64,000 bases of DNA from Candidatus Latescibacterota bacterium (lineage in GTDB: Bacteria > Latescibacterota > UBA2968 > GCA-2709665): assembly GCA_965226795.1 (NCBI GenBank), contig CBDDDZ010000003.1, positions 256,001-320,000 of the forward strand, written 5' to 3'. The notes under the pieces are model-generated. The model worked only from the letters and a program-made list of their open reading frames with translations, did no database searches and had not been told where the DNA came from. Shown piece by piece: positions 1 through 64,000 of this stretch. Both the position numbers and the translations under genes were made by a program. The number at the start of each line of letters is the position of its first letter. Within the stretch, counting starts at the first letter, position 1.

Positions 1-264
1 GATGATTAGCGCGTTTCGTGCGCTTTGCCGGTCCATGGGCGTACCCAGGGACATATACAGCTTCGCAATTTCATAGCGCGTGGGCGCGAATTTCCAGTCC
101 AGCTTCAAGACCTCCTCAAAAGCCTTGATACTAATCTCCGCAGGTACGTGTCCGACCTGTGCCGACGCCTTGCGAAAAAGCGAATCCATTCGGGCATGCT
201 CTGTCGCGGCGAGTACCTTGCCTGCCGCCAGCAGCACTATCATAAGGACCACGATATGTTTCAC
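1..264 (-). CDS. N-terminus of a secreted TPR-like protein (runs off window start)
   Basis: Not in the ORF track. Manual translation from GTG at 264 gives MKHIVVLMIVLLAAGKVLAATEHARMDSLFRKA...KAFEEVLKLDWKFAPTRYEIAKLYMSLG: a signal peptide followed by a TPR-like helix pair, open to base 1. Confidence 0.7.
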   Translation of the reverse strand, partial: MKHIVVLMIVLLAAGKVLAATEHARMDSLFRKASAQVGHVPAEISIKAFEEVLKLDWKFAPTRYEIAKLYMSLGTPMDRQSARNALII

Positions 265-1219
265 AGCCTTGACCTTCTGGTAATATGTCGAGGAACTCAA
301 AGCGCCCGTTTGTGAAACCATCAATCGCATTGAAACGAACAAGCGGTGTATGCCTGCGCCCACAGTCTCCGTCATTTCACCACGAACCCCGCATCCGGAA
401 GCACCTCTGACCACAGTTTATATCAATAACCGCTACCTGCAGCACCTGCCGTCAGTCGTTTTGCTGTCCCAGTTGTAGCGCCTCGTACCCACTTCAGCCG
501 GTTCCGTCCCCATCTGCACGTATGCCCCTCAACCCGTGAGACATCCCAGGCGGACCATCCCCTGGCCGAACTTTCGCTCAAAGAGAAAAAATTGCGATCG
601 CAATAACCATAGGGTGCTTTAGCCAATTCATAACGAACGCTTCCTGGATGAATCGCAAAATCAGCCTCTGCGTTCGCCTATCCTGTGCGCGAAACAACAC
701 CTCTTGCACGCATTTCGGAACAGAAGGCATCTCCGATTCACCATTGCTCCGAAACCGGATACCTGCATTCGTCTCTGCCGGTACAAAAGACACAGGCCAC
801 GCCGGGCGGGTTCAATAAATCTGAAATGCGACTACGGATATATAAGAAAAAGGAGGTTATTTTGCGTAATGCGGCACAAATGACCTGCCAGCGTACGATT
901 CTACTTCGGATTCAAATTGGATAGGAAAGCGTATCGGTAGGTGGATCCGATAGTCCTGCGGAAGGCGGCCAACGTGGCAATATCTTGGCGCCACATCAGG
1001 CAGGGACGGAAGCGGATTCCGACCAGCGAGCACTGTGGTGGCGGATGACTGGCGGGAGCAATTGACGAATGGCAGTGGACCTGCCCAAGCCCCCCGCGAC
1101 TGTTAGCGAAGGTGCCTCAACAGGATTTGTGGAATGGGACTGCCGGGCGCAAGAGAAGAGAGAAGCGGCGGGGCAAAATCGAAGGAATTGCCAAGCGAGG
1201 GAATAATCTATGTTTTAAT

Positions 1220-1579
1220 TGGTGGAGGCGGCGGGAATCGAACCCGCGTCCGGAAGCAAATCAACGACAGCCTCTACGTGTGTAGTTTACCCTTTGAATC
1301 TCACGCGCAGGCGCCCCGGTAAACGGGGTTGCCAGCGCGCCAGCTCGATTAAATCTCGCTCTCGCACCCTCAAGCGGAGGTCCGGGAGCCAGCCTGCATA
1401 AGTCGGCGCCCCGCGCGGGCCCTGAAGGCGAGGCCCGTCGGAACGGGCTGCGTTTTAGTTACGCAGCCATTGCGTACGTATTGTCCGCAATTATATGGGT
1501 TTCCCACAGTTTAACGAGGTTATGGGACCTCGACACGCAGCCATCGCCTCTCCACCCCCGTCGAATCCAGGTCGCCCCC
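1220..1579 (-). ncRNA. ssrA: tmRNA
   Basis: 5' GGGGGCGAC end. The 3' tRNA-Ala-like end has a T-arm GGTTCGATTCC and finishes TCCACCA. Length 360 nt. Internal tag frame 1488-1459 encodes ADNTYAMAA*. Confidence 0.97.
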
Positions 1580-1627
1580 ACACAGTAGTGTTCTGTCCCG
1601 GGCAGCCTGGTCGCCCGAACCGCTCGA

Positions 1628-1656
1628 AATATAGCCCGTTAGCCTGGCGCTGTCAA
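1628..1656 (-). promoter_or_regulatory. sigma70-type promoter of ssrA
   Basis: TTGACA-N17-TATATT about 50 nt upstream of the tmRNA 5' end. Confidence 0.7.
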
Positions 1657-2076
1657 GCAGGTCCGTGCTTTCGGACCCTATAACGGGGGCAGGTCGGTCG
1701 GATATCAACTGAGAGGCCTGATGCCGTGGCGGTCACTGCGCGTGCTCGGGCACAGGGTTCCGCCGCTTCGGCCCGGCCCGTCATCAGAACAATGCCCGCG
1801 CCGAAGAGCATAGAGAAAATCGTCATGAACTTCTGGTCGGCGAGCATCCGGCCCGCGACCCAGACGTAGAGGTTCGCGCCGGTGAAGTCGCCGTAGGCAG
1901 TTGGGTTGAAGTACGCTGCCTGGGGCATGGAGAACGCCTGGATGTTCATTACGAGGATGCCGAGCAGGGCAACTCCACGCAGGACGTCGATCGAGTGGAT
2001 ACGCACGGTCCCGGGGGACGGACGCGGCGCCAGAACCCTCGGCGGGATTAATCATCGTGGCGTCTCCGGCCATCAT
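1653..2076 (-). pseudogene. DUF418/YeiB-family membrane protein, frameshifted and truncated
   Basis: RIHSIDVLRGVALLGILVMNI...ADQKFMTIFSMLFGAG is the DUF418 N-terminus. The ATG coupled to the upstream stop (2076) is out of frame by one base at the homopolymer run 2013-2017. Similarity ends after about 100 aa, whereas the family is roughly 400 aa. Confidence 0.8.
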
Positions 2077-2699
2077 CCCCTGGCCTCGTCCGGCGCGTCT
2101 ACCGGTAGAAAAGGCGACTCCGCCAGCCACCAGTTCACGGGCAGCGGCCAACCCAGCGCCCGGTACACCGTTTCGCAGACCCTTTGATTACGCTCGGTCA
2201 TGACGGGAAGGAATCCCAGGCTGAGATACGTCTTGATAGCCGCAAGCTGGAGGTTCTCCGCCGTCACCCGGAGCGTGGTCAACGTCGAGTTGAGATAACC
2301 GCGCCGGCGTTGAGACTGAAGCACCGCCGCGCACACGCGTAATCCGAGTCCGGCGCCACGGTGCCCGGGACGAACGCACACATAGTCGAGCTGTCCCCAG
2401 GCCGGATCCACTTCCTCACGCCGCGTGGCGAAGCACAGCGCCGTCAGTTGGCCATCAGTCTCGACCACGCGCGACCCGACCCACCTGTCCGGCGCATCCA
2501 GGTATTCCGTCATCCCGGTCGCGTCAAAAGGGGTCCACCCCACGCCGGCGGATACCATCAGTTCGGGCAGATGAACCTCGTCGCCCGGTCTCAGCTTCCG
2601 CAAATGGTAACCGTGAGGGTACGATCGGTCGGGCAATCTGCCGATTGCCTCGGCGGAGATATTCATGCGTATCTGAAGGCTATAATCCATAGCACCCAT
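2073..2699 (-). CDS. GNAT-family N-acetyltransferase
   Basis: Acetyl-CoA motif A VCVRPGHRGAGLG and the C-terminal AIKTYLSLGF motif. Confidence 0.85.
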   Translation of the reverse strand: MGAMDYSLQIRMNISAEAIGRLPDRSYPHGYHLRKLRPGDEVHLPELMVSAGVGWTPFDATGMTEYLDAPDRWVGSRVVETDGQLTALCFATRREEVDPAWGQLDYVCVRPGHRGAGLGLRVCAAVLQSQRRRGYLNSTLTTLRVTAENLQLAAIKTYLSLGFLPVMTERNQRVCETVYRALGWPLPVNWWLAESPFLPVDAPDEARG

Positions 2700-2913
2700 C
2701 CGGAAAGACCACCCCTTAAATCGGTGAGAGGGGAGACGTTAGACGACCCCGCGGCTCCCACCTTTGGTTTTCGCCATTTCTCATGTCTCACGGCTTACTT
2801 CTTACTGCTTTTGATGCGGGGAGAGGTGAGACGGTAGACGGGAGAGGGCCCCGTCACAACCTACCGGACATCGATACGGCTTGGCGATATTAGGTCGCGG
2901 TCGCCTGCATTTC

Positions 2914-2937
2914 GTAGGGGCGGTTCGTGAACCGCCC
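2914..2937 (+). repeat. GTAG-type REP palindrome
   Basis: GTAG-GGGCGGTTC-GT-GAACCGCCC; near-identical copies at 9447 and 38583. Confidence 0.8.
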
Positions 2938-3035
2938 GTCCGGCGCGCGGGGTGAAACAGCGTTTAACCTTCAGGGTACAGCAGTCAGCCAAAAAATCAA
3001 TAGGGAAAAACCAAATTCAACATCTCCCCAAATTC

Positions 3036-3255
3036 CCTGCCTCCGGCGGGTTCCTTTTGAAGCGACCAAAAGGAACCAAAAGTCGCCGCTAGGCGCGGGG
3101 CCGTTCATATACATTGCGCGAATTACGTCACGGGACCCACCGGATCCGCTGCCCTGCCAACCCCGGTGGATACCGTAATTTGGTGCAGGACGGAACAACG
3201 CGCCCTGTTCTGGTAGTGCTCCGGATAGCCATCGCGTTAGACAAGCGCGTGGCTA
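3036..3255 (-). repeat. Structured intergenic repeat, divergent copy A' (minus strand)
   Basis: Reverse complement reads GGCCCCGCGCCTAGCGGCGACTTTTGGTTCCTTTTGGTCGCTTCAAAAGGAACC, the same core layout as the plus-strand copies. Confidence 0.7.
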
Positions 3256-3430
3256 CCTGGTTGCGAGCAGTAATTGGCTATCAGCAGATTGCGGTCAGCC
3301 TACACCGGTAAACGACACGGAGACACGATGTCAATCAACGAAATTTAAATTTTCATTTGCTCGGGCAACCACAAGGGTTGCCCCCATAAACCAAACGGGA
3401 CACGAGTGGATTCGCGGCTTTTCGCATTGG

Positions 3431-3662
3431 CCTCTCACCCGACCGGTTGTGGCGTGGGGGGTTTTTCCGTGTCATTCCGTACATCTCCGTAGGCCGGGAG
3501 TTCCGAGAGGGCTTGTAGGCCACCCAATCCCATTTTGCGCCCATGAGACGATTCACGGAAAAACCGGCCCCGCGCCGAGCGGCCTGCCTGCGCCGAGCCG
3601 TGCTCGGCAGGCAGGCGCGGTTCTTTTTGGTCCTTTTTCTTACGCGAATAAGAAAAAGGACG
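3431..3662 (+). repeat. Structured intergenic repeat, copy A
   Basis: GTTTTTCCGTG...CACGGAAAAAC stem, nested 33-nt palindrome (3583-3615), and TTCTTTTTGGTCCTTTTTCTT-loop-AAGAAAAAGGAC core. Confidence 0.9.
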
Positions 3663-3798
3663 AAGAAGAAGAAAAGTTGGTTTGAGAAGTATAGCCTGTG
3701 ACCGCTCGGTACGCAGTTCCATGCAAGAATCGACCGCTAACGGCTGGATCTCGGGGTGGCCTTCTCACGTCTTCCCTTTTCCGGCTTCTTTCCGACAG

Positions 3799-3827
3799 TT
3801 GACGGGTTTCGTGGATTCGATTAAATT
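3799..3827 (+). promoter_or_regulatory. candidate sigma70 promoter of ilvD
   Basis: TTGACG-N17-TAAATT. Confidence 0.5.
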
Positions 3828-3913
3828 AAAGTAACGCGTACCGCGTGCAAAATGGAAACGACCGGGCACGAACTCACGACGAATACAGGGCAACAATCGA
3901 AAAAGGGGAATAT

Positions 3914-5587
3914 ATGGCGCTGAATAAGTACAGCTCCCGGATAACGCAGGTGAAGTCCCAGGGGGCTTCACAGGCGATGTTGTACGGAACCGGAATGACC
4001 GAAGCGGATATGGACAAGGCGCAGGTTGGCATCGCCAGCATGTGGTACGAGGGCAATACCTGCAATATGCACCTGCTGGACCTTTCGGCAAAGGTGAAGC
4101 AGGGCGTGAATGCGGCCGGTCTGCTGGGAATGCGTTTCAACACTATTGGCGTGAGCGACGGGATTTCAATGGGAACGGAAGGCATGAGTTTTTCGCTTCA
4201 GTCGCGGGACCTCATCGCGGATTCAATCGAGACGGTGATGGGCGCCCAGTGGTACGACGCCAACATATCCCTCCCGGGCTGCGATAAGAACATGCCCGGC
4301 TGTGTGATGGCCATGGGGCGGTTGAACCGGCCGTCTCTGATGGTTTACGGAGGTACCATCAAGCCGGGTTTCCGTGACCACAAAAAGCTCGACATCGTGT
4401 CCGCCTTCCAGAGTTACGGTGAGTACCTGGCGGGCGAATTGGACGACGAGGCGAGGAAGGGCGTGGTGCAGCACGCCTGTCCGGGGGCCGGAGCGTGCGG
4501 CGGGATGTACACCGCGAATACGATGGCGTCCGCCATTGAGGCCTTGGGCATGTCGCTGCCCTATAGCTCTTCGACGCCCGCAGTAGACAAGGGTAAGCTG
4601 GAGGAGTGCTTCCAGTCCGGCGCGGCCATCCGGAACTTGCTCGAGCAGGATATCAAACCCCGGGACATTATGACCCGCGAGGCGTTCGAGAACGCGATAG
4701 TTGTGGTGATGGCCCTCGGCGGGTCGACCAACGCGGTGCTGCACATGATCGCAATCGCGAAGTCGGTGGGCGTGTCGCTGACGATTGACGATTTTCAGTC
4801 GGTGAGCGACCGGGTGCCATTGTTGGCGGACTTCAAGCCCAGCGGGCTGTATGTCATGGAAGATCTGCACACCGTGGGCGGAACGCCCGGCGTGATGAAG
4901 GTTCTGCTGGAGAACGGCCTGCTGAATGGAGACTGTCTGACGGTAACGGGCAGGACGATTGCGGAGAACCTCGCGGAGTTGCCCGGACTGGACGAGGGAC
5001 AGCAGGTGGTTCGGCCGATGGACCGGCCGATCAAAGCCACGGGGCATCTGCGGATTCTACGGGGCAACTTGGCGCCCGAGGGCGCGGTGGCCAAAATTAC
5101 GGGCAAAGAAGGAGTGCGGTTCGCCGGGCCCGCGATGGTGTTCGACCGGGAGGAGGATCTCCTCGGAGCGGTGGAACGAAACGAGATGAAGAAGGGATGT
5201 GTAGTCGTAATCCGTTACGAGGGACCCACGGGTGGACCGGGCATGCCGGAGATGCTCACGCCCACGTCGGTGATAATGGGCGCGGGCCTGGGCAATGACG
5301 TGGCGCTGATTACGGACGGACGTTTTTCGGGCGGTTCGCACGGTTTCGTCGTGGGGCATATTACGCCCGAAGCCCAGGAGGGTGGAGCGATCGCCCTGAT
5401 CGAAAATGGGGACGTGATTACAATTGACGCGGAAACCAACGAGATCAACGTGAACCTGAGCGACGAGGAACTGGCGAAACGACGTGCGGCCTGGGTGGCC
5501 CCGCCATACAAAGCCACCCAGGGGACGCTTTACAAATATATCAAGACCGTGACCACGGCTTCCGAGGGTTGCGTGACGGACGAGTGA
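3914..5587 (+). CDS. ilvD: Dihydroxy-acid dehydratase
   Basis: [41 protein letters not shown] and TDGRFSG motifs. ATG at 3914 follows AAGGGG. Confidence 0.97.
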
Positions 5588-5639
5588 ACGAAGGTCCGGT
5601 CGTCATTACATCAGCCGGGGGAGCGATGTGGTCACGAAA

Positions 5640-5700
5640 CCCTGCGCTTAGCCGCTCGCTGAGCTTGCGGTCCCTGAGCCTGTCGAAGGGTCGGCGAAGT
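5640..5700 (+). repeat. CTGAGCCTGTCGAAG-type small repeat cluster
   Basis: CCCTGAGCCTGTCGAAGGG at 5672-5690; related copies at 15902, about 15950 (minus), 58001 (minus) and 63451. Confidence 0.7.
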
Positions 5701-5899
5701 GTAACGAAGGATGTGGATTCTAAGTCCGCAATGTCTGGAATATGAGAGTGATCTACCTCGCATGGCAGATTCCGCAGACACCGTCTGCAGAATTATTGCC
5801 GGCTGGTATTACGCGCCTGTCAGAAGGTAAAGAACCCGGGACAGAGAACGAAGGGATGAACGAAAAGACCGTGTAGCGACGAGAGGAAAACCATCAAAC

Positions 5900-6292
5900 A
5901 TGAGCTTGACACCCGAGCCTTCAGCCGTCCACGAAACCGGGGCAACGCCACCTTTTGATTGGGAAACCTTTTGCCGGTACGTGAGGAATAGGGGAAGGAT
6001 AGTATACAACGTGTCGTGGAGACACAGGTGTGAGTTGGAGTTGAAGCTGCCCTTGAGTTTTCTTATTGTGAACCTGATTGTTCGCAAGCTTGAACTGATC
6101 GTGCTGGCGGTGACCGTCTACCTGACTTTCACTGGTGTGTGGCTATACAGCATTGTTGGCTTCCTTATCTGGTACATATTCCTTTTCCCATTGAAGAGAA
6201 AAAGCGTAGCTGCTTCTATTACGCTCCACGCTGCGGAAGATCGTGAATACTTCGATCTGGCCAGTGAGCTTGGGACCCTTCGGTTGGAATAA
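5900..6292 (+). CDS. Hypothetical membrane protein
   Basis: 130-aa ORF with hydrophobic segments; visibly lower GC than its neighbours. Confidence 0.6.
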   Translation: MSLTPEPSAVHETGATPPFDWETFCRYVRNRGRIVYNVSWRHRCELELKLPLSFLIVNLIVRKLELIVLAVTVYLTFTGVWLYSIVGFLIWYIFLFPLKRKSVAASITLHAAEDREYFDLASELGTLRLE

Positions 6293-6480
6293 CGAATAAT
6301 AACCTTAATTCGCCTTAAACCTGATGCAAGCATGTCGGGGGCATGATGCCCGTCTTCCCTGCATAAGTCGCGCCGAGCGGCGCGGTTCACAAAAAGCAAC
6401 CAGCGAACAGTTGTCAGCAGTCAGCCAAGAGCAAGAACAAACACCGAAAATCAATCCTGACACGTGAGACAGCGCAAAGC

Positions 6481-6668
6481 CGACGGAGAGTGGAAGGGGC
6501 TTTTCCGCGCTGATCCGTCCAGCCACGCGGCCCTACTTGGCCAGATTAGTCAGCAGGGCGCCATTCGTCGTATTTCCCCTGGGGCGATTCGCGGAAAAGC
6601 AGCCCCGCGGCGTCTGAGCGGCGCCCTTCTTTTTCGCCCTTTTTCTTTGGCGATGCAAGAAAAAGGGC
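6481..6668 (+). repeat. Structured intergenic repeat, copy B
   Basis: GGGGCTTTTCCGCG...CGCGGAAAAGCAGCCCC stem plus core; no nested insert. Confidence 0.85.
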
Positions 6669-6947
6669 AAGGGAATAAGGGACGTTAGCGGGAGGGGAGA
6701 TTCTATGTGACCCCTTTTTCCTGCCGGCCGGCCGGAACGCAGATCCAAAAAGCCATAAGACGTATGGCGGTCGAAGTGAGAGGATCAATCCGCAACCCTC
6801 CGGTTTCGCGCTCGCTTTGGTAACCCAAGTCTCTATTCGTACAACGACACCCCGGATGCCGGGGTGACATCCAACAAGGTAACATACACCTCTTGCGTCT
6901 TTCCTCTAGCCTCTCACGGCTTTTAGCGATCATTGCGATCGCTTTTT

Positions 6948-8438
6948 CTATTCTGGATTCCCGTGCCGCCGGGCGGTTTGAATGGCGCGACGCCAACGTT
7001 TGAGCAGAGCGTCGCGCTTTTTTTCGGACATGGAGGGTTCGAACGTGCGTTCGGGAGGGTTCAGATCCGAGAGCGCGCCGGGCCCCGTCCAGAAGCCGGT
7101 CGCAAGGCCGGCGAGCATGGCGGCGCCCACGCCTGTGGTCTCCGTGTGGCGGGGACGGATAACCGGTGTACTTAGAATATCGGCCTGGAATTGCATCAGG
7201 AAATCGTTGGCGGAGGCGCCGCCGTCTACGCGCATACCGGCAAGCTGACGCCCTGTGTCCGCGGCCATGGCGTCCACGAGGGCGGCGCTCTGGTAGGCGA
7301 TGGATTCCAGGGCGGCGCGCGCGAGGTGAGCGCGTCCGGTGCCCCTGTTGAGGCCAACGATCGTCCCCCGGGCATCCGTATCCCAGTAGGGCGCGCCGAG
7401 GCCCGTGAAGGCGGGTACCAGGTAGACGCCGCCATTGTCCGGGACGGATCGCGCGAGGGCTTCCGTTTCGGCCGCACGCGCGATCAGACCGAGGCCGTCG
7501 CGTAACCACTGAACGGCCGAGCCGGCGCTGAAAACGGAGCCTTCCAGGGCGAAGGCCGGACCGCCGCGGCTATCGCATGCGAGCGTGGTGAGCAGGCCGT
7601 TCCTCGATGGGACGGCATTGAGGCCTGTGTGGAACAGGACGAAGCAGCCCGTGCCGTAGGTGTTCTTGACGTCGCCCTCGGATACGCCGCGCTGCCCGAA
7701 GAGCGCGGCCTGCTGGTCTCCCGCGATGCCGGCAATGGGGATGCCATCCGGCAGCGGACCAGCGCCCGCGGTACTGCCGAACACATGAGCGGAGGGGTGA
7801 ACCTCCGGGAGGATGGCCCGCGGAATGTTGAACGCGTCCAGCAGCTCCGCGTCCCATTCCCGTGTGTGGATATTGAAACACATGGTGCGGGAGGCGTTGG
7901 TAAGGTCCGTCGCGTGAACCTTTCCGTTGGTGAGACGGTGGAGGAGATAGGTGTCGATGGTGCCGAAGCAGATGTCGCCCGCTTCCGCCCGGCGACGGAG
8001 TCCGGGTACGTTTTCCAGGAGCCAGACGATTTTGGTGGCGGAAAAGTAGGGGTCTATGACAAGGCCTGTCTTTTCGCGAACCATTTCTTCAAGACCCCGC
8101 TCCCGGTAGCGTCGGCAGATGTCGGCCGTTCGGCGGCACTGCCACACAATGGCGTCGTGGACGGGTTCGCCCGTGCGCCGATCCCACAGGACGGTGGTTT
8201 CTCGCTGGTTGGTGATCCCGATACCCTCAAGGTCGGTCGGGCGCACGCCTGCATCTCGGATCGCATCGGCGATCACGGCGCCGGTAGAACGCCAGATCTC
8301 CTCCGCGTTGTGAGAAACCCACCCGGGTTCCGGGTAGATCTGGCTGAATTCCGCATAGGCGCGGCCGGCAATGTCACCTGAACGGTTGATGACGAGCACC
8401 GTCGTGCCCGTGGTGCCCTGGTCAATGGAAAGGATCAT
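6948..8438 (-). CDS. glpK: Glycerol kinase
   Basis: IDQGTTG, GITNQRETT, VWQCRRT, DPYFSATK, GDQQAALFGQ, KNTYGTGCF and VDGGA motifs. Confidence 0.97.
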   Translation of the reverse strand: MILSIDQGTTGTTVLVINRSGDIAGRAYAEFSQIYPEPGWVSHNAEEIWRSTGAVIADAIRDAGVRPTDLEGIGITNQRETTVLWDRRTGEPVHDAIVWQCRRTADICRRYRERGLEEMVREKTGLVIDPYFSATKIVWLLENVPGLRRRAEAGDICFGTIDTYLLHRLTNGKVHATDLTNASRTMCFNIHTREWDAELLDAFNIPRAILPEVHPSAHVFGSTAGAGPLPDGIPIAGIAGDQQAALFGQRGVSEGDVKNTYGTGCFVLFHTGLNAVPSRNGLLTTLACDSRGGPAFALEGSVFSAGSAVQWLRDGLGLIARAAETEALARSVPDNGGVYLVPAFTGLGAPYWDTDARGTIVGLNRGTGRAHLARAALESIAYQSAALVDAMAADTGRQLAGMRVDGGASANDFLMQFQADILSTPVIRPRHTETTGVGAAMLAGLATGFWTGPGALSDLNPPERTFEPSMSEKKRDALLKRWRRAIQTARRHGNPE

Positions 8439-8502
8439 TCAGACGCCCTCTGCGCTGTCTCGGTTTGAGATCGGGAGGAGTCGTTGGCGCGTCGCTGTTT
8501 CC

Positions 8503-9345
8503 TTACTCGGTTTCTTCCAGACCAGTCACCGGCTCGGGTGAACCGCGCTTTTCCCATTTCTTGAGCCGGATTTTTCCGTTTTCCAATACCGCATAAGTGC
8601 ATTGCTGAATCCAGTCGCCCAGGACCACAAGTTCCCCGCCGCGTTCGGCGGGACGATCGGTTGGATTTCCGAGACACACCTTCGGACCTGACTGATCGCC
8701 GTCTGAACCGCCCACGCGAGCGTGAAGAAAAAAGTGATAGTGGCCGTGGATCACGATGTCGATGCCTTCTGCGATTTTTTCACCTGCGGCCTTGTAGAGA
8801 ATATCCCGGTTACCGAAACCCCGTCTCCGGATGCGGAACTCGGAAAGGCGGGAGGTGGACCTGGCGAGGATCGCCCCCAGGTCCGGGTGAAGCAAGCGAA
8901 ACAGCCCCACGCAGAACCGGTTTTTCAGGACCCCGCGGCTGAGGCGGAATCGCCAATCGGTCCGGATTTCGTCTCCGTGGGCAATGTGGATTTTGAGGCC
9001 CTGATGGGTGACCGTGATCGGACCGCCCGGGAGTTCAACGCCAAGCTGCCCGGAGAAGTATTCGCCCGGCCAGAGGTCGTGATTACCCGGCAGGTAAATC
9101 ACGCGCACACCTGCCTCGACCAGGTTGTAGAGTTCGAATAGGACCCGGGCGCCGCTCGAAGGGATCGTCGTGCGGTATTCGAACCAGAAATCGAAGAGGT
9201 CGCCGACGATATAGAGCGCCCGTGCGTCGTGGCGGATGGACCTCAGGAAGTCGATCAGGACGTCTTCCCGCTCGCGGGTGCTGTGTCCAGTACCCGGCGC
9301 CCCGATGTGGACGTCGGATATGAAATAAATCCGGTTCAAGTACAT
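8503..9345 (-). CDS. lpxH: UDP-2,3-diacylglucosamine diphosphatase (LpxH-like), with an internal insertion of about 24 aa
   Basis: ISDVHIG, GDLFDFW, GNHD, HGD, GHYH and VLGDW metallophosphoesterase motifs. Confidence 0.85.
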   Translation of the reverse strand: MYLNRIYFISDVHIGAPGTGHSTREREDVLIDFLRSIRHDARALYIVGDLFDFWFEYRTTIPSSGARVLFELYNLVEAGVRVIYLPGNHDLWPGEYFSGQLGVELPGGPITVTHQGLKIHIAHGDEIRTDWRFRLSRGVLKNRFCVGLFRLLHPDLGAILARSTSRLSEFRIRRRGFGNRDILYKAAGEKIAEGIDIVIHGHYHFFLHARVGGSDGDQSGPKVCLGNPTDRPAERGGELVVLGDWIQQCTYAVLENGKIRLKKWEKRGSPEPVTGLEETE

Positions 9346-9446
9346 CACCAATGTCAGGAAAAACAGCTATCAGCAATCAGCTTGAACCGTTTCACGATAA
9401 GGCCTGGCGAAATCAATTGACACATGTCCTCACCGACATTGCGTTC

Positions 9447-9470
9447 GTTGGGGCGGTTCGCGAACCGCCC
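9447..9470 (+). repeat. REP palindrome (GTTG variant)
   Basis: GTTG-GGGCGGTTC-GC-GAACCGCCC. Confidence 0.7.
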
Positions 9471-9493
9471 GCCTTGTGGCCCTTCAAGATCTA

Positions 9494-9762
9494 TCTCTCA
9501 GCCACCCGGTGGTGGCGTTGGGGGCTTTTCCGCGCCAATCCGTTCAGCAACACGGTTTACGGATCACCTGCGATCTACGCAGGCCTCCAACCCTTGTAGG
9601 CGCCCCTGAGGCGATTTTCGGAAAAGCAGCCCCGCGGCGTTTGAGCGGCGCCGTTCTTTTTGGCCCTTTTTCTTTGGCGAGAAAGAAAAAGGGCGTAAAA
9701 ATAAAAAAAATAACAATTTAAGAGAAATATATGGACGAGGTTATAGCAAACCCATCATTCAC
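9494..9762 (+). repeat. Structured intergenic repeat, copy C, with 3' extension
   Basis: Core at 9613-9695, an A-rich tail, then about 50 nt (9712-9762) shared with copy E (20244-20295). Confidence 0.9.
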
Positions 9763-9802
9763 GTTTCCCCAAATACCCTTCCTCTTGCGAGCCTAGGCAC
9801 AC

Positions 9803-9826
9803 GGGCGACCCGTGGGTCGCCCCTAC
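9803..9826 (-). repeat. GTAG-type REP palindrome
   Basis: Reverse complement GTAGGGGCGACCCACGGGTCGCCC is identical to 38534-38557. Confidence 0.85.
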
Positions 9827-9890
9827 AAAAATCAGACATCCGTGCATTCACATCGCCATGCCTTATCGCCAACTGCTGTTGGCTGACCGC

Positions 9891-12065
9891 TTACTCTCTC
9901 AGTAACTGTCTGATCACCGGGGCCTGCGGATCGTCGGGATTCAGTTCCAGGGCTTTTTGCAGGTTGGCTCTGGCTTCCTCCATGCGGTTCAGAGCACCGT
10001 AGGCAAGGCCCAGGTTGAAGTAGGCGCTTGGGAGCCGGGGATTGATTTGAATGGCTTTTTGAAGGTAGGGGATCGCCTTTTCGTACCGGCCCATGCTGTG
10101 GTACGTACCGCCGATGTTCAGGTAGGTCCGCGCGCTGGCCAGATGGGGTTGAAGTTGGAGTGCTTTCTTGAGATGTTCGACGGCCTCCGCGTAACGGCCC
10201 AGGCCATGGAAGGCCGCACCGAGGTTGACGTAGGCATCGGCGAGGCCGGGTTGGATTTCAAGGGCTTTATTGAGAGGGTCGATGGCTTCGCCGTACCTGC
10301 CCATCTCGTTGTAGACGGCGCCGAGGTTGACGTACGCATTCGCGGCTTCGGGTTTGAGTTCAACGGCTTTCTTGAGTTGGTCGATCGCCGCCCCGTGCCG
10401 TCCGGTTGCCAGGTAGGCGGTACCCAGATTGATATAGGCTTCCGCGAAGTCGGGTTGGATCTCGACCGCTTTTCTAAGGTGTTCGATCCCACGCTGCGTC
10501 TGCCCGAGGTCGCAGTATATGATCCCGGCCGACAACCAGTGTCTGGGGTTTTTCGGACTCGCGTCGAGCGCGCGCCTGTAGGCGTTCAGCGCGGGTACCG
10601 TTTTCCCCCTCAGCCGGTAGTAGGTACCGAGCGTTTCCCATCCGTAGGAGGCGGCATGTCCGCCCAGCCTGCCCATTTGGTGCACGTATCGCGCCTCGGC
10701 GGCCGCGGGTTTGGCGTTCACGCCGATCCACAACATGGTGTGCAGGGCGGCCGCTGCGAAAATCACGGAAACGTTACGGGAACGCGGTTCCGCGTGTTCG
10801 CGGAGTTCCAGAAGCGCCGAGGCGGCCCATAGCGTGAGCGGCAGGGCCGGAAGCGCCAGAATGTCCCAGTCCCTGAACGCGCCGATCTCGGGGTTGGCGA
10901 AAAACGTGAAGACGAGCGGGACGGCTGCGGCAGCAAGCAGGAAGGGGTGGTGTCGAAAGTCTTTCCTGCCGAACAGGAACAAGGCCATCAACGCGGCGGG
11001 GGCCGAGAGGATCTGCAAGTTGATAAAGTCAAGCAAATGGGAGATTGAGAAGATACGGTAGGGAACGTAGAATCCGGGATCGGCAAGCAGGGGAAGGAGA
11101 TGAATTTTCCCGCCAGTCCGCTCCAGAAAGGCGACGAAATCGAAGCCTGCGAGCCAGAAGACCAACACGGCGGCAAGCGGGGCTGCGCACAGCGCGCCCA
11201 GAGGTGCGACGACGTTGTTCCATCGCTGCATTGAGCTCTCCCTGCGCCGATACCCGTAATAGGCGAGGATGAGCAGGGAAGGCACAAAGAGTACAAACAG
11301 AAAGTGGAACGGGACGAGGAGACCCAGCACCAGCGCAGGTACGTAAAGGGGGGCGCGGTTGGCCAGGCATCGAAGACCTGCCAGCAGATAGAGCAGACTG
11401 GCCGGCATGTAAAAGGCGTAGTTTTCCACGTAACCGAAGAAGAGTTGTACGTATCCGGCGGTAACGAGGAAGGTGAACACGACGGATTTTTCACGGTCGT
11501 TTTTCCCGAGAGCGCCGGCCGTGGCGAACGCGAGCAGGACGTACAGGAGACCGGAGGCGTAGCTGTAGACCCGGTACGTGTTCTCGGCGGAATGCCACAC
11601 CTCGGCGCCGGCGCGATGCAGGACTCGAATCAGCACGAAGGTGAGGGGCGCCCGATCCACGCGTTCGAAGATTCCGGCGTCCAATTCCCTCATGTAAAGG
11701 TACCCGTCGCCCAGGAGATGGCGCGCGGACTGCAGCGCAAAGAAGCCAGCCAGCGCAAGGAGAATCACCAGGGTGCGGACAAGCCAGGTGCGGGCGCCGC
11801 TGCCCCAGAGAACGGAAGGAAGCGTCCCGAACCATGCACGGACTCGAGCACGCACGCATGGAACGAGAACGAGTACGGCAAGCAGGATGAAAACTGCACG
11901 GAGCGAATCCGAATAGTAGTACAGGAGATCCGCGCCCCAGAAGGGGTTGGGACGCCAGAAAGCGAGAAGGATGTGAAGCCCCAGGAACGCGGCGGCGATG
12001 GTGGCCGGCTGCCTGAGACGATCTGATCGTTGCCGTTTGGAATTTCGTGTCCTTTTCTTGCTCAA
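9891..12065 (-). CDS. Polytopic membrane protein with C-terminal TPR array
   Basis: Many hydrophobic helices followed by about seven canonical 34-aa TPRs (AYINLGTAY...AIDQLKKAVELKP). Confidence 0.9.
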   Translation of the reverse strand: MSKKRTRNSKRQRSDRLRQPATIAAAFLGLHILLAFWRPNPFWGADLLYYYSDSLRAVFILLAVLVLVPCVRARVRAWFGTLPSVLWGSGARTWLVRTLVILLALAGFFALQSARHLLGDGYLYMRELDAGIFERVDRAPLTFVLIRVLHRAGAEVWHSAENTYRVYSYASGLLYVLLAFATAGALGKNDREKSVVFTFLVTAGYVQLFFGYVENYAFYMPASLLYLLAGLRCLANRAPLYVPALVLGLLVPFHFLFVLFVPSLLILAYYGYRRRESSMQRWNNVVAPLGALCAAPLAAVLVFWLAGFDFVAFLERTGGKIHLLPLLADPGFYVPYRIFSISHLLDFINLQILSAPAALMALFLFGRKDFRHHPFLLAAAAVPLVFTFFANPEIGAFRDWDILALPALPLTLWAASALLELREHAEPRSRNVSVIFAAAALHTMLWIGVNAKPAAAEARYVHQMGRLGGHAASYGWETLGTYYRLRGKTVPALNAYRRALDASPKNPRHWLSAGIIYCDLGQTQRGIEHLRKAVEIQPDFAEAYINLGTAYLATGRHGAAIDQLKKAVELKPEAANAYVNLGAVYNEMGRYGEAIDPLNKALEIQPGLADAYVNLGAAFHGLGRYAEAVEHLKKALQLQPHLASARTYLNIGGTYHSMGRYEKAIPYLQKAIQINPRLPSAYFNLGLAYGALNRMEEARANLQKALELNPDDPQAPVIRQLLRE

Positions 12066-12105
12066 TGCCCCGTTCCTCCTGCCCTCGTCGCCATGGTTTT
12101 CTCCC

Positions 12106-12134
12106 TTGACGCATCCCCATGATAAGGATATGTT
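12106..12134 (+). promoter_or_regulatory. candidate sigma70 promoter
   Basis: TTGACG-N17-TATGTT upstream of 12183. Confidence 0.5.
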
Positions 12135-12182
12135 AACAGATACCCTATGTCGATTCTATCTCCGTCGTGATCCTGAGACCCT

Positions 12183-13436
12183 ATGTCGGACCCTCAACGA
12201 ACCACTTATGATCTGATAATCGTCGGCGCAGGGCCCGCGGGTGCCGCCGCCGCATTGTACGCGTCGCGACACGGTCTCAAGACCCTTCTCCTTGACAAAT
12301 CCACCTTCCCGAGAGACAAAATCTGCGGCGATGCCCTGTCGGGAAAAGCAGTTGCCATACTGCTCGAACTCGGCCTGCTTGAAAAGATCCGGAATCTGCC
12401 CGGCGCGATCATCAATAAGATCGTTTTCAGCAGCCCGAATCACGTCGATGCCCTGATCGACCTTGAGCGCCATACCCTTCACGACGTCGGAACCGGTCGG
12501 GATATCCCCATGGAGGGATTTGTCATCCGCCGGAAGGTTTTTGACGACTTTCTGTTCCGGGAAGCCCGGGAATGCGTCGATGCGTGCATCGAGGGGTTTA
12601 CGGTAAAGGACCTGGTCCGGGAGAACGGAACCGTCAAGGGCGTAACCGGCAGCGCCAATGGAAAAGAGCGCACCTACCGTGCCAACCTGGTCCTGGGCTG
12701 CGACGGCTTCAACTCCATCGTCGCCCGACGAACCGGGCAATATCGACACGACGGGCGGCACTGGGTTGTTGCCCTGCGTTGCTACTACAAAAACGTGACG
12801 GGTCTGACGGACCAGATCGAACTTCATTTCGTCAATGAAGTCCTGCCGGGATACTTCTGGGCCTTCCCCCTTGAGAACGGCTATGCAAACGTCGGCATCG
12901 GCATGCTGCACAGCAGCCTCAAGCGCCGCAGAGTTAATCTGAAGGAGGCGCTTCAGACGGTAATCAACCGCCCGCCCTTCGACCGGCGATTCGCGAATGC
13001 GCGCGCCATGGAAGAACCCGTCGGATGGAATCTTCCCATCGGCAGCATCCGAAGGAAAAGCTATGGCAACGGATTTATGTTGCTCGGCGACGCCGCCGGG
13101 CTGATCGACCCCTTCACCGGGGAGGGCATCGGCAACGCCCTGTACGCCGCACGTTTCGCGGCGCAGGTCGCCGCCGAAGCCAGAACGGCGAACGACTTCA
13201 GCGAAGCCTTTTTGAAACGTTACGAAGACCGTCTCTGGGATGCCATTGGCGACGAACTCAGAACCAGCAAGCGCCTGCAGGACCTGGGCCGCTGGCGGCC
13301 CCTGCTCAATCTCGTCATTCAAAAGGCGGCACAGAATCAACAGATCAGCGATCTTATCACCGGCATGATCGCCAACGCCGTTCCCAAGAAAAAGCTCTTC
13401 AGCCCCGTCTTTTATCTCGGGCTTCTTTTCAAGTGA
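12183..13436 (+). CDS. Geranylgeranyl reductase family FAD-dependent oxidoreductase
   Basis: GAGPAG, FPRDKICGD, GYFWAFP and GDAAGLIDPFTGEGI motifs. Confidence 0.92.
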   Translation: MSDPQRTTYDLIIVGAGPAGAAAALYASRHGLKTLLLDKSTFPRDKICGDALSGKAVAILLELGLLEKIRNLPGAIINKIVFSSPNHVDALIDLERHTLHDVGTGRDIPMEGFVIRRKVFDDFLFREARECVDACIEGFTVKDLVRENGTVKGVTGSANGKERTYRANLVLGCDGFNSIVARRTGQYRHDGRHWVVALRCYYKNVTGLTDQIELHFVNEVLPGYFWAFPLENGYANVGIGMLHSSLKRRRVNLKEALQTVINRPPFDRRFANARAMEEPVGWNLPIGSIRRKSYGNGFMLLGDAAGLIDPFTGEGIGNALYAARFAAQVAAEARTANDFSEAFLKRYEDRLWDAIGDELRTSKRLQDLGRWRPLLNLVIQKAAQNQQISDLITGMIANAVPKKKLFSPVFYLGLLFK

Positions 13437-13465
13437 GACTTGTCGTTCACAAAGGAGGACTCATC

Positions 13466-14401
13466 ATGAAAGCCATGGGCATGCCGTCAGTCCTGTGCTT
13501 TGCCTTGCTGTTGTCATTCGGCGCTTCCATCCACGCCGCGGACAAAATCACCATTCGGATCTCCCATCCGGACGGCCGTACCATCAAGTACAAACACAAA
13601 TATTCCTTTTCCTACAAGAGCGACCGCTCCGAAATTCTCGTTCCCGGACGCACGAATCGCGGAAATACCTCCGGTGAAATCAGAGGCGAATGGCAAAGCC
13701 TGGAAATCACGCAAGCCGGTGCGGACGGGGAATCCGACGCGCAAACCACGCGTATTGTCGCAACCGTACGCAAAGCCTTCAGCGGTTTCTTCTTTGAGCG
13801 GAAACGCCTGACCTACGACCAGTTTCCCTATACACTGGATCAGTTGGACGACCGGCAACTCACCTGGATTCTGTCTTCGGATGGAACGATTGAACGGTTT
13901 ACACCCGGCTTCTCCGCGAGAGAACTCAACCGGCCTGACATTCTCACGGATATCTGGCAGATCTGGATGCCCGAACTTCAGCCGGTACTTCCCCAGGAAC
14001 CGGTTGGCCCTGGCGACACGTGGTCCGGCAAGAGGATTTTCAAGACCCCGACCCTTATGATCGATGACGAAGCTGTCGTGGATATTGAAAGCGAATACAA
14101 GGTAAAGAATATCGCAACAAAGAAAGGAAATAAAGTTGTCACATTCGAAGAGAAAAGGAAGGTCCGTTATAGAGCGGCTTTCACTATCGGCTCCCTGTCT
14201 CTTGTCGTCGACGGAACCGGAGGAGGCAAAGGCACCTGGATCATCGACGCGGACCGCGGAATCGTGCTGTCCCATAACATAAGAACGAACATCACGCGCC
14301 CCGAGGTGAGGCGCATGGACCACAAAAAACCCGTGGACAACATCCGAGCCGACATCGACCTGACTTACGAACGGAAACTGAACAAGGTCGAAAAGGAATA
14401 A
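13466..14401 (+). CDS. Hypothetical secreted beta-rich protein
   Basis: AGGAGG RBS before ATG at 13466; signal peptide ending IHA; LPQEPVGPGDTW motif. Confidence 0.8.
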   Translation: MKAMGMPSVLCFALLLSFGASIHAADKITIRISHPDGRTIKYKHKYSFSYKSDRSEILVPGRTNRGNTSGEIRGEWQSLEITQAGADGESDAQTTRIVATVRKAFSGFFFERKRLTYDQFPYTLDQLDDRQLTWILSSDGTIERFTPGFSARELNRPDILTDIWQIWMPELQPVLPQEPVGPGDTWSGKRIFKTPTLMIDDEAVVDIESEYKVKNIATKKGNKVVTFEEKRKVRYRAAFTIGSLSLVVDGTGGGKGTWIIDADRGIVLSHNIRTNITRPEVRRMDHKKPVDNIRADIDLTYERKLNKVEKE

Positions 14402-14405
14402 AGAG

Positions 14406-14462
14406 TCAGCCATTAGCATACAGCCGTCAGCAACAACAGGTATCAGCTCTCAGCAAACAGCT
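14406..14462 (+). repeat. Degenerate CAGCNNT heptamer tandem array
   Basis: gtcagccattagcatacagccgtcagc...tatcagctctcagcaaacagct; similar arrays near 2978, 3277, 6400, 9363 and 19676. Confidence 0.7.
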
Positions 14463-14468
14463 TAAACC

Positions 14469-14840
14469 GGTTCGCCGCTCCTGAGCTTTGTCCCTCACGC
14501 GACCGGTTGTGGAGTGTGGGGTTTGTTCGCGGCAAAAATCGCGCCGCTCACCATCAGCCTCGAACGCCAAAACCAGGCGTCCCCTGTTGTCCCGTATAGA
14601 CCCCGGAACAACAGGTCACCCGCTTCGCGGGCGGAGGCGGATTCTCCACTCTTTAACGTCCAGCACCGAAGTGCCGTGGATCCCGATGCGTACGTAGGGC
14701 ACAACCGCCAGTATACGCCACTGACGAGATTCGTGGAAAAACCGGCTCCGCGCCGAGCGGTCTGCCTGCGCCGGCCCGTGCTCGGCAGGCAGGCGCGGTT
14801 CTTTTTGGTCCTTTTCCTTGCGCGAACAAGAAAAAGGACG
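14469..14840 (+). repeat. Structured intergenic repeat, copy D
   Basis: Core with nested insert (14761-14793) and a 120-nt module (14544-14663) shared with copy G. Confidence 0.9.
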
Positions 14841-14884
14841 GAGAAATTGAGAATTGATTGAAGTGATGCATTTCCCTCCCCTTG

Positions 14885-15769
14885 ATGCGCGACCAGAATA
14901 AAGCCTACCTCTACGCCATAACGACGGTTCTACTCTGGTCGACCGTCGCCTCCGCCTTCAAGATCTCCCTCCGATATCTGGACCACCTGCAGCTTCTCTT
15001 CTATGCCGGTCTGGCTTCTTCGTGTACCCTGGCGCTTTTAATCGTCATCCAGGGCAAACAAAGCCTCGTTTTTACGTACTCAAAAAAACAATATTTGAAG
15101 TCCCTCCTTCTCGGCCTGCTCAACCCATGCCTCTACTACCTGATCCTCTTCAAAGCTTACGATCTTCTGCCCGCTCAGGAAGCTCAGCCCCTGAACTACA
15201 CCTGGGCCATTACGCTCTCGCTCCTGTCCATTCCGCTTTTAAAACAGCGCATTAAACCACAGGAAATCCTTGCCGGTTTCGTGTGTTATTCCGGCGCCCT
15301 GGTGATCTCCACTCGCGGCAACATCCTGGACTTTCGGCTCTCAGACCCCCTTGGCGTAACCCTGGCCCTCGTCAGCACCATTGTATGGGCGTTGTTCTGG
15401 ATCTACAACACTCGGGATGACCGGGACGCCGTTGTCGGCCTCTTTCTCAACTTCACGTTCGCCCTGCCGTTCACGTTCGCACTCTGCCTGGTTTTCTCGG
15501 ATCTCCGAATTTCCAGTCTCTACGGCCTGATGGGCGCCGTGTACGTCGGCTTCGTCGAAATGGGCATCGCCTTCGTTTTCTGGCTCATCGCTCTACGGCT
15601 CTCGGAAACAACGGCCCGAGTTGCCAACCTGATCTTCATCTCTCCGTTCGTCTCCCTGATCTTCATCCACTTCCTGGTCGGCGAAGAAATCCTGCCGACC
15701 ACCCCGATCGGGCTGGTTCTCATTGTCGCCGGCCTGCTGATCCAGCGGCTCGGTTCGCGATCGAACTGA
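14885..15769 (+). CDS. EamA/DMT-family transporter
   Basis: About 10 TM helices in two EamA halves; LLWSTVASAFK and AQEAQPLNYTW motifs. Confidence 0.92.
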   Translation: MRDQNKAYLYAITTVLLWSTVASAFKISLRYLDHLQLLFYAGLASSCTLALLIVIQGKQSLVFTYSKKQYLKSLLLGLLNPCLYYLILFKAYDLLPAQEAQPLNYTWAITLSLLSIPLLKQRIKPQEILAGFVCYSGALVISTRGNILDFRLSDPLGVTLALVSTIVWALFWIYNTRDDRDAVVGLFLNFTFALPFTFALCLVFSDLRISSLYGLMGAVYVGFVEMGIAFVFWLIALRLSETTARVANLIFISPFVSLIFIHFLVGEEILPTTPIGLVLIVAGLLIQRLGSRSN

Positions 15770-15833
15770 AAATTCAAGAAATCACCGCCAGAACGGAATG
15801 CCCGGAGAAAAGTGATCATGGTTCCATCGGCAG

Positions 15834-16003
15834 CCCTGTGCTTACCGAAGCGTGGTCATTGCCTGTGCTGGCTTGTCGAAGCAAGCTTGTCGAAATGTGT
15901 ACGCTGAGCCTGTCGAAGCGCCCGTGTTTCGGCGCCCTTCGCCGACCCATCGACAGGCTCAGGGCAGGGCTTAGGGGCCACAGGCTCACGATGCGGGCTC
16001 AGG
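15834..16003. repeat. Nested cluster of CTGAGCYTGTCGAAG-type repeats
   Basis: Several GCTTGTCGAA/GCCTGTCGAAG units on the plus strand and an inverted TCGACAGGCTCAGGG unit. Confidence 0.7.
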
Positions 16004-16209
16004 GTGCCGCTGAATCCGCGACTCCATCCCATTTCCATATACCGGTCTGCGAGGGCATACCTGCATTCACCTCCAGCTCCGGGGGAAAGTGAAAAGCCGC
16101 CAGACTACGTGACGGCTTGTTCATTCTCCTTGCAGATGCAACAATCATACGACGCAACAGGGATATCAGGCGATAGTGGCGCCAAGATCGTTTTGCGATT
16201 TACCGAAGG

Positions 16210-16642
16210 TTACGCTTTGGATTTGAGCATGGAGAGGCCCATCGCGGCCAGGATCAACGGCAGGGCGGCGTCAATCACAATCCACACCGCGGAGACCGTT
16301 TCCATTGCTATGGCGGTGAAACCGGGACTGTGGAGGTTAAAAAAGTTCAGGAAAAAAAGAATACCCAAAAAGGAGGCCGTAGAATTGCACGTTGGCTTCG
16401 AGATATTCGCGGGTCACGGAAGCGTCGCCGCCTTCACGTCCAGCGTCGCGCCTGCGAATAAATCCGAAGACAAGGCCCAACACGATCGCCAGCAGCATCA
16501 GCGCGTTAATCTTGCTCCAATGCGGGCTGTACGGACTGGCTGCGGTGGAAGTGTAATACAGCGGTTCGGCGACCGTATGGATTGCCACCACGGCCGCAAC
16601 GAGTACAAGATAGACGCCAACGATGCGTTTGAAAGAATCCAT
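16210..16642 (-). pseudogene. Four-helix membrane protein with two frameshifts
   Basis: AGGAG RBS. After YGLLF the hydrophobic sequence continues in another frame (ILFFLNFFNLHSPGF...AVWIVIDAALPLILAAMG). Shifts lie near 16365 and 16240, with TAA at 16210. Confidence 0.7.
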
Positions 16643-16875
16643 ATTTGCTTCTCCTTTCTATGGTGCGACACGGTACGGAGTGCGGTTCAGGTGACGAAAC
16701 GCAATGAACCTCGTTCAGAAAAGGTCATCGAAATGTGGCTGGCGTGAACAACCGAGACAAACAATGCCCCGCGCGCCAGGAAAAAGGGTAACGGGCAACG
16801 CACGCGTGCAGGCGAGGCTAATCATTCATTCCCATCGATACGCGGGACCAGCGCCATAACCGGGATGGCTCCAAC

Positions 16876-18324
16876 CTACAGGAACCGAAACATTTTCGCT
16901 GGTTCGTACCCCGGCATCACCGACCGATGCTCACGGCCCGCAATCAATGTCTGCCCGTCCGTAAACCCCTCAGGTCGGCCCTGGAGAAACCCGATCAATC
17001 GCTTCCGCCAGGGAGTCAACCGATCCTCCGAGCCATCCCCTGTCGCCAGGTCTTTCAGTTCAAGCGGATCCTCGTCCAGGTTGAACAGGTGCTCCCTGTC
17101 TGTCTGTGTGTACCAGACGTATTTATGGCGCCCATCCGTCACATAGTGATTTCCATGCTCGTACTCATAGCACCCGGAGTGCTCGCCGTGCAACACATCG
17201 CGTACTCCGTCCGCTTCGCCGCGCAGCACCGGCACCAGACTCCTTCCCGTACACGTCTCCGGCACCTCCAGGCCGCAGGCATCCAGAATCGTCGGCATGA
17301 TATCCTGCAGCCCCACTGGCGTTCGGCACGTCACCGATTCCGGCGCCCCCCAACTCCGCGGCGCCCGGATCAGAAACGGCACGCGCGCCGACGCTTCGTA
17401 TGGCCATGTTTTCCGGAACAAGTGATGATCGCCAAGCATCTCGCCGTGATCTGAAGTAAAGATGATCAGACTCTCGTTCAGGATGCCGCGTGTAAATTGG
17501 ATCAACCTTCCGATCTGATCGTCGATGAAATTCACCATCCCGTAGTACGCCGCACGCGCACACTGCATATCGTGCGGACCCAGACAGATCTCCGACGCAT
17601 TCGGATCCAACCCCTTGCGCGGCCCGTCGAACCCGGGCGCCCAATCTCCCACAACCGGTTCCGGCAGCGCGCGATTGATGTAGCGGTCGTAATAGACCCG
17701 TGGCGGCGTCAGCGGCGGATGCGGATCGATAAAGGAGAGATTCAGGAAGAAAGGCGCAGATGGATCCCGCTTCTGAAGAAACGCCATCGCCCGGTCCACG
17801 CACCAGAACGTATGCATCTGTTCTTCGGGCAGATGGTGCGGCCGTCCCACCCAGCCGTTTGACGAAAGCCCATGCGCCATACCGGGGTCCACCGCCATGC
17901 GTCCGTGGTGTTCGCGCAGCCAATCTACGTAATCGTTCTCCTTTCCCCGCGTGCCATCCGCAAGCTGCATATGGTCGAATCCGTACCGCTTCCGCATCGG
18001 GTGCAAATGTAACTTCCCGATCATTTCCGTCTGATATCCCGCCCCGGACAGTCCTCCCGCCAGGGTATGCGACGGTTCCCACTCCGTTCCCTGAAACCCC
18101 ACCACGCCATTCGCCGCGGGCGCCATCCCCGTCATCAGGCACCGCCTTGCGGGAATACAGCTGGGACACTCCGAATACCCACGACCAAAAAACGCTCCCG
18201 TACTGCCCAACCAGTCGAGATTGGGTGTCTGTAGAACCTCCGGCGCTTCGGGATCCAGCCCCACGCAATCCCCCCGCTGCTGATCCGTCGTAATCAACAC
18301 CACGTTCGGTCGGTCATTCGGCAT
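16876..18324 (-). CDS. Formylglycine-dependent sulfatase
   Basis: TDQQR, CIPAR (CxPxR), GKLH, DPHPP and SDHGEMLG motifs; GGAGG RBS. Confidence 0.95.
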   Translation of the reverse strand: MPNDRPNVVLITTDQQRGDCVGLDPEAPEVLQTPNLDWLGSTGAFFGRGYSECPSCIPARRCLMTGMAPAANGVVGFQGTEWEPSHTLAGGLSGAGYQTEMIGKLHLHPMRKRYGFDHMQLADGTRGKENDYVDWLREHHGRMAVDPGMAHGLSSNGWVGRPHHLPEEQMHTFWCVDRAMAFLQKRDPSAPFFLNLSFIDPHPPLTPPRVYYDRYINRALPEPVVGDWAPGFDGPRKGLDPNASEICLGPHDMQCARAAYYGMVNFIDDQIGRLIQFTRGILNESLIIFTSDHGEMLGDHHLFRKTWPYEASARVPFLIRAPRSWGAPESVTCRTPVGLQDIMPTILDACGLEVPETCTGRSLVPVLRGEADGVRDVLHGEHSGCYEYEHGNHYVTDGRHKYVWYTQTDREHLFNLDEDPLELKDLATGDGSEDRLTPWRKRLIGFLQGRPEGFTDGQTLIAGREHRSVMPGYEPAKMFRFL

Positions 18325-18336
18325 TTCAGCCTCCAT

Positions 18337-19575
18337 TCACGAAATCTTCAGCGCGTCGTCTATCTCCGCCTGATAGGCGTCTATCTTACCGGTCTCTACC
18401 TCCGACATCCGTACCGCCCGACCCGCTACGGCGGACTCGAAAATCCCATACACCGCGGCCACGTCCTTCATCCCTTCCATGCCGTCCACCTCCACTTCCT
18501 TTCCCTCCGCAATGGCTTCGCCCAACTCGTAGTACTCCATGGCAAGAAGCTTCAAATCGACCTCGCGGTCCGCCGACGTGACTCCGGTAGGGAAAAAATA
18601 GGCCGTCAGCGCATCCGGCTCGAAGCCCTCCGCGCCTGCCAGCATTTCCTCCTGTTCCTGGAATTCGCCACGCCCGCGACGCATACGCACCCGTCCGCCG
18701 CGTGTGCCAAAACCCTCAACGCACCCCTCCGTGCCGAGAATCAACTGGGTACCGCATCCCCCGTATCCGCCCAAACCAACCACCCAGCTCACCGTGGCGC
18801 CATTGGCCATGCGATACATCGCCACGGACGAATCCTCGGCGTCGGCCGGAACGGCATGCACCATGTCTTCGAATTGTTTCCGGTAGAATTCATAGGGCAT
18901 CCACGTCGTGTCGGCCTTTCGCCGCACCGGCTCCACCAGCCGCACATCCCCGTACACTTCGTGGATATCCCCCATTTGATAGCGGATCAGGTCGGTATAG
19001 TGTACCCCCATATCCACCAGCGGCCCACCGCGATTCTTGAGGTGGCGCCAGGGGGTAATGAAAATCCGGTCCCCCTCGCTTACCTGATGGAACAGACCCA
19101 TGTACGGGACGCCTATCGCTCCGCTCGCCACCATATGGTTCGCCAGTCGCGCCGAAGGATCCCGCCGGTAATTCTCCGCCACGGACAACACGCGTCGATT
19201 CCGTTCCGCCGCCTGAATCATCATCAGACAGGCACGAACGGTAATTGCCATTGGCTTTTCCACCATCACATGCAGCCCGAGATCCAGCGCCCGACAGGCC
19301 ACCTCGTGATGGACCGAAGGATCGGTCACCACGTCCACGGCATCCAGTTCCGGCATCGCGGCGGCCATTGCCTCCAAATCGGCAAAAACCGCCGGCTCCA
19401 CCCCCAGAAGTTTTCTGGCCTCAGCGGCCGCCATCCCGGCATTGTCCGGATTGATGTCGCACAACGCCCGCAAATCGATCCTGTTAAACGGCGTCTGCGC
19501 GAGCGTCCGCAGACCATAGAGGTGCCGCGTTCCCATGCCGCCGCATCCCACCAGTCCCAGGTTGATCCGCTCCAT
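18337..19575 (-). CDS. Gfo/Idh/MocA-family oxidoreductase
   Basis: GCGGMG, VEKPMA, AENYRRDP and DMGVHYTD motifs. Confidence 0.93.
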   Translation of the reverse strand: MERINLGLVGCGGMGTRHLYGLRTLAQTPFNRIDLRALCDINPDNAGMAAAEARKLLGVEPAVFADLEAMAAAMPELDAVDVVTDPSVHHEVACRALDLGLHVMVEKPMAITVRACLMMIQAAERNRRVLSVAENYRRDPSARLANHMVASGAIGVPYMGLFHQVSEGDRIFITPWRHLKNRGGPLVDMGVHYTDLIRYQMGDIHEVYGDVRLVEPVRRKADTTWMPYEFYRKQFEDMVHAVPADAEDSSVAMYRMANGATVSWVVGLGGYGGCGTQLILGTEGCVEGFGTRGGRVRMRRGRGEFQEQEEMLAGAEGFEPDALTAYFFPTGVTSADREVDLKLLAMEYYELGEAIAEGKEVEVDGMEGMKDVAAVYGIFESAVAGRAVRMSEVETGKIDAYQAEIDDALKIS

Positions 19576-19675
19576 ATCGGTCTCTTTTCTCAAAACTCCC
19601 GCCGCACCTGTCTTAACGCCCCTTGACACAAGAGCGATGTTCGCTATCTTCGTTCCGCCGGGTGGCGGGCTGAAA

Positions 19676-19731
19676 ACAGCGAACAGCCGTCAAAAAAACA
19701 GCTATCAGCTGTCAGTTTACAGCATTCAGCT
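19676..19731 (+). repeat. Degenerate CAGCNNT heptamer tandem array
   Basis: cagctatcagctgtcagtttacagcattcagct. Confidence 0.7.
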
Positions 19732-19785
19732 AAAACCGTTTGGCGTTTCGGCCTGGTGATATCAATTCGCGTATGTCCGGATTTT

Positions 19786-19932
19786 GTAGGGGCGACCGGC
19801 CGGTCGCCCCTACGTATACCGTGCGTCCGACGAGGAACAGCGGTCAACTGACGCCGGTCATCCATACGGCCCAGCGTTGTCAATTGCCGTTGTCTACTCC
19901 AAGATGTGGACAACCACAAGGGTTGCCCCTAC
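19786..19932. repeat. Two GTAG-type REP palindromes
   Basis: GTAGGGGCGACCGGCCGGTCGCCCCTAC (perfect 28-nt palindrome, 19786-19813) and GGACAACCACAAGGGTTGCCCCTAC (19908-19932; relative at 3363). Confidence 0.85.
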
Positions 19933-19973
19933 AAATGCCAAGGCGACGCGAACTGGTTTGTGGCTTCATACGT

Positions 19974-20295
19974 CCTCCCGCCCGCCCCGCTGTGGGGATG
20001 GGGCTTTTTCGCTCTATCCGGCGATTTGCCTCTCGCGTGTCCGGTGGTGGTGCGGGGGGTTTTTCCGCGTTGATCCGTCCAACCGTGTCGCCTCGTGTAT
20101 GCTCAGGCGGTCTCAGGGCAATGTCTCACGATTTCTCCACTAAGGAGATTCGCGGAAAAACCGGCCCCGTGCCGAACGGCGCCGTTCTTTTTGGTCCTTT
20201 TTCTTGGGCGTACAAGAAAAAGGACGTAAATAATAGAAAAATAAACAATTTACGAGAAATACATGGTCGAAGTCATAGCAAAACCCATCGTTCGC
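19974..20295 (+). repeat. Structured intergenic repeat, copy E
   Basis: Duplicated 5' unit, long stem, core without nested insert, A-rich tail, and extension shared with copy C. Confidence 0.9.
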
Positions 20296-20339
20296 CTTTA
20301 TCCGCTTTTTTCCGTGCCTCCAGCTGGAGCTACGCTCCC

Positions 20340-21191
20340 ATGATCCCCCTCGGATTCAGCACCTACGCCACCCAGAGCGTCGACGTGTTCGACGCTCTGC
20401 CCAAAATCCGCGCCATCGGCTACGACGCCGTCGAAATCGCCATCGGCGACGCGTGGCGCACCGCGCCTCATAAGCTCGACCGGAACGCACGGCGCAGACT
20501 TGCAGGTACCCTGCGAGATCTCGGTTTCCCGCCACCGGCACTCTTCGGCCCCGTTTCCACGTGCGCACGAGGCAGCGACCGCCCGACGATGCTAGCCCGC
20601 TTCATCCAGAATTGCATCCTCGCTCGCGACCTCAACTATGGGGACGACCCCGGCATCATCACAACAACGTTGGGCGGCCCCCTTTCAAACTGGGATACGG
20701 AAAAGGAATCCGCAGCCGCCGACCTGATGGAACTGGCGGATCTCGCAGTAGCGCATCGCGTCATTCTGGCGGTGGAACCGCACGTTGGCGCTATCCTGGA
20801 TAAGCCCGAAAAAGCGGCATGGCTTATGGAACACACCCGTCATCCCAACCTCAAAATCCACTTCGACCACAGCCACTTTCATGTTCAGGGCATCGACCTC
20901 CAGCGCGCCGCCGATCTCTGCCTTCCCCACACCGTTCATATACACATCAAAGACGGGTACATGGAAGATGGCGCCGTGACCTTCCTGTTGCCCGGCGAAG
21001 GCAGCCTTGACCTCGTGGCATACTTCCAGACCCTGCTCATGGCGGGCGCCACTGTACCAGTAAACGCTGAAGTCAGCGCGATGATCTGGGGTCGGCCTGA
21101 GTACGACCCTTGGCACGCCGCGGAATTCTGCTACCGTGCGCTTGCCTCCGCCCGCCGGCAGGCCATCGCGTCGACGTCGGGGCCCGATTAA
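20340..21191 (+). CDS. Sugar phosphate isomerase/epimerase (xylose isomerase-like TIM barrel)
   Basis: GYDAVEI, AVEPH, FDHSH, HIHIKD, LPGEG and AEVS metal-binding pattern. Confidence 0.9.
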   Translation: MIPLGFSTYATQSVDVFDALPKIRAIGYDAVEIAIGDAWRTAPHKLDRNARRRLAGTLRDLGFPPPALFGPVSTCARGSDRPTMLARFIQNCILARDLNYGDDPGIITTTLGGPLSNWDTEKESAAADLMELADLAVAHRVILAVEPHVGAILDKPEKAAWLMEHTRHPNLKIHFDHSHFHVQGIDLQRAADLCLPHTVHIHIKDGYMEDGAVTFLLPGEGSLDLVAYFQTLLMAGATVPVNAEVSAMIWGRPEYDPWHAAEFCYRALASARRQAIASTSGPD

Positions 21192-21231
21192 GAGTTGAAG
21201 AAGCAACCCGTATTCCGTGGAGCACACGCGG

Positions 21232-23463
21232 TTAGAACGTCATCTTCCGTACCGTCCCGATCCGATATGAGGGGTGTCTCTCCATTTCCAGGGCCGCGTG
21301 ACAGTAGAACGGGTACACACTCCACTCCACACATCCCAGCAGATCGGGCTTTCCGTCGCCGTTGAAATCACCCGGCCACGCGTTCGGACCGTGAACCGTA
21401 AACGCGATCTCCTCGCCGTAACACCTGAACTCTCTCGGCAGGTCGAACACCGGGGCATCCACCGAACCCACGTTGCGCAGCAAATAGATCTTACCCGTTC
21501 CCGCAAGATTGTATACCAGGTCGATCAATCCGTCCCCGTCCCAATCCACGGCGCGGAACGACTCGGTCCAGTGCTTTGTCCGGCCCACAATGGAGTCGTC
21601 GATCTCCCGCCCGTCCACCAGCCGCACGTGGTCGCCCCGTTTGAGTCTGCGGCGGCTCTCTCCATCCCGATACTGAAGGAACAGCGTTGCTTTTCGGGTA
21701 TGATCGTGTGCGATAAAATCCATCACCCCGTCGCCGTTCCAGTCCGCAAACGCCGCGCCGGTCCGCCAGAAAAACGGCGAACGCGCATCGAAAGGATAGG
21801 GACTGTTGGGCCGGGTCTCGTCGGAGGCCGCCCTGCCCGTTTCCGCCCGCAGATCGTCGGAATCCGGGAAGCCATCCACTTCAAGGAATCTGCGGGTTCC
21901 AAACCTCGGTTCTTCGAACGTACCGATATTTCGATACCAGACAATCCGGTTCGTTTCGTTCGGGAGCATCAGATCCGGCAGACCGTCCCCGTCCCAATCC
22001 ACAAATACGGGATAAGGGTACCCCATATTGTGCCAGTGTTTACTGTGCAGTATCTCATCGCGCAATATCCGGATCGGCTTACCTTCGGAACAAATCAACT
22101 CCGGCTCTGTCCAGACCGGTCGCTCATTGCTGCCGGAATTGATGACCACGCGCGGCCATCCGTAACCCCCGCCGATTACGAGATCGGAGACCCCGTCGCC
22201 ATTCCAGTCGCACAAACACGGCCAGGACTGATCGCTGAATGACATCACCGCCGAAACCGACCGCGCCATTCCCCGGCATTCGAAACGTGGCTGGCCGCCC
22301 CGCGTTCCGGCGAATTCGTAGAAAGTGAGATTCTGATACATATTGTGCTGCACCAGAATCCCTTTCCGATTGCCGTCAGTTACCGCGCTGAGCCGGCTGC
22401 AGAAATCCGGCTCCAGTTCTCCCAGCTTCTGCTGTGGTCCGAACCGGGGCGGATCCCCTCCCAGATTCCTCCGCCACGTCAGAGGATGGTCATACCCGCC
22501 AACCGGCATCGCCATAACGTCCGGTAGTCCATCGCCGTCCAGATCCACGAAAGAGAGTTGTTTCCCAACCCCGAGATCGACCGCATCGGCTGCCCTGAAC
22601 GGCCAGCCGTCCGGGTTCAGATTCCGGATATAGTGTCCGTTGACCACCAGATCCGGAGCGCCATTCCCGCTCAGATCCGCAATGTGGATCCCGGCGTTTT
22701 GAGCAACCGGCGCCGAAATTTCAATGTCCTTCACGAAGACGGGCAACCCGCCCCCGTCGCGTTCCCCTGAATTAAGGTAGACCGTCACCCCTTTATCGAG
22801 CATCCCCGCGTACACGATATCGGGAAGCCCGTCGCCGTTCAGATCAGCGAAGTCCGCTTCGGCGTACACATCCGGGAAATGCTTGAGCTCGCGTGATCCT
22901 CGTTCATCCACGTACCTCAGCCGGGCAAGATCTCCAAACGTAAAGTCCTCTTCCGGTCCCACACGAGGGTAAAACACAATCCCGCTGATGGGTGACCCCG
23001 GTCGATAATAATAATTCCAGCACCCCGCCAGATCGGCGCGGCCGTCGCCGGTCATATCAATAAGACGCATCGAATGCGAGATCGCGAATGGACGCGGGAC
23101 CCCTGCGTTGTACCGCAGGAGGTCTCCGACGCCGATCATGGGCGTGTACTCCTGCGGCTGCAATGGCGGCCTGTAGGGCACGGTGCGAAATCGGATCTCA
23201 TACGCCGTATGGGTAGGATCTTCAACCACCCACTCGATTTTTCCCCGGTCGCCGTAGGCGAAATCCTCGGTCCGGGCGAACGCGATGGCCTCACCCGCGA
23301 CCACGTCCACGACTTCAATGGAATTCGGATCGAACACGCCCGAGGCCTCAATCTGCCGGGCCATGCGACCGAAATCTATGTCCACCGACATCGGAATGCG
23401 CCCGAGATCCCCGGGAAGCGCTGACGTCACCACCAGCCTGAATCCGTATCGCCCGCCATCCAT
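21232..23463 (-). CDS. FG-GAP/VCBS repeat protein
   Basis: About nine D(W/L/F)(D/N)GDGxxD Ca-binding repeats. Confidence 0.9.
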   Translation of the reverse strand: MDGGRYGFRLVVTSALPGDLGRIPMSVDIDFGRMARQIEASGVFDPNSIEVVDVVAGEAIAFARTEDFAYGDRGKIEWVVEDPTHTAYEIRFRTVPYRPPLQPQEYTPMIGVGDLLRYNAGVPRPFAISHSMRLIDMTGDGRADLAGCWNYYYRPGSPISGIVFYPRVGPEEDFTFGDLARLRYVDERGSRELKHFPDVYAEADFADLNGDGLPDIVYAGMLDKGVTVYLNSGERDGGGLPVFVKDIEISAPVAQNAGIHIADLSGNGAPDLVVNGHYIRNLNPDGWPFRAADAVDLGVGKQLSFVDLDGDGLPDVMAMPVGGYDHPLTWRRNLGGDPPRFGPQQKLGELEPDFCSRLSAVTDGNRKGILVQHNMYQNLTFYEFAGTRGGQPRFECRGMARSVSAVMSFSDQSWPCLCDWNGDGVSDLVIGGGYGWPRVVINSGSNERPVWTEPELICSEGKPIRILRDEILHSKHWHNMGYPYPVFVDWDGDGLPDLMLPNETNRIVWYRNIGTFEEPRFGTRRFLEVDGFPDSDDLRAETGRAASDETRPNSPYPFDARSPFFWRTGAAFADWNGDGVMDFIAHDHTRKATLFLQYRDGESRRRLKRGDHVRLVDGREIDDSIVGRTKHWTESFRAVDWDGDGLIDLVYNLAGTGKIYLLRNVGSVDAPVFDLPREFRCYGEEIAFTVHGPNAWPGDFNGDGKPDLLGCVEWSVYPFYCHAALEMERHPSYRIGTVRKMTF

Positions 23464-23467
23464 GCCG

Positions 23468-24007
23468 TCACTCTGTCTTCAATCGATCATGAAACGCGTC
23501 CCTGAACCACTGCATCTTCGGGTCGATCACGAATATGCAGTACGGTTGGGCACGATTCGAGCGATAGTAATTCTGGTGATAATCCTCAGCGCTGTAAAAT
23601 TCGGTTAGAGGCGAGACCTCCGTCACGATCGGATCCGTCCATAGCTCCGAGGCATCCGTCTCCGCCAGGGACTGTTCCGCTTCCGCCCTCTGTTGTTCGT
23701 CGTGATAAAAAATCACAGACCGGTACTGTGTGCCCACGTCCGCGTCCTGACGGTTCAGCGTTGTCGGATCGTGAGTGCGCCAGAACACGGCAAGCAGGTC
23801 CCGATAGGAAACCGTCTCCGGATCGAATCGAATCTGCACGACCTCGGCATGCCCCGTGGTTCCGTCGCACACCGCCCGATAGGTCGGGTTCGGAACCGAG
23901 CCGCCCGCATATCCCGAAACCACTTCCAGTACCCCTTTCAGGTCCTGATAAAACGCCTCCACGCACCAGAAGCATCCCCCACCGAACGTCGCGCGTTCTT
24001 CAGCCAT
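23468..24007 (-). CDS. msrA: Peptide methionine sulfoxide reductase A
   Basis: GGCFWC, GHAEVVQ, GTQYRS and AEDYHQNY motifs. Confidence 0.97.
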   Translation of the reverse strand: MAEERATFGGGCFWCVEAFYQDLKGVLEVVSGYAGGSVPNPTYRAVCDGTTGHAEVVQIRFDPETVSYRDLLAVFWRTHDPTTLNRQDADVGTQYRSVIFYHDEQQRAEAEQSLAETDASELWTDPIVTEVSPLTEFYSAEDYHQNYYRSNRAQPYCIFVIDPKMQWFRDAFHDRLKTE

Positions 24008-24026
24008 AATCATCTCCTCACTGATA

Positions 24027-24290
24027 CTACTTTCTCGACATCCCCCTGGTATACACCTTGCCCTGGATGATCTTGTGCGCCGGTCGCCCGCCCATCATCC
24101 GTTCCCGCGCAAATGCCTGCCCGCAATCCGGACACTTCAGATCTCCGCGGGTGCAGTCCTCCACAATCCGTTCCACGAAGCACTTGACCAGGCCGCCCCT
24201 GCCGCCTTTCTGGTACTTGTAGAGCAACGTCCGGCACTTGGCGCAATGGATGGAAATGGTCCGTCGATCAACCCGCTCTCTGGCCGCCAT
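24027..24290 (-). CDS. Small zinc-ribbon-like protein
   Basis: CAKC...CPDC pairs; 87 aa, tightly packed between neighbouring genes. Confidence 0.75.
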   Translation of the reverse strand: MAARERVDRRTISIHCAKCRTLLYKYQKGGRGGLVKCFVERIVEDCTRGDLKCPDCGQAFARERMMGGRPAHKIIQGKVYTRGMSRK

Positions 24291-24294
24291 AGCG

Positions 24295-25281
24295 CTACTC
24301 CGGCCGCAGTTCCCCCAGCAACGGTTCGCCAGGTGAAATGAACTCCACCGTCGGGTTTTCGATTCGCCCGTATGCGTTCCACACCTTGAACCCGAGCAGC
24401 GCCAGCAACTCGGGGGAGGCATCCTTCAGTACCTCGGGCGAGGTTCCAACGGTGAAATTCTCCTGTGGCCGGAACTGTGGACCGCAGAAGGTCGTCAACA
24501 GCGCAAGCCGTTGGCTGCCGGTCACGTTGGCACCCGTACCATGCCAGATTCGCGCATCGATAATCAGGGCCGTGCCCGCCGGACCCTCCGCGGCAACCGC
24601 CTCCACGTCGGAAGCCTTGTCTGGCTGCCGACCGAACAAATGGCTGCCCGGAACGACGCGCGTTCCCCCGTTCCCCGCCGTGAAATCCACCAGCATCCAC
24701 AACACGTTCACCGCTGCCGCCGGTGCGATCATCTCCGGCGCTTTATCCCCGTCCCCGTCAAACCGCTCCCGTGTAATCGAGCCAACGGGCAACGGCTTCC
24801 GGTCCGGTCTGGTGGGCGCGGGCATCCACCACTGGTCGGTATGCAGATCCATCTCCACGCCGCCGGGCCTGGCGATATTCGCCGTAAAGCTCGAAAGCAG
24901 GTACTCCTCGCCCAGAACGTGGCTAACCACCTCTCGCACCCGCTCCTGAAACAACACCTGGTGAAAAACCCGTCCCTTGTTAATCAACATCCATAGACGC
25001 TGGTTGACGCCCCCGTGCGCCGCCGTGAACGCGTCCGGCCGCACCTGCCCCTTTTCGTCACGGAATGCACCCCAGTTCTGGCCCGGACCCCCGTCTTCAT
25101 ATGCGGCGCCCTGTTGCTTCTCCGCTTCAGCCTGCTCCAACAGCCGTCTGCGCATGGCCGCCACCTGATCCTGGCTCAACGCGTCCTTCAGTAAACCGTA
25201 TCCGGACCGCTCGATATTTGACTTCGCCACCGCCAGGTCGTCGGTAAGTCCCGGCAACCGATCGCCTTCCGAAACGGCCAT
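24295..25281 (-). CDS. PhyH-family Fe(II)/2-oxoglutarate dioxygenase
   Basis: HTD...WHG triad and NGGTRVVPGSH; GGAGG RBS; TTGACT-N17-TAGCAT at 25367-25339. Confidence 0.93.
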   Translation of the reverse strand: MAVSEGDRLPGLTDDLAVAKSNIERSGYGLLKDALSQDQVAAMRRRLLEQAEAEKQQGAAYEDGGPGQNWGAFRDEKGQVRPDAFTAAHGGVNQRLWMLINKGRVFHQVLFQERVREVVSHVLGEEYLLSSFTANIARPGGVEMDLHTDQWWMPAPTRPDRKPLPVGSITRERFDGDGDKAPEMIAPAAAVNVLWMLVDFTAGNGGTRVVPGSHLFGRQPDKASDVEAVAAEGPAGTALIIDARIWHGTGANVTGSQRLALLTTFCGPQFRPQENFTVGTSPEVLKDASPELLALLGFKVWNAYGRIENPTVEFISPGEPLLGELRPE

Positions 25282-25522
25282 AGAGACACCTCCATCTTAC
25301 GTCGATATCACCGTCGGCCATCTGAAACTGCACCCTCTATGCTACACCGGTACCCCGGGCAAGTCAACCCCTTCCGCTACGGCCCGTACTTTACCGGGGG
25401 CTACAAACAAACCTTGAAATCCGGCCATTTTATTCTGTATTTTGAGTCCATCGAAGCCGGATACAAAACCCGTAATCAGGCCTTTTCCGTATCAGCGCCG
25501 GCCACCCCGAAACGAGGATTGT

Positions 25523-26947
25523 ATGGTACCGCAGCACCTCCAGGCATCGCTCGACAGGCAGATTGCCGAATACATGGACAAACACCCGCGATCCCAGGCG
25601 ATGTTCAAACGGGCCCAGGCATCGCTTCCCGGCGGAAACACGCGCACCGGCGTCCACTTCGATCCGTTCCCGGTCTACGCCGACCGCGGCGAAGGCGTCC
25701 ATCTCATCGATCTGGACGGCCACCGCCTTCTCGATTTCGTGAACAACAATACCGCCCTCATCCTGGGCCACGCCCACCCCGAAGTCGTCGCCGCGCTCAG
25801 GGAACGGATAGCCCTCGGCACCGGCTTCTCACGACCACTGGCCCTCGAAGTCGAAATGGCTGAATTCCTGAAGAACCGCGTCGGCTCCTTTGAAAAGGTA
25901 CGCTTCTGCAGCTCCGGCACCGAAGCCATCCTCAATGCCATCCGCGCGGCCCGCGCCTTCACCGGCAAAACCAGAATCGCCAAATTCGAAGGGGCGTACC
26001 ACGGGATGGATGAATACGTGATGGTAAGCCACGTCCCTCCGGTCGACGGAAATCTGGGACCGGCCACCCGGCCCTGCTCAGTGCCTTCCTCACGCGGCCT
26101 TACCCCTCAGGCCGTCGAGAATGTCATCGTCCTCCCGTTTAACGATGCCGACGCCTGCGATACGATCATCAACGAACACGGGGACGATCTGGCCGCGGTG
26201 GTGGTCGATCCGCTTTCAACGGCAGCCGGCTTTACCCTTCCGGTCGACGGTTTTCTTGCGCGTCTCCGCGAAATCACGGAACGCGCCGGCGTATTGCTCA
26301 TATTCGACGAAATCGTCAGCTTTCGCATCTCCCACGGCGGCGCCCAGGATACGTATGGCGTACGCCCCGACCTCACGTGCCTGGGTAAAGTCGTGGCGGG
26401 CGGCACCCCCGGCGCCGTGGTGGGCGGTCGCTCCGACATCCTGGATCTCTACAACCCCACCGGAGGGACCCCGCGAATTCCTCATTCCGGCACGTTTAAC
26501 GCCAACCCCATCGCCATCGTCGCGGGCCTCACGACCCTTCGCATGCTCACGCCGGAAGCCTATGGAAGGCTGGATTCTCTGACGCGGCGCCTTGCCGACC
26601 GGCTCGGATGCGTTTTCCAGGATGCCGGCCTCGAGGCACAGGTCACAACGGCGGGCTCCCTGTTCCGGATCCACTTCCTCACCGAGAAGCCCCGAAACTA
26701 CCGCCAGGCTGCCCGCGACAACCAGACTCTGCACCGCTGGCTGTTCTTCGCCCTGCTCAACCGCGGTATATACTGGAAACTCGGCGGCAATGTCTCATTG
26801 CCAATGGAAACGTCTCACGTCGATCAACTCGTCTCGGCCGTAGACGACGCGCTACGGGCGCGGAAGCAAAAAACCCGATCCAGTGATTCATGTCTCAATG
26901 AAGCACATATTCCGTTCGGCCATCAGACAGGAGTCTTCCGTGAATAG
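25523..26947 (+). CDS. Class III aminotransferase (glutamate-1-semialdehyde aminomutase-like)
   Basis: SSGTEA, FEGAYHG, IFDEIVSFR, LGKVVAGG and SGTFNANP motifs. The last ~30 aa look like non-homologous read-through. Confidence 0.9.
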   Translation: MVPQHLQASLDRQIAEYMDKHPRSQAMFKRAQASLPGGNTRTGVHFDPFPVYADRGEGVHLIDLDGHRLLDFVNNNTALILGHAHPEVVAALRERIALGTGFSRPLALEVEMAEFLKNRVGSFEKVRFCSSGTEAILNAIRAARAFTGKTRIAKFEGAYHGMDEYVMVSHVPPVDGNLGPATRPCSVPSSRGLTPQAVENVIVLPFNDADACDTIINEHGDDLAAVVVDPLSTAAGFTLPVDGFLARLREITERAGVLLIFDEIVSFRISHGGAQDTYGVRPDLTCLGKVVAGGTPGAVVGGRSDILDLYNPTGGTPRIPHSGTFNANPIAIVAGLTTLRMLTPEAYGRLDSLTRRLADRLGCVFQDAGLEAQVTTAGSLFRIHFLTEKPRNYRQAARDNQTLHRWLFFALLNRGIYWKLGGNVSLPMETSHVDQLVSAVDDALRARKQKTRSSDSCLNEAHIPFGHQTGVFRE

Positions 26948-27899
26948 CAAGACTGTTATCGTAGATGAGTTTTTGCTTAAAGGGCTCATTGGTATGAGCC
27001 GGGCAATCAGTAAGAATCGTATGTGCGGCCATCCAGCCGCTGCGATGCTGGCTGGATATTTTTTTTGTCTTGAGAATGCCCTATCAACTGAGGTTCAAGC
27101 CGAAGTCTATGATCTCGTGAAACGCATGGTCAACTCAGAGTCAATCTGGTTCAGCGGGGATGGGCAATCTTCAACCAATGAGATTTTTTTTTCGACCGAA
27201 CCAGACCAGAGACCAAACGCGGATCTAATACCATCTGTTGCCGCTGCACTTGAGCCAAGTATCACCGAATGTCGGGATTCAGGACACAATACTATCTTCG
27301 CGTCCTTAGCTCTAAAGGCACTACATGCTGCACCACAGTATGCATTTCCTGCGATTATAGAAGGCATCAATGACTTGCTCAAGGCTTTTGTGGGTCGTGG
27401 GCCGGGATGGGCAAATGTACCAGGCAACGAGAAATTGGCAGACCCCCGTGAGTTCTCGGTAGCTCAAGAGCCGGTCAATCAACCCTATGAGAGCTATGTC
27501 GACATGATCGATGCAGTATCCCGCTATGTCGTACCGGACAACTTCACCAAAAGAGGCGTTGGCGGACCGATCCATGTCATAAATCATGCCGGAGCTCTAT
27601 TGGATCTGCGGGCATTGGGGTATTCTTCATTGGCGACTAAAGGGCTGGCAGCTCATCGGCAACACATTGAGTTGTGGTTGAGCCTTCCGAAATTCCCGCA
27701 AGCTGAAAACAGATACTCCGTGAAATCGCAGCACGATCCTCGCACATCGGACTACTGGCGTGAGGAAATAACCATAAACGATGGCGGTGGCGATGAACAT
27801 CGGTTGAAGATTCTCTATGGCGCTCATCGTTTTTCAGATTGCATTACAGACGTAAACAAACGTCGTCGTTTTCTTGAAAGTGCGGCACACCTGTTTTAA
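26940..27899 (+). CDS. Hypothetical His-motif helical protein, lower GC
   Basis: AGGAG RBS before GTG at 26940; 319-aa ORF. Confidence 0.8.
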   Translation: MNSKTVIVDEFLLKGLIGMSRAISKNRMCGHPAAAMLAGYFFCLENALSTEVQAEVYDLVKRMVNSESIWFSGDGQSSTNEIFFSTEPDQRPNADLIPSVAAALEPSITECRDSGHNTIFASLALKALHAAPQYAFPAIIEGINDLLKAFVGRGPGWANVPGNEKLADPREFSVAQEPVNQPYESYVDMIDAVSRYVVPDNFTKRGVGGPIHVINHAGALLDLRALGYSSLATKGLAAHRQHIELWLSLPKFPQAENRYSVKSQHDPRTSDYWREEITINDGGGDEHRLKILYGAHRFSDCITDVNKRRRFLESAAHLF

Positions 27900-28108
27900 A
27901 AATGTGCCTGACGACAAATGCATGAACTCTGACCATCAAAATTGGAATGGCTGATAACCGAAACAGCCTTTTCGAAGAGATTTCAAGCGTGGAGTGATAG
28001 GCTTGTGTTAACGTCAAAAGCAACTGCTTATGAGCGTCGGATTCGCGACAGGCGCTAAGATGTGAAGGAGAGATCGTCCAAACGAAAACTGAACAGGCGA
28101 GGTGACTT

Positions 28109-28519
28109 ATGAATCCCAGACTAAAGAATGCGTTGGCCGTCATCGTCGGCATTATTGCAGGAAGTGTAGCAAATATGGCACTGGTGGTAGTAGGTCCTGC
28201 AATCATCCCACCCCCTGATGGTGTCGATGTGACCAATATGGAATCCATCAGGTCATCCCTGCACATGTTTGAATTCAAGCACTTCGTCTTCCCGTTCCTG
28301 GCTCACGCCTTGGGGACCCTCGCAGGCGCGTACTTGGCCGTCGTCATGTCTGCAAGCCGCGGGATGGCAGCGGCGATGGTTGTTGGTGGTTTTTTCCTGA
28401 TAGGCGGCATCATCAACGCGGTCTCGATAGCGTCACCCACCTTGTTTGCCGTCGTGGACCTGGTTGGCGCCTACATACCCATGGCGTGGATCGGTGCAAG
28501 ATTAGCCGGAAGATCGTAA
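28109..28519 (+). CDS. Hypothetical four-TM membrane protein
   Basis: GAGGT RBS; four hydrophobic helices. Confidence 0.85.
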   Translation: MNPRLKNALAVIVGIIAGSVANMALVVVGPAIIPPPDGVDVTNMESIRSSLHMFEFKHFVFPFLAHALGTLAGAYLAVVMSASRGMAAAMVVGGFFLIGGIINAVSIASPTLFAVVDLVGAYIPMAWIGARLAGRS

Positions 28520-28644
28520 GGAACAACGGCTGAATGGGCCGGTGTGGACGGTGTTAATCCGAGCCGCGAAGCTGAACGGCGTCTGGGCGCCCTGGCCTTC
28601 GGCAACACCTCGACACGCTTCGCGGCCCCGAAAAGGATGTCGTC

Positions 28645-30126
28645 ATGACCAGGTCTCTCCCAGACGTCCCTTCCCTCGAGCTCGAGCGCAAACGTGCCAA
28701 AGCTCTCTCTCGGGATTTCGCAGCGGCGATGAAGGCGATCGACGTCAACGACACCGCCCGCCTTGGCAGCCTCATCGCGGAGCAGCCGGCCCTGCTTATC
28801 TGGAGCGAGCACGACGAGGGTCCCGCCCTGCTCCATGCCACTACCTCCTACGCCAACTTCCCCGGCGCCGAGAACGAAGCGGTCTACAACCGGCCCGACT
28901 GTGCCCGCCTGCTGCTCGACGCCGGCGCGGTCATGCATCCCGGGGTCTACCTGAGGACGATCGACACGGGCGCCCACGGCATGCTCGCGCTGTTCGACGA
29001 GATGGGTGTGCTGCCCGACAACCTGCGTATCTTCGCCGCACGGGGCGATCTCGACAAGGTGCGGAAGTGTTTCGACGCTGCCGGCGCCCTGCTCGACACA
29101 GGGCGTCCGGAGGTGGAACTTCGCTCCGGGTACGCGGGCGCCGAGGAGGACTGGCCCGACCCCGAAGACGATCGGTTGATCGTGGCCGATGCCTTTCTCT
29201 ACGCCTGTCGGCTGGGTCATCGCGACGTCGCCCGTTTCCTGCTGCGCCGTTGCATTCCATTCGACGGCGATCTTCGGATCCGCGTCGAGGCTTGGCAGGG
29301 GGAAACGGCGTTCATCGATTTCTTGCTGGAGAAGCGGCCCGAGGGTGGAAGGCGCGTTCGCGCCTATCGGGAGGCGGACGACGCCCCCGGACTGATCTGG
29401 AGCCGGGCCGTGGAGTTGCGCCTGCTCGCTGCACTGGAAGAGGGCGACGCAGAGGCCATCGGCGATCTGCTATCCACCGAACCCTTTCTCCTGGTCCCTC
29501 CCTATCTCGATACCCAGAAGAGGTTGTTGGAGGTCGCAGCCTACTCCGAGGGAACGCTGCCGGTGATCGAGGCCGTGATCGCCAGCGGCGCTGCCATCGC
29601 CACCGCGGTTGAACCGCCGGAGTCTTGCGCTGTCTCCTATGCTCTCGAATACGGGCATGCCGACTACGTTCCAGCCCTGTCGCAGATCTGGCAGGTGCCC
29701 GGCGATCTCCCCCACGCTGCCGGTCTGGGCGACCTGGAAGCGGTCGCAAAGAGGTTCGCCAACGGCCATCCGCGGTTGGACGATCCATCCGTGTACGCCT
29801 CTCAGCCGGGGGAATCACCGCTGACAACCGTTCAGGAGGTCGTCGATCGTGCGTTTGCCTGGGCGGTGCAAAACGGCAATTACGGGATAGCGGATTATCT
29901 CCTGGATCACGGTGCCGATATCAACACGAGATGGAGTACCCACGAACCGGCCAGCATCCTGCACGAGTGCGCCTTCGCCGGCCGCATGGAACAGGTTGTA
30001 TATCTCATTGGCAAAGGGATCGACGTGACCATAAAGGACCATCGATACGATGCCACCGCCGAAGACTGGGCGCGTTTTACAGGACAAGACCAGGTCGCCG
30101 ATTATGTGGCCGAATCGAAGGGTTGA
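28645..30126 (+). CDS. Ankyrin-repeat protein
   Basis: AVQNGNYGIADYLLDHGADIN and LHECAFAGRMEQVVYLIGKGIDV repeats. Confidence 0.88.
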   Translation: MTRSLPDVPSLELERKRAKALSRDFAAAMKAIDVNDTARLGSLIAEQPALLIWSEHDEGPALLHATTSYANFPGAENEAVYNRPDCARLLLDAGAVMHPGVYLRTIDTGAHGMLALFDEMGVLPDNLRIFAARGDLDKVRKCFDAAGALLDTGRPEVELRSGYAGAEEDWPDPEDDRLIVADAFLYACRLGHRDVARFLLRRCIPFDGDLRIRVEAWQGETAFIDFLLEKRPEGGRRVRAYREADDAPGLIWSRAVELRLLAALEEGDAEAIGDLLSTEPFLLVPPYLDTQKRLLEVAAYSEGTLPVIEAVIASGAAIATAVEPPESCAVSYALEYGHADYVPALSQIWQVPGDLPHAAGLGDLEAVAKRFANGHPRLDDPSVYASQPGESPLTTVQEVVDRAFAWAVQNGNYGIADYLLDHGADINTRWSTHEPASILHECAFAGRMEQVVYLIGKGIDVTIKDHRYDATAEDWARFTGQDQVADYVAESKG

Positions 30127-30233
30127 CGAACTACGGTTTCGACCTTGGCCTTCGGCACCTCGCTTCGCGGGTTCGTGGGTGCCGAGAACATTAAGCGAAA
30201 GCGGCTGACAATTGTCGACTACGGAGAACATAG

Positions 30234-31010
30234 ATGAGTACCAGGCTCTACAACCTCCCTCAGCTCTATGATAACGCCTTCTCCTAGGATCTTTCTCAAG
30301 AGATCGACTTCTTCAAAAGAGCTTTCGAAACGCACGTGCCTTTCCCGGTACGGCACATCCTGGAGCCAGCGTGCGGCTCCGGGCGCTTTCTGAGAACCTT
30401 GCCTTCCTATGGGTTCCGGGTCACAGGCTACGACGTCAACCCCGCCATGGTCCAATACGCTGCGGAATCTGTTGCGGCTGCCGGATGGGAGCGGAGTGTT
30501 CGGATTGTACTGGCCGACATGGTCTCCGCTGAGATCCCTGGTGAGTTTGATGCTGCGTTCAATGCGATAAATAGCATTGGATACCTTCATTCCGACGATG
30601 ATGTGGTTTCCCATCTGAAGGTTACGGGTTCATCGCTCCGTGAGGGCGGGATTTATCTTGTCCATCTGAATTTCGGACACGAGGGTGAACTACCTGATGG
30701 GGTTCATTGGACGATGGATCGTGACGGCATCAACGTGAAAATCTCGTGGCGAATCCTTAGCGAAGACAAAGAATCAAAATTGAGTCACCAAATTGGCTCG
30801 TTTGAAATCGAACAGGATAGCAAGAAAGAGCAGTTTGATTTTCTTCATACCCTGAGGCTATGGCTGTTTTCCGATCTACAGGAGTTAATCCAGCGATCAG
30901 GTCAGTTTGAGGTCGTGGCGATTTATGGAGAGGATTTCGAAGAACTGAACGACTGGAAGCGCCTGTCTGGGGAACTTGGAAACGTCTACTTGACACTTCT
31001 GAAGACTTAA
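30234..31010 (+). pseudogene. Class I SAM methyltransferase with in-frame TAG
   Basis: GGAG RBS and ATG at 30234: MSTRLYNLPQLYDNAFS*DLSQEIDFF...ILEPACGSGR. The TAG at 30285 is in frame, plausibly TGG to TAG. Confidence 0.8.
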
Positions 31011-31019
31011 GCTCCCTTC

Positions 31020-31381
31020 GGCGGCGCACCCGGGGATCATGGCCGTCGGATTCCGAGGAGAAGACGAGAAGGTTCTTCGGCCACTGGTACGATTTACATG
31101 GCAAGAGGCAGTGCGGTTACTACCTGGGACACGAAGTATTAGCCAGGATGGAAGCGCTCGATCTTGAGCGAGAGGCTCCATGCGCTGCCCACGGTGCGTG
31201 GACTGCAGACGACAGGTTCGCTGTGAAGCTTTGCTATACGGAATCCGCGCCTATTTACACCTTGACGCTCCGGTTCGAGCAGCAAAGGGTGGTATTCGAC
31301 AGGTTCATCAACATAAAACCCCTGGAACGGCTTTCGCAAGACCCGCTGCGCGAGTTGTTGGGTGCCGGGGACGTTTACTGA
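31020..31381 (+). pseudogene. Gene fragments (probable C-terminal remnants)
   Basis: FFGHWYDLHGKRQCGYYLGHEVL, followed by AAHGAWTADDRFAVKLCYTESAPIYTLTLRF which resembles the tail of beta-lactamase-family serine hydrolases. No N-termini are present. Confidence 0.45.
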
Positions 31382-31394
31382 AATCGGGGCATGA

Positions 31395-32204
31395 ATGAGC
31401 AAGTGCGTCAGAACCTACTACGACTCGGCGCCAGAGAGAGAGTGGGAACGGTTGGATAATGGGCTTTCGCGAATCGAATTCGCTTCCACTCTGCGACTCA
31501 TTGAGAAATACATTCCTGCCAACGGAGCCGTGTGTGACAACGGAAGCGGACCGGGCCGTTACTCAATTGAGCTCACCAGGCGTGGGTACCAGGTGACTCT
31601 ATTCGACCTTTCCGGGAAGCTGCTGGAGAGGGCAGAGCGGGCATTTGCATCGGAAGGAATCAGCGGGACTCGGGCTGTTCAAGGAGATGCGCGCGATCTG
31701 GGGGTCTTTGAGGACGAATCGTTTGATGCCTCCCTGCATCTTGGTCCTCTATACCATCTCGTCAAGAGTGACGATCGATCCCAGGCTCTAAGAGAGCTGG
31801 TCCGCATCCTAAAGCCGGGCGGCAGGGCGATTGTTGCCTTCCTGAATTCCTGGGGCCTGATCAGATCCGGAGTAGTCGATTTCCAAAAGCGCTTCCGTAA
31901 TTCCGCTTTTTTGCGGAGCATGCTCGGCGAAAAAGCTTTTGATGGTCGTGAACTCTCCGGTTTCACCGAATGTCACTGGTCCAATCCTGAGATCGCTGGC
32001 AAAGAAATCCGGGATACAGGACTACGAATCGTAAGCGATGCGGGCGCAGAAGGTTTTGTCGGAGGTATGGCGCCGCTTCTGGAGTCGCTCAGGAAAAATG
32101 AACGTTCAGCATTTGACAACGTTGTGGAATTCGCAGCGGAGACCTCGGAATTGCCTCAGTTCAGGGATGCGACAGACCATGTTCACTTTGTCGTCGAGAA
32201 GTAG
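31395..32204 (+). CDS. Class I SAM-dependent methyltransferase
   Basis: DNGSGPGRY, GDARDL, LGPLYHL and RILKPGG motifs. Confidence 0.92.
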   Translation: MSKCVRTYYDSAPEREWERLDNGLSRIEFASTLRLIEKYIPANGAVCDNGSGPGRYSIELTRRGYQVTLFDLSGKLLERAERAFASEGISGTRAVQGDARDLGVFEDESFDASLHLGPLYHLVKSDDRSQALRELVRILKPGGRAIVAFLNSWGLIRSGVVDFQKRFRNSAFLRSMLGEKAFDGRELSGFTECHWSNPEIAGKEIRDTGLRIVSDAGAEGFVGGMAPLLESLRKNERSAFDNVVEFAAETSELPQFRDATDHVHFVVEK

Positions 32205-32294
32205 TACCAGCCGACTCCGACATTTTGAAGTCGAACAAAACAGTCACACCGCACCTGGCCCACAACGTACGTTAATCGGATTCTACATATCTCT

Positions 32295-33062
32295 ATGACA
32301 GATCAGAATACAGTCCGAAAAAAAGATATCGTGACAGGTTTCCATTCCCTCGGCCTTCGGGAAGGCGATGCGCTTCTCTTTCACAGTTCCCTGAAGAGCT
32401 TTGGTTACGTGCACGGAGGCGCGGATACCGTCATCGACGGCGCCATCGAAGCCGTTGGCGCAACCGGTACCGTCGTTGTGCCCACTTTCGTACAAAAAGT
32501 GAACGGCGAATCCGCCACCTACAGGACCCGTCGCCAAGCCTGGAACATCCGTACATCGCCCTCGGACGTGGGCCACGTCACCGAAGTCTTCCGCCGGCGC
32601 CCGGAAGCCGCGCGCAGCGACCACTGCTGCGACTCCCTGGCCGCCATCGGCGCCGAAGCCGGGCGCGCAATGGGCGGCCACAGGTCCGCTGGGCCCCGGC
32701 TGAGTCCATGGGACGAAAAAGCGTTCGGCCATGGCTCTCCGTGGGACTGGCTGGTCGCTCGCAATGCCCTTTACGTGCTTATGGGTGTCGGCTTCAATGT
32801 CTGCTCCATCTTCCACTACAACCAGGCTCTATGGGTTGAACGCAATTACAAAAACGCCAGCGAGTCGCGAATGTGGCCCGGATTCAACTTCAACGTTATG
32901 GGCGACCGCGTCAAGTCCGCCGGCCTTGTCCGGAAGACCACCGTGGGTCCCTCACTATGGCATGCCTTCCGCGTCGCTCCCACCATCGAGTATGTCTGCC
33001 GCGTCCTTGATGACGAACCCGCCCTCATCACGCTTTCACCACTGAAACTCTACGGCGATTGA
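32295..33062 (+). CDS. AAC(3)/YokD-family N-acetyltransferase
   Basis: HSSLKSFGYVHGGA, GTVVVPTF and FGHGSPW motifs. Confidence 0.9.
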   Translation: MTDQNTVRKKDIVTGFHSLGLREGDALLFHSSLKSFGYVHGGADTVIDGAIEAVGATGTVVVPTFVQKVNGESATYRTRRQAWNIRTSPSDVGHVTEVFRRRPEAARSDHCCDSLAAIGAEAGRAMGGHRSAGPRLSPWDEKAFGHGSPWDWLVARNALYVLMGVGFNVCSIFHYNQALWVERNYKNASESRMWPGFNFNVMGDRVKSAGLVRKTTVGPSLWHAFRVAPTIEYVCRVLDDEPALITLSPLKLYGD

Positions 33063-33117
33063 TTCCCAAACCTTGACGACGCGAGGCCAATCCCATATCT
33101 TTGACTGCAAACAGGCT

Positions 33118-33393
33118 ATGGAATTCGAATGGGACGAACGCAAGAATGAACTGAACATCCAGAAACACGGTGTAGGCTTTTTGTCTGCCGCGCGTGTTTT
33201 TGATGGGCCCGTATTCACGTTTATCGATAACCGGAATGATTACGGAGAAATCCGGTACGTGTCTATTAGCAAGATTGAAGAAGCTGAACTCTACGTTGTA
33301 TACGCCATCCGCAACAGACGCCATCGAATCATCTCCGCAAGGAGAGCCAATCGAAATGAACGAAGAAAATATTGTGAGATATTCCCGCGATGA
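33118..33393 (+). CDS. brnT: BrnT-family toxin
   Basis: MEFEWDERKNELNIQKHG...DYGEIR...RIISARRAN. Confidence 0.93.
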   Translation: MEFEWDERKNELNIQKHGVGFLSAARVFDGPVFTFIDNRNDYGEIRYVSISKIEEAELYVVYAIRNRRHRIISARRANRNERRKYCEIFPR

Positions 33394-33646
33394 CCTGCCG
33401 GAAGATTCACAGACAGACTGGAATCGGGTCAACTTGTTGACGGAAGCGGAATTGAACGCCGCTGCGCATTCCGACACGGACGCGCCACCTTTCAGGAGCG
33501 GTGAAGATTGGGAAAAAACCGAAATAATGGCGCAGATTCCGATAGACCGGGAAACCTTTGAATACTGCAGGAAGCACGGTGGAGGCATTCAAACAGTCTT
33601 CAAGAATGCCGTGCGCGAGTACATGGATGCACATCCATTGAAGTAG
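33356..33646 (+). CDS. BrnA-like antitoxin
   Basis: Overlaps brnT; TDWNRV...DTDAPP N-terminus and an RHH-like C-terminus (IDRETFEYCRKHGGGIQT). Confidence 0.8.
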   Translation: MNEENIVRYSRDDLPEDSQTDWNRVNLLTEAELNAAAHSDTDAPPFRSGEDWEKTEIMAQIPIDRETFEYCRKHGGGIQTVFKNAVREYMDAHPLK

Positions 33647-33806
33647 CAATATGTAGGGTTCTTAAGGGACGGGTTCGGGGTTAGGTGATTTTGCGATCAT
33701 CTTGCCCATTTACCCGTTCTTTTTTCGTGCTTTTTTGTATCCCCGTCCAAGACGGCAGAGGAAAAAGGCGAGATACTCCACGCAACCATGCGGCTTCACG
33801 GATCCT

Positions 33807-34160
33807 CCTCTCACCCGCCCGGTCAGGGTGGACGGGGATTGTTCGCGCTTAAACGTACGGTATCATCTTTGTGCAGGAAAACTTCGCGCTTTTGTTGTAG
33901 AGAGGTTCGCCCATTCCTGAGCTTTATCCTTCGCGCGAGCGGTCTGGGGGTTGGGGGTTTTTCCGCGTTGTGATCCGTCCACCACCGTGGTTCTGGTACA
34001 CCTGAAGAACCCGTAGGCCACCCAATTTCCCTTTATTAATCTGAGGCGGTTCGCGGAAAAACCGGCCCCGTGCCGAGCGGCCTGCCTGCGCCGAGCCGTG
34101 CTCGGCAGGCAGGCGCCGTTCTTTTTGGCCCTTTTCCTTTGGCGAGAAAGAAAAAGGGCG
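33807..34160 (+). repeat. Structured intergenic repeat, copy F
   Basis: Duplicated 5' unit, module 33862-33923 shared with copy G, nested insert 34081-34113, core and A-rich tail. Confidence 0.9.
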
Positions 34161-34293
34161 TAAAAATTGCAAAAATAAAAAAGAGCTCTTCAGCGCATTT
34201 GCACGCCAAAGAGCCCATATAGTCAGGTTGTAAAAGCCGGCGGCCCTTACGACCCCGGCCGTCTATTGACCCGCGTGGTATCGGATCCGTCGC

Positions 34294-35598
34294 CTACCTC
34301 TCTCCAATCGACGCATAGTCCCGCTGATCTTCCCCGATATAGACCTGCCGCGGACGCGCGATACGCTGTTCCCGGTCGTTCAGCAACTCCTTCCACTGCG
34401 CCAGCCACCCGGGCATCCGGCCCAGCGCGAACATAACGGTCATCATGTCCGTTGGCAGGCCCATGGCCTGATAGATGATGCCCGAATAGAAATCCACGTT
34501 CGGATACAGCTTGTGAGAGACGAAATAATCGTCTTCCAGCGCAATGCGTTCCAATTCCAGAGCAATGTCGATGAGCGGATTCCTGCCGGTCACCTCGAAT
34601 ACGGTGTTGGCGGTCTGCTTGATGATCGCGGCTCTGGGATCGTAGTTCTTATAGACCCGGTGCCCAAAGCCCTGCAGGCGAACTTCCCGGTTGTGCACCC
34701 GCTCAATGTAGGACGGGATATTATCCACCGACCCGATCTCGTTCAGCATCTTTAGCACGGCTTCATTCGCGCCGCCATGCGCCGGCCCGTAGAGTGCGGC
34801 AGCGGCGCCGGCCGCGGAGGAGTACGCGTCTGCGCCCCCGCTGCCGATGCCGCGCATGGTGCTGGCGCTGCAGTTCTGTTCGTGGTCGGCGTGTAATATG
34901 AGAAGGACCTCCAGCGCGCGTTCCAGTGCCGGATCCGGTGTATCGTCGTCGGATCCGCTGAACATCATTCTCAGAAAGTTGCCGCAATACCCCAGCGAGG
35001 GATCCGGATCCACGAAGTCAAGCCCCTGGCTCCGGCGATACACCATTGACGCAACCACGGAAGTCCAGCCGATCAGTCGCCGAATATGCTGCTCCCGCGC
35101 GTCGTCGGAACTGACGTCCCTTGCATTTTCGAAAAACGTCGACAAAGATCCCAGCACACCCACCAGCATACCCATTGCGTGAGAGCCCGCCCGATACCCG
35201 TTCACCAGTTCGGTCAGTCTGGGGTCGGCTGACACGTTCGCCATAATCGACTCGTTCCACGCATCCAGTTGTGTCCGGCCGGGAAGGTCTCCATACAACA
35301 GCAGATATGCCGTTTCCAGGTGGGTGCTTTGCTCGGCAAGTTGCTCGATCGGATATCCGCAATAGCGGAGAATGCCCTTCTCTCCGTCGATAAATGTCAC
35401 CGCGCTCTGACACGAGCCCGTGTTCAGGTAGGACGGATCGTATCCGAGCAACCCGAAATCATCCTCCGATACTTTGATCTGTTTCAGATCCGCGGTTCTA
35501 ATCGCGGCGCCGTACTCGGGGTACGTGCCGTAAAGAATGGGAACATGGTAAGTCTTACCGGTCCGATTATCCGTTATCGAGAGGGAGTCGCTGTTCAT
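34294..35598 (-). CDS. gltA: Citrate synthase
   Basis: LHADHEQNCS, GPAHGGANE, GFGHRVYKNYDPRA and YPNVDFYSG motifs. Confidence 0.97.
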   Translation of the reverse strand: MNSDSLSITDNRTGKTYHVPILYGTYPEYGAAIRTADLKQIKVSEDDFGLLGYDPSYLNTGSCQSAVTFIDGEKGILRYCGYPIEQLAEQSTHLETAYLLLYGDLPGRTQLDAWNESIMANVSADPRLTELVNGYRAGSHAMGMLVGVLGSLSTFFENARDVSSDDAREQHIRRLIGWTSVVASMVYRRSQGLDFVDPDPSLGYCGNFLRMMFSGSDDDTPDPALERALEVLLILHADHEQNCSASTMRGIGSGGADAYSSAAGAAAALYGPAHGGANEAVLKMLNEIGSVDNIPSYIERVHNREVRLQGFGHRVYKNYDPRAAIIKQTANTVFEVTGRNPLIDIALELERIALEDDYFVSHKLYPNVDFYSGIIYQAMGLPTDMMTVMFALGRMPGWLAQWKELLNDREQRIARPRQVYIGEDQRDYASIGER

Positions 35599-35634
35599 CC
35601 ACAAAATTCCTTTCAGGTCGTCTTTGCCTGCCGG

Positions 35635-36304
35635 TCAGCCTCGAACCGCGTAGATCATACTTTCAAGAGGTGTTCCGGTCAGGTTATGGCCACACGTTTG
35701 GTGTCGAATCACCCCGCCGAAAACCCTCTCCAGCGCGCGTTCGTACGAATTGTTGACGGCCTGGCTCCAGATCGCCAGCGTTCCTCCCGGGCGCAGCCTT
35801 GTTGCGAGAGTCTGCAGCGCGGAAACGCTATACGCGCGCCGGCTTTCCGAACGCATAACCCGGTCGGGACCGTTGTCGATATCCAGTGCGATGCCGTGGT
35901 AGCTTCGGGGATTGCCCATGAATGTAATCGCAAAAATCGCCGACCACCACTTCCGTGCGCGCATCGTCCAGAATGTCGGCATTGCTCAGATATTCGCGAT
36001 TCCAGTTTACGATTCGCGAATCCAGTTCCACGACACACACAGAATGCACATTCGAATAGGCGAGCGCCTGCCGAAGGGAGTTTCCCAATCCCAGACCGCC
36101 GATAAGAATGCTGATTTTCCTGCGGGACGTCAACGTTTCCAGGACAGTGTCCATCAATACCCGATCGGACGAGGCATTGTAGGTGGCCGTCAGGAAAATA
36201 CCGTTGAGGATAAGTTCGAAATGGGTGGCTGTGCCGGCCTTAACGGACGCAAGCTGCAGTTCTCCCCGGCGGGTGGTTGAATGCTGCACAACCCGCCGTT
36301 CCAT
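35635..36304 (-). pseudogene. Spermidine synthase-like methyltransferase, frameshifted
   Basis: ILIGGLGLG and VVELD in one frame; IALDIDNGPD and LRPGGTLAIWS in the next. One extra base near 35916. Confidence 0.85.
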
Positions 36305-36561
36305 AGCCAGCCCCTGAAACGCCCCATCAGCCGCCTTCTCTATCGAAGTCAGAATAGGCACGATATTAAGATAATGCAGAATTAAAATTTGACAAGCAAA
36401 TTTGAACACAATGGCAGGGGCACCGAAAGGTTAAATCGCTTGACAATTCTCGATGGGCATTTAGATTGCCCGACCGGAGACACACCGCCCGAAGAATCCA
36501 CGGTTTATTTCAAGATTGAGGGTGATCAGTAATCTCGCCGAAAAGATCCGATTCACTGCAA

Positions 36562-37374
36562 GTGGCTGAAATCGAACGGGTAAACCATGGAATATCCCGT
36601 GGCCGCTTCCGCTCGGTGCTCTTCGATTTCGACGGAACGCTCTCGCTGATTCGCCAGGGTTGGCGAAAAATCCTGGTACCGATGATGGTCGAAACGCTTG
36701 GTGAATGCAACACCGGCGAGACCAGGACGCAACTCACCCATGTTGTCGCTGACTTTGTCGACCGGTTGACCGGAAAGCAGACCATTTACCAGATGATTCA
36801 GCTTGGCGAGGAGATTAAGAAACGCGGAGGAACGCCTCCGGATCCTGTCGCCTACAAACACCGCTATCTCGAACGGCTTAACCTCCACATACGGAACCGC
36901 GTCAACGGCCTCCATTCCGGGGAAATCGCGCCGGAAGATTTCATGGTGCCGAAGTCGCTGGATCTCCTTCGCAACCTGCAGCGCCGGGAACTCACACTGT
37001 ATCTGGCAAGTGGTACAGATGAGGTGTACGTTAAAAAAGAGGCCGCCCTTCTGGGGCTGACGCCGTTCTTTGAAGACCGCGTCTACGGCGCCCTGGATCA
37101 ATATCAGGATTTCTCCAAAGAAAGGGTGATCCGGGATCTGATTGCCTCACAGGGGATCGAGGGCGAAGAGTTGCTGGGCTTTGGCGATGGATACGTGGAG
37201 ATTGAAAACGTCAAATCTGCGGGCGGAACGGCCGTGGGCGTCGCGTCTGATGAAGCCGGACGCCGGGTCGTGAATGCATGGAAACGCGACCGCCTTATTC
37301 AAGCGGGGGCGGATCTGATTATACCGGACTATCGGAGCCAGGAATTACTCCTGGACTATCTCCTCAATGTGTAG
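36562..37374 (+). CDS. HAD-family hydrolase
   Basis: FDFDGTLS, LASGT and FGDGYVE motifs; TTGACA-N16-TAGATT at 36440-36467. Confidence 0.9.
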   Translation: MAEIERVNHGISRGRFRSVLFDFDGTLSLIRQGWRKILVPMMVETLGECNTGETRTQLTHVVADFVDRLTGKQTIYQMIQLGEEIKKRGGTPPDPVAYKHRYLERLNLHIRNRVNGLHSGEIAPEDFMVPKSLDLLRNLQRRELTLYLASGTDEVYVKKEAALLGLTPFFEDRVYGALDQYQDFSKERVIRDLIASQGIEGEELLGFGDGYVEIENVKSAGGTAVGVASDEAGRRVVNAWKRDRLIQAGADLIIPDYRSQELLLDYLLNV

Positions 37375-37505
37375 GATCCGTCCGCCGAATGCCAGTCGAG
37401 CACAAAGCGGAACCCGTCCTGTGACGCGGCGCCAACTGGCGATATGGCGAATGGACCCGGGCGGTTGACGAGACCAGGGCGCTTCCGAGACGTCCCAGTT
37501 TTTTT

Positions 37506-38537
37506 ATGACCCATGCAGATCTACAAAAGCTACTGGAATCGTTTTCGAATCTTGAAATCCTCGTTATCGGGGATTATTTCCTGGATCGATATCTCGTCGT
37601 CGATCCTGACCTGGCTGAAATCTCTCTGGAGACAGGGCTGGAGGCCCGGCAGGTGGTGCAGGTCCATAACCGGCCGGGTGCGGCAGGAACCGTGACCAGT
37701 AACCTGAATGAACTGGGCGTGGGGAGGATCCGGGCGCTCGGGGTGATTGGCGATGATGGACAGGGGTACGATCTGACGGCGGGCCTGCGTGCGACGGGTG
37801 TGGATACGCGGCATCTGATGGAGATTTCGGGCCGCGTTACGCCAACCTATACAAAACCGATTCTCAGCACGAACGGGCAGGAGATGGAGCGATTGGATAT
37901 CAAGAATCGCTCTCCCCTCCCGCGACACGTTGAAGGCCTCATCCTCACCGCCCTGGAGAATCTGCTTGGCGAGGTCGATGGTGTGATTGTGCTCGACCAG
38001 GTTCAGGAACGCAATTGCGGTGTGATTACGGATCGCGTTCGGGCGGGAATCGCGCGCCTCGCTCCTGAGTATCCCGATGTCGTATTTCTGGCGGATTCCC
38101 GTTCACGTAGCGCAGCGCTCAGGAACGTGATCGCGAAGCCCAACCGTGACGAGGCCCTCCGGGCGGTGTCCGCGAGTTCCGGCGCGGAAGGCACGAAGTG
38201 TCTGAACACCGCCATTCGGTCTTTTGTCGCGCGCACCGGTCGACCCGTCTACATTACACTTGGCCCGGAGGGTATCCTCTGCGACGATGGGGAAGCGATT
38301 CATCGCGTTCCGGGCATTTCAGTGCCCGATCCCATCGATATCGTGGGCGCGGGGGATAGCGTTTCCGCGGGGATTGCCTCGGCACTTTGTGCGGGCGCCT
38401 CGTACGTCGATGCCGCACGGGTAGGCGTGCTGGTGTCTTCCATAACCATCCAGCAGATCGGGACAACGGGCACCGCGTCACCCGAACAGGTGCTTCAACG
38501 GTTCGAGGAATCCAGTCAGGATGCCCGGTTCCTGTAG
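37506..38537 (+). CDS. PfkB-family carbohydrate kinase (RfaE/HldE kinase-like)
   Basis: GDYFLDRY, PGAAG, KPNRDE and DIVGAGDS motifs. Confidence 0.9.
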   Translation: MTHADLQKLLESFSNLEILVIGDYFLDRYLVVDPDLAEISLETGLEARQVVQVHNRPGAAGTVTSNLNELGVGRIRALGVIGDDGQGYDLTAGLRATGVDTRHLMEISGRVTPTYTKPILSTNGQEMERLDIKNRSPLPRHVEGLILTALENLLGEVDGVIVLDQVQERNCGVITDRVRAGIARLAPEYPDVVFLADSRSRSAALRNVIAKPNRDEALRAVSASSGAEGTKCLNTAIRSFVARTGRPVYITLGPEGILCDDGEAIHRVPGISVPDPIDIVGAGDSVSAGIASALCAGASYVDAARVGVLVSSITIQQIGTTGTASPEQVLQRFEESSQDARFL

Positions 38538-38606
38538 GGGCGACCCACGGGTCGCCCACCTGTCCGCGTACACGTTGCATTTGTAGGGGCGGTTCGCGAA
38601 CCGCCC
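38534..38606 (+). repeat. Two tandem GTAG-type REP palindromes
   Basis: 38534-38557 and 38583-38606. Confidence 0.85.
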
Positions 38607-38647
38607 GAATGGTACGGTGAAAGGGGACGGCGGTCCCTCAAGTTTCA

Positions 38648-39118
38648 CCTCCCACCCGCCCGGTCGTGGTGCGGGGGGCTTGTTCGCGGTATGAGACGCA
38701 CCGCTCACCATCAACCTCGAACGCCAGAAACAGGCGTCCCCTGTTGTCCCGCATAACACCCGGAACAACAGGTCACCCGCTCCGCGGGCGGAGGTGGATT
38801 CTCCGCGCTTTAACCTCCAGAATCATCTGTGTACGGAAAAACCAGCAGCTTTTGTTGTAGAGGGGTTCGCCCGCACCTGAGCTCAATACCTCCTGCGAAC
38901 GGTGGTAGAGTGGGGGGTTTTTCCGCGTTGATCCGTCCCCCACTATGGTTCTGATACACCTGAGGGACCCGTAGGGCACCCAATTCCCATTTGTGCCCCT
39001 GAGGTGATTCACGGAAAAACCGGCTCCGCGCCGAGCGGCCTGCCTGCGCCGAGCCGTGCTCGGCAGGCAGGCGCCGTTCTTTTTGGTCCTTTTTCTTGGG
39101 CGTACAAGAAAAAGGACG
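38648..39118 (+). repeat. Structured intergenic repeat, copy G (longest)
   Basis: Contains the modules shared with D and with F, the nested insert 39039-39071, and the core. Confidence 0.9.
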
Positions 39119-39167
39119 CAGGAAAAAGAAAGGAAGGGAAAGCGGTACCAGTCTAAATACAAGCACT

Positions 39168-39746
39168 TTAAAGACCAAAATAGACGCTGAGTCGCTGAGG
39201 AAGGGACGTCCACCATGCGTCTCCGCCCGCGAGACGGTGGATATGTGTGTTACCCGGAACGTCGTTTGCGCCAAGGCCTTCTTCGAAGACGAACGTCCGG
39301 GGGTCACGCTCCAGAAACTGCCCGAGACGTGCTTCCAGGCGCTCCCCGGTTCGGATAATGCAGGCGCCGGTCAGTTCGGCTGTCGACAGGTCGAGCAGGT
39401 GGTCGACGTTCCAGCGCAAGCGTTTTTCTTGTATTGGCGTCAGATTTCCATTTCCCAGGCCCATGGCATTGAATCGCAGGAGCATTTCCTCCCGGATGTT
39501 GTGAGGTCGCTTCCGTCCGCTCCGGGTGGCGTGGCGAACCAGCCGCCTGGCCAGCGACGCGGCACCCTTTCCCGACATGGCGGACCCGATGTACACGTAT
39601 TCTCCCGCGGTTAGGGGGACTTCTTTCCCTCGTTTGAATCCGCCGAACGAGAGCGCGACATTCTCCTCGAGTCGAATCCGCAGTACATAAGACCCGCCCT
39701 GGAAATCGCCGCCCAGAAAGACAAGAGAAGATGTTTCAGAATTCAC
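39168..39746 (-). CDS. GIY-YIG nuclease superfamily protein (DUF123-like)
   Basis: GSYVL...YVYIGSA...RRLVRH and RWNVDHLL motifs. Confidence 0.8.
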   Translation of the reverse strand: MNSETSSLVFLGGDFQGGSYVLRIRLEENVALSFGGFKRGKEVPLTAGEYVYIGSAMSGKGAASLARRLVRHATRSGRKRPHNIREEMLLRFNAMGLGNGNLTPIQEKRLRWNVDHLLDLSTAELTGACIIRTGERLEARLGQFLERDPRTFVFEEGLGANDVPGNTHIHRLAGGDAWWTSLPQRLSVYFGL

Positions 39747-39747
39747 G

Positions 39748-40497
39748 TCAAGCGCCGTCCGGCGCGATGCCGCGCGCCTTCATCCAGTCCATGACGATCT
39801 TGTGGCCGCCCGTTTTCGCCTGCTGATATGCGGATTCGCCGGCCGGATTCACCCAGCCCGGGTCGGCGCCGCGCTCGAAGAGGATTTTGGCGATGGTCAC
39901 GTGGCCGTTTCGACACGCGAAACCGAACGCGCTGTCCAGCGCCGTCTTCGGTGGTCTCGGTTCATCCCAGCAAGGCAGGGCCCCGGCGTTTTCCGTCACG
40001 TTTCCCTCATCGTCAAAAAACCGATCCACGAGGTCCCTTCGTCCGGCGCCCGCGGCAGTCATAAGATTTGACGACGCGCCCCTGTCGATCAATAGCCTGG
40101 CGACGTTTACGCAGCGGAAAATGACGGCATTCCATAGCGGTGTCCCGTTTGCAATGACGCCACGGTCACTGTCGATTTCCGCCCCTTGATCGAGCATCAG
40201 TTCCGCCAGGTCGAGGTCATCGTTGCTGGCTGCCCAGTGCAGGGGCGTCTCCTTCACGGCTTCAACCTGCCCGTGCTGGAAACGTGCGTTCACGTCGGCG
40301 CCCGCGTTGATAACCAGCCTGGCCATCTCCACACCCTTCGGTTTGTGTCCCGGATAACCCGCGACCGTATGCAGGAGCGTGCGATCGTTGTCTTCCGACC
40401 TGAGATGGGGCAGGTCCGGATGCGATGCGATCAACCCGTCCAGCCTTCTGATATCGCTATGTTCGATGGCTTCACGCGCTTCTTCGATCGGCGTCAT
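39748..40497 (-). CDS. Ankyrin-repeat protein
   Basis: TPLHWAASND, TPLWNAV and ACRNGH...GADP repeats. Confidence 0.92.
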   Translation of the reverse strand: MTPIEEAREAIEHSDIRRLDGLIASHPDLPHLRSEDNDRTLLHTVAGYPGHKPKGVEMARLVINAGADVNARFQHGQVEAVKETPLHWAASNDDLDLAELMLDQGAEIDSDRGVIANGTPLWNAVIFRCVNVARLLIDRGASSNLMTAAGAGRRDLVDRFFDDEGNVTENAGALPCWDEPRPPKTALDSAFGFACRNGHVTIAKILFERGADPGWVNPAGESAYQQAKTGGHKIVMDWMKARGIAPDGA

Positions 40498-40519
40498 TAT
40501 CCACCCTCCGGTTGATGGG

Positions 40520-41425
40520 TCAGGGGATTCCCAATCGCTGGCGGAACATTTCGTCCTGCGCGGTTTTCAGCCGCCAGTAGGGTTCGCGGATGGTCACCAT
40601 CAGTTCCGCGCGGCCGCCCGACGCGTCCTCCCATTTCAGTATACGGCGAGGGTAAGCCGTTTCCACCCAGACCGTTGTGTTCCATTCGCCCGTTTCCCAG
40701 CGCCACGGGGTGGCTTCGAAACTCTTGTTAGACACTGTAATCGTTTCCTGAGTACCTTTGCTTAAACGCGCATCCACCAGGGCGTGGGGACGGTGCCGCG
40801 TCCGGAATGACCACAGGCTGCGCAGAAGCCGGATCGGGCGCGATTCGCCGGCCTGCATTGTGGGGCCTTTGAGTTCCCGGATTTGAATAAGCAGATGGTC
40901 TTCGCTATGGAAGCCTTCAGGGATATCCAGGGCGTAGGATCGCAAGCCTTCGCGTTCGAAGTAGCTGTTCAGGTCGCCCCGCAGGCCGCCGTCAACCACC
41001 CGTATCTCGTCGAATATGTGCCCGCACCATTCCTGTGAACTCAGATTCACTTTCATCAGCTCGAAGGGATTTGAACCGCTAGAGCCCTCAACGGCGCTGA
41101 AGACGGATGTCATCACGGAATAGTCGTAAATGCCGGTGGTGAACTTGAGAACGTTGTTCAATTTGAGAACATAGACTTTCTCTGCAGGTGGCGTGGGCGA
41201 CTCTACTTTAATGTAGGTGTTCCGGTTCAGGTCTTCGGTCACGAAAATGAGGACGCCGTAGCCCTCGCGCGACTCTCCGTAACGAGGCTGCACCACGCGA
41301 TAGCTGGAGATCTCCGCTTTGCCGTCCCCCCAGTGCGCATAGAAGTCCGGCATTTCAGCGCGGGCCGGCGTGATGATACTCAGCGTAATCAAGACCGTAA
41401 AAGTGATTGCGGTTAACCGGGACAT
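40520..41425 (-). CDS. Conserved hypothetical secreted protein
   Basis: GGAAGG RBS, signal peptide ending ARA, WGDGKAE and SSQEWCGH motifs. Confidence 0.85.
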   Translation of the reverse strand: MSRLTAITFTVLITLSIITPARAEMPDFYAHWGDGKAEISSYRVVQPRYGESREGYGVLIFVTEDLNRNTYIKVESPTPPAEKVYVLKLNNVLKFTTGIYDYSVMTSVFSAVEGSSGSNPFELMKVNLSSQEWCGHIFDEIRVVDGGLRGDLNSYFEREGLRSYALDIPEGFHSEDHLLIQIRELKGPTMQAGESRPIRLLRSLWSFRTRHRPHALVDARLSKGTQETITVSNKSFEATPWRWETGEWNTTVWVETAYPRRILKWEDASGGRAELMVTIREPYWRLKTAQDEMFRQRLGIP

Positions 41426-41599
41426 ATATCTTCCTTCCTTTTGTTGATCGAGCTGAGCGCTCCGCCGATAGAAATGCGGCCCACACATTCGACGGGCATA
41501 AAGACAAAAGCCCCGCCCCATTCGGCCGGGGAATCGAATGGCAAAGGCCGCCTCCCGATCGGTGGCGGCCCTGGCATCCATTACAACAATCCGGCAGGC

Positions 41600-42697
41600 T
41601 TATTTCAATAACATCATTCGTTTGGAAGCCGTAAAGTCGGCGGCCTGTACCCTGTAGAGATAGATTCCACTTGCCACCCGCCGCCCCATCTCATCCATCC
41701 CGTCCCAGGTCGCCGTGAAGGAACCTGCCTCCATAGGCTGGTCGATCAGAACGCGGACCTCCTGGCCCAGCAGGTTGTAAATGGCCAGCCTGACCGGACT
41801 TGCCTCCGGAATCCTGTATCCGATGACAGTGGAAGGGTTGAACGGGTTGGGCGCATTCTGATCCAGGCCGTATTCGCCGGATTGAGGCGTCAGGCGGGCA
41901 AAATCAACAGTTGTCAGCCGGTCGATGGCGCCGTCGAGGCCGACCAGAACGCCTTCCGAAATCCGAAAATCGCTGGACGCAGGCTCACCGTCCGTCTTAA
42001 AGGTGAGTTCTACAAGCTTGCCGTCGCCACTGACCCCCTGGCCATCGACCTTCACCGCGCCAAGATCCACCCTGCCGGGCGCGTGGTTCGCGGACAAAAA
42101 CAGCGTCTGCTGGCCAGGACCTGATTTGAGCAGATTCTCCTCCAATTCCCTGGCTTCCATCAACTCGTACTTCGCCGGGTCGTAGTGCAGCGAGAATCCG
42201 TAACCTTTCAGGTCCTTCGTATGAGCCAGTGAAACGTGCAGTCTCAAAAGCCCGTTCTCAGTACTCAAGTCGTCAACCTTCTCGAGCTTTAGTGTGGCAA
42301 ATGCGTTCCGGCCACCGGTGATATTCAAACCTCTCGTCATCTTTCCTGTGGCGTTCGCACCGCCCACACTGCCGGGTTTTGAGTCCAAGGCCCCCATAAG
42401 CGATGACCGGTCGCGAACGGTGGCGCTCAACGGATTTCCTTCCGACGCACCGGCGTTTACGATCTCGTGCTTCGCCGGTACGTAACCCAGCGAAAGCCCA
42501 TACCCCTTCAGCGCTCCTTCGCCCGTCGAGGGAACGGGTTTCTGTAGTGGACTTTTATTTTTGTCCAGGGCGCCAAGTTGTCGCGATTTCGTTTTTGCAA
42601 CTGCGCTCCGTCCGTCATCAGCGGTCAATTCATCGGCAAGGGCCGGGCCGGATGAAACCAACACAGCGCAAATCGACAGAAGAACAATCCGTTTCAT
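41600..42697 (-). CDS. Secreted cohesin-like protein with FlgD-Ig/sorting-type C-terminal domain
   Basis: Signal peptide, LKGYGFSLHYDP...GDGKLVELTF cohesin-like domain, and QNAPNPFNPST...IYNLLGQEVR...WDG...VASGIYLYR tail. Confidence 0.88.
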   Translation of the reverse strand: MKRIVLLSICAVLVSSGPALADELTADDGRSAVAKTKSRQLGALDKNKSPLQKPVPSTGEGALKGYGLSLGYVPAKHEIVNAGASEGNPLSATVRDRSSLMGALDSKPGSVGGANATGKMTRGLNITGGRNAFATLKLEKVDDLSTENGLLRLHVSLAHTKDLKGYGFSLHYDPAKYELMEARELEENLLKSGPGQQTLFLSANHAPGRVDLGAVKVDGQGVSGDGKLVELTFKTDGEPASSDFRISEGVLVGLDGAIDRLTTVDFARLTPQSGEYGLDQNAPNPFNPSTVIGYRIPEASPVRLAIYNLLGQEVRVLIDQPMEAGSFTATWDGMDEMGRRVASGIYLYRVQAADFTASKRMMLLK

Positions 42698-42906
42698 TTC
42701 GTTACTCCTCCAATAGCGGTTCTCCGCACCTCAAGAATTCGCGTCCATCCCGGGTAAGCCGAACCATCCATCATACTGCAGGCGATTTCCATTTGCGTTA
42801 ATGAACGATCAACCATCCGACCAGGCCATTTCTTCTCGGTTTAAGCGGAAAGCCCGATATCTGCGTGGATCTTTCGGACTTCGTGGGCTATCCGAGCCAC
42901 ATAAGA

Positions 42907-42935
42907 AATCTATCGCACAAATCCGCCCCTGTCAA
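42907..42935 (-). promoter_or_regulatory. candidate sigma70 promoter
   Basis: TTGACA-N17-TAGATT. Confidence 0.55.
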
Positions 42936-43017
42936 CCCCATTGAACGCAGATAGAGCCGAAATCACCTCTTGCGAGTCCGTCAATCCACACCTGGATCAT
43001 CCCGCCGTTTCCATGGC

Positions 43018-45930
43018 TCATCGGCCACTTCGAGGAGACCCCGCCGCTGTTTCCGCCCAACTCCTCACGCGTTCCTCGATACGTTCTCTCACGTCCGCGG
43101 CGACCTCGCGCACTTCCGCCGGTGCACGGACCGTCTCGCCCTGTCGCTCGCGAAGCGCGACGATGAGGGGCGCCAGCGCACCGGATTTCGCGGGATCGCT
43201 CAGGAGAACTGCGACAAGCTCACGCTCCGAAGCGCCGGCTGCGACAAGGTTGGGTATAAGCCAAAGCATCCAGTTCAATCCAACTTCGTTGTCAGGAGGA
43301 ACCGCGGCATACACGGAGCAAAACACTTCCATAGCCGCGACACTCTCGTTTCGAATCATCAGTGCCAGAGCTCGTATACACATTGCCTGCCACGCAAATT
43401 GGCCGCTCCCATTGTCAGACAGAGCGTGGACTCTTTTTTCGAGTTGCTCACACACGCGCAGCGCTTCATCCGCGCGCCCCAACTCGGCCTGGCACCGGCC
43501 CTTGTCGACCAACGCCCCGATAACAAACCTCTGAAGATCCGATACATCGCTGTCGCCATAACGCTCAACCATATCGTCCCACGACGCAATGGCTCCCTCC
43601 GCATCACGCAATTCCTTTTTCGTTCTTCCCTTATCGATCAACGCCCCGGCGATATACTTCTGAAGACCCAGCGCATCGCTGTCGCCGTAACGTTCGACCA
43701 CCTCCTGGAAGTTTGCAACGGCTCCCTCCGGATCGTCCAGTTCCTTTCTCAATCTTCCCCTGTCGATCAGTGCCCCGGCAACCCAGCCTTGAACATCTGG
43801 CGCGTTGCTTTCGCCAAAACGCTTGACCACTTCCTCACATATCGACAGGGCCCCCCCAGGGTCGCCCTGTTCTTTGATCGCTTCTGCTTTGTGGACCAAC
43901 GAAGCTGCAACCCAAAACTGAAGATCGGGAACGGTGCTGTCAGCGTAGCGTTCGATCACGATGTTGTTTAATGCAACGGCTCCGGCCGTATCGCCAAGTT
44001 TTTTTCTCGCTTCTGCCTCGTCGGTTAACGCGGTGGCGACCCAAATCTGAAGATTTGGATCATTGCTGTCTCCATAGCGCTCGACCACCTCCTCCCACGC
44101 CGAAATGGCTCCGTCAACATCGTCCATGTCCTTTCTCAGTCTACCTTTGTGGTCTAACGCCATAGCAACCAACATTTGGAGACGAATCGCGTTGCTGTTA
44201 CCGTAGTGTTCCACCACCTCCTCGCATGCTACAATGGCTCCCTCAAGATCTCCCAGTTCTTTTTTCGCTCTCACCTTCTGCATCAACGTTATGGCGACCC
44301 GCTGCTTAACTTCCTTTGTGCGGTTGTAACCGCAACGTCTTACCAGTTCCTCGCACGCTGCAATTATCCCTTGGAAATCTCCAAGTTGCGCGTAAGCGAC
44401 GCCCTTCAGGTGCAAAATGCGGGCGATGAATACTTCTGACAGTTGCCGCGATTCTGCGTCACCGGAAGTGAACACCTGGTCAACGATTTCGATGACTCTC
44501 TCCCATGCCCGTCCCTGGAACGCTGATGTGATATCTTTCTCAAGCCGCCTTTCAGCCATCCCCTGATCATACTTGGCAACTTTGTCTGCTGCTTCTCTGA
44601 CGAAATCCCACTTTATGCTGGAATCGACCTCTTCGGCATGTGACATTTTTTCGAGTGCGCGGTCCATACCTGCGCGCAGGACCGGTGACTCCCTCGCTTC
44701 CAGGTACAACTGTTCGCTGATCTCAGATAGTTCACGAATGTTGTAAAACACCACCATGAATTTTATCAAACATTCTACAATTGCCGCCTCGTCGCGTTCG
44801 CGCCGCAGTTTGTAATAGATGCTGTAGAGCGGCTCGGAGGGGGCGTAAAATCTTTTCCTTCCGCGGCCTTCCACATTGACGGCGCCGCGCTCGACGAGCC
44901 TCCCCAGCATCGTGGATACGACGCGAACATCCATGCGCGCACGCGTCGCAATTTCGCCGGCGCTCGACGGTTGCCACAGGTCCATCACCGAGACGTAGAC
45001 CCGCCGTTCGGTCTTTGCCAGAACTTCGAGGTGTCCGCGGAAATATTCCGTGTGCTCGTCGATCAGCGTTACCAGCTCTTCCATCAACCTGCGGAGGGAG
45101 CGGTGTCTCCCGAACTCGGCGACGATGACCAGAAGGCGCGGGTTACCGCCGGTCAGGATCTGAAGCGGCCTGATCTCCCGTAAGCTCACGGTATCTCCGC
45201 TGACCACCTGCCAAAGGAGGCGGCACGCATCCGTATCCAGCGGTTGCAGATTGATGGTTCGGAACAGCTCGAAGAACGGCTGCTCTGCGTCGTCCAGGCC
45301 CTCGAATCGACTCGTTGAGGAGGAAAGCAACATCATGACCTGGGGTTCCGACTGAAGCGCCCCTCTAAGCTTCCAGCCGAAATCCTCGTCCACGTTCTCG
45401 CATAACGATTGCAGGTTCTCGACCATGAGCACGAGTTTCCTGTCCAGCCGATCCGCTGCCTCCAGAACGGCGGCGCGGGCGAGCGCCTCGAGCGACTGTT
45501 CACGCCAGCGGGAAGAGAGGTCGCGATGTGTCTGCCGCAGATCCTGTGAGAGGCCTCGATCCTGCTCCGCGGTCTCGTTTGCCAGATGGAACAGCGTCTC
45601 TAGCCAGAAATCGGCGACGTTGAAGATCTCCTGGCTCTCTTCCATGAACCGCACCGGGAATAGCCATTTCGCGAGTTGCTGGTCAGTTCTCAATTCTGCG
45701 GCGGTACGGACCAGGAGCATGGTTTTTCCGCGACCTCGAGGACCCACCAACAGGACGTGTTGGCACGACGGCGAGTCCACGTTCCCACGGAGGACCTCGA
45801 GTACGGTGTCGAGTTCGCGCTTGCGGACGACAAACTGCTGGATCACTTCTTCGTCGGACTGATGCGTGCCGGGGTTGAACTTGCGAAGCGGACGATTTGC
45901 GGCCTGGCTCGCTGCATTGGCACCAGTCAT
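43018..45930 (-). CDS. STAND-like P-loop ATPase with winged HTH and TPR-like repeats
   Basis: Walker A GPRGRGKT, atypical Walker B VLMVEN, GGNP motif, wHTH (SAGEIATRARMDVRVVSTMLGRLVERG), and seven 43-aa repeats. Confidence 0.88.
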   Translation of the reverse strand: MTGANAASQAANRPLRKFNPGTHQSDEEVIQQFVVRKRELDTVLEVLRGNVDSPSCQHVLLVGPRGRGKTMLLVRTAAELRTDQQLAKWLFPVRFMEESQEIFNVADFWLETLFHLANETAEQDRGLSQDLRQTHRDLSSRWREQSLEALARAAVLEAADRLDRKLVLMVENLQSLCENVDEDFGWKLRGALQSEPQVMMLLSSSTSRFEGLDDAEQPFFELFRTINLQPLDTDACRLLWQVVSGDTVSLREIRPLQILTGGNPRLLVIVAEFGRHRSLRRLMEELVTLIDEHTEYFRGHLEVLAKTERRVYVSVMDLWQPSSAGEIATRARMDVRVVSTMLGRLVERGAVNVEGRGRKRFYAPSEPLYSIYYKLRRERDEAAIVECLIKFMVVFYNIRELSEISEQLYLEARESPVLRAGMDRALEKMSHAEEVDSSIKWDFVREAADKVAKYDQGMAERRLEKDITSAFQGRAWERVIEIVDQVFTSGDAESRQLSEVFIARILHLKGVAYAQLGDFQGIIAACEELVRRCGYNRTKEVKQRVAITLMQKVRAKKELGDLEGAIVACEEVVEHYGNSNAIRLQMLVAMALDHKGRLRKDMDDVDGAISAWEEVVERYGDSNDPNLQIWVATALTDEAEARKKLGDTAGAVALNNIVIERYADSTVPDLQFWVAASLVHKAEAIKEQGDPGGALSICEEVVKRFGESNAPDVQGWVAGALIDRGRLRKELDDPEGAVANFQEVVERYGDSDALGLQKYIAGALIDKGRTKKELRDAEGAIASWDDMVERYGDSDVSDLQRFVIGALVDKGRCQAELGRADEALRVCEQLEKRVHALSDNGSGQFAWQAMCIRALALMIRNESVAAMEVFCSVYAAVPPDNEVGLNWMLWLIPNLVAAGASERELVAVLLSDPAKSGALAPLIVALRERQGETVRAPAEVREVAADVRERIEERVRSWAETAAGSPRSGR

Positions 45931-47171
45931 TTCGTTCGCCCCCTTGACCCATCGTTAGTCCGGCGACATTCGATCGGGATATGATGATCACGGAAGCGGG
46001 CCGTCCACCAATCTTTCAGCAAACGTGAAGCAAAGCGGTGACCATCGTCGTTGGCTTCGAGATACCCATCGTGTTCCAGGACTTCGAGGACGTCCGCAAT
46101 ACGTGTGGTTGCGTCATCTACCAGCCTGGAATACATCCGGACGAGACAATTTTTCGTGTTTGGTGTGAACACTCCCTCAACCGCCGCTTCGGCAAGAATC
46201 TCCATGGCAATAGAGTAGCTCTCATCTTCCAGAGCCTCCTTAAGGCGCGCCTCGTAGTGTACGAGGTCGGTTTGACCCGACGGTCCCAGGAGCGAGTTGC
46301 GATAGACATTCTCTACGTCTTTCACTGTGACCCGGTCGCGACCATGCATGATGGCGAAGTCCCGCAAACGTGCGAAGAATGATTGAACGTGGTGGGGGAT
46401 GCCGATCCCGAGCGCGTAGTACACCGCGTCGGCCACGCCGTCGTCAATGGATAATCTGTACCTGTCGACAAGACGATTGAAGCACTTCACGCTTGTTTCA
46501 CGGTCCCATGGTCCGAGCCGGTAGGTATAGAAATAGTTGATGAGATCGGGTATGTTGAGCCGTCGGACGAGTGGTTCGAGACCGATACTGCCGGACACAA
46601 TGAGGACCGGAGAGCCTTCGGCGAGCGCCTGGAACACGCCGCGTAACCAACTCAGGAATTCGTCCACACGTCGTGCGTTGCCGTCGGCTTGGAGCATGCG
46701 TTTGAGAAAGATGGGTAGTTCGTCGACAACCAGAAGCACGGGCTTGTCCTGCTCGGCGCATGCACCGAACAACTCGTCACCATGACGCCGCCAGTTCCCA
46801 TCATTCAGCACGGCACGGATCTTCAAGCTAAATTCCGGCGCGCTGATTTCTTCTATCCTTTCGCTGAAAATACGCTTCAGGCCGACGGCGAAACGCGACG
46901 CGATAGAGCGAATCTGGTGTACTGCTCGCGCGATGTCCGCGACCGCCTGCTCCGGGGAGTCCGCTCCTTCAACATCCGCAAAGAGAAAGATCCAGCCGTC
47001 GGCTTCAAGCCTGCGCCCGAGTTCCCGGACAATGGTGGTCTTTCCCATGCGCCGCTGTCCGGTCAACAACACGTGGTTTCGGTCTCGGACGAGTGTTTCC
47101 AGTATTTGCAGTTCACGATCACGGTTGAAAAAGTCATCGCCGCTAACCCAGCGGCCCGTGGATGAGTTCAT
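45927..47171 (-). CDS. AAA+/STAND-like ATPase with C-terminal winged helix
   Basis: AAGGAG RBS, FFNRDREL, GQRRMGKT, LVVDELP and VSGS; ATGA overlap with the next gene. Confidence 0.9.
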   Translation of the reverse strand: MNSSTGRWVSGDDFFNRDRELQILETLVRDRNHVLLTGQRRMGKTTIVRELGRRLEADGWIFLFADVEGADSPEQAVADIARAVHQIRSIASRFAVGLKRIFSERIEEISAPEFSLKIRAVLNDGNWRRHGDELFGACAEQDKPVLLVVDELPIFLKRMLQADGNARRVDEFLSWLRGVFQALAEGSPVLIVSGSIGLEPLVRRLNIPDLINYFYTYRLGPWDRETSVKCFNRLVDRYRLSIDDGVADAVYYALGIGIPHHVQSFFARLRDFAIMHGRDRVTVKDVENVYRNSLLGPSGQTDLVHYEARLKEALEDESYSIAMEILAEAAVEGVFTPNTKNCLVRMYSRLVDDATTRIADVLEVLEHDGYLEANDDGHRFASRLLKDWWTARFRDHHIPIECRRTNDGSRGRTK

Positions 47172-47202
47172 TGTCCGCTCCTTAATTTTCGAATCCAATG
47201 AA

Positions 47203-47246
47203 AATATAATATACAACAAATTCGTTGTCAACAGTTTTGTTGTATA
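47203..47246 (-). promoter_or_regulatory. sigma70 promoter overlapped by an 11-bp inverted repeat (operator-like)
   Basis: TTGACA(47231-47226)-N17-TATATT(47208-47203); TATACAACAAA-N15-TTTGTTGTATA at 47210-47246. Confidence 0.7.
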
Positions 47247-47484
47247 ATTCGACAAACCGTTGAAATAGGAGATCGTTTGTAGTCGCCCCCTGCAAATGCG
47301 CCGGGTGAGCGGACTTCGATTGCCTTGCCATTGGCTGACCGCTGTCAGCTATGCGCCACGGGTGCGCAAACCTGTGCGAAACAAAAACGACCCGCGATAC
47401 CCTTGTTGAAATCAGAGTATTCATTTATGTTATATAGTGTCTGGAAAACGAGAACCCCTGCACCGAATAAGGAGAAAGGACCCC

Positions 47485-49816
47485 ATGCCTGAATCGAGAT
47501 GTCGTCCCACTCGTTGGTTTGCCCGGTTTCTCCCCGTGGCGCCGGCGGTGATCTTTATCGTCATTTGCATTGCCCTCTGGATTCAATCGCAGCCGCTGCC
47601 TTCGCAGAGTCCGTTTTCGCTTTCCCCGGACCTGGATGGCGCGGAGGGCGATCAGGGCGTGACTTCTCTCGACGTGTCCGCCGAGGACATCGTTTCCATA
47701 CAGGTTTTCGGCGATGACATCCAGGGGGCCACTGCTGTTTCAATCAGGGGGCCACTGCTGTTTCAATCAGGGGGCCACTGCTGTTTCAATGCTTTTTCAA
47801 TACGATGCGCGCCAGGTTCTCTTCGATGGCTTCGACGTTGGCGGGATTATGACCCACGCCGTGGCGGTAACCCGCGAAGTTACGCATCCGACCGAGCTCA
47901 AGATCACCATCTGGCCGTTCGCGAGCCGCCCCACTCCCAGAACCGGCCTTATAGGCACCGTTCATTTTCGTACATCGGCCACGTTCTCCAGCACCACAAT
48001 ACGCCTGGCCCACGGGGATATTTCTCTGGGCCGATACCGGGAGGAAACCGCGACGCTGGATATCGACATCTCGGTGCAAGACAGTACGGCGGCGCCGTCG
48101 CCCGGCCTTGACGTCCATCGCGCCGATTTCGACGGCGACGGCACGGTCGCATTGTCCGATTTTTTGCAGTTTGCGAGCCATTTCGGGTCGCAGCAGGAGG
48201 ACGAGTCCTTCTAAGAACGATTCGATCTGGATGGCGACGGATCGGTGGCGCTCGGGGACTTTCTGGAATTTGCGGCCCAGTTCGGAAAGGAACTGCCGCC
48301 GCCCACGCCGCTTGTGGACCCGGCCGAGCGCGACGCTTTGGTGGCCATCTACAGGGCGACGGGCGGTGACAACTGGACGAACAGGACGAACTGGCTGACC
48401 GACAAGCACATTTCCAACTGGCACGGCGTCTTCGCCTTCGACGGTCGAGTGTCGGTATTGAGCCTGCGCGAGAACAATCTGACGGGTGAGATCCCGGCTG
48501 AATTGGGCAGCCTGTCCCATCTCAGGCGTCTCTACCTCCAGGACAATGGTCTGAGCGGTCCGATCCCCGTGGAATTGGGCAATCCTACCCAAAACGAGGC
48601 GCTTTTTCTGCACCGCAACGCGTTGAGCGGTACGATACCTGCCGAACTGGGCAACCTTTCCAAACTCAAATGGTTGGGTCTGAACGACAACCAGTTGAGC
48701 GGCGCCATACCCGCCGAATTGGGCGACCTTTCCAATCTGAAGGTCCTATGGATTTGGAAAAACGCGCTGAGCGGCGAGATCCCCGCCGATCTTGGAAAGC
48801 TCTCCGAACTGTTATGGCTGGATCTCAGCGAGAACCAATTGACTGGCGCAATACCTCCCGAACTGGGCGACATGACCAACGTGAATCAACTGTGGCTTGC
48901 CGAGAACAAGCTGAGCGGCGAGATTCCCGAGGCGCTTGGTAATATGGCTCACCTTCAGCGGCTCTACCTTAATGAAAATGAGTTGACCGGACCCATTCCC
49001 GCGGCGTTGGCCAACATTGCCGTCCTTGAAGTGCTCAGGCTGAACGAAAATAAGCTGAGCGGCGAGATTCCCTCCGAGTTCAGCGGATTGGACGAACTCA
49101 GGTGGCTGGAACTCGACATGAATGAATTGACTGGTGAAATACCGGCTGCGCTGGCCGACATGGCGTCACTTGAAGTGCTCTGGATTGCCAGCAACAAACT
49201 GACCGGCCCCATACCCTCCGAATTGGGCAAGCTCTCACAACTGTTCTGGCTGGATCTTTCAGGCAATGCGTTGAGCGGCGCGATTCCTGACGCCATGGGC
49301 AGCCTGTCCAACCTCGCTCAGCTGTGGGTCACCGATAATGCGGACCTGAAGGGCGCGCTTCCGTTCAGCCTGACCAACCTGAGCGACATGGAAGACTTTC
49401 AGTTTCACGGCACCGGGCTGTGCGCACCACTCGACGACGCCTTTCAGGCGTGGCTGGAGGGGATCGACCGGACCACCGGCGAGAATTGCGAGGAAACGAC
49501 AACCACGCCCGTGGAAATAAAGCCCCTGGCGGGGCTTCGCGTGTCGAACGGAGGGGTTCAATTCCTGGTATTATCGTCAACGGAGCAATGCATCACCCTC
49601 ATCGGTATATCCATTGAAGACGCAGTATACACGACCCACACGTCGAAATGGCAGCGAAAAGAGGGCGAGTCGTGGGCCGATATTCAAGGAACGCTGCGCG
49701 TGGGCCTATGTCCTTACTCGACCACCAGCGCCGGAGAATACCGGATGGTCGCCGAGGTCACCATCGATGGCGTAAGGGGAAGATACGCCAGCGAGAACAC
49801 CTTCACGGTCAACTGA
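47485..49816 (+). pseudogene. Cohesin-like/dockerin(EF-hand)-like/LRR surface protein, disrupted
   Basis: Frameshift caused by a 23-bp triplication, an in-frame TAA at 48212 between two DxDGDG repeats, then about 13 plant-type 24-aa LRRs (LxGxIPxELGxLxxL). Confidence 0.85.
47722..47790 (+). repeat. Perfect 23-bp tandem repeat x3
   Basis: CAGGGGGCCACTGCTGTTTCAAT three times with no spacers. Confidence 0.97.
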
Positions 49817-49834
49817 AAGCCACGTTTCCAGACT

Positions 49835-49865
49835 AAAAAAGGCCGTGTGATCCACACGGCCTTTT
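49835..49865. terminator. Bidirectional intrinsic terminator
   Basis: AAAAAAGGCCGTGTG-ATC-CACACGGCCTTTT between convergent genes. Confidence 0.85.
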
Positions 49866-50107
49866 GCAGAGGCGGGCATATACCGCCCCGTTTCGTTTTT
49901 TAAATTGAACCACAGTCGGAAGGACCGTCAGGCGAACCATCCGCCGCAGCGCCACCCGGCGCTTCTTCCCCTTCCTTCGATCCCGTCCGTTATTACCGCT
50001 TTGTTCAGCACGCCTTCCGCCCAATCTGCAACTCGCGAATGTCCGAACGCCTGACCGTTCCTCCGAGGCAACTGCGTACATGTCGGGCCGGCGCAGGCAG
50101 GTCAAAT

Positions 50108-51331
50108 CTACCGCACTCGTTTCCCGAAATCGTGGGCGAAAATCACGAAATCCTGAAATGCGATTTCGCCATCGCTATCCAGATCGTACAAGTCGTCGTA
50201 CCCCTCATCCGACCTATTCAATCCGATATGCCTGGCAAACAGAATAAAGTCGCCGAAGCCGACGATGCCGTCCTCGTCGAAGTCGGGCCCCCGACGATAA
50301 AAGCCGGCGCCAATAACGTACTCTTCGCCGAGATGGGAATGAAGCAGGGCGTAACTCACCTTTAATGAGCCCACCGTGTCGCCCACCAACTCGCCGTCTC
50401 CGTCCTCATCCACGTTCGGATCGTCCCACGTATATTCGACATAGCCTTCGCCGTTCTGCGCCGCGTTGATAAGTTCCTCTACAATCTTCACACCATTGGC
50501 GTCTTCAACGTCGATGTCTATTTGACCCTCTCGCTGCGGATCCGCCCCGTGAAAGATAACGTATCCCGTGGTCGTTATAACAAAGGTGTAGATTGAGCCG
50601 TGCTTCCAATACCCGCCCTCGTCCCTGAAGACGTCCCGGATTGTTCCAAGTCTGTCCAGTCCGATCCTTTCAAGGGCCACAGAAAAGGCCTTCAGTGCGC
50701 TTCGGACAAACGCCTCCAGACTCTCGCGATCCACCACCTCGCTGGCCGTCACGTCCGGACGGGGTACGGCAGAGCCGTCGCCGGCGGGGAGATCCGACAA
50801 ATTCCGGTAGAAGCCGCCGACCAGGACGTAGTTTTCGTTCGTTACCTCGGACAAGAATTGCGTGGCGTACGCCACTTTGGGTTCACCACTGTCATCTCCG
50901 TCCACCGCGGGATCGTCCCAATATTACCCGAAAAAACCGCCCCCGGCGGCCGCCTCCGCGAGGATATTCTTCCCAATGCTGTCGCTCCTGGCGTCGACAA
51001 TTCCTCGCAGGGTCTTTCCCTCGGCATCGGGCTGATCGGCATGGAACAGCACGGACCCGCGACCGTTGAGAACCACCAGGTATGTATTGCCGGACTTCCA
51101 GTCCCCCTCTAGACGCATACTGCCCCACAGAACCGCCAGTTCGGCCGCGTCGCTGATATCGTCCAGCTGCGTTTTCGCATATTCTACGAAGGCCCTCAGG
51201 GTTGCCGGATCCTTATTGACGTCGCCGGCCTTTACAGGCGCTTGCTGGGCAATCGCGGGACCCACACCGGCAAAGACGTTGACCATGCCCAGCAGACAAC
51301 CCAAACGGACAATATTCGCAATCGGCTTCAT
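50108..51331 (-). pseudogene. Secreted tandem Cache-domain protein with dockerin/EF-hand-like tail, in-frame TAA
   Basis: Two single-Cache-like units (WKxGxxY...FHA/G...YxWDDP...KVxYA). GGFFG*YWDDP stop at 50926-50924 is in frame with both ORFs. Tail DFDEDGIVGFGDF...DLDSDGEIAFQDF. Confidence 0.85.
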
Positions 51332-51648
51332 GAAATTTCCCTGTTTTCAAGTTGGAAAGCGTCGTTGTCGATCAGGGGAAGCGGCGACGGCTGCATCCAT
51401 CCGTCTGCCGTGGTTGTTCGCGAAAACGACCCTGCCGCTTTTTGCCGTCCGCCGACCTCTTCCCGTTCGATTGCCGTATGGTCATTGCAATGACTCGGGT
51501 CGAGGCCGCTTCTCTTTCACATTACATTCACATTAAAAAATCTAAACCAAAAACGGTTGGTGTCAACCGGCAACCCGTACAACGTATCGGCGCTGGCGTC
51601 TGATCGGCGGGGTTGCATTGGTGATAACCGACCGCACGCTTCGCCAGA

Positions 51649-54384
51649 TCAGTGTGCGTCGAGCCAGTTGGCCCCCGTGCCCATCTCAACGACGATGGGA
51701 ACATGCATCGGAATGGCGGTCTTCATCCCGTGTTCAACAATGGGAGGGAGGACATCCGCTTCGTCTCTATGCATATCGAAGACCAGTTCGTCGTGGACCT
51801 GCAGGAGCATTCGGGATCTTAGTTCCCGTTCCAGAATCTCGCGATGTATATGGCTCATCGCAAGTTTTATCATGTCCGCCGCCGTGCCCTGGATGCGTGA
51901 GTTGATGGCGTTTCGCTCTTCTCCCTTTCGCGTGGTGGCGTTTCGGGAGTTGATGTCTCTCAGGTAGCGGCGGCGGCCGGTGACCGTTTCCACGTAACCG
52001 TTTTCGCGGGCGAACTCGATGGTTTCGTTCATGTAGGATCGAATTCCAGGGAACTGATCGAAGTAGTGGGCGATAAGGTCCGCGGCGTGCTTGCGTGAAA
52101 TGTCCAGACGATCGGCAAGGCCGAAGGCGGAAATGCCGTAGATGATGCCGAAGTTGACGGTCTTCGCGTGCCGTCGCATATCTTCGGTTGCCCCATCGAT
52201 GCCGTAGATTCTTTCAGCGGTCGCGGTATGGATATCTCCGCCTTGTCTGAAAACTTCCATCAGGGCTTCGTCACCGCTGAGTTCGGCGGCCACCCGGAGT
52301 TCGATCTGGGAGTAGTCGGCGGCAAGCAACACGTGGTCTTCGTCTCTGGGCACGAAGGCTTTTCGGATTTCCCGGCCCATTTCGGTTCGGATGGGAATAT
52401 TCTGCATGTTCGGTCCGTGAGACTGCAGCCGGCCCGTGGCGGCAACCGCCGCCTCGTAGTTGGTATGGATGCGGCCCGTGGGTTTGAAAATCGATCCCGG
52501 CAACTGGTCGACGTAGGTGGATTTCAATTTCGTACACATCCGGTAGAACATCACCTGTCCCACGATCTCATGTTTGTACGCCAGCCGCCGCAGCACCTGC
52601 TCCGTGGTCTGGTACTGTTTGGTTCTGGCCGTGCGGCGCGCATTCGGGTCGAGTTTCAGTTTGTCGAAGAGAATGTCGCCCAGTTGCCTGGGGGAGTTGA
52701 GATCGAAGCGTTCTCCCGCGAGCTGGAAGATCTGTTCCCTGGCCCGATCGATTTCACCAGAGAGACCTTCGGACAAATCTCGCAGCACCCTGGCTTCGCA
52801 CCGGATGCCTTCGTATTCCATTTCGACAAGGGCCGGAATGAGCGGGCATTCCACGTCCCTGAACACCCGCACCTGGCCCATTTCTTCAAGCCTGGACCTC
52901 AGGACTTCGCTCAACTGAAGGGTAATGTCCGCATCCTCAGCCGCATAAGTGGTTACCTGGTCCATGGAGACGTCCGCCAGGCTCAACTGGTCCTCGCCCT
53001 TTTCACCGATAAGGTCGGATATTGGAATGGGGCGGTATCCGAGAAGCGCTTCGGAGAGATAGTCCATTGTGCGGCGAAGGTCCGGCGTTGCCAGGTAGGC
53101 GGCGAGCATGGTGTCGAACAGAGGGCCCTTCACTCGAAAGCCTTTCCAGCGCAATACGCTAAGATCGAACTTCAGGTGGTGGCCGATTTTTTCAATTTCC
53201 GGATTCTCGAGAACCGGACGAAACGCTTCGAGGATTTCGGGCGCCTCGTCGGGGACCTCTGGCAGAGGCACGTAGAATCCGGTATGCGCCTTGTAGGAAA
53301 AGGCCAGGCCGATCAGTTCGCATTTCTTCGGATTCAACCCCGTGGTTTCAATGTCGAAACAGAAGGCCTTCTGTTGACTCAACGCGGCGATCAGTTCACC
53401 GCGAGATTCCGCGGTATCCACCAGCTTGTAGTCGTGCTCGACGTCTTCATGGGTTCGAATCTCGCCTCCGCCCTCATCGGTGGCGGCCGTGGGACCCGCC
53501 GTGAACGATTCGCCAAACAGGCGTTGCCCGAGCGTATCGAACTCGAGTTCGATAAACAGCGCTTTCAACCTTTCTTCGTCCCAGTCCCCACGTTCCAGGT
53601 CGTCCGGTTTGACGTCCAGCGCCACGTCGCGTTCAATGGTGACCAGTTCTTTCGAAAGCAGCGCCTGGTCCCGGTGTTCTTCGACACGTTCTTTCTGCTT
53701 TCCTTTAAGTTCGTCTATATGGTCAAGCAGGTTCTCGATGCTTCCATACTTTCCGATCAGTTTCTGAGCTGTCTTTTCCCCCACCCCCGGGACGCCGGGC
53801 ACGTTGTCTGAACTGTCGCCCATGAGGCCCAGGATGTCAATGACTTGGTCCACGCGTTCGATCTGCCATCTTTCCAGGATTTCCTTCACGCCCTGAACTT
53901 CCACGTCGCCTGTGCGCCCGGGTTTACACACAAAGGTGCTGTCCGAGACCAGTTGGCCGTAGTCCTTGTCAGGCGTAACCATATAGGTGACAAAACCGGC
54001 CTCTTCCGCCTGTTTGGCGAGCGTCCCGATCACGTCGTCCGCCTCCCAACCCGGTACCCTGACAACGGGAAGGTTGAACGCTTCACACAGGCGGAAGACA
54101 TAGGGAAGCGCCGCGCTGAGATCTTCCGGCATAGACTCACGCTGCGCCTTGTATTCCGGGTACATCCTGTGCCTGTGGGTTGGCTCGGGCGTGTCGAACA
54201 CAACGCCGATATGGGTAGGGTCCGCGTTGGCCAGAATATCCAGCAGGGTGTTGGTGAGCACGAAGACGGTGGATGTATTCAGACCTGTGGAGGACATGCG
54301 GGGGTTGCGGATCATGGAAAAATGGGCACGGTAAACCAGCGCCATTCCGTCCAGCAGGTAGAGCTTTTTGTCTGTGTCGCTCAT
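51649..54384 (-). CDS. polA: DNA polymerase I
   Basis: 5'-3' exonuclease (LLDG, EADD, GDSSDNVPGV), 3'-5' exonuclease (FDIET) and polymerase (ADYSQIELR, KTVNFGIIYG, QVHDEL) motifs. Confidence 0.98.
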   Translation of the reverse strand: MSDTDKKLYLLDGMALVYRAHFSMIRNPRMSSTGLNTSTVFVLTNTLLDILANADPTHIGVVFDTPEPTHRHRMYPEYKAQRESMPEDLSAALPYVFRLCEAFNLPVVRVPGWEADDVIGTLAKQAEEAGFVTYMVTPDKDYGQLVSDSTFVCKPGRTGDVEVQGVKEILERWQIERVDQVIDILGLMGDSSDNVPGVPGVGEKTAQKLIGKYGSIENLLDHIDELKGKQKERVEEHRDQALLSKELVTIERDVALDVKPDDLERGDWDEERLKALFIELEFDTLGQRLFGESFTAGPTAATDEGGGEIRTHEDVEHDYKLVDTAESRGELIAALSQQKAFCFDIETTGLNPKKCELIGLAFSYKAHTGFYVPLPEVPDEAPEILEAFRPVLENPEIEKIGHHLKFDLSVLRWKGFRVKGPLFDTMLAAYLATPDLRRTMDYLSEALLGYRPIPISDLIGEKGEDQLSLADVSMDQVTTYAAEDADITLQLSEVLRSRLEEMGQVRVFRDVECPLIPALVEMEYEGIRCEARVLRDLSEGLSGEIDRAREQIFQLAGERFDLNSPRQLGDILFDKLKLDPNARRTARTKQYQTTEQVLRRLAYKHEIVGQVMFYRMCTKLKSTYVDQLPGSIFKPTGRIHTNYEAAVAATGRLQSHGPNMQNIPIRTEMGREIRKAFVPRDEDHVLLAADYSQIELRVAAELSGDEALMEVFRQGGDIHTATAERIYGIDGATEDMRRHAKTVNFGIIYGISAFGLADRLDISRKHAADLIAHYFDQFPGIRSYMNETIEFARENGYVETVTGRRRYLRDINSRNATTRKGEERNAINSRIQGTAADMIKLAMSHIHREILERELRSRMLLQVHDELVFDMHRDEADVLPPIVEHGMKTAIPMHVPIVVEMGTGANWLDAH

Positions 54385-54532
54385 TGTTTTCTCCCGACCC
54401 CGGGATCGCCGGCATGGAACGGAACCGGGGTCCTCATTTCGCTTGCGAACGCCTTTCACGCAACCTACTTTATTGCGTTGATTGACAAGGCCGTTGCACG
54501 GTGACAGGACTTTCCCATGGAGGATCTAAACA

Positions 54533-55651
54533 GTGAAGTTTGATAGACGTAATTTTCTCAAGAAGGCATCCGGCGCGGTTGCCGGCGGCGCTGCGGTTCT
54601 GGCGGGTTGCAGCCCCGCATCAAACGAAAAATCGGATGCACCCGCCGTGCACACCAACAAAAAATACGAATGGAAAATGGTAACGACCTGGCCGCCGCAT
54701 TTTCCCATTCTCGGCGAAGGCGCGGATCTGCTGGCCAAATGGATCGGCGAGATGTCCGGCGGGCAACTGAAGATTACGGTTTACGGCGGTGGCGAGTTGA
54801 TTCCGCCGCTCCAAGGTTTCGATGCCGTCACCCAGGGAACCGTCGAGATGTGCCACGGCGCCGCGTACTATTGGGCCGGCAAAGCGCCTGCTACACAGTT
54901 TTTTGCGGCGGTTCCATTTGGAATGAACGGACAACAGCTCAATGCCTGGATCTACAGTGGCGGGGGGTTGGAGCTCTGGCAGGAGCTATATGCCCCGTTC
55001 AACCTTATCGCGATGCCGGTGGGTAATACCGGCGTTCAAATGGGCGGCTGGTACAATCGAGAAATGAACAGTATCGCCGATTTTCACGGCCTGAAGATGC
55101 GGATCCCGGGCCTCGGCGGCAAGGTAATTGCAAAGGCCGGAGGATCCGCCGTGCTTTCGGCCGGAGGCGAGATCTACACCAACCTGGAACGCGGCGTCAT
55201 CGATGCGACTGAATGGATCGGACCCTATCATGACTTCCTGATGGGATTCTTCAGGGCAGCGAAATATTATTACTTTCCGGGATGGCACGAGCCGGGTACC
55301 GCGCTTGAGTTGATCGTCAACAAGCCCGCGTTCGAGCAACTGCCAACCGATCTTCAACGGATTGTGGAGGCGGCCGCAGCCCAATCAAACGCATGGATGC
55401 TTTCAGAATTCGAGGCCAAAAACAGTGTCTATCTCCAGAAGCTCACCAAAGAACACAACGTTGAGTTGCGAAGGTTTCCGGACGAGGTTCTCGAGACGCT
55501 GCGCCGGTATTCCGTGGAGGTCGAAAACGAGGTGGCTGCAGCCGATCCGATGAGCAAAAAGGTATACGGTTCTTTTGACGCGTTTAGGAAAAAAATCACC
55601 CCATGGGCGGCGCTCTCGGAGAAGCTCTATTATTCCGCTATCGGCGGATAG
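54533..55651 (+). CDS. dctP: TRAP transporter substrate-binding protein (TakP-like), Tat signal
   Basis: DRRNFLK, YYWAGK, GNTGVQMGGW, LKMRIPGLGG and PGWHEPG motifs. Confidence 0.93.
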   Translation: MKFDRRNFLKKASGAVAGGAAVLAGCSPASNEKSDAPAVHTNKKYEWKMVTTWPPHFPILGEGADLLAKWIGEMSGGQLKITVYGGGELIPPLQGFDAVTQGTVEMCHGAAYYWAGKAPATQFFAAVPFGMNGQQLNAWIYSGGGLELWQELYAPFNLIAMPVGNTGVQMGGWYNREMNSIADFHGLKMRIPGLGGKVIAKAGGSAVLSAGGEIYTNLERGVIDATEWIGPYHDFLMGFFRAAKYYYFPGWHEPGTALELIVNKPAFEQLPTDLQRIVEAAAAQSNAWMLSEFEAKNSVYLQKLTKEHNVELRRFPDEVLETLRRYSVEVENEVAAADPMSKKVYGSFDAFRKKITPWAALSEKLYYSAIGG

Positions 55652-55681
55652 CGATCGTTTGCGACGGAAGTCGTGTTTCAG

Positions 55682-55715
55682 GGGGACGCGTGCAAAACGC
55701 GTCCCCTTCTTGTTT
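55682..55715 (+). terminator. Hairpin between convergent dctP and dctM
   Basis: GGGGACGCGT-GCAAA-ACGCGTCCCC followed by TTCTTGTTT. Confidence 0.65.
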
Positions 55716-55723
55716 CGGCTTCA

Positions 55724-57040
55724 TCAGGACGCCAGGTATCGGGGCAGCCATGTAGCCACTTCAGGAAAGACGATGACCAGGGTGAGGCCGATGAGCTGGA
55801 CGATGATAAAGGGAATGATGCCACGATAGATGTGTCCGGTCCGAACTTCAGGCGGCGCGACGCCTTTCAGGTAAAACAGGGAGAATCCGAAGGGCGGGGT
55901 CAGAAAAGAGGTTTGCAGATTCATGGCGATGAGGATACCCACCCAAAGAAGATCTACACCCAGGTGTGTGAATATCGGCGCGACAACCGGAACGATGATG
56001 AACGTAATCTCGATGAAATCTATGAAAAATCCGGCGACAAAAATGACGACCATAACCAGTGCGAGGAAAACATGAAGCCCCGGGTCGGCTTCCACGATCA
56101 ATTGCGTGAGGTACACGTCGCCACGCATTCCCCTGAATGCAAGGCCGAAGGCGGTGGCGCCGACCAGTATGATGAAAACCATGCAGGTGAGATGGGTGGT
56201 CTCGGCCATAACGGACTTGAGGGTTTCGAGCGATAGTTTGCGCTTGCACAGCGTGAGGACGGTGGCGCCGAGGGCGCCCACGGCGGCGGCTTCGGTGGGA
56301 GAAGCGATACCCGCAAAGATGGAACCCAGGACGGCCGCGATCAGCAGGCCGGGAAGGAGAAACGCGTGGATGGTCTGTTTGATTCTGACGGCGCCCACAA
56401 ACCGGTCCAGGTCCTCCTTGGGCATTGCCGGCGCGGAGTCCGGCTTCGCGACGGCGACAATTACGATCCAGATAAGGTAGAGACCCACGAGGCAAAGGCC
56501 AGGGATGACGGCGGCAATAAACATCTCTCCAATGGAGATATTCAGGACACTTCCCAGCAGCACCAGGACGATGCTGGGTGGAATAATCTGACCCAGAGTG
56601 CCGGATGCGGAGATGATACCGGTGGCGAATTCGGTTCGGTAACCACGTCTGAGCATGGTTGGCAGGCTCAGGAGACCCATGGTGACAACGGTTGCCCCGA
56701 CGATGCCGGTCGATGCGCCAAGGAGGGCGCCCACCACAAGAACCGATATGGCAAGGCCGCCACGCAACTTGCCGAAGAGCAGGGCCATCGTTTCCAGCAG
56801 TTCCTCGGCAAGGCCGGATTTTTCGAGCATGACGCCCATATAGACGAACAGAGGGACGGCGATGAGCACGTAGTTGGTCATCACGCCCCAGATGCGCAGG
56901 GGCAACAGATTGAAGAAATCGATGCCGAACGTGAGATAACCCAGGATGAAGGAAACGCCGCCCAGTGTGAACGCGACGGGGAAACCGAACAGGAGTAGCA
57001 CAAAAAGGACCCCGAACAGAATGAGCGGCATGGCTTCCAT
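55724..57040 (-). CDS. dctM: TRAP transporter large permease
   Basis: GTLGQIIPPS, ASPTEAAAVG and LTPPFG motifs. Confidence 0.95.
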   Translation of the reverse strand: MEAMPLILFGVLFVLLLFGFPVAFTLGGVSFILGYLTFGIDFFNLLPLRIWGVMTNYVLIAVPLFVYMGVMLEKSGLAEELLETMALLFGKLRGGLAISVLVVGALLGASTGIVGATVVTMGLLSLPTMLRRGYRTEFATGIISASGTLGQIIPPSIVLVLLGSVLNISIGEMFIAAVIPGLCLVGLYLIWIVIVAVAKPDSAPAMPKEDLDRFVGAVRIKQTIHAFLLPGLLIAAVLGSIFAGIASPTEAAAVGALGATVLTLCKRKLSLETLKSVMAETTHLTCMVFIILVGATAFGLAFRGMRGDVYLTQLIVEADPGLHVFLALVMVVIFVAGFFIDFIEITFIIVPVVAPIFTHLGVDLLWVGILIAMNLQTSFLTPPFGFSLFYLKGVAPPEVRTGHIYRGIIPFIIVQLIGLTLVIVFPEVATWLPRYLAS

Positions 57041-57588
57041 CAAGTGTCCGCCCCCTGCTGTTCGGTTTCAGGGTCGATTGCGTGGTTGCCCGCGATTTTA
57101 AGCAGCGAACCAAATGCCAGCGCCAGGCCCTGTAAGGTCAGCAGGAAAAAGCCTGCGGGAATGGCGGCTTTGAGGATAAACCGCGCGGGCAGTCCGCCGG
57201 GATCGGGCGAACCTTCGCCGAAAAGGTAGGCGTTGATGACGAACGTATGGGAACACCAGATGGCGACGAGGCAGAAAGGTATGAGAAAGAGCAGGCTTCC
57301 GACGAAGTCCACCCATGCCCTGGTTTTTTCCGAAAAGCGACTGTAAAAGACATCCACACGCACATGCTTGCCATGTTTCAAGGTATAGGCCGCGCCTATC
57401 AGGAAAATGACGGCAAACAGGTGCCATTGCAGTTCTTGCACCGCCACCAGGCTGCTTTGCAGCAGATAACGCGTAAACACGTCGTAACAGACAACAGCCA
57501 CCAGGACCGTCGTGAGCCATGATACGGCAACGCCGACGCGTTCATTCAATCGGTTCGCAAAACAAATATAGGCACGCAGGAAATGCAA
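57040..57588 (-). CDS. dctQ: TRAP transporter small permease
   Basis: [15 protein letters not shown] and SPDPGGL motifs; four TM helices. Confidence 0.93.
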
Positions 57589-57960
57589 AGAAGGGATTCC
57601 CCACAGCGGTTCAGAACTGAAAAGTGGACCCGCGCGGCATGGTCGCCAGGAAGTTGATTTCTCAGCTTAAATTAAGAACGGCCCCAGTCGTTTGCAAAGA
57701 AAAAAGCGTTGCCATCAAGACATCTTTTCGTTTCTTTGCCGCGTGGAAACATTCGTCCCGTGTGCCATTTGCCACTGAACTTCGGGTTTGCGGGGCGTGT
57801 CTGCGCAGGTGCCGTTATTGCACGGGCGGTTGCTTTGCGTTTGTTCCCGCCATCGCTGAATATGACGGGAGAACTCAGGCATTGATTCTTCGTACATAAG
57901 TATTCTGTCCCGGAAATAGATTGCCGAAATCCGGCCGCCGAGCTGCCCGGCTCGCAAGGC

Positions 57961-58024
57961 GCCTGAGCGAGGCGGCCTGTGGAAGGTCGGCGAGAGAAGG
58001 CACTTCGACAAGCTCAGCGCAAGC
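57961..58024. repeat. CTGAGCYTGTCGAAG-type repeat
   Basis: CACTTCGACAAGCTCAGCG at 58001-58019 plus a degenerate forward unit. Confidence 0.65.
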
Positions 58025-58211
58025 AACGCAGCGAGACGGGATGAACCGGCGGAAGAATGGCGACGTATTTCCGGATCGGAACACTTTATTCGGCCAGACT
58101 TGGATGTGAGATGCGGGTATCGACCAATATGCAAGAATCGTCTTCCGGCGTGCTCCGGAATCCCGCGAAAGCAGTGATTCAGGTTCATGCGCTGTTGAGG
58201 AGCCCTCTGCA

Positions 58212-60068
58212 ATGCGAAACATTGGTAGCTTGACCCTGCTGGTCGCGTTCCTCTTCGCGGCGATGCCCGTTCACGCGCAGGAGAAAGTGCGAGTGAGCAC
58301 GGCCTGGCCGGTGGACGGGGCGCGGCCGGGTGAACTCGTGGCGCTGGCCATCGTGGTGGATATCGACGAAGGATTTCATGTCAACCCGGATCCCGCACAG
58401 GTGGTGGTCGTGGGCGATTTTGAACCGTATCCGACAGACGTGCGCATCCTCGAAGCGGCGAGTGGACTGACGCTGGAAGCCGTTCGTTTCCCGAAGCCGC
58501 ATCCCATACAGGCCGATTACGCGGACGGCGATCTGATGGTGTTCGAGGGCCGAACGGTTTTTTTCCTCCCCATTAAGGTGGGCGAAGAGGTAAAGCCCGG
58601 ATCTCAGTGCCTTAAACTGGAGGTGGAGTACCAGGCTTGCGACGCGTACACGTGTTTCATACCCAGAACGGTCGTGCTGGAGGCGCCGCTGGAGATCGTG
58701 GACGCCAACCAACCTGTAAACCGGGTGAATTCCGGGTTGTTCGAAGGGTATGGTACGGCCGGCGCCGTTTCCGGAGGAAGCGGTGTGCGCTTCGATCTGT
58801 TCGGCTGGACATTTTCCATCGATACATCATCCGCGACAGGGCTGATCCTGCTCCTGATTGTGGCTGCTCTCGGCGGCGGGCTGCTGAATCTGACGCCGTG
58901 CGTGCTTCCGGTGATTCCCATCAAAATTATCGGGCTGGCGCAGGCGTCGGAGAGCCAGGCACGACGTCTTGTACTGGGAACGTCGATGTCGCTGGGCGTG
59001 GTGGCTTTCTGGCTTGCGCTGGGGACGATGATTGCGGGCGTCAGCGGGTTTACTGCCACCAATCAGCTTTTTCAGTATCCGCTGTTTACGATCCTTGTGG
59101 GGTTGACTATCGCCGTCATGGCCATTGGCATGTGCGGGCTGTTTTATATCCGGCTGCCGCAGACGGTGTACCGGTTCAATCCCGGTCAGGACAGCCTCAC
59201 GGGTTCGTTCGGCTTCGGCATGATGACGGCAGTGCTTTCCACCCCCTGCACAGCACCCTTTATGGGAGCGGCCGCGGCGTGGGCAGCGACACAATATCCG
59301 GCTACCACGCTGCTTACGTTTGCCTCGATCGGCGCCGGGATGGCCGCACCATATTTGGCGTTGTCGATATTTCCGGCGCTGGTAAACAGGATGCCCCGTA
59401 CCGGTCCGGCCAGCGAGTTGATCAAGCAGGTAATGGGACTGTTGATGCTCGCGGCGGCGGCCTATTTCGTGGGCGTCGGACTGAGCGCGCTTGTCGTCAC
59501 TCCGCCTGACCCGCCGGGGACGGGATACTGGTGGGCCGTGATGGCATTTGGCGCTGCCGCCGGGTCCTGGCTGGTTTACGGCATGTTACGGATCACCGCG
59601 CGGGCGGGAAGGCGCGCGGTTTTTGGCTGTCTGGGCGCGGCGCTTGTCGTTTTTTCCGCGGTCGGCGCCGTCCGATTCACGGATAAAGGGCCAATCGATT
59701 GGATTTACTATACGCCCGCGCGGTTGGAAGAGGTGCTTGAGGAGGGACGGGTTGTGGTGATGGACTTTACCGCGGAGTGGTGCCTGAACTGCAAAGTGCT
59801 GGAACACAACGTGCTGCAAAGCCCGGAAGTGGTGAAATTGCTGGCGCGGCCCGACGTGGCTGCAGTCAAGGTGGATATAACGGGCAATAACCCGGTCGGC
59901 AAGGAAAAGCTGCGAAAAACCGGCCGGTTGACCATCCCGTTGCTGGTGATCTATGCGCCGGACGGACGGGAGGTGTTCAAGAGCGATTTCTACACGGTTG
60001 ATCAGGTGGTGACGGCAGTGAATAGAGCCCGTGGAATGCTTGGATTCGGGCTTCCGGAAACACGGTGA
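58212..60068 (+). CDS. dsbD: Thiol:disulfide interchange protein DsbD
   Basis: QACDAYTC alpha domain, TPCVLP/TPCTAP TM domain, and WCLNC thioredoxin domain. Confidence 0.92.
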   Translation: MRNIGSLTLLVAFLFAAMPVHAQEKVRVSTAWPVDGARPGELVALAIVVDIDEGFHVNPDPAQVVVVGDFEPYPTDVRILEAASGLTLEAVRFPKPHPIQADYADGDLMVFEGRTVFFLPIKVGEEVKPGSQCLKLEVEYQACDAYTCFIPRTVVLEAPLEIVDANQPVNRVNSGLFEGYGTAGAVSGGSGVRFDLFGWTFSIDTSSATGLILLLIVAALGGGLLNLTPCVLPVIPIKIIGLAQASESQARRLVLGTSMSLGVVAFWLALGTMIAGVSGFTATNQLFQYPLFTILVGLTIAVMAIGMCGLFYIRLPQTVYRFNPGQDSLTGSFGFGMMTAVLSTPCTAPFMGAAAAWAATQYPATTLLTFASIGAGMAAPYLALSIFPALVNRMPRTGPASELIKQVMGLLMLAAAAYFVGVGLSALVVTPPDPPGTGYWWAVMAFGAAAGSWLVYGMLRITARAGRRAVFGCLGAALVVFSAVGAVRFTDKGPIDWIYYTPARLEEVLEEGRVVVMDFTAEWCLNCKVLEHNVLQSPEVVKLLARPDVAAVKVDITGNNPVGKEKLRKTGRLTIPLLVIYAPDGREVFKSDFYTVDQVVTAVNRARGMLGFGLPETR

Positions 60069-60094
60069 AGACCGGCGTAAGAGGAGGTTGAAAA

Positions 60095-61528
60095 ATGGTC
60101 GCGACAAATCATCTTCTGACGGACGCGCAGATCCAGCGGTTTATTCTTGACGGTTACATTACGGTACAAACGGATGCAATCCCGGAAACTCACGGCAAGA
60201 TCCATGACCAGATCGAGACGGTATTTGAGAAAGAGGGCAACGTCGGCAACAATATTCTGCCCCGCGTTCCCCGGATCCAGGAGGTATTCGATCAGCCGGT
60301 GGTGCGTGGCGCGTTGACGAGCCTCCTCGGACCCGATTACATCATGAATCCGCATAGGCATTGCCATCTGAATCCGCCGGGCAGCAGGGGGCAGAGCTGG
60401 CACAAAGATTGTTACGTGTACGATCATAATATTCGACATTCACGATTTCAGTGGCTGCTGGCCTTTTACTATCCCCAGGATACAACGGCGGACATGGGAC
60501 CCTCGGGGGTGATTCCGCGCAAGCAGAACTACAAGACCCTTTCGAATGCCGGTCCGAAATCGGCCGTTGAGCCGGGGTATTCCATCTGCGGCGATGCCGG
60601 AATTGTCACATTGATGCATTTCGATTCATGGCACCGGGCGACGCCCAACGTGAGCAATAAAAAAAGGTATATGCTGAAGTTTCAGTTTACGCGCCTTCGC
60701 GAACCGCGGGCGCCCGCGTGGAACCACCGGAATGCAGCCTGGACGACCCCGGACGATGATGCCAACCCGGCTGTTTCCATGGATGTTTGGCGCTGGATGC
60801 GGGGACAGGCCGTCAACGGGCGTTCAGACGCGATTGGGGAGCTGAAGGAGGAAGGGCTGTTCGCCGGGGACGAGTGCGTGCGTGTAAACGCGGCATATGC
60901 GTTCGCCAAAGACAAGACATCGATACCTCTTCTCGTAGACGCGATGCGCAAGGAGACACTGGCTGCCATCGAGGAAACGACAGCGAAGACGGCTGACAAC
61001 GCTCACGGGACCAATCCCACGCCGGGAGCGGCTGCGCGGGCATTGTCAACCATGGGCGCGTCGGCTGTCCCCGCGCTACTGGAGGTGCTGAAGGACAATC
61101 ACTGGTGGATTCGCGCGATAGCGGCGGATGTGCTCGCCCGGACGGGGCCGGAGGCGCACACCGCAGTATCCGGCCTTCTCGAGAAGATAGGCGACGATCA
61201 CTGGTGGGTCCGTCGCAATGCGCTGGAAGCGTTGCGTTCCATCGGGGCAGATTCGGAGGATGTACTGCCTGCGGTGTTCCGGGCGGTAAAGGATCCCGAT
61301 TACCGGGTACGGCGCAACGCGGCGTTGGTGCTTTGCAACCTCGGCGAAGCGGGGGATCCGGCGGTAACTGACCTGGTAGACGTCCTGCGGGATGAGAATC
61401 GCTACAACCGGTTTTATGCGGGGCTGGCCCTGCGACGAATCGGTACGCCCCGGGCACGGAACGCCCTGCTGGATTCGCTGATGACGGCGCGGTGGTGTGC
61501 AGTCACGACGGCGGACGATCTCTATTGA
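60095..61528 (+). CDS. PhyH-like dioxygenase fused to HEAT repeats
   Basis: WHKD...WHR triad followed by HEAT/PBS-lyase repeats (DDHWWVRRNALEAL). Confidence 0.88.
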   Translation: MVATNHLLTDAQIQRFILDGYITVQTDAIPETHGKIHDQIETVFEKEGNVGNNILPRVPRIQEVFDQPVVRGALTSLLGPDYIMNPHRHCHLNPPGSRGQSWHKDCYVYDHNIRHSRFQWLLAFYYPQDTTADMGPSGVIPRKQNYKTLSNAGPKSAVEPGYSICGDAGIVTLMHFDSWHRATPNVSNKKRYMLKFQFTRLREPRAPAWNHRNAAWTTPDDDANPAVSMDVWRWMRGQAVNGRSDAIGELKEEGLFAGDECVRVNAAYAFAKDKTSIPLLVDAMRKETLAAIEETTAKTADNAHGTNPTPGAAARALSTMGASAVPALLEVLKDNHWWIRAIAADVLARTGPEAHTAVSGLLEKIGDDHWWVRRNALEALRSIGADSEDVLPAVFRAVKDPDYRVRRNAALVLCNLGEAGDPAVTDLVDVLRDENRYNRFYAGLALRRIGTPRARNALLDSLMTARWCAVTTADDLY

Positions 61529-61535
61529 GCATCGT

Positions 61536-63365
61536 TCAAATTACGCCGTGAAGGGGGCCGTTGCGCTCACCCAGACGATCGACTTTTCGCGTAATTTGTG
61601 GGTCTTCAACCAGAGGCGGCGCATGGTGGGGCTTCAGACGGGCGTCGATGACCAGTGGCCCGCTGCAGCCCCAGTGTTTGTTTTCAATAAAACTCCTGAC
61701 ACCGTAAATGTCGTGCGATGGGTTTGATCGCGTAAACGTAACCCATAACAGATTGTTCAGCGTGCGCGAGGTGAAGTCGGTGTCGTCCACAAACAGGATC
61801 AGGGGAAAGCCCTGAACCTGATCAGCAAATTCCAGGGCCGCGGTCAGCCGTTGGGCCGTTTCCGCGTCGGCAGGAGTGTTATAGCGGGGCGCTTCTACGG
61901 CTAGAATGCCCGGAAGCGCAACCCGTGGATTTTCTAACGCTTCGGGCAGGATCAGGTTGTGTGGAATCTCGGTGGGCAGATCCCGCCTTTTTGCGCCCGC
62001 CGCGGCGATCACGACCTTGGAACCCTCGTTCAGGCCGGTGCCGGAATAGTCCAGGGTATCGATGGTGGTGCGGGTCTGAAAGTGGAGGTCGCGAGTCCAG
62101 TCCACCCGTTCGAGCAGATGGCGAAGAAAGTCGGCGATGTTGTGAATGTCCAGTTGCGGATTGTCTTCGCCAGCGACGATTAACAGATACTTGGCGAGCG
62201 AGCACGCGCCGAATCCCAGCAGGGCGTTGGCAATGGTAAGGATCTCCTGCGGTTGCCGTGCGCGATAGGGCACGTAACGCTCGCTGCCGATGGCCAGGAG
62301 AAGGGGGTGGACGCCGGCGGCGTCGACGGCGTTGATGGCCTTAAGGCCGGGAAGTTCGACAGGGACCATGGGGCCCGTCAATTCGTGAATGAGTTCCCCG
62401 AAGGCGGTGTCTTCCTGCGGCGGGCGTCCTACAACCGTGAAGGGCCAGACCGCGTCCTTTCGGTGATAAACGGTCTCGACGTTCAACACCGGGAATTCGT
62501 GCGCCAGGCTGTAATATCCCAGGTGGTCGCCGAATGGACCTTCGGGCAGGGTTTCGCCAGGGTTTACGGTGCCCGTTATGCAAAAATCGGCTTCGGCGGA
62601 TATGGTGAAGCCGTTTTTTAGTGCATAACGGAACCGGCGGCCGGCCAGCCCTCCCGCAAAAGCGACTTCGGGCAGGCCTTCGGGAAGGGGCATAACCGCT
62701 GCGAAAGTGTGGGCGGGCGGCCCGCCAACAAAAACGCTTACCCGAAGGGGCTCGCCTTTGGCGATGGCGTTTGTATGGTGGATGCCGATGTCCCGCCGGA
62801 TCTGGTAGTGCAGCCCAACCTCTCTGTCGGGTTCGTACTGGTTGCCCGACATCTGAATCCGGTACATCCCCAGGTTGGATTTGAGAATACCGGGATTCAG
62901 AGGATCTTCGGTGTAAACCTGGGGGAGCAGGATGAAGGCGCCGCCGTCGTCCGGCCAGCACTTGATCTGCGGGAGGCGGGAGATTGTGGTGGTGTGCCTG
63001 AGAACGGGACCGGACCGGACCTTTCGGGGCGGTATATTCGGCGCGATGCGGGCGATACCCGCGGCTTTCCAGGGCGCTTTCAGATAGGCGGGCGGGTCGG
63101 CCTTGATTTCGATAAGACGCCTGACCCACTCGAAGGTGGATCGGAAGATGAAGCGGGAACGCTCAAGCGTGCCGAAAAGGTTCGACACGGCCGGGAAATC
63201 GCAGCCTTTGACGTTCTCGTAAAAAAGGACCGGGCCGCGGGACTGGTAGACGCGGCGGTGAATTTCGGCCATTTCAAGGTTGGGATCCACTTCATCCCGG
63301 ATCCGGACAAGGTGGCCATGTTTTTCCAGGTCCTGGATACAGTGGAGCATGCTTTCGTAACGCAT
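61536..63365 (-). CDS. UbiD-family (prFMN) decarboxylase
   Basis: NLGMYR, EGPFGDH and VGRPPQED motifs; possibly menaquinone-related (inference). Confidence 0.92.
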   Translation of the reverse strand: MRYESMLHCIQDLEKHGHLVRIRDEVDPNLEMAEIHRRVYQSRGPVLFYENVKGCDFPAVSNLFGTLERSRFIFRSTFEWVRRLIEIKADPPAYLKAPWKAAGIARIAPNIPPRKVRSGPVLRHTTTISRLPQIKCWPDDGGAFILLPQVYTEDPLNPGILKSNLGMYRIQMSGNQYEPDREVGLHYQIRRDIGIHHTNAIAKGEPLRVSVFVGGPPAHTFAAVMPLPEGLPEVAFAGGLAGRRFRYALKNGFTISAEADFCITGTVNPGETLPEGPFGDHLGYYSLAHEFPVLNVETVYHRKDAVWPFTVVGRPPQEDTAFGELIHELTGPMVPVELPGLKAINAVDAAGVHPLLLAIGSERYVPYRARQPQEILTIANALLGFGACSLAKYLLIVAGEDNPQLDIHNIADFLRHLLERVDWTRDLHFQTRTTIDTLDYSGTGLNEGSKVVIAAAGAKRRDLPTEIPHNLILPEALENPRVALPGILAVEAPRYNTPADAETAQRLTAALEFADQVQGFPLILFVDDTDFTSRTLNNLLWVTFTRSNPSHDIYGVRSFIENKHWGCSGPLVIDARLKPHHAPPLVEDPQITRKVDRLGERNGPLHGVI

Positions 63366-63450
63366 CGTTTCCCCGGCTGAAGTGAATTAACGGAGCGATT
63401 GTCGTTTAGACCGGCAACCGGTGAAGCTCGACCAGAGACGCCTGCAGGGC

Positions 63451-63469
63451 GGCTGAGCCTGTCGAAGCC
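63451..63469 (+). repeat. CTGAGCCTGTCGAAG-type repeat
   Basis: GGCTGAGCCTGTCGAAGCC. Confidence 0.65.
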
Positions 63470-63565
63470 GTGGCGGGCGCCCGTACCTGATCGTTAATGC
63501 AGGACGCTATGTTTTTAGGTAAACAATCCGGATGGCGCTGTCAACACAAAGGTGAGGAATAACAG

Positions 63566-64000
63566 GTGGATCTATCGAAAAGGAAAATCTGTTCGACCGC
63601 TGAGCACGGTTTCCGGACGAGTAACCAATATCGCATCCCAACACGTGACGGGATCTCTCTAGGCGCGACGATAACCCGGCCGTTGGCCGGAGATGCGTAT
63701 CCGGCACTGGTGTGGTACGACCCGTACCGGGGGGGATCGGACGGATCCACGGCGCCGATTGCCCGTTACTTCGCAGAGCGTGGGTATGCATTTGTCTATT
63801 TGAATGCGCGGGGGACGGGTAATTCGGAGGGTGTAAGCAAGGATGAGTATATGGCGGAGGAAACCCAGGACGGATTTGACGCCATCGGATGGCTCGCGGA
63901 TCAGCTATGGTGCAATGGACGTGTGGGGATGCTGGGTACTTCCTATAGCGGTTTCACGACGTTGCAGGTTGCTGCAACGGCTCCGCCTGCGCTGAAGGCG
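63566..64000 (+). CDS. CocE/NonD-family hydrolase (runs off window end)
   Basis: Not in the ORF track. Manual translation from GTG at 63566: IPTRDGISL...DPYR...RGTGNSEG...WCNGRVGMLGTSYSG...PPALKA. Confidence 0.92.
   Translation, partial: MDLSKRKICSTAEHGFRTSNQYRIPTRDGISLGATITRPLAGDAYPALVWYDPYRGGSDGSTAPIARYFAERGYAFVYLNARGTGNSEGVSKDEYMAEETQDGFDAIGWLADQLWCNGRVGMLGTSYSGFTTLQVAATAPPALKA

Follow-up and report, generated by a model that had tools for sequence, protein, structure and literature searches.

The analysed window (64,000 nt of a contig assigned to Candidatus Latescibacterota) carries copies of a dispersed non-coding repeat family. The copies form two subfamilies, pair 5′-5′ and 3′-3′, and enclose unstructured interiors of fixed length. 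Both helices of the core and its third strand covary, orthologous sites have gained and lost copies, and interiors have been exchanged between loci. The core was predicted to be an H-type pseudoknot with a pyrimidine-motif triple helix. The element is likely a distant relative of the Pseudomonas TwoAYGGAY repeats. We tentatively favour, at somewhat less than an even chance, a non-autonomous BIME/REPIN-like mobile element with two pairing end types, which would form triplex pseudoknots in single-stranded DNA and be moved in trans, probably by an HUH-type nuclease.

Copies in the window

A sequence-only reading of the window had listed eight copies, and all of them are genuine members of a non-coding repeat family (Table 1). 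The copy called A′ is a member of a second subfamily and, as a correction to that reading, lies on the minus strand. The proposed plus-strand core pattern matched seven times in the window and 0 times in 100 dinucleotide shuffles, with linkers beginning at 3620, 6626, 9653, 14798, 20184, 34118, and 39076. A further match, at 3650, is copy A seen again from the minus strand.

Inspection of the letters bore out most of the proposed pairings. At the base of the hairpin, copies A, D, E, and G have GTCC/GGAC and copies B, C, and F have GCCC/GGGC; the inner pair is mismatched in B and otherwise A-T, G-C, or T-A. The loop of every copy is complementary to the upstream tetramer, the small stem reads CCGC/GCGG or CCGT/ACGG, and the linker TTCTTTTT is parallel to AAGAAAAA, matching it base for base. 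A C-A mismatch within the hairpin of copies D and F had gone unrecorded. The long stem is as described in A, B, E, and F and had to be corrected to imperfect in C, D, and G. The element is longer than first described: on the 5′ side it continues for about 80 nt beyond the long stem, and on the 3′ side the sequence stays conserved for about 70 nt past the core.

Table 1. Coordinates of the repeat copies and associated features in the window
Feature	Position	Strand	Remarks
A′-type element, left partner of the A′/A back-to-back pair	3005..3270	-	nhmmer match 3202-3065 on the minus strand; outer limits approximate
A′ core	3050..3086	-	GCGAC, TTTT third strand, hairpin GTTCCTTTTG-CAAAAGGAAC; loop GTCGCTT pairs back to GCGAC; from sequence, 32 copies genome-wide
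A′ terminal mini-hairpin GCC-GNA-GGC	3039..3047	-	N free: GGA 13, GAA 11, GTA 7, GCA 1 (32 copies)
A′ fixed-length interior	3117..3202	-	anchors as in main type; 84-86 nt in 29/32 copies
Variable 5′-5′ junction of the A′/A pair	3271..3414		degenerate TCAGCNN heptamers and degenerate GTAG-type REP; limits approximate
Copy A, main type	3415..3721	+	long-stem arms 3462-3471 and 3554-3563; interior 3469-3556 (88 nt)
Copy A, remaining parts		+	small hairpin 3570-3582; inserted palindrome 3583-3615; core 3616-3661; 3′ extension
Core A	3616..3661	+	tetramer CGCG; third strand TTCTTTTT 3621-3628; hairpin 3630-3661
Copy B	6489..6720	+	interior 6507-6592 (86 nt); core 6622-6668; without inserted palindrome
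Heptamer array (TCAGCNN)n, 5′ of copy C	9364..9380	+	similar arrays 14421-14460, 19677-19729
Copy C	9468..9775	+	interior 9532-9619 (88 nt); core 9649-9694; conserved 3′ extension
Copy D, long form, additional 5′ module	14467..14864	+	interior 14648-14734 (87 nt); inserted palindrome 14761-14793; core 14794-14839
Copy E	20017..20310	+	interior 20067-20153 (87 nt); core 20180-20225; conserved 3′ extension
Copy F, long form	33807..34184	+	interior 33965-34054 (90 nt); inserted palindrome 34081-34113; core 34114-34159
Copy G, long form	38614..39140	+	interior 38925-39012 (88 nt); inserted palindrome 39039-39071; core 39072-39117

Structure of the core

Covariation backs the proposed H-type pseudoknot with a parallel pyrimidine third strand. 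The pseudoknot (loop-tetramer) helix covaries in 67 cores from other taxa, where it was paired in 83.2% versus 61.0% in shuffles and scored 0.495 versus 0.164 shuffled and ≤0.137 in slid controls. Related sequences are among those counted in the covariation tests. The whole structure was 94.7% paired, and the long stem showed the compensatory pairs 75:175 and 83:167. The third strand followed the purine strand in 116/116 pattern matches from GTDB (C-C-G 74, T-T-A 41, stem mismatch 1) and in 126/126 from metagenomes (89 and 37, discordant 0). Loci selected by Rfam alone (35 distinct cores) had a mean of 4.89 triples versus 3.33 ± 0.15, and the maximum of 5,000 shuffles was 3.91. The 223 distinct cores comprised 27 tract types; up to 8–10 canonical triples were consecutive, and C-G-C triples were nearly always isolated. 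A descriptor independent of sequence matched 106 times in the genome and once in the reversed genome. Folding as a single strand, also claimed earlier, was supported for one strand only, by 19 G-T against 3 A-C pairs in the long stem.

The same topology is found in telomerase RNA, SAM-II/SAM-V, and preQ1-II, in which loop 1 pyrimidines lie in the major groove of stem 2 (PMC7583470). As described there, human telomerase has 3 consecutive canonical triples, and the riboswitches have about 2 plus ligand-binding non-canonical triples, versus up to 8–10 here. Unlike those folds, the core varies freely in sequence, is multi-copy, is not in cis to any gene class, and has no template or reverse transcriptase partner.

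An Rfam search of the window matched tmRNA alone, and an E-value scan of 2800-10200 gave chance matches only. Self-cleaving ribozyme classes had no Rfam match at the gathering score or at a credible E-value. A literature search, with most subscription journals and preprint supplements outside its scope, found no paper describing a triple helix in the core.

Pairing, interiors, and nearby repeats

The genome contains about 110 elements, 79 of the main type and 32 of the A′ type. The A′ subfamily has a 4-nt third strand, and 32/32 of its copies end in GCC-GNA-GGC. Back-to-back (divergent) pairing with a main copy was found for 28/32 A′ copies (null 2.5, maximum 9). Pairs in other taxa were divergent in 45 cases, convergent in 3, and tandem in 5, and the partners differed in triple-helix tract in 42 of the 45 divergent pairs. 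Among the junctions listed, 18/21 of the 3′-3′ junctions were 83–88 nt long; the 5′-5′ junction is variable. The IHF consensus was not enriched in the junction (3/44 versus 0.66 expected, shuffle maximum 4). In a relative (G008), a group II intron derivative is inserted in the junction matching that of A′/A.

Interiors are about 86–90 nt in the main type, mostly 87–88, and 84–86 nt in A′. They are unstructured on both strands (fold z about 0, 35 copies). The substitution:indel ratio of the spacers was 1298:30 versus 532:54 in other intergenic DNA. Short conserved anchors recur at a 36-nt lag (0.35 versus 0.25 background). Similarity at this lag was nearly the same within copies (0.342) and across copies (0.328), so the 36-nt repeat is a consensus feature only and not a copy-specific duplication. 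A coding interior was rejected by the absence of codon periodicity and by stops in every frame (11–30 of 35 copies). A guide RNA or captured spacer was rejected as well, with interiors matching their own flanks over 8.14 nt and others over 8.08 nt and no credible genomic targets. The ordinary, transition-rich substitution spectrum spoke against DGR-type mutagenesis.

Heptamers related to the 5-mers of the TwoAYGGAY preprint occurred 55 times on the same strand and 0 times on the opposite strand (expected 0.8). The six 5-mers that the preprint lists were not enriched (217 versus 199 expected). Heptamer arrays remain at empty orthologous sites and were rejected as a part of the element. A GTAG REP lies within 600 nt of 33/79 main copies, and two lie upstream of copy G (38534-38606). 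BoxC-like motifs are present in the same mosaics as element copies.

Distribution and turnover

The family was earlier proposed to behave as a non-autonomous dispersed element, which agrees with its site gain and loss and with a copy number of 3 to 74 per genome across the genus (about 25-fold). All 14 other genus members carry the element. Filled and empty orthologous sites both exist in relatives: sites B, C, D, and G are filled in G013 and G008 and lack a core in G009, G010, and G001, and none of the five relatives compared has a core at site F. The sites compared yielded no clean junction between an empty and a filled state. Interiors at orthologous sites are often swapped. In 10/12 comparisons the interior was only 53–76% identical to the orthologous copy, and a paralogue fitted better, with up to 93% identity. 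Tandem arrays of the element exist.

DNA contigs of four runs ended at copies, and no empty allele was seen in them. A plasmid search gave no match for copy E and one weak match for a Pseudomonas copy. In the RNA contigs of four metatranscriptomes, copy-bearing bins had a depth of 64–178 in two runs versus >10,000 for the tmRNA bin; such depth sums all copies and organisms without strand or ends and was not counted as evidence.

Relation to TwoAYGGAY and other repeats

The extended TwoAYGGAY element is reported to carry a pseudoknot at its 3′ side and to occur as divergent doublets, with short repeats on the 5′ side and with REP arrays (bioRxiv 10.64898/2026.09.22.753630). The present core lies just 3′ of RF01731 (TwoAYGGAY) matches in Pseudomonas and Kangiella. 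An automatic search found it downstream of them in 48/54 loci, and inspection by eye found it in most of the remaining 6. Among 20 related loci, one matched Rfam, as TwoAYGGAY. The core is therefore probably the 3′ pseudoknot of the extended element, equated by position. This location partly refutes the novelty of the element. What goes beyond the main text of the preprint is the triple helix, a form without AYGGAY in another phylum, partners with differing codes, and fixed-length unstructured spacers; that main text has 0 mentions of triplex, triple helix, base triple, single-stranded, RAYT, or Latescibacter.

The window family shares with the extended form an elongated basal stem, the small hairpin, the 3′ pseudoknot, divergent doublets, REP association, a wide copy-number range, and, tentatively, short tandem 5′ repeats. 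Unlike TwoAYGGAY, it has no AYGGAY hairpins, its stem encloses an unstructured spacer of 87–88 nt (or 84–86 nt), its short repeats are 7-mers, and its host appears to be Ca. Latescibacterota, beyond the range stated in the preprint. Two end types and a fixed 3′-3′ junction are likewise features that the preprint's main text does not report. RF01731 had no match in the window or genome, where the search controls were also silent, although the same search works in other genomes. Pseudomonas fluorescens SBW25 has a 320-bp repeat, R200, in 47 copies (PMC2718517), which is probably the extended TwoAYGGAY, as judged from 47 versus 48 copies.

In the BIMEs of E. coli, REPs of two types lie inverted to each other, either head-to-head or tail-to-tail, and amplification goes via an ssDNA route (PMC3333891). 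The window element similarly has two inverted end types with linkers. It differs in its unit of about 300 nt versus 30–40 nt and in its triple-helix pseudoknot versus a simple hairpin (PMC3333891). Unlike classical REPs, its 37–46 nt core lacks a 5′ GTAG, and GTAG REPs are separate and nearby. BoxC/PIT/TM repeats also have Hoogsteen, pyrimidine, and purine segments on one strand and are multi-copy and intergenic; the plus strand of the core fits intrastrand triplex class IV, with the order Hoogsteen-pyrimidine-purine (PMC4666352). Unlike BoxC, the core is A/T-rich, and the G/C-rich class II consensus starting CCCTCNCCC is absent.

Search for a mobilising gene

No recurrent neighbour was found around 452 cores in 391 loci; the exceptions were one group II intron and, in a single array, RAYT fragments. 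The RAYT C-terminal fragments sit between tandem cores in G013, and the free RAYT of the genome has its own, different repeat. Unlike in REP/RAYT systems, no tnpA-REP gene was flanked by the repeat, with 0 cores in 45 Y1-transposase loci (45 of 86 Y1 matches). Y1_Tnp (PF01797) presence does not track the element: it is absent from 7/14 element-bearing genus members, including the single-contig G009 and G014, and G017 has 32 PF01797 matches and no element match.

In the genome itself (95.9% complete), TnpB (PF07282) and IS110 (PF01548) had no match. GIY-YIG had none either, a doubtful result since a UvrC domain would be expected. Two DUF559, three Y1, and six reverse transcriptase matches were present, none adjoining a core. 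A Pfam scan of 49 of the 84 ORFs flanking a subset of copies (16 regions of the genome) found no mobile-element transposase or nuclease, and in viral contigs (7 and 59 loci) no mobile gene recurred near cores. An IS200/IS605 omegaRNA or IS110 bridge RNA was rejected, with no TnpB or IS110 and interiors matching their own flanks no better than those of others.

DNA or RNA, and mode of spread

Loops of the type c-GNA-g are especially stable in DNA. At 100 non-window loci, such triloops numbered 58 on the folding strand and 6 on the other. One core (L398) has a G opposite a T-A inversion, the triad preferred in DNA triplexes. GCA loops with sheared G-A pairs are described for Streptomyces telomeric ssDNA (PMC4513846). 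The triloops, the GCC-GNA-GGC ends of A′, and the L398 triad were counted for the single-stranded DNA reading. The mobile-element reading was further credited with the covarying structure, the BIME-like pairing, the copy-number range with its filled and empty sites, and the REP and RAYT context. We tentatively infer that the fold is adopted in vivo, and by DNA instead of RNA. Each end would fold as single-stranded DNA into the triple-helix pseudoknot, a protein would read the core and measure the spacers, and an HUH-type nuclease would move or amplify the element in trans. If the core is indeed the 3′ pseudoknot of the extended TwoAYGGAY element, the two AYGGAY hairpins would be lineage-specific cargo within the long stem. 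Several results were counted against the mobile ssDNA element: the lack of a mobilising gene near cores, the Y1_Tnp mismatch, the non-significant leading/lagging strand bias (42/77, 33/53, 20/30), the RNA-type loops on the folding strand, the CsrA-site proposal, the missing 5′ GTAG, the lack of a clean empty/filled junction, and the IHF consensus that was not enriched.

An RNA element is an unlikely but substantial competitor. Here the pair members would be transcribed outward, and the pseudoknot would stabilise the RNA or recruit a reverse transcriptase for SINE-like retroposition in trans. Pyrimidine-motif triple-helix H-type pseudoknots are established RNA folds, and isolated C-G-C triples are noted for RNA at physiological pH (PMC7583470), which fits the core. 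The G-T wobble of one strand and the RNA-type loops on that same strand at non-window loci (GNRA 26:1, A(N)GGA 28:1) point the same way, and divergent pairs are compatible with outward transcription. The sequence between A′ and A showed no sigma-70-like promoter, and the strict length of unstructured spacers would be unexpected for an RNA linker. The six reverse transcriptase matches and the two group II intron copies inside heptamer arrays 5′ of A and E in G008 were counted for the RNA reading. No reverse transcriptase recurs beside cores, and the 7 intron ends found in this genome lie 29–207 kb from the closest copy. The A-rich stretch following the core is not a poly(A) retro-tail; three subfamilies conserve it as an extension about 70 nt long.

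It is improbable that the repeat is a DNA structure stalling forks or polymerases and making its locus recombinogenic, like BoxC/TM, and spread by homologous recombination and gene conversion without a dedicated enzyme. The class IV fit, the instability of TM loci (PMC4666352), the frequent replacement of orthologous interiors, and the tandem arrays agree with such a structure. It leaves unexplained the covarying pseudoknot, the two end-type codes conserved across phyla, the fixed spacer lengths, and the appearance of the element at new sites.

Host-selected multi-copy regulatory RNAs are the least probable of these explanations. They would act as protein sponges, as in the proposed Csr/Rsm role of TwoAYGGAY, and change in number by ordinary recombination. 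The AYGGAY loops are proposed CsrA sites and fit the CsrA-binding motif (PMC4333381; bioRxiv 10.64898/2026.09.22.753630), the 36-nt-lag anchors could be repeated protein sites, and some copies are kept in 14/14 other genus members. The window family lacks the AYGGAY hairpins and an RF01731 match (with silent search controls), and the copy-number range, site turnover, and mosaic insertions better suit selfish spread. The orientation of flanking genes is unrelated: by crude ORF calls the upstream gene was on the same strand in 45 cases and opposite in 34, and the downstream gene in 35 and 44. A cis-acting riboswitch or terminator does not fit this mixed orientation and the unrelated neighbours.

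Implications

We speculate, as a rather doubtful extension of the mobile ssDNA element, that small cross-phylum paired-end mobile elements exist with different left and right codes in single-stranded triplex pseudoknots and ruler spacers of about 85–88 nt read by an enzyme, and that TwoAYGGAY and several other orphan multi-copy motifs are their lineage-specific cargo. The code difference between partners and the fixed spacer lengths set concrete, testable limits on the mechanism. If the proposal is true, a single 40-nt fold would account for the 3′ ends of orphan repeats that abound in many bacterial phyla, and a short oligonucleotide bait could find the spreading agent, which is an open question in the TwoAYGGAY preprint. 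The core would then be a natural pseudoknot triple helix of up to 8–10 consecutive canonical triples backed by covariation; it would exceed in length the telomerase and riboswitch cases of PMC7583470 and might be made of DNA.

Copies and Architecture of the Element

The core, a predicted H-type pseudoknot, was matched seven times on the plus strand of the window and zero times in 100 shuffles. The sequence-only reading had claimed compensatory changes in four helices, and all four sets were legible in the sequence. One point needs correcting: the core of copy A′ lies on the minus strand. An Rfam search of the window matched only tmRNA. The element is real, and comparative sequence evidence supports its structure well.

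Features located in the window
Feature	Position	Strand	Basis or remark
tmRNA gene	1220-1579	-	Rfam
A′ core	3050-3086	-	sequence
Degenerate heptamer arrays (TCAGCNN)n	2979-2988, 6401-6424, 9364-9380, 14421-14460, 19677-19729
33-nt palindrome	3583-3615, 14761-14793, 34081-34113, 39039-39071		within main copies
Small multi-copy palindromic motif	5660-5700, 15850-15980		GAGCCTGTCGAAG type
Predicted aminoglycoside 3-N-acetyltransferase family protein	32295-33062	+	PF02522
Y-rich/R-rich stretch	33715-33780	+	5′ of copy F

The genome holds 79 copies of the main type (A to G in the window), 71 of them with the left arm, and 32 of the A′ type. The copies were intergenic with no orientation bias relative to genes, as judged with a crude ORF caller that flagged many within short spurious frames. 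The adjoining genes were mutually unrelated. A main copy measures approximately 320 nt. Its degenerate 5′ part of about 80 nt leads into a long stem, an interior, and a small hairpin; a 33-nt palindrome may come next, and the copy closes with the core and a 3′ extension (about 70 nt, in three subfamilies). The strongest mutual-information pairs in 71 aligned copies were 221:228, 210:239, 75:175, and 178:188, plus the pseudoknot pair 198:222. The wobble bias of the long stem (G-T 19 vs. A-C 3) indicates that the plus strand is the folding strand; the terminal hairpin alone was uninformative (G-T 4, A-C 7).

The nested palindrome occupies one fixed insertion point in 47 of the 79 main copies. 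It had seven more matches distant from cores, some apparently within reading frames, and looks like an independent micro-element. The Y-rich/R-rich stretch gave no family-profile match and may be a decayed core. A repeat desert on contig C5 (G000:C5:600000-3112756) spans about 2.5 Mb with just 7 main copies, compared with 19 in the contig's initial 0.6 Mb, and is like those described for P. fluorescens SBW25 (PMC2718517).

Interior Length

The main-type interior was 87 or 88 nt in 66/72 copies of this genome and in 52/56 from other genomes, and the A′ interior was 84–86 nt in 29/32 copies. The length is constant despite a nearest-neighbour identity of merely 56–100%. Interior substitutions and indels numbered 1298:30. 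Alignment of other intergenic DNA to two relatives gave 532:54, an approximate contrast because the alignment modes differed. The interior showed no structure and no coding signal. The interior is ruler-like. It was also considered as a guide, and does not look like one.

Two End Types and Their Junctions

Copies A′ and A of the window form one divergent A′/main pair. Genome-wide, 28 of the 32 A′ copies had a main copy within 2 kb, every one divergent, compared with 2.5 under random placement (maximum 9 in 2,000 trials). The partners amount to 26 different main copies. A 57-nt deletion form accounts for one pair, and three A′ copies lie in one tandem run. Only three main–main pairs were found in this genome, in tandem. 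The 5′-5′ junction of A′ and A is variable, with heptamer arrays and GTAG REPs among its modules. In relatives, the two types are also found joined 3′-to-3′. Of the 21 such junctions listed, 18 place the terminal hairpin of A′ 83–88 nt from the main core, and in 10 the sequence runs on into an A′ core that is complete or almost so. The A′ type was found in 13/14 other genus members. Outside Latescibacterota, 45/53 pairs were divergent, and 42 of these 45 had different tracts, although many of these loci had been picked for a given tract, so that the rate should not be read as a clean test. An A′-like short form recurs as the partner in Pseudomonas.

Neighbouring Repeats and Introns

The (TCAGCNN)n arrays sit at the margins of intergenic mosaics, read inward, and are present even without the element; of 36 arrays genome-wide, 24 have a copy no more than 900 nt away. 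The arrays are similar to the TAACTGA repeats of Beggiatoaceae in reverse complement (PMC4679880). A second, AGACGNN-like array type is frequent after truncated copies. At sites E (loci L159/L158) and A (L160) of the related genome G008, heptamer arrays 5′ of the element carry group II intron insertions, one a full intron and the other an ORF-less derivative (about 740 nt), both antisense to the main copy. In this genome, related introns are distant from elements. The GAGCCTGTCGAAG-type motif attracts many contigs in both contig comparisons, one with RNA contigs from metatranscriptomes and one with DNA contigs.

Turnover within the Genus and Phylum

The element was present in all 14 other genus genomes (3 to 74 cores each), and the pattern was matched in 18/168 genomes of the phylum. 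In other genera of the family and order, the element has altered stems. The subtype of this genome also occurs in four records named Latescibacterota (L054, L081, L094, L106), which makes Ca. Latescibacterota the probable host, judged from the element and not from marker genes. Orthologous sites B, C, D, and G were filled in relatives G013 and G008 and without a core in G009, G010, and G001. Site F had a core in this genome only, several sites being unanchorable in more distant genomes. In 12 comparisons at filled orthologous sites, the interior was nearly identical in two, where the relative's core was deleted each time, and replaced in ten (53–76% identity), where a paralogue was often the better match. 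These relatives are 80–91% identical, too distant for fixing ends or target duplications.

Core across Phyla and Relation to TwoAYGGAY

The C/T and A/G positions of a degenerate core pattern were picked after a similar Xanthomonadales motif, and its three variable positions were left independently free. It matched at least 115 GTDB and at least 123 metagenome loci; the taxa among the matches listed were Gammaproteobacteria including Burkholderiales, Latescibacterota, Gemmatimonadota, Nitrospirota, Desulfobulbus, Clostridia, and Bacteroidota. Among the matches listed, with kinship uncorrected, the third strand agreed with the purine strand in 116/116 GTDB and 126/126 metagenome cases, and loop pairing of at least 4 bp occurred in 106/116 GTDB matches versus 28.6 in shuffles. 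The loop–tetramer pairing proposed earlier gained covariation support from 67 diverse 39-nt cores, kept after thinning a set of 134: each of the four pseudoknot pairs varied on both sides. The score was reached by 0/500 shuffles and was far above that of slid controls (kinship uncorrected).

The first sign of a link to TwoAYGGAY was one locus with RF01731 immediately upstream of a core. Of 60 loci chosen by RF01731 alone, 54 were used, leaving out six (contig ends or duplicated assembly). A core lay 3′ of RF01731 on the same strand in 48/54 automatically. By eye, five of the other six had a core with a loop insertion or mismatch, and the sixth (L197) one with a mismatched stem. Tracts in these RF01731-chosen cores ranged from TTT/AAA to TTCTTCTTT/AAGAAGAAA, differing in both length and sequence, and the third strand tracked them (4.89 vs. 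3.33 triples; at most two in 4/35 distinct cores).

In the Minerva preprint (10.64898/2026.09.22.753630), the extended TwoAYGGAY carries a 3′ pseudoknot and short repeats on its 5′ side, forms divergent doublets (68.4%), is accompanied by REP arrays, reaches up to 202 copies, and is largely restricted to Pseudomonadota; spread of a mobile-element kind is suggested there. The preprint's main text mentions neither a triple helix nor Latescibacterota. The window family is not an RF01731 member because it lacks the AYGGAY hairpins. It nonetheless has the chassis of the extended TwoAYGGAY element, and the supposed novelty is in part refuted.

Possible Mechanism of Spread

Our leading, still tentative, reading is that the element folds as single-stranded DNA and is handled by HUH nucleases. 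In other taxa, GNRA and A(N)GGA loops lie on the same strand as the fold, and we lean towards taking them as favouring RNA. d(c-GNA-g) loops are stable in DNA, and the G-T-A triad is preferred in DNA triplexes. Retroposition of an RNA is rather doubtful as the route of spread. No mobilising enzyme was found: no enzyme gene recurred beside 452 cores, no core was found in the 45 Y1 loci examined, and Y1 presence across genomes did not track the element. Passive spread by recombination is unlikely. An RNA selected by the host is the least probable account.

Three Y1/RAYT domains occur at G000:C2:154196-170280 (L001–L003), two of them inside long frames (about 1,200 aa) and the third free, with a repeat of its own. 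At L030:4200-6150 in G013, main copies lie in a tandem array whose unit includes a REP, a BoxC-like triplex motif, and a C-terminal RAYT gene fragment.

What is new here is the TwoAYGGAY link, the pair of end types with different codes, the two kinds of junction, and the spacers of fixed length.
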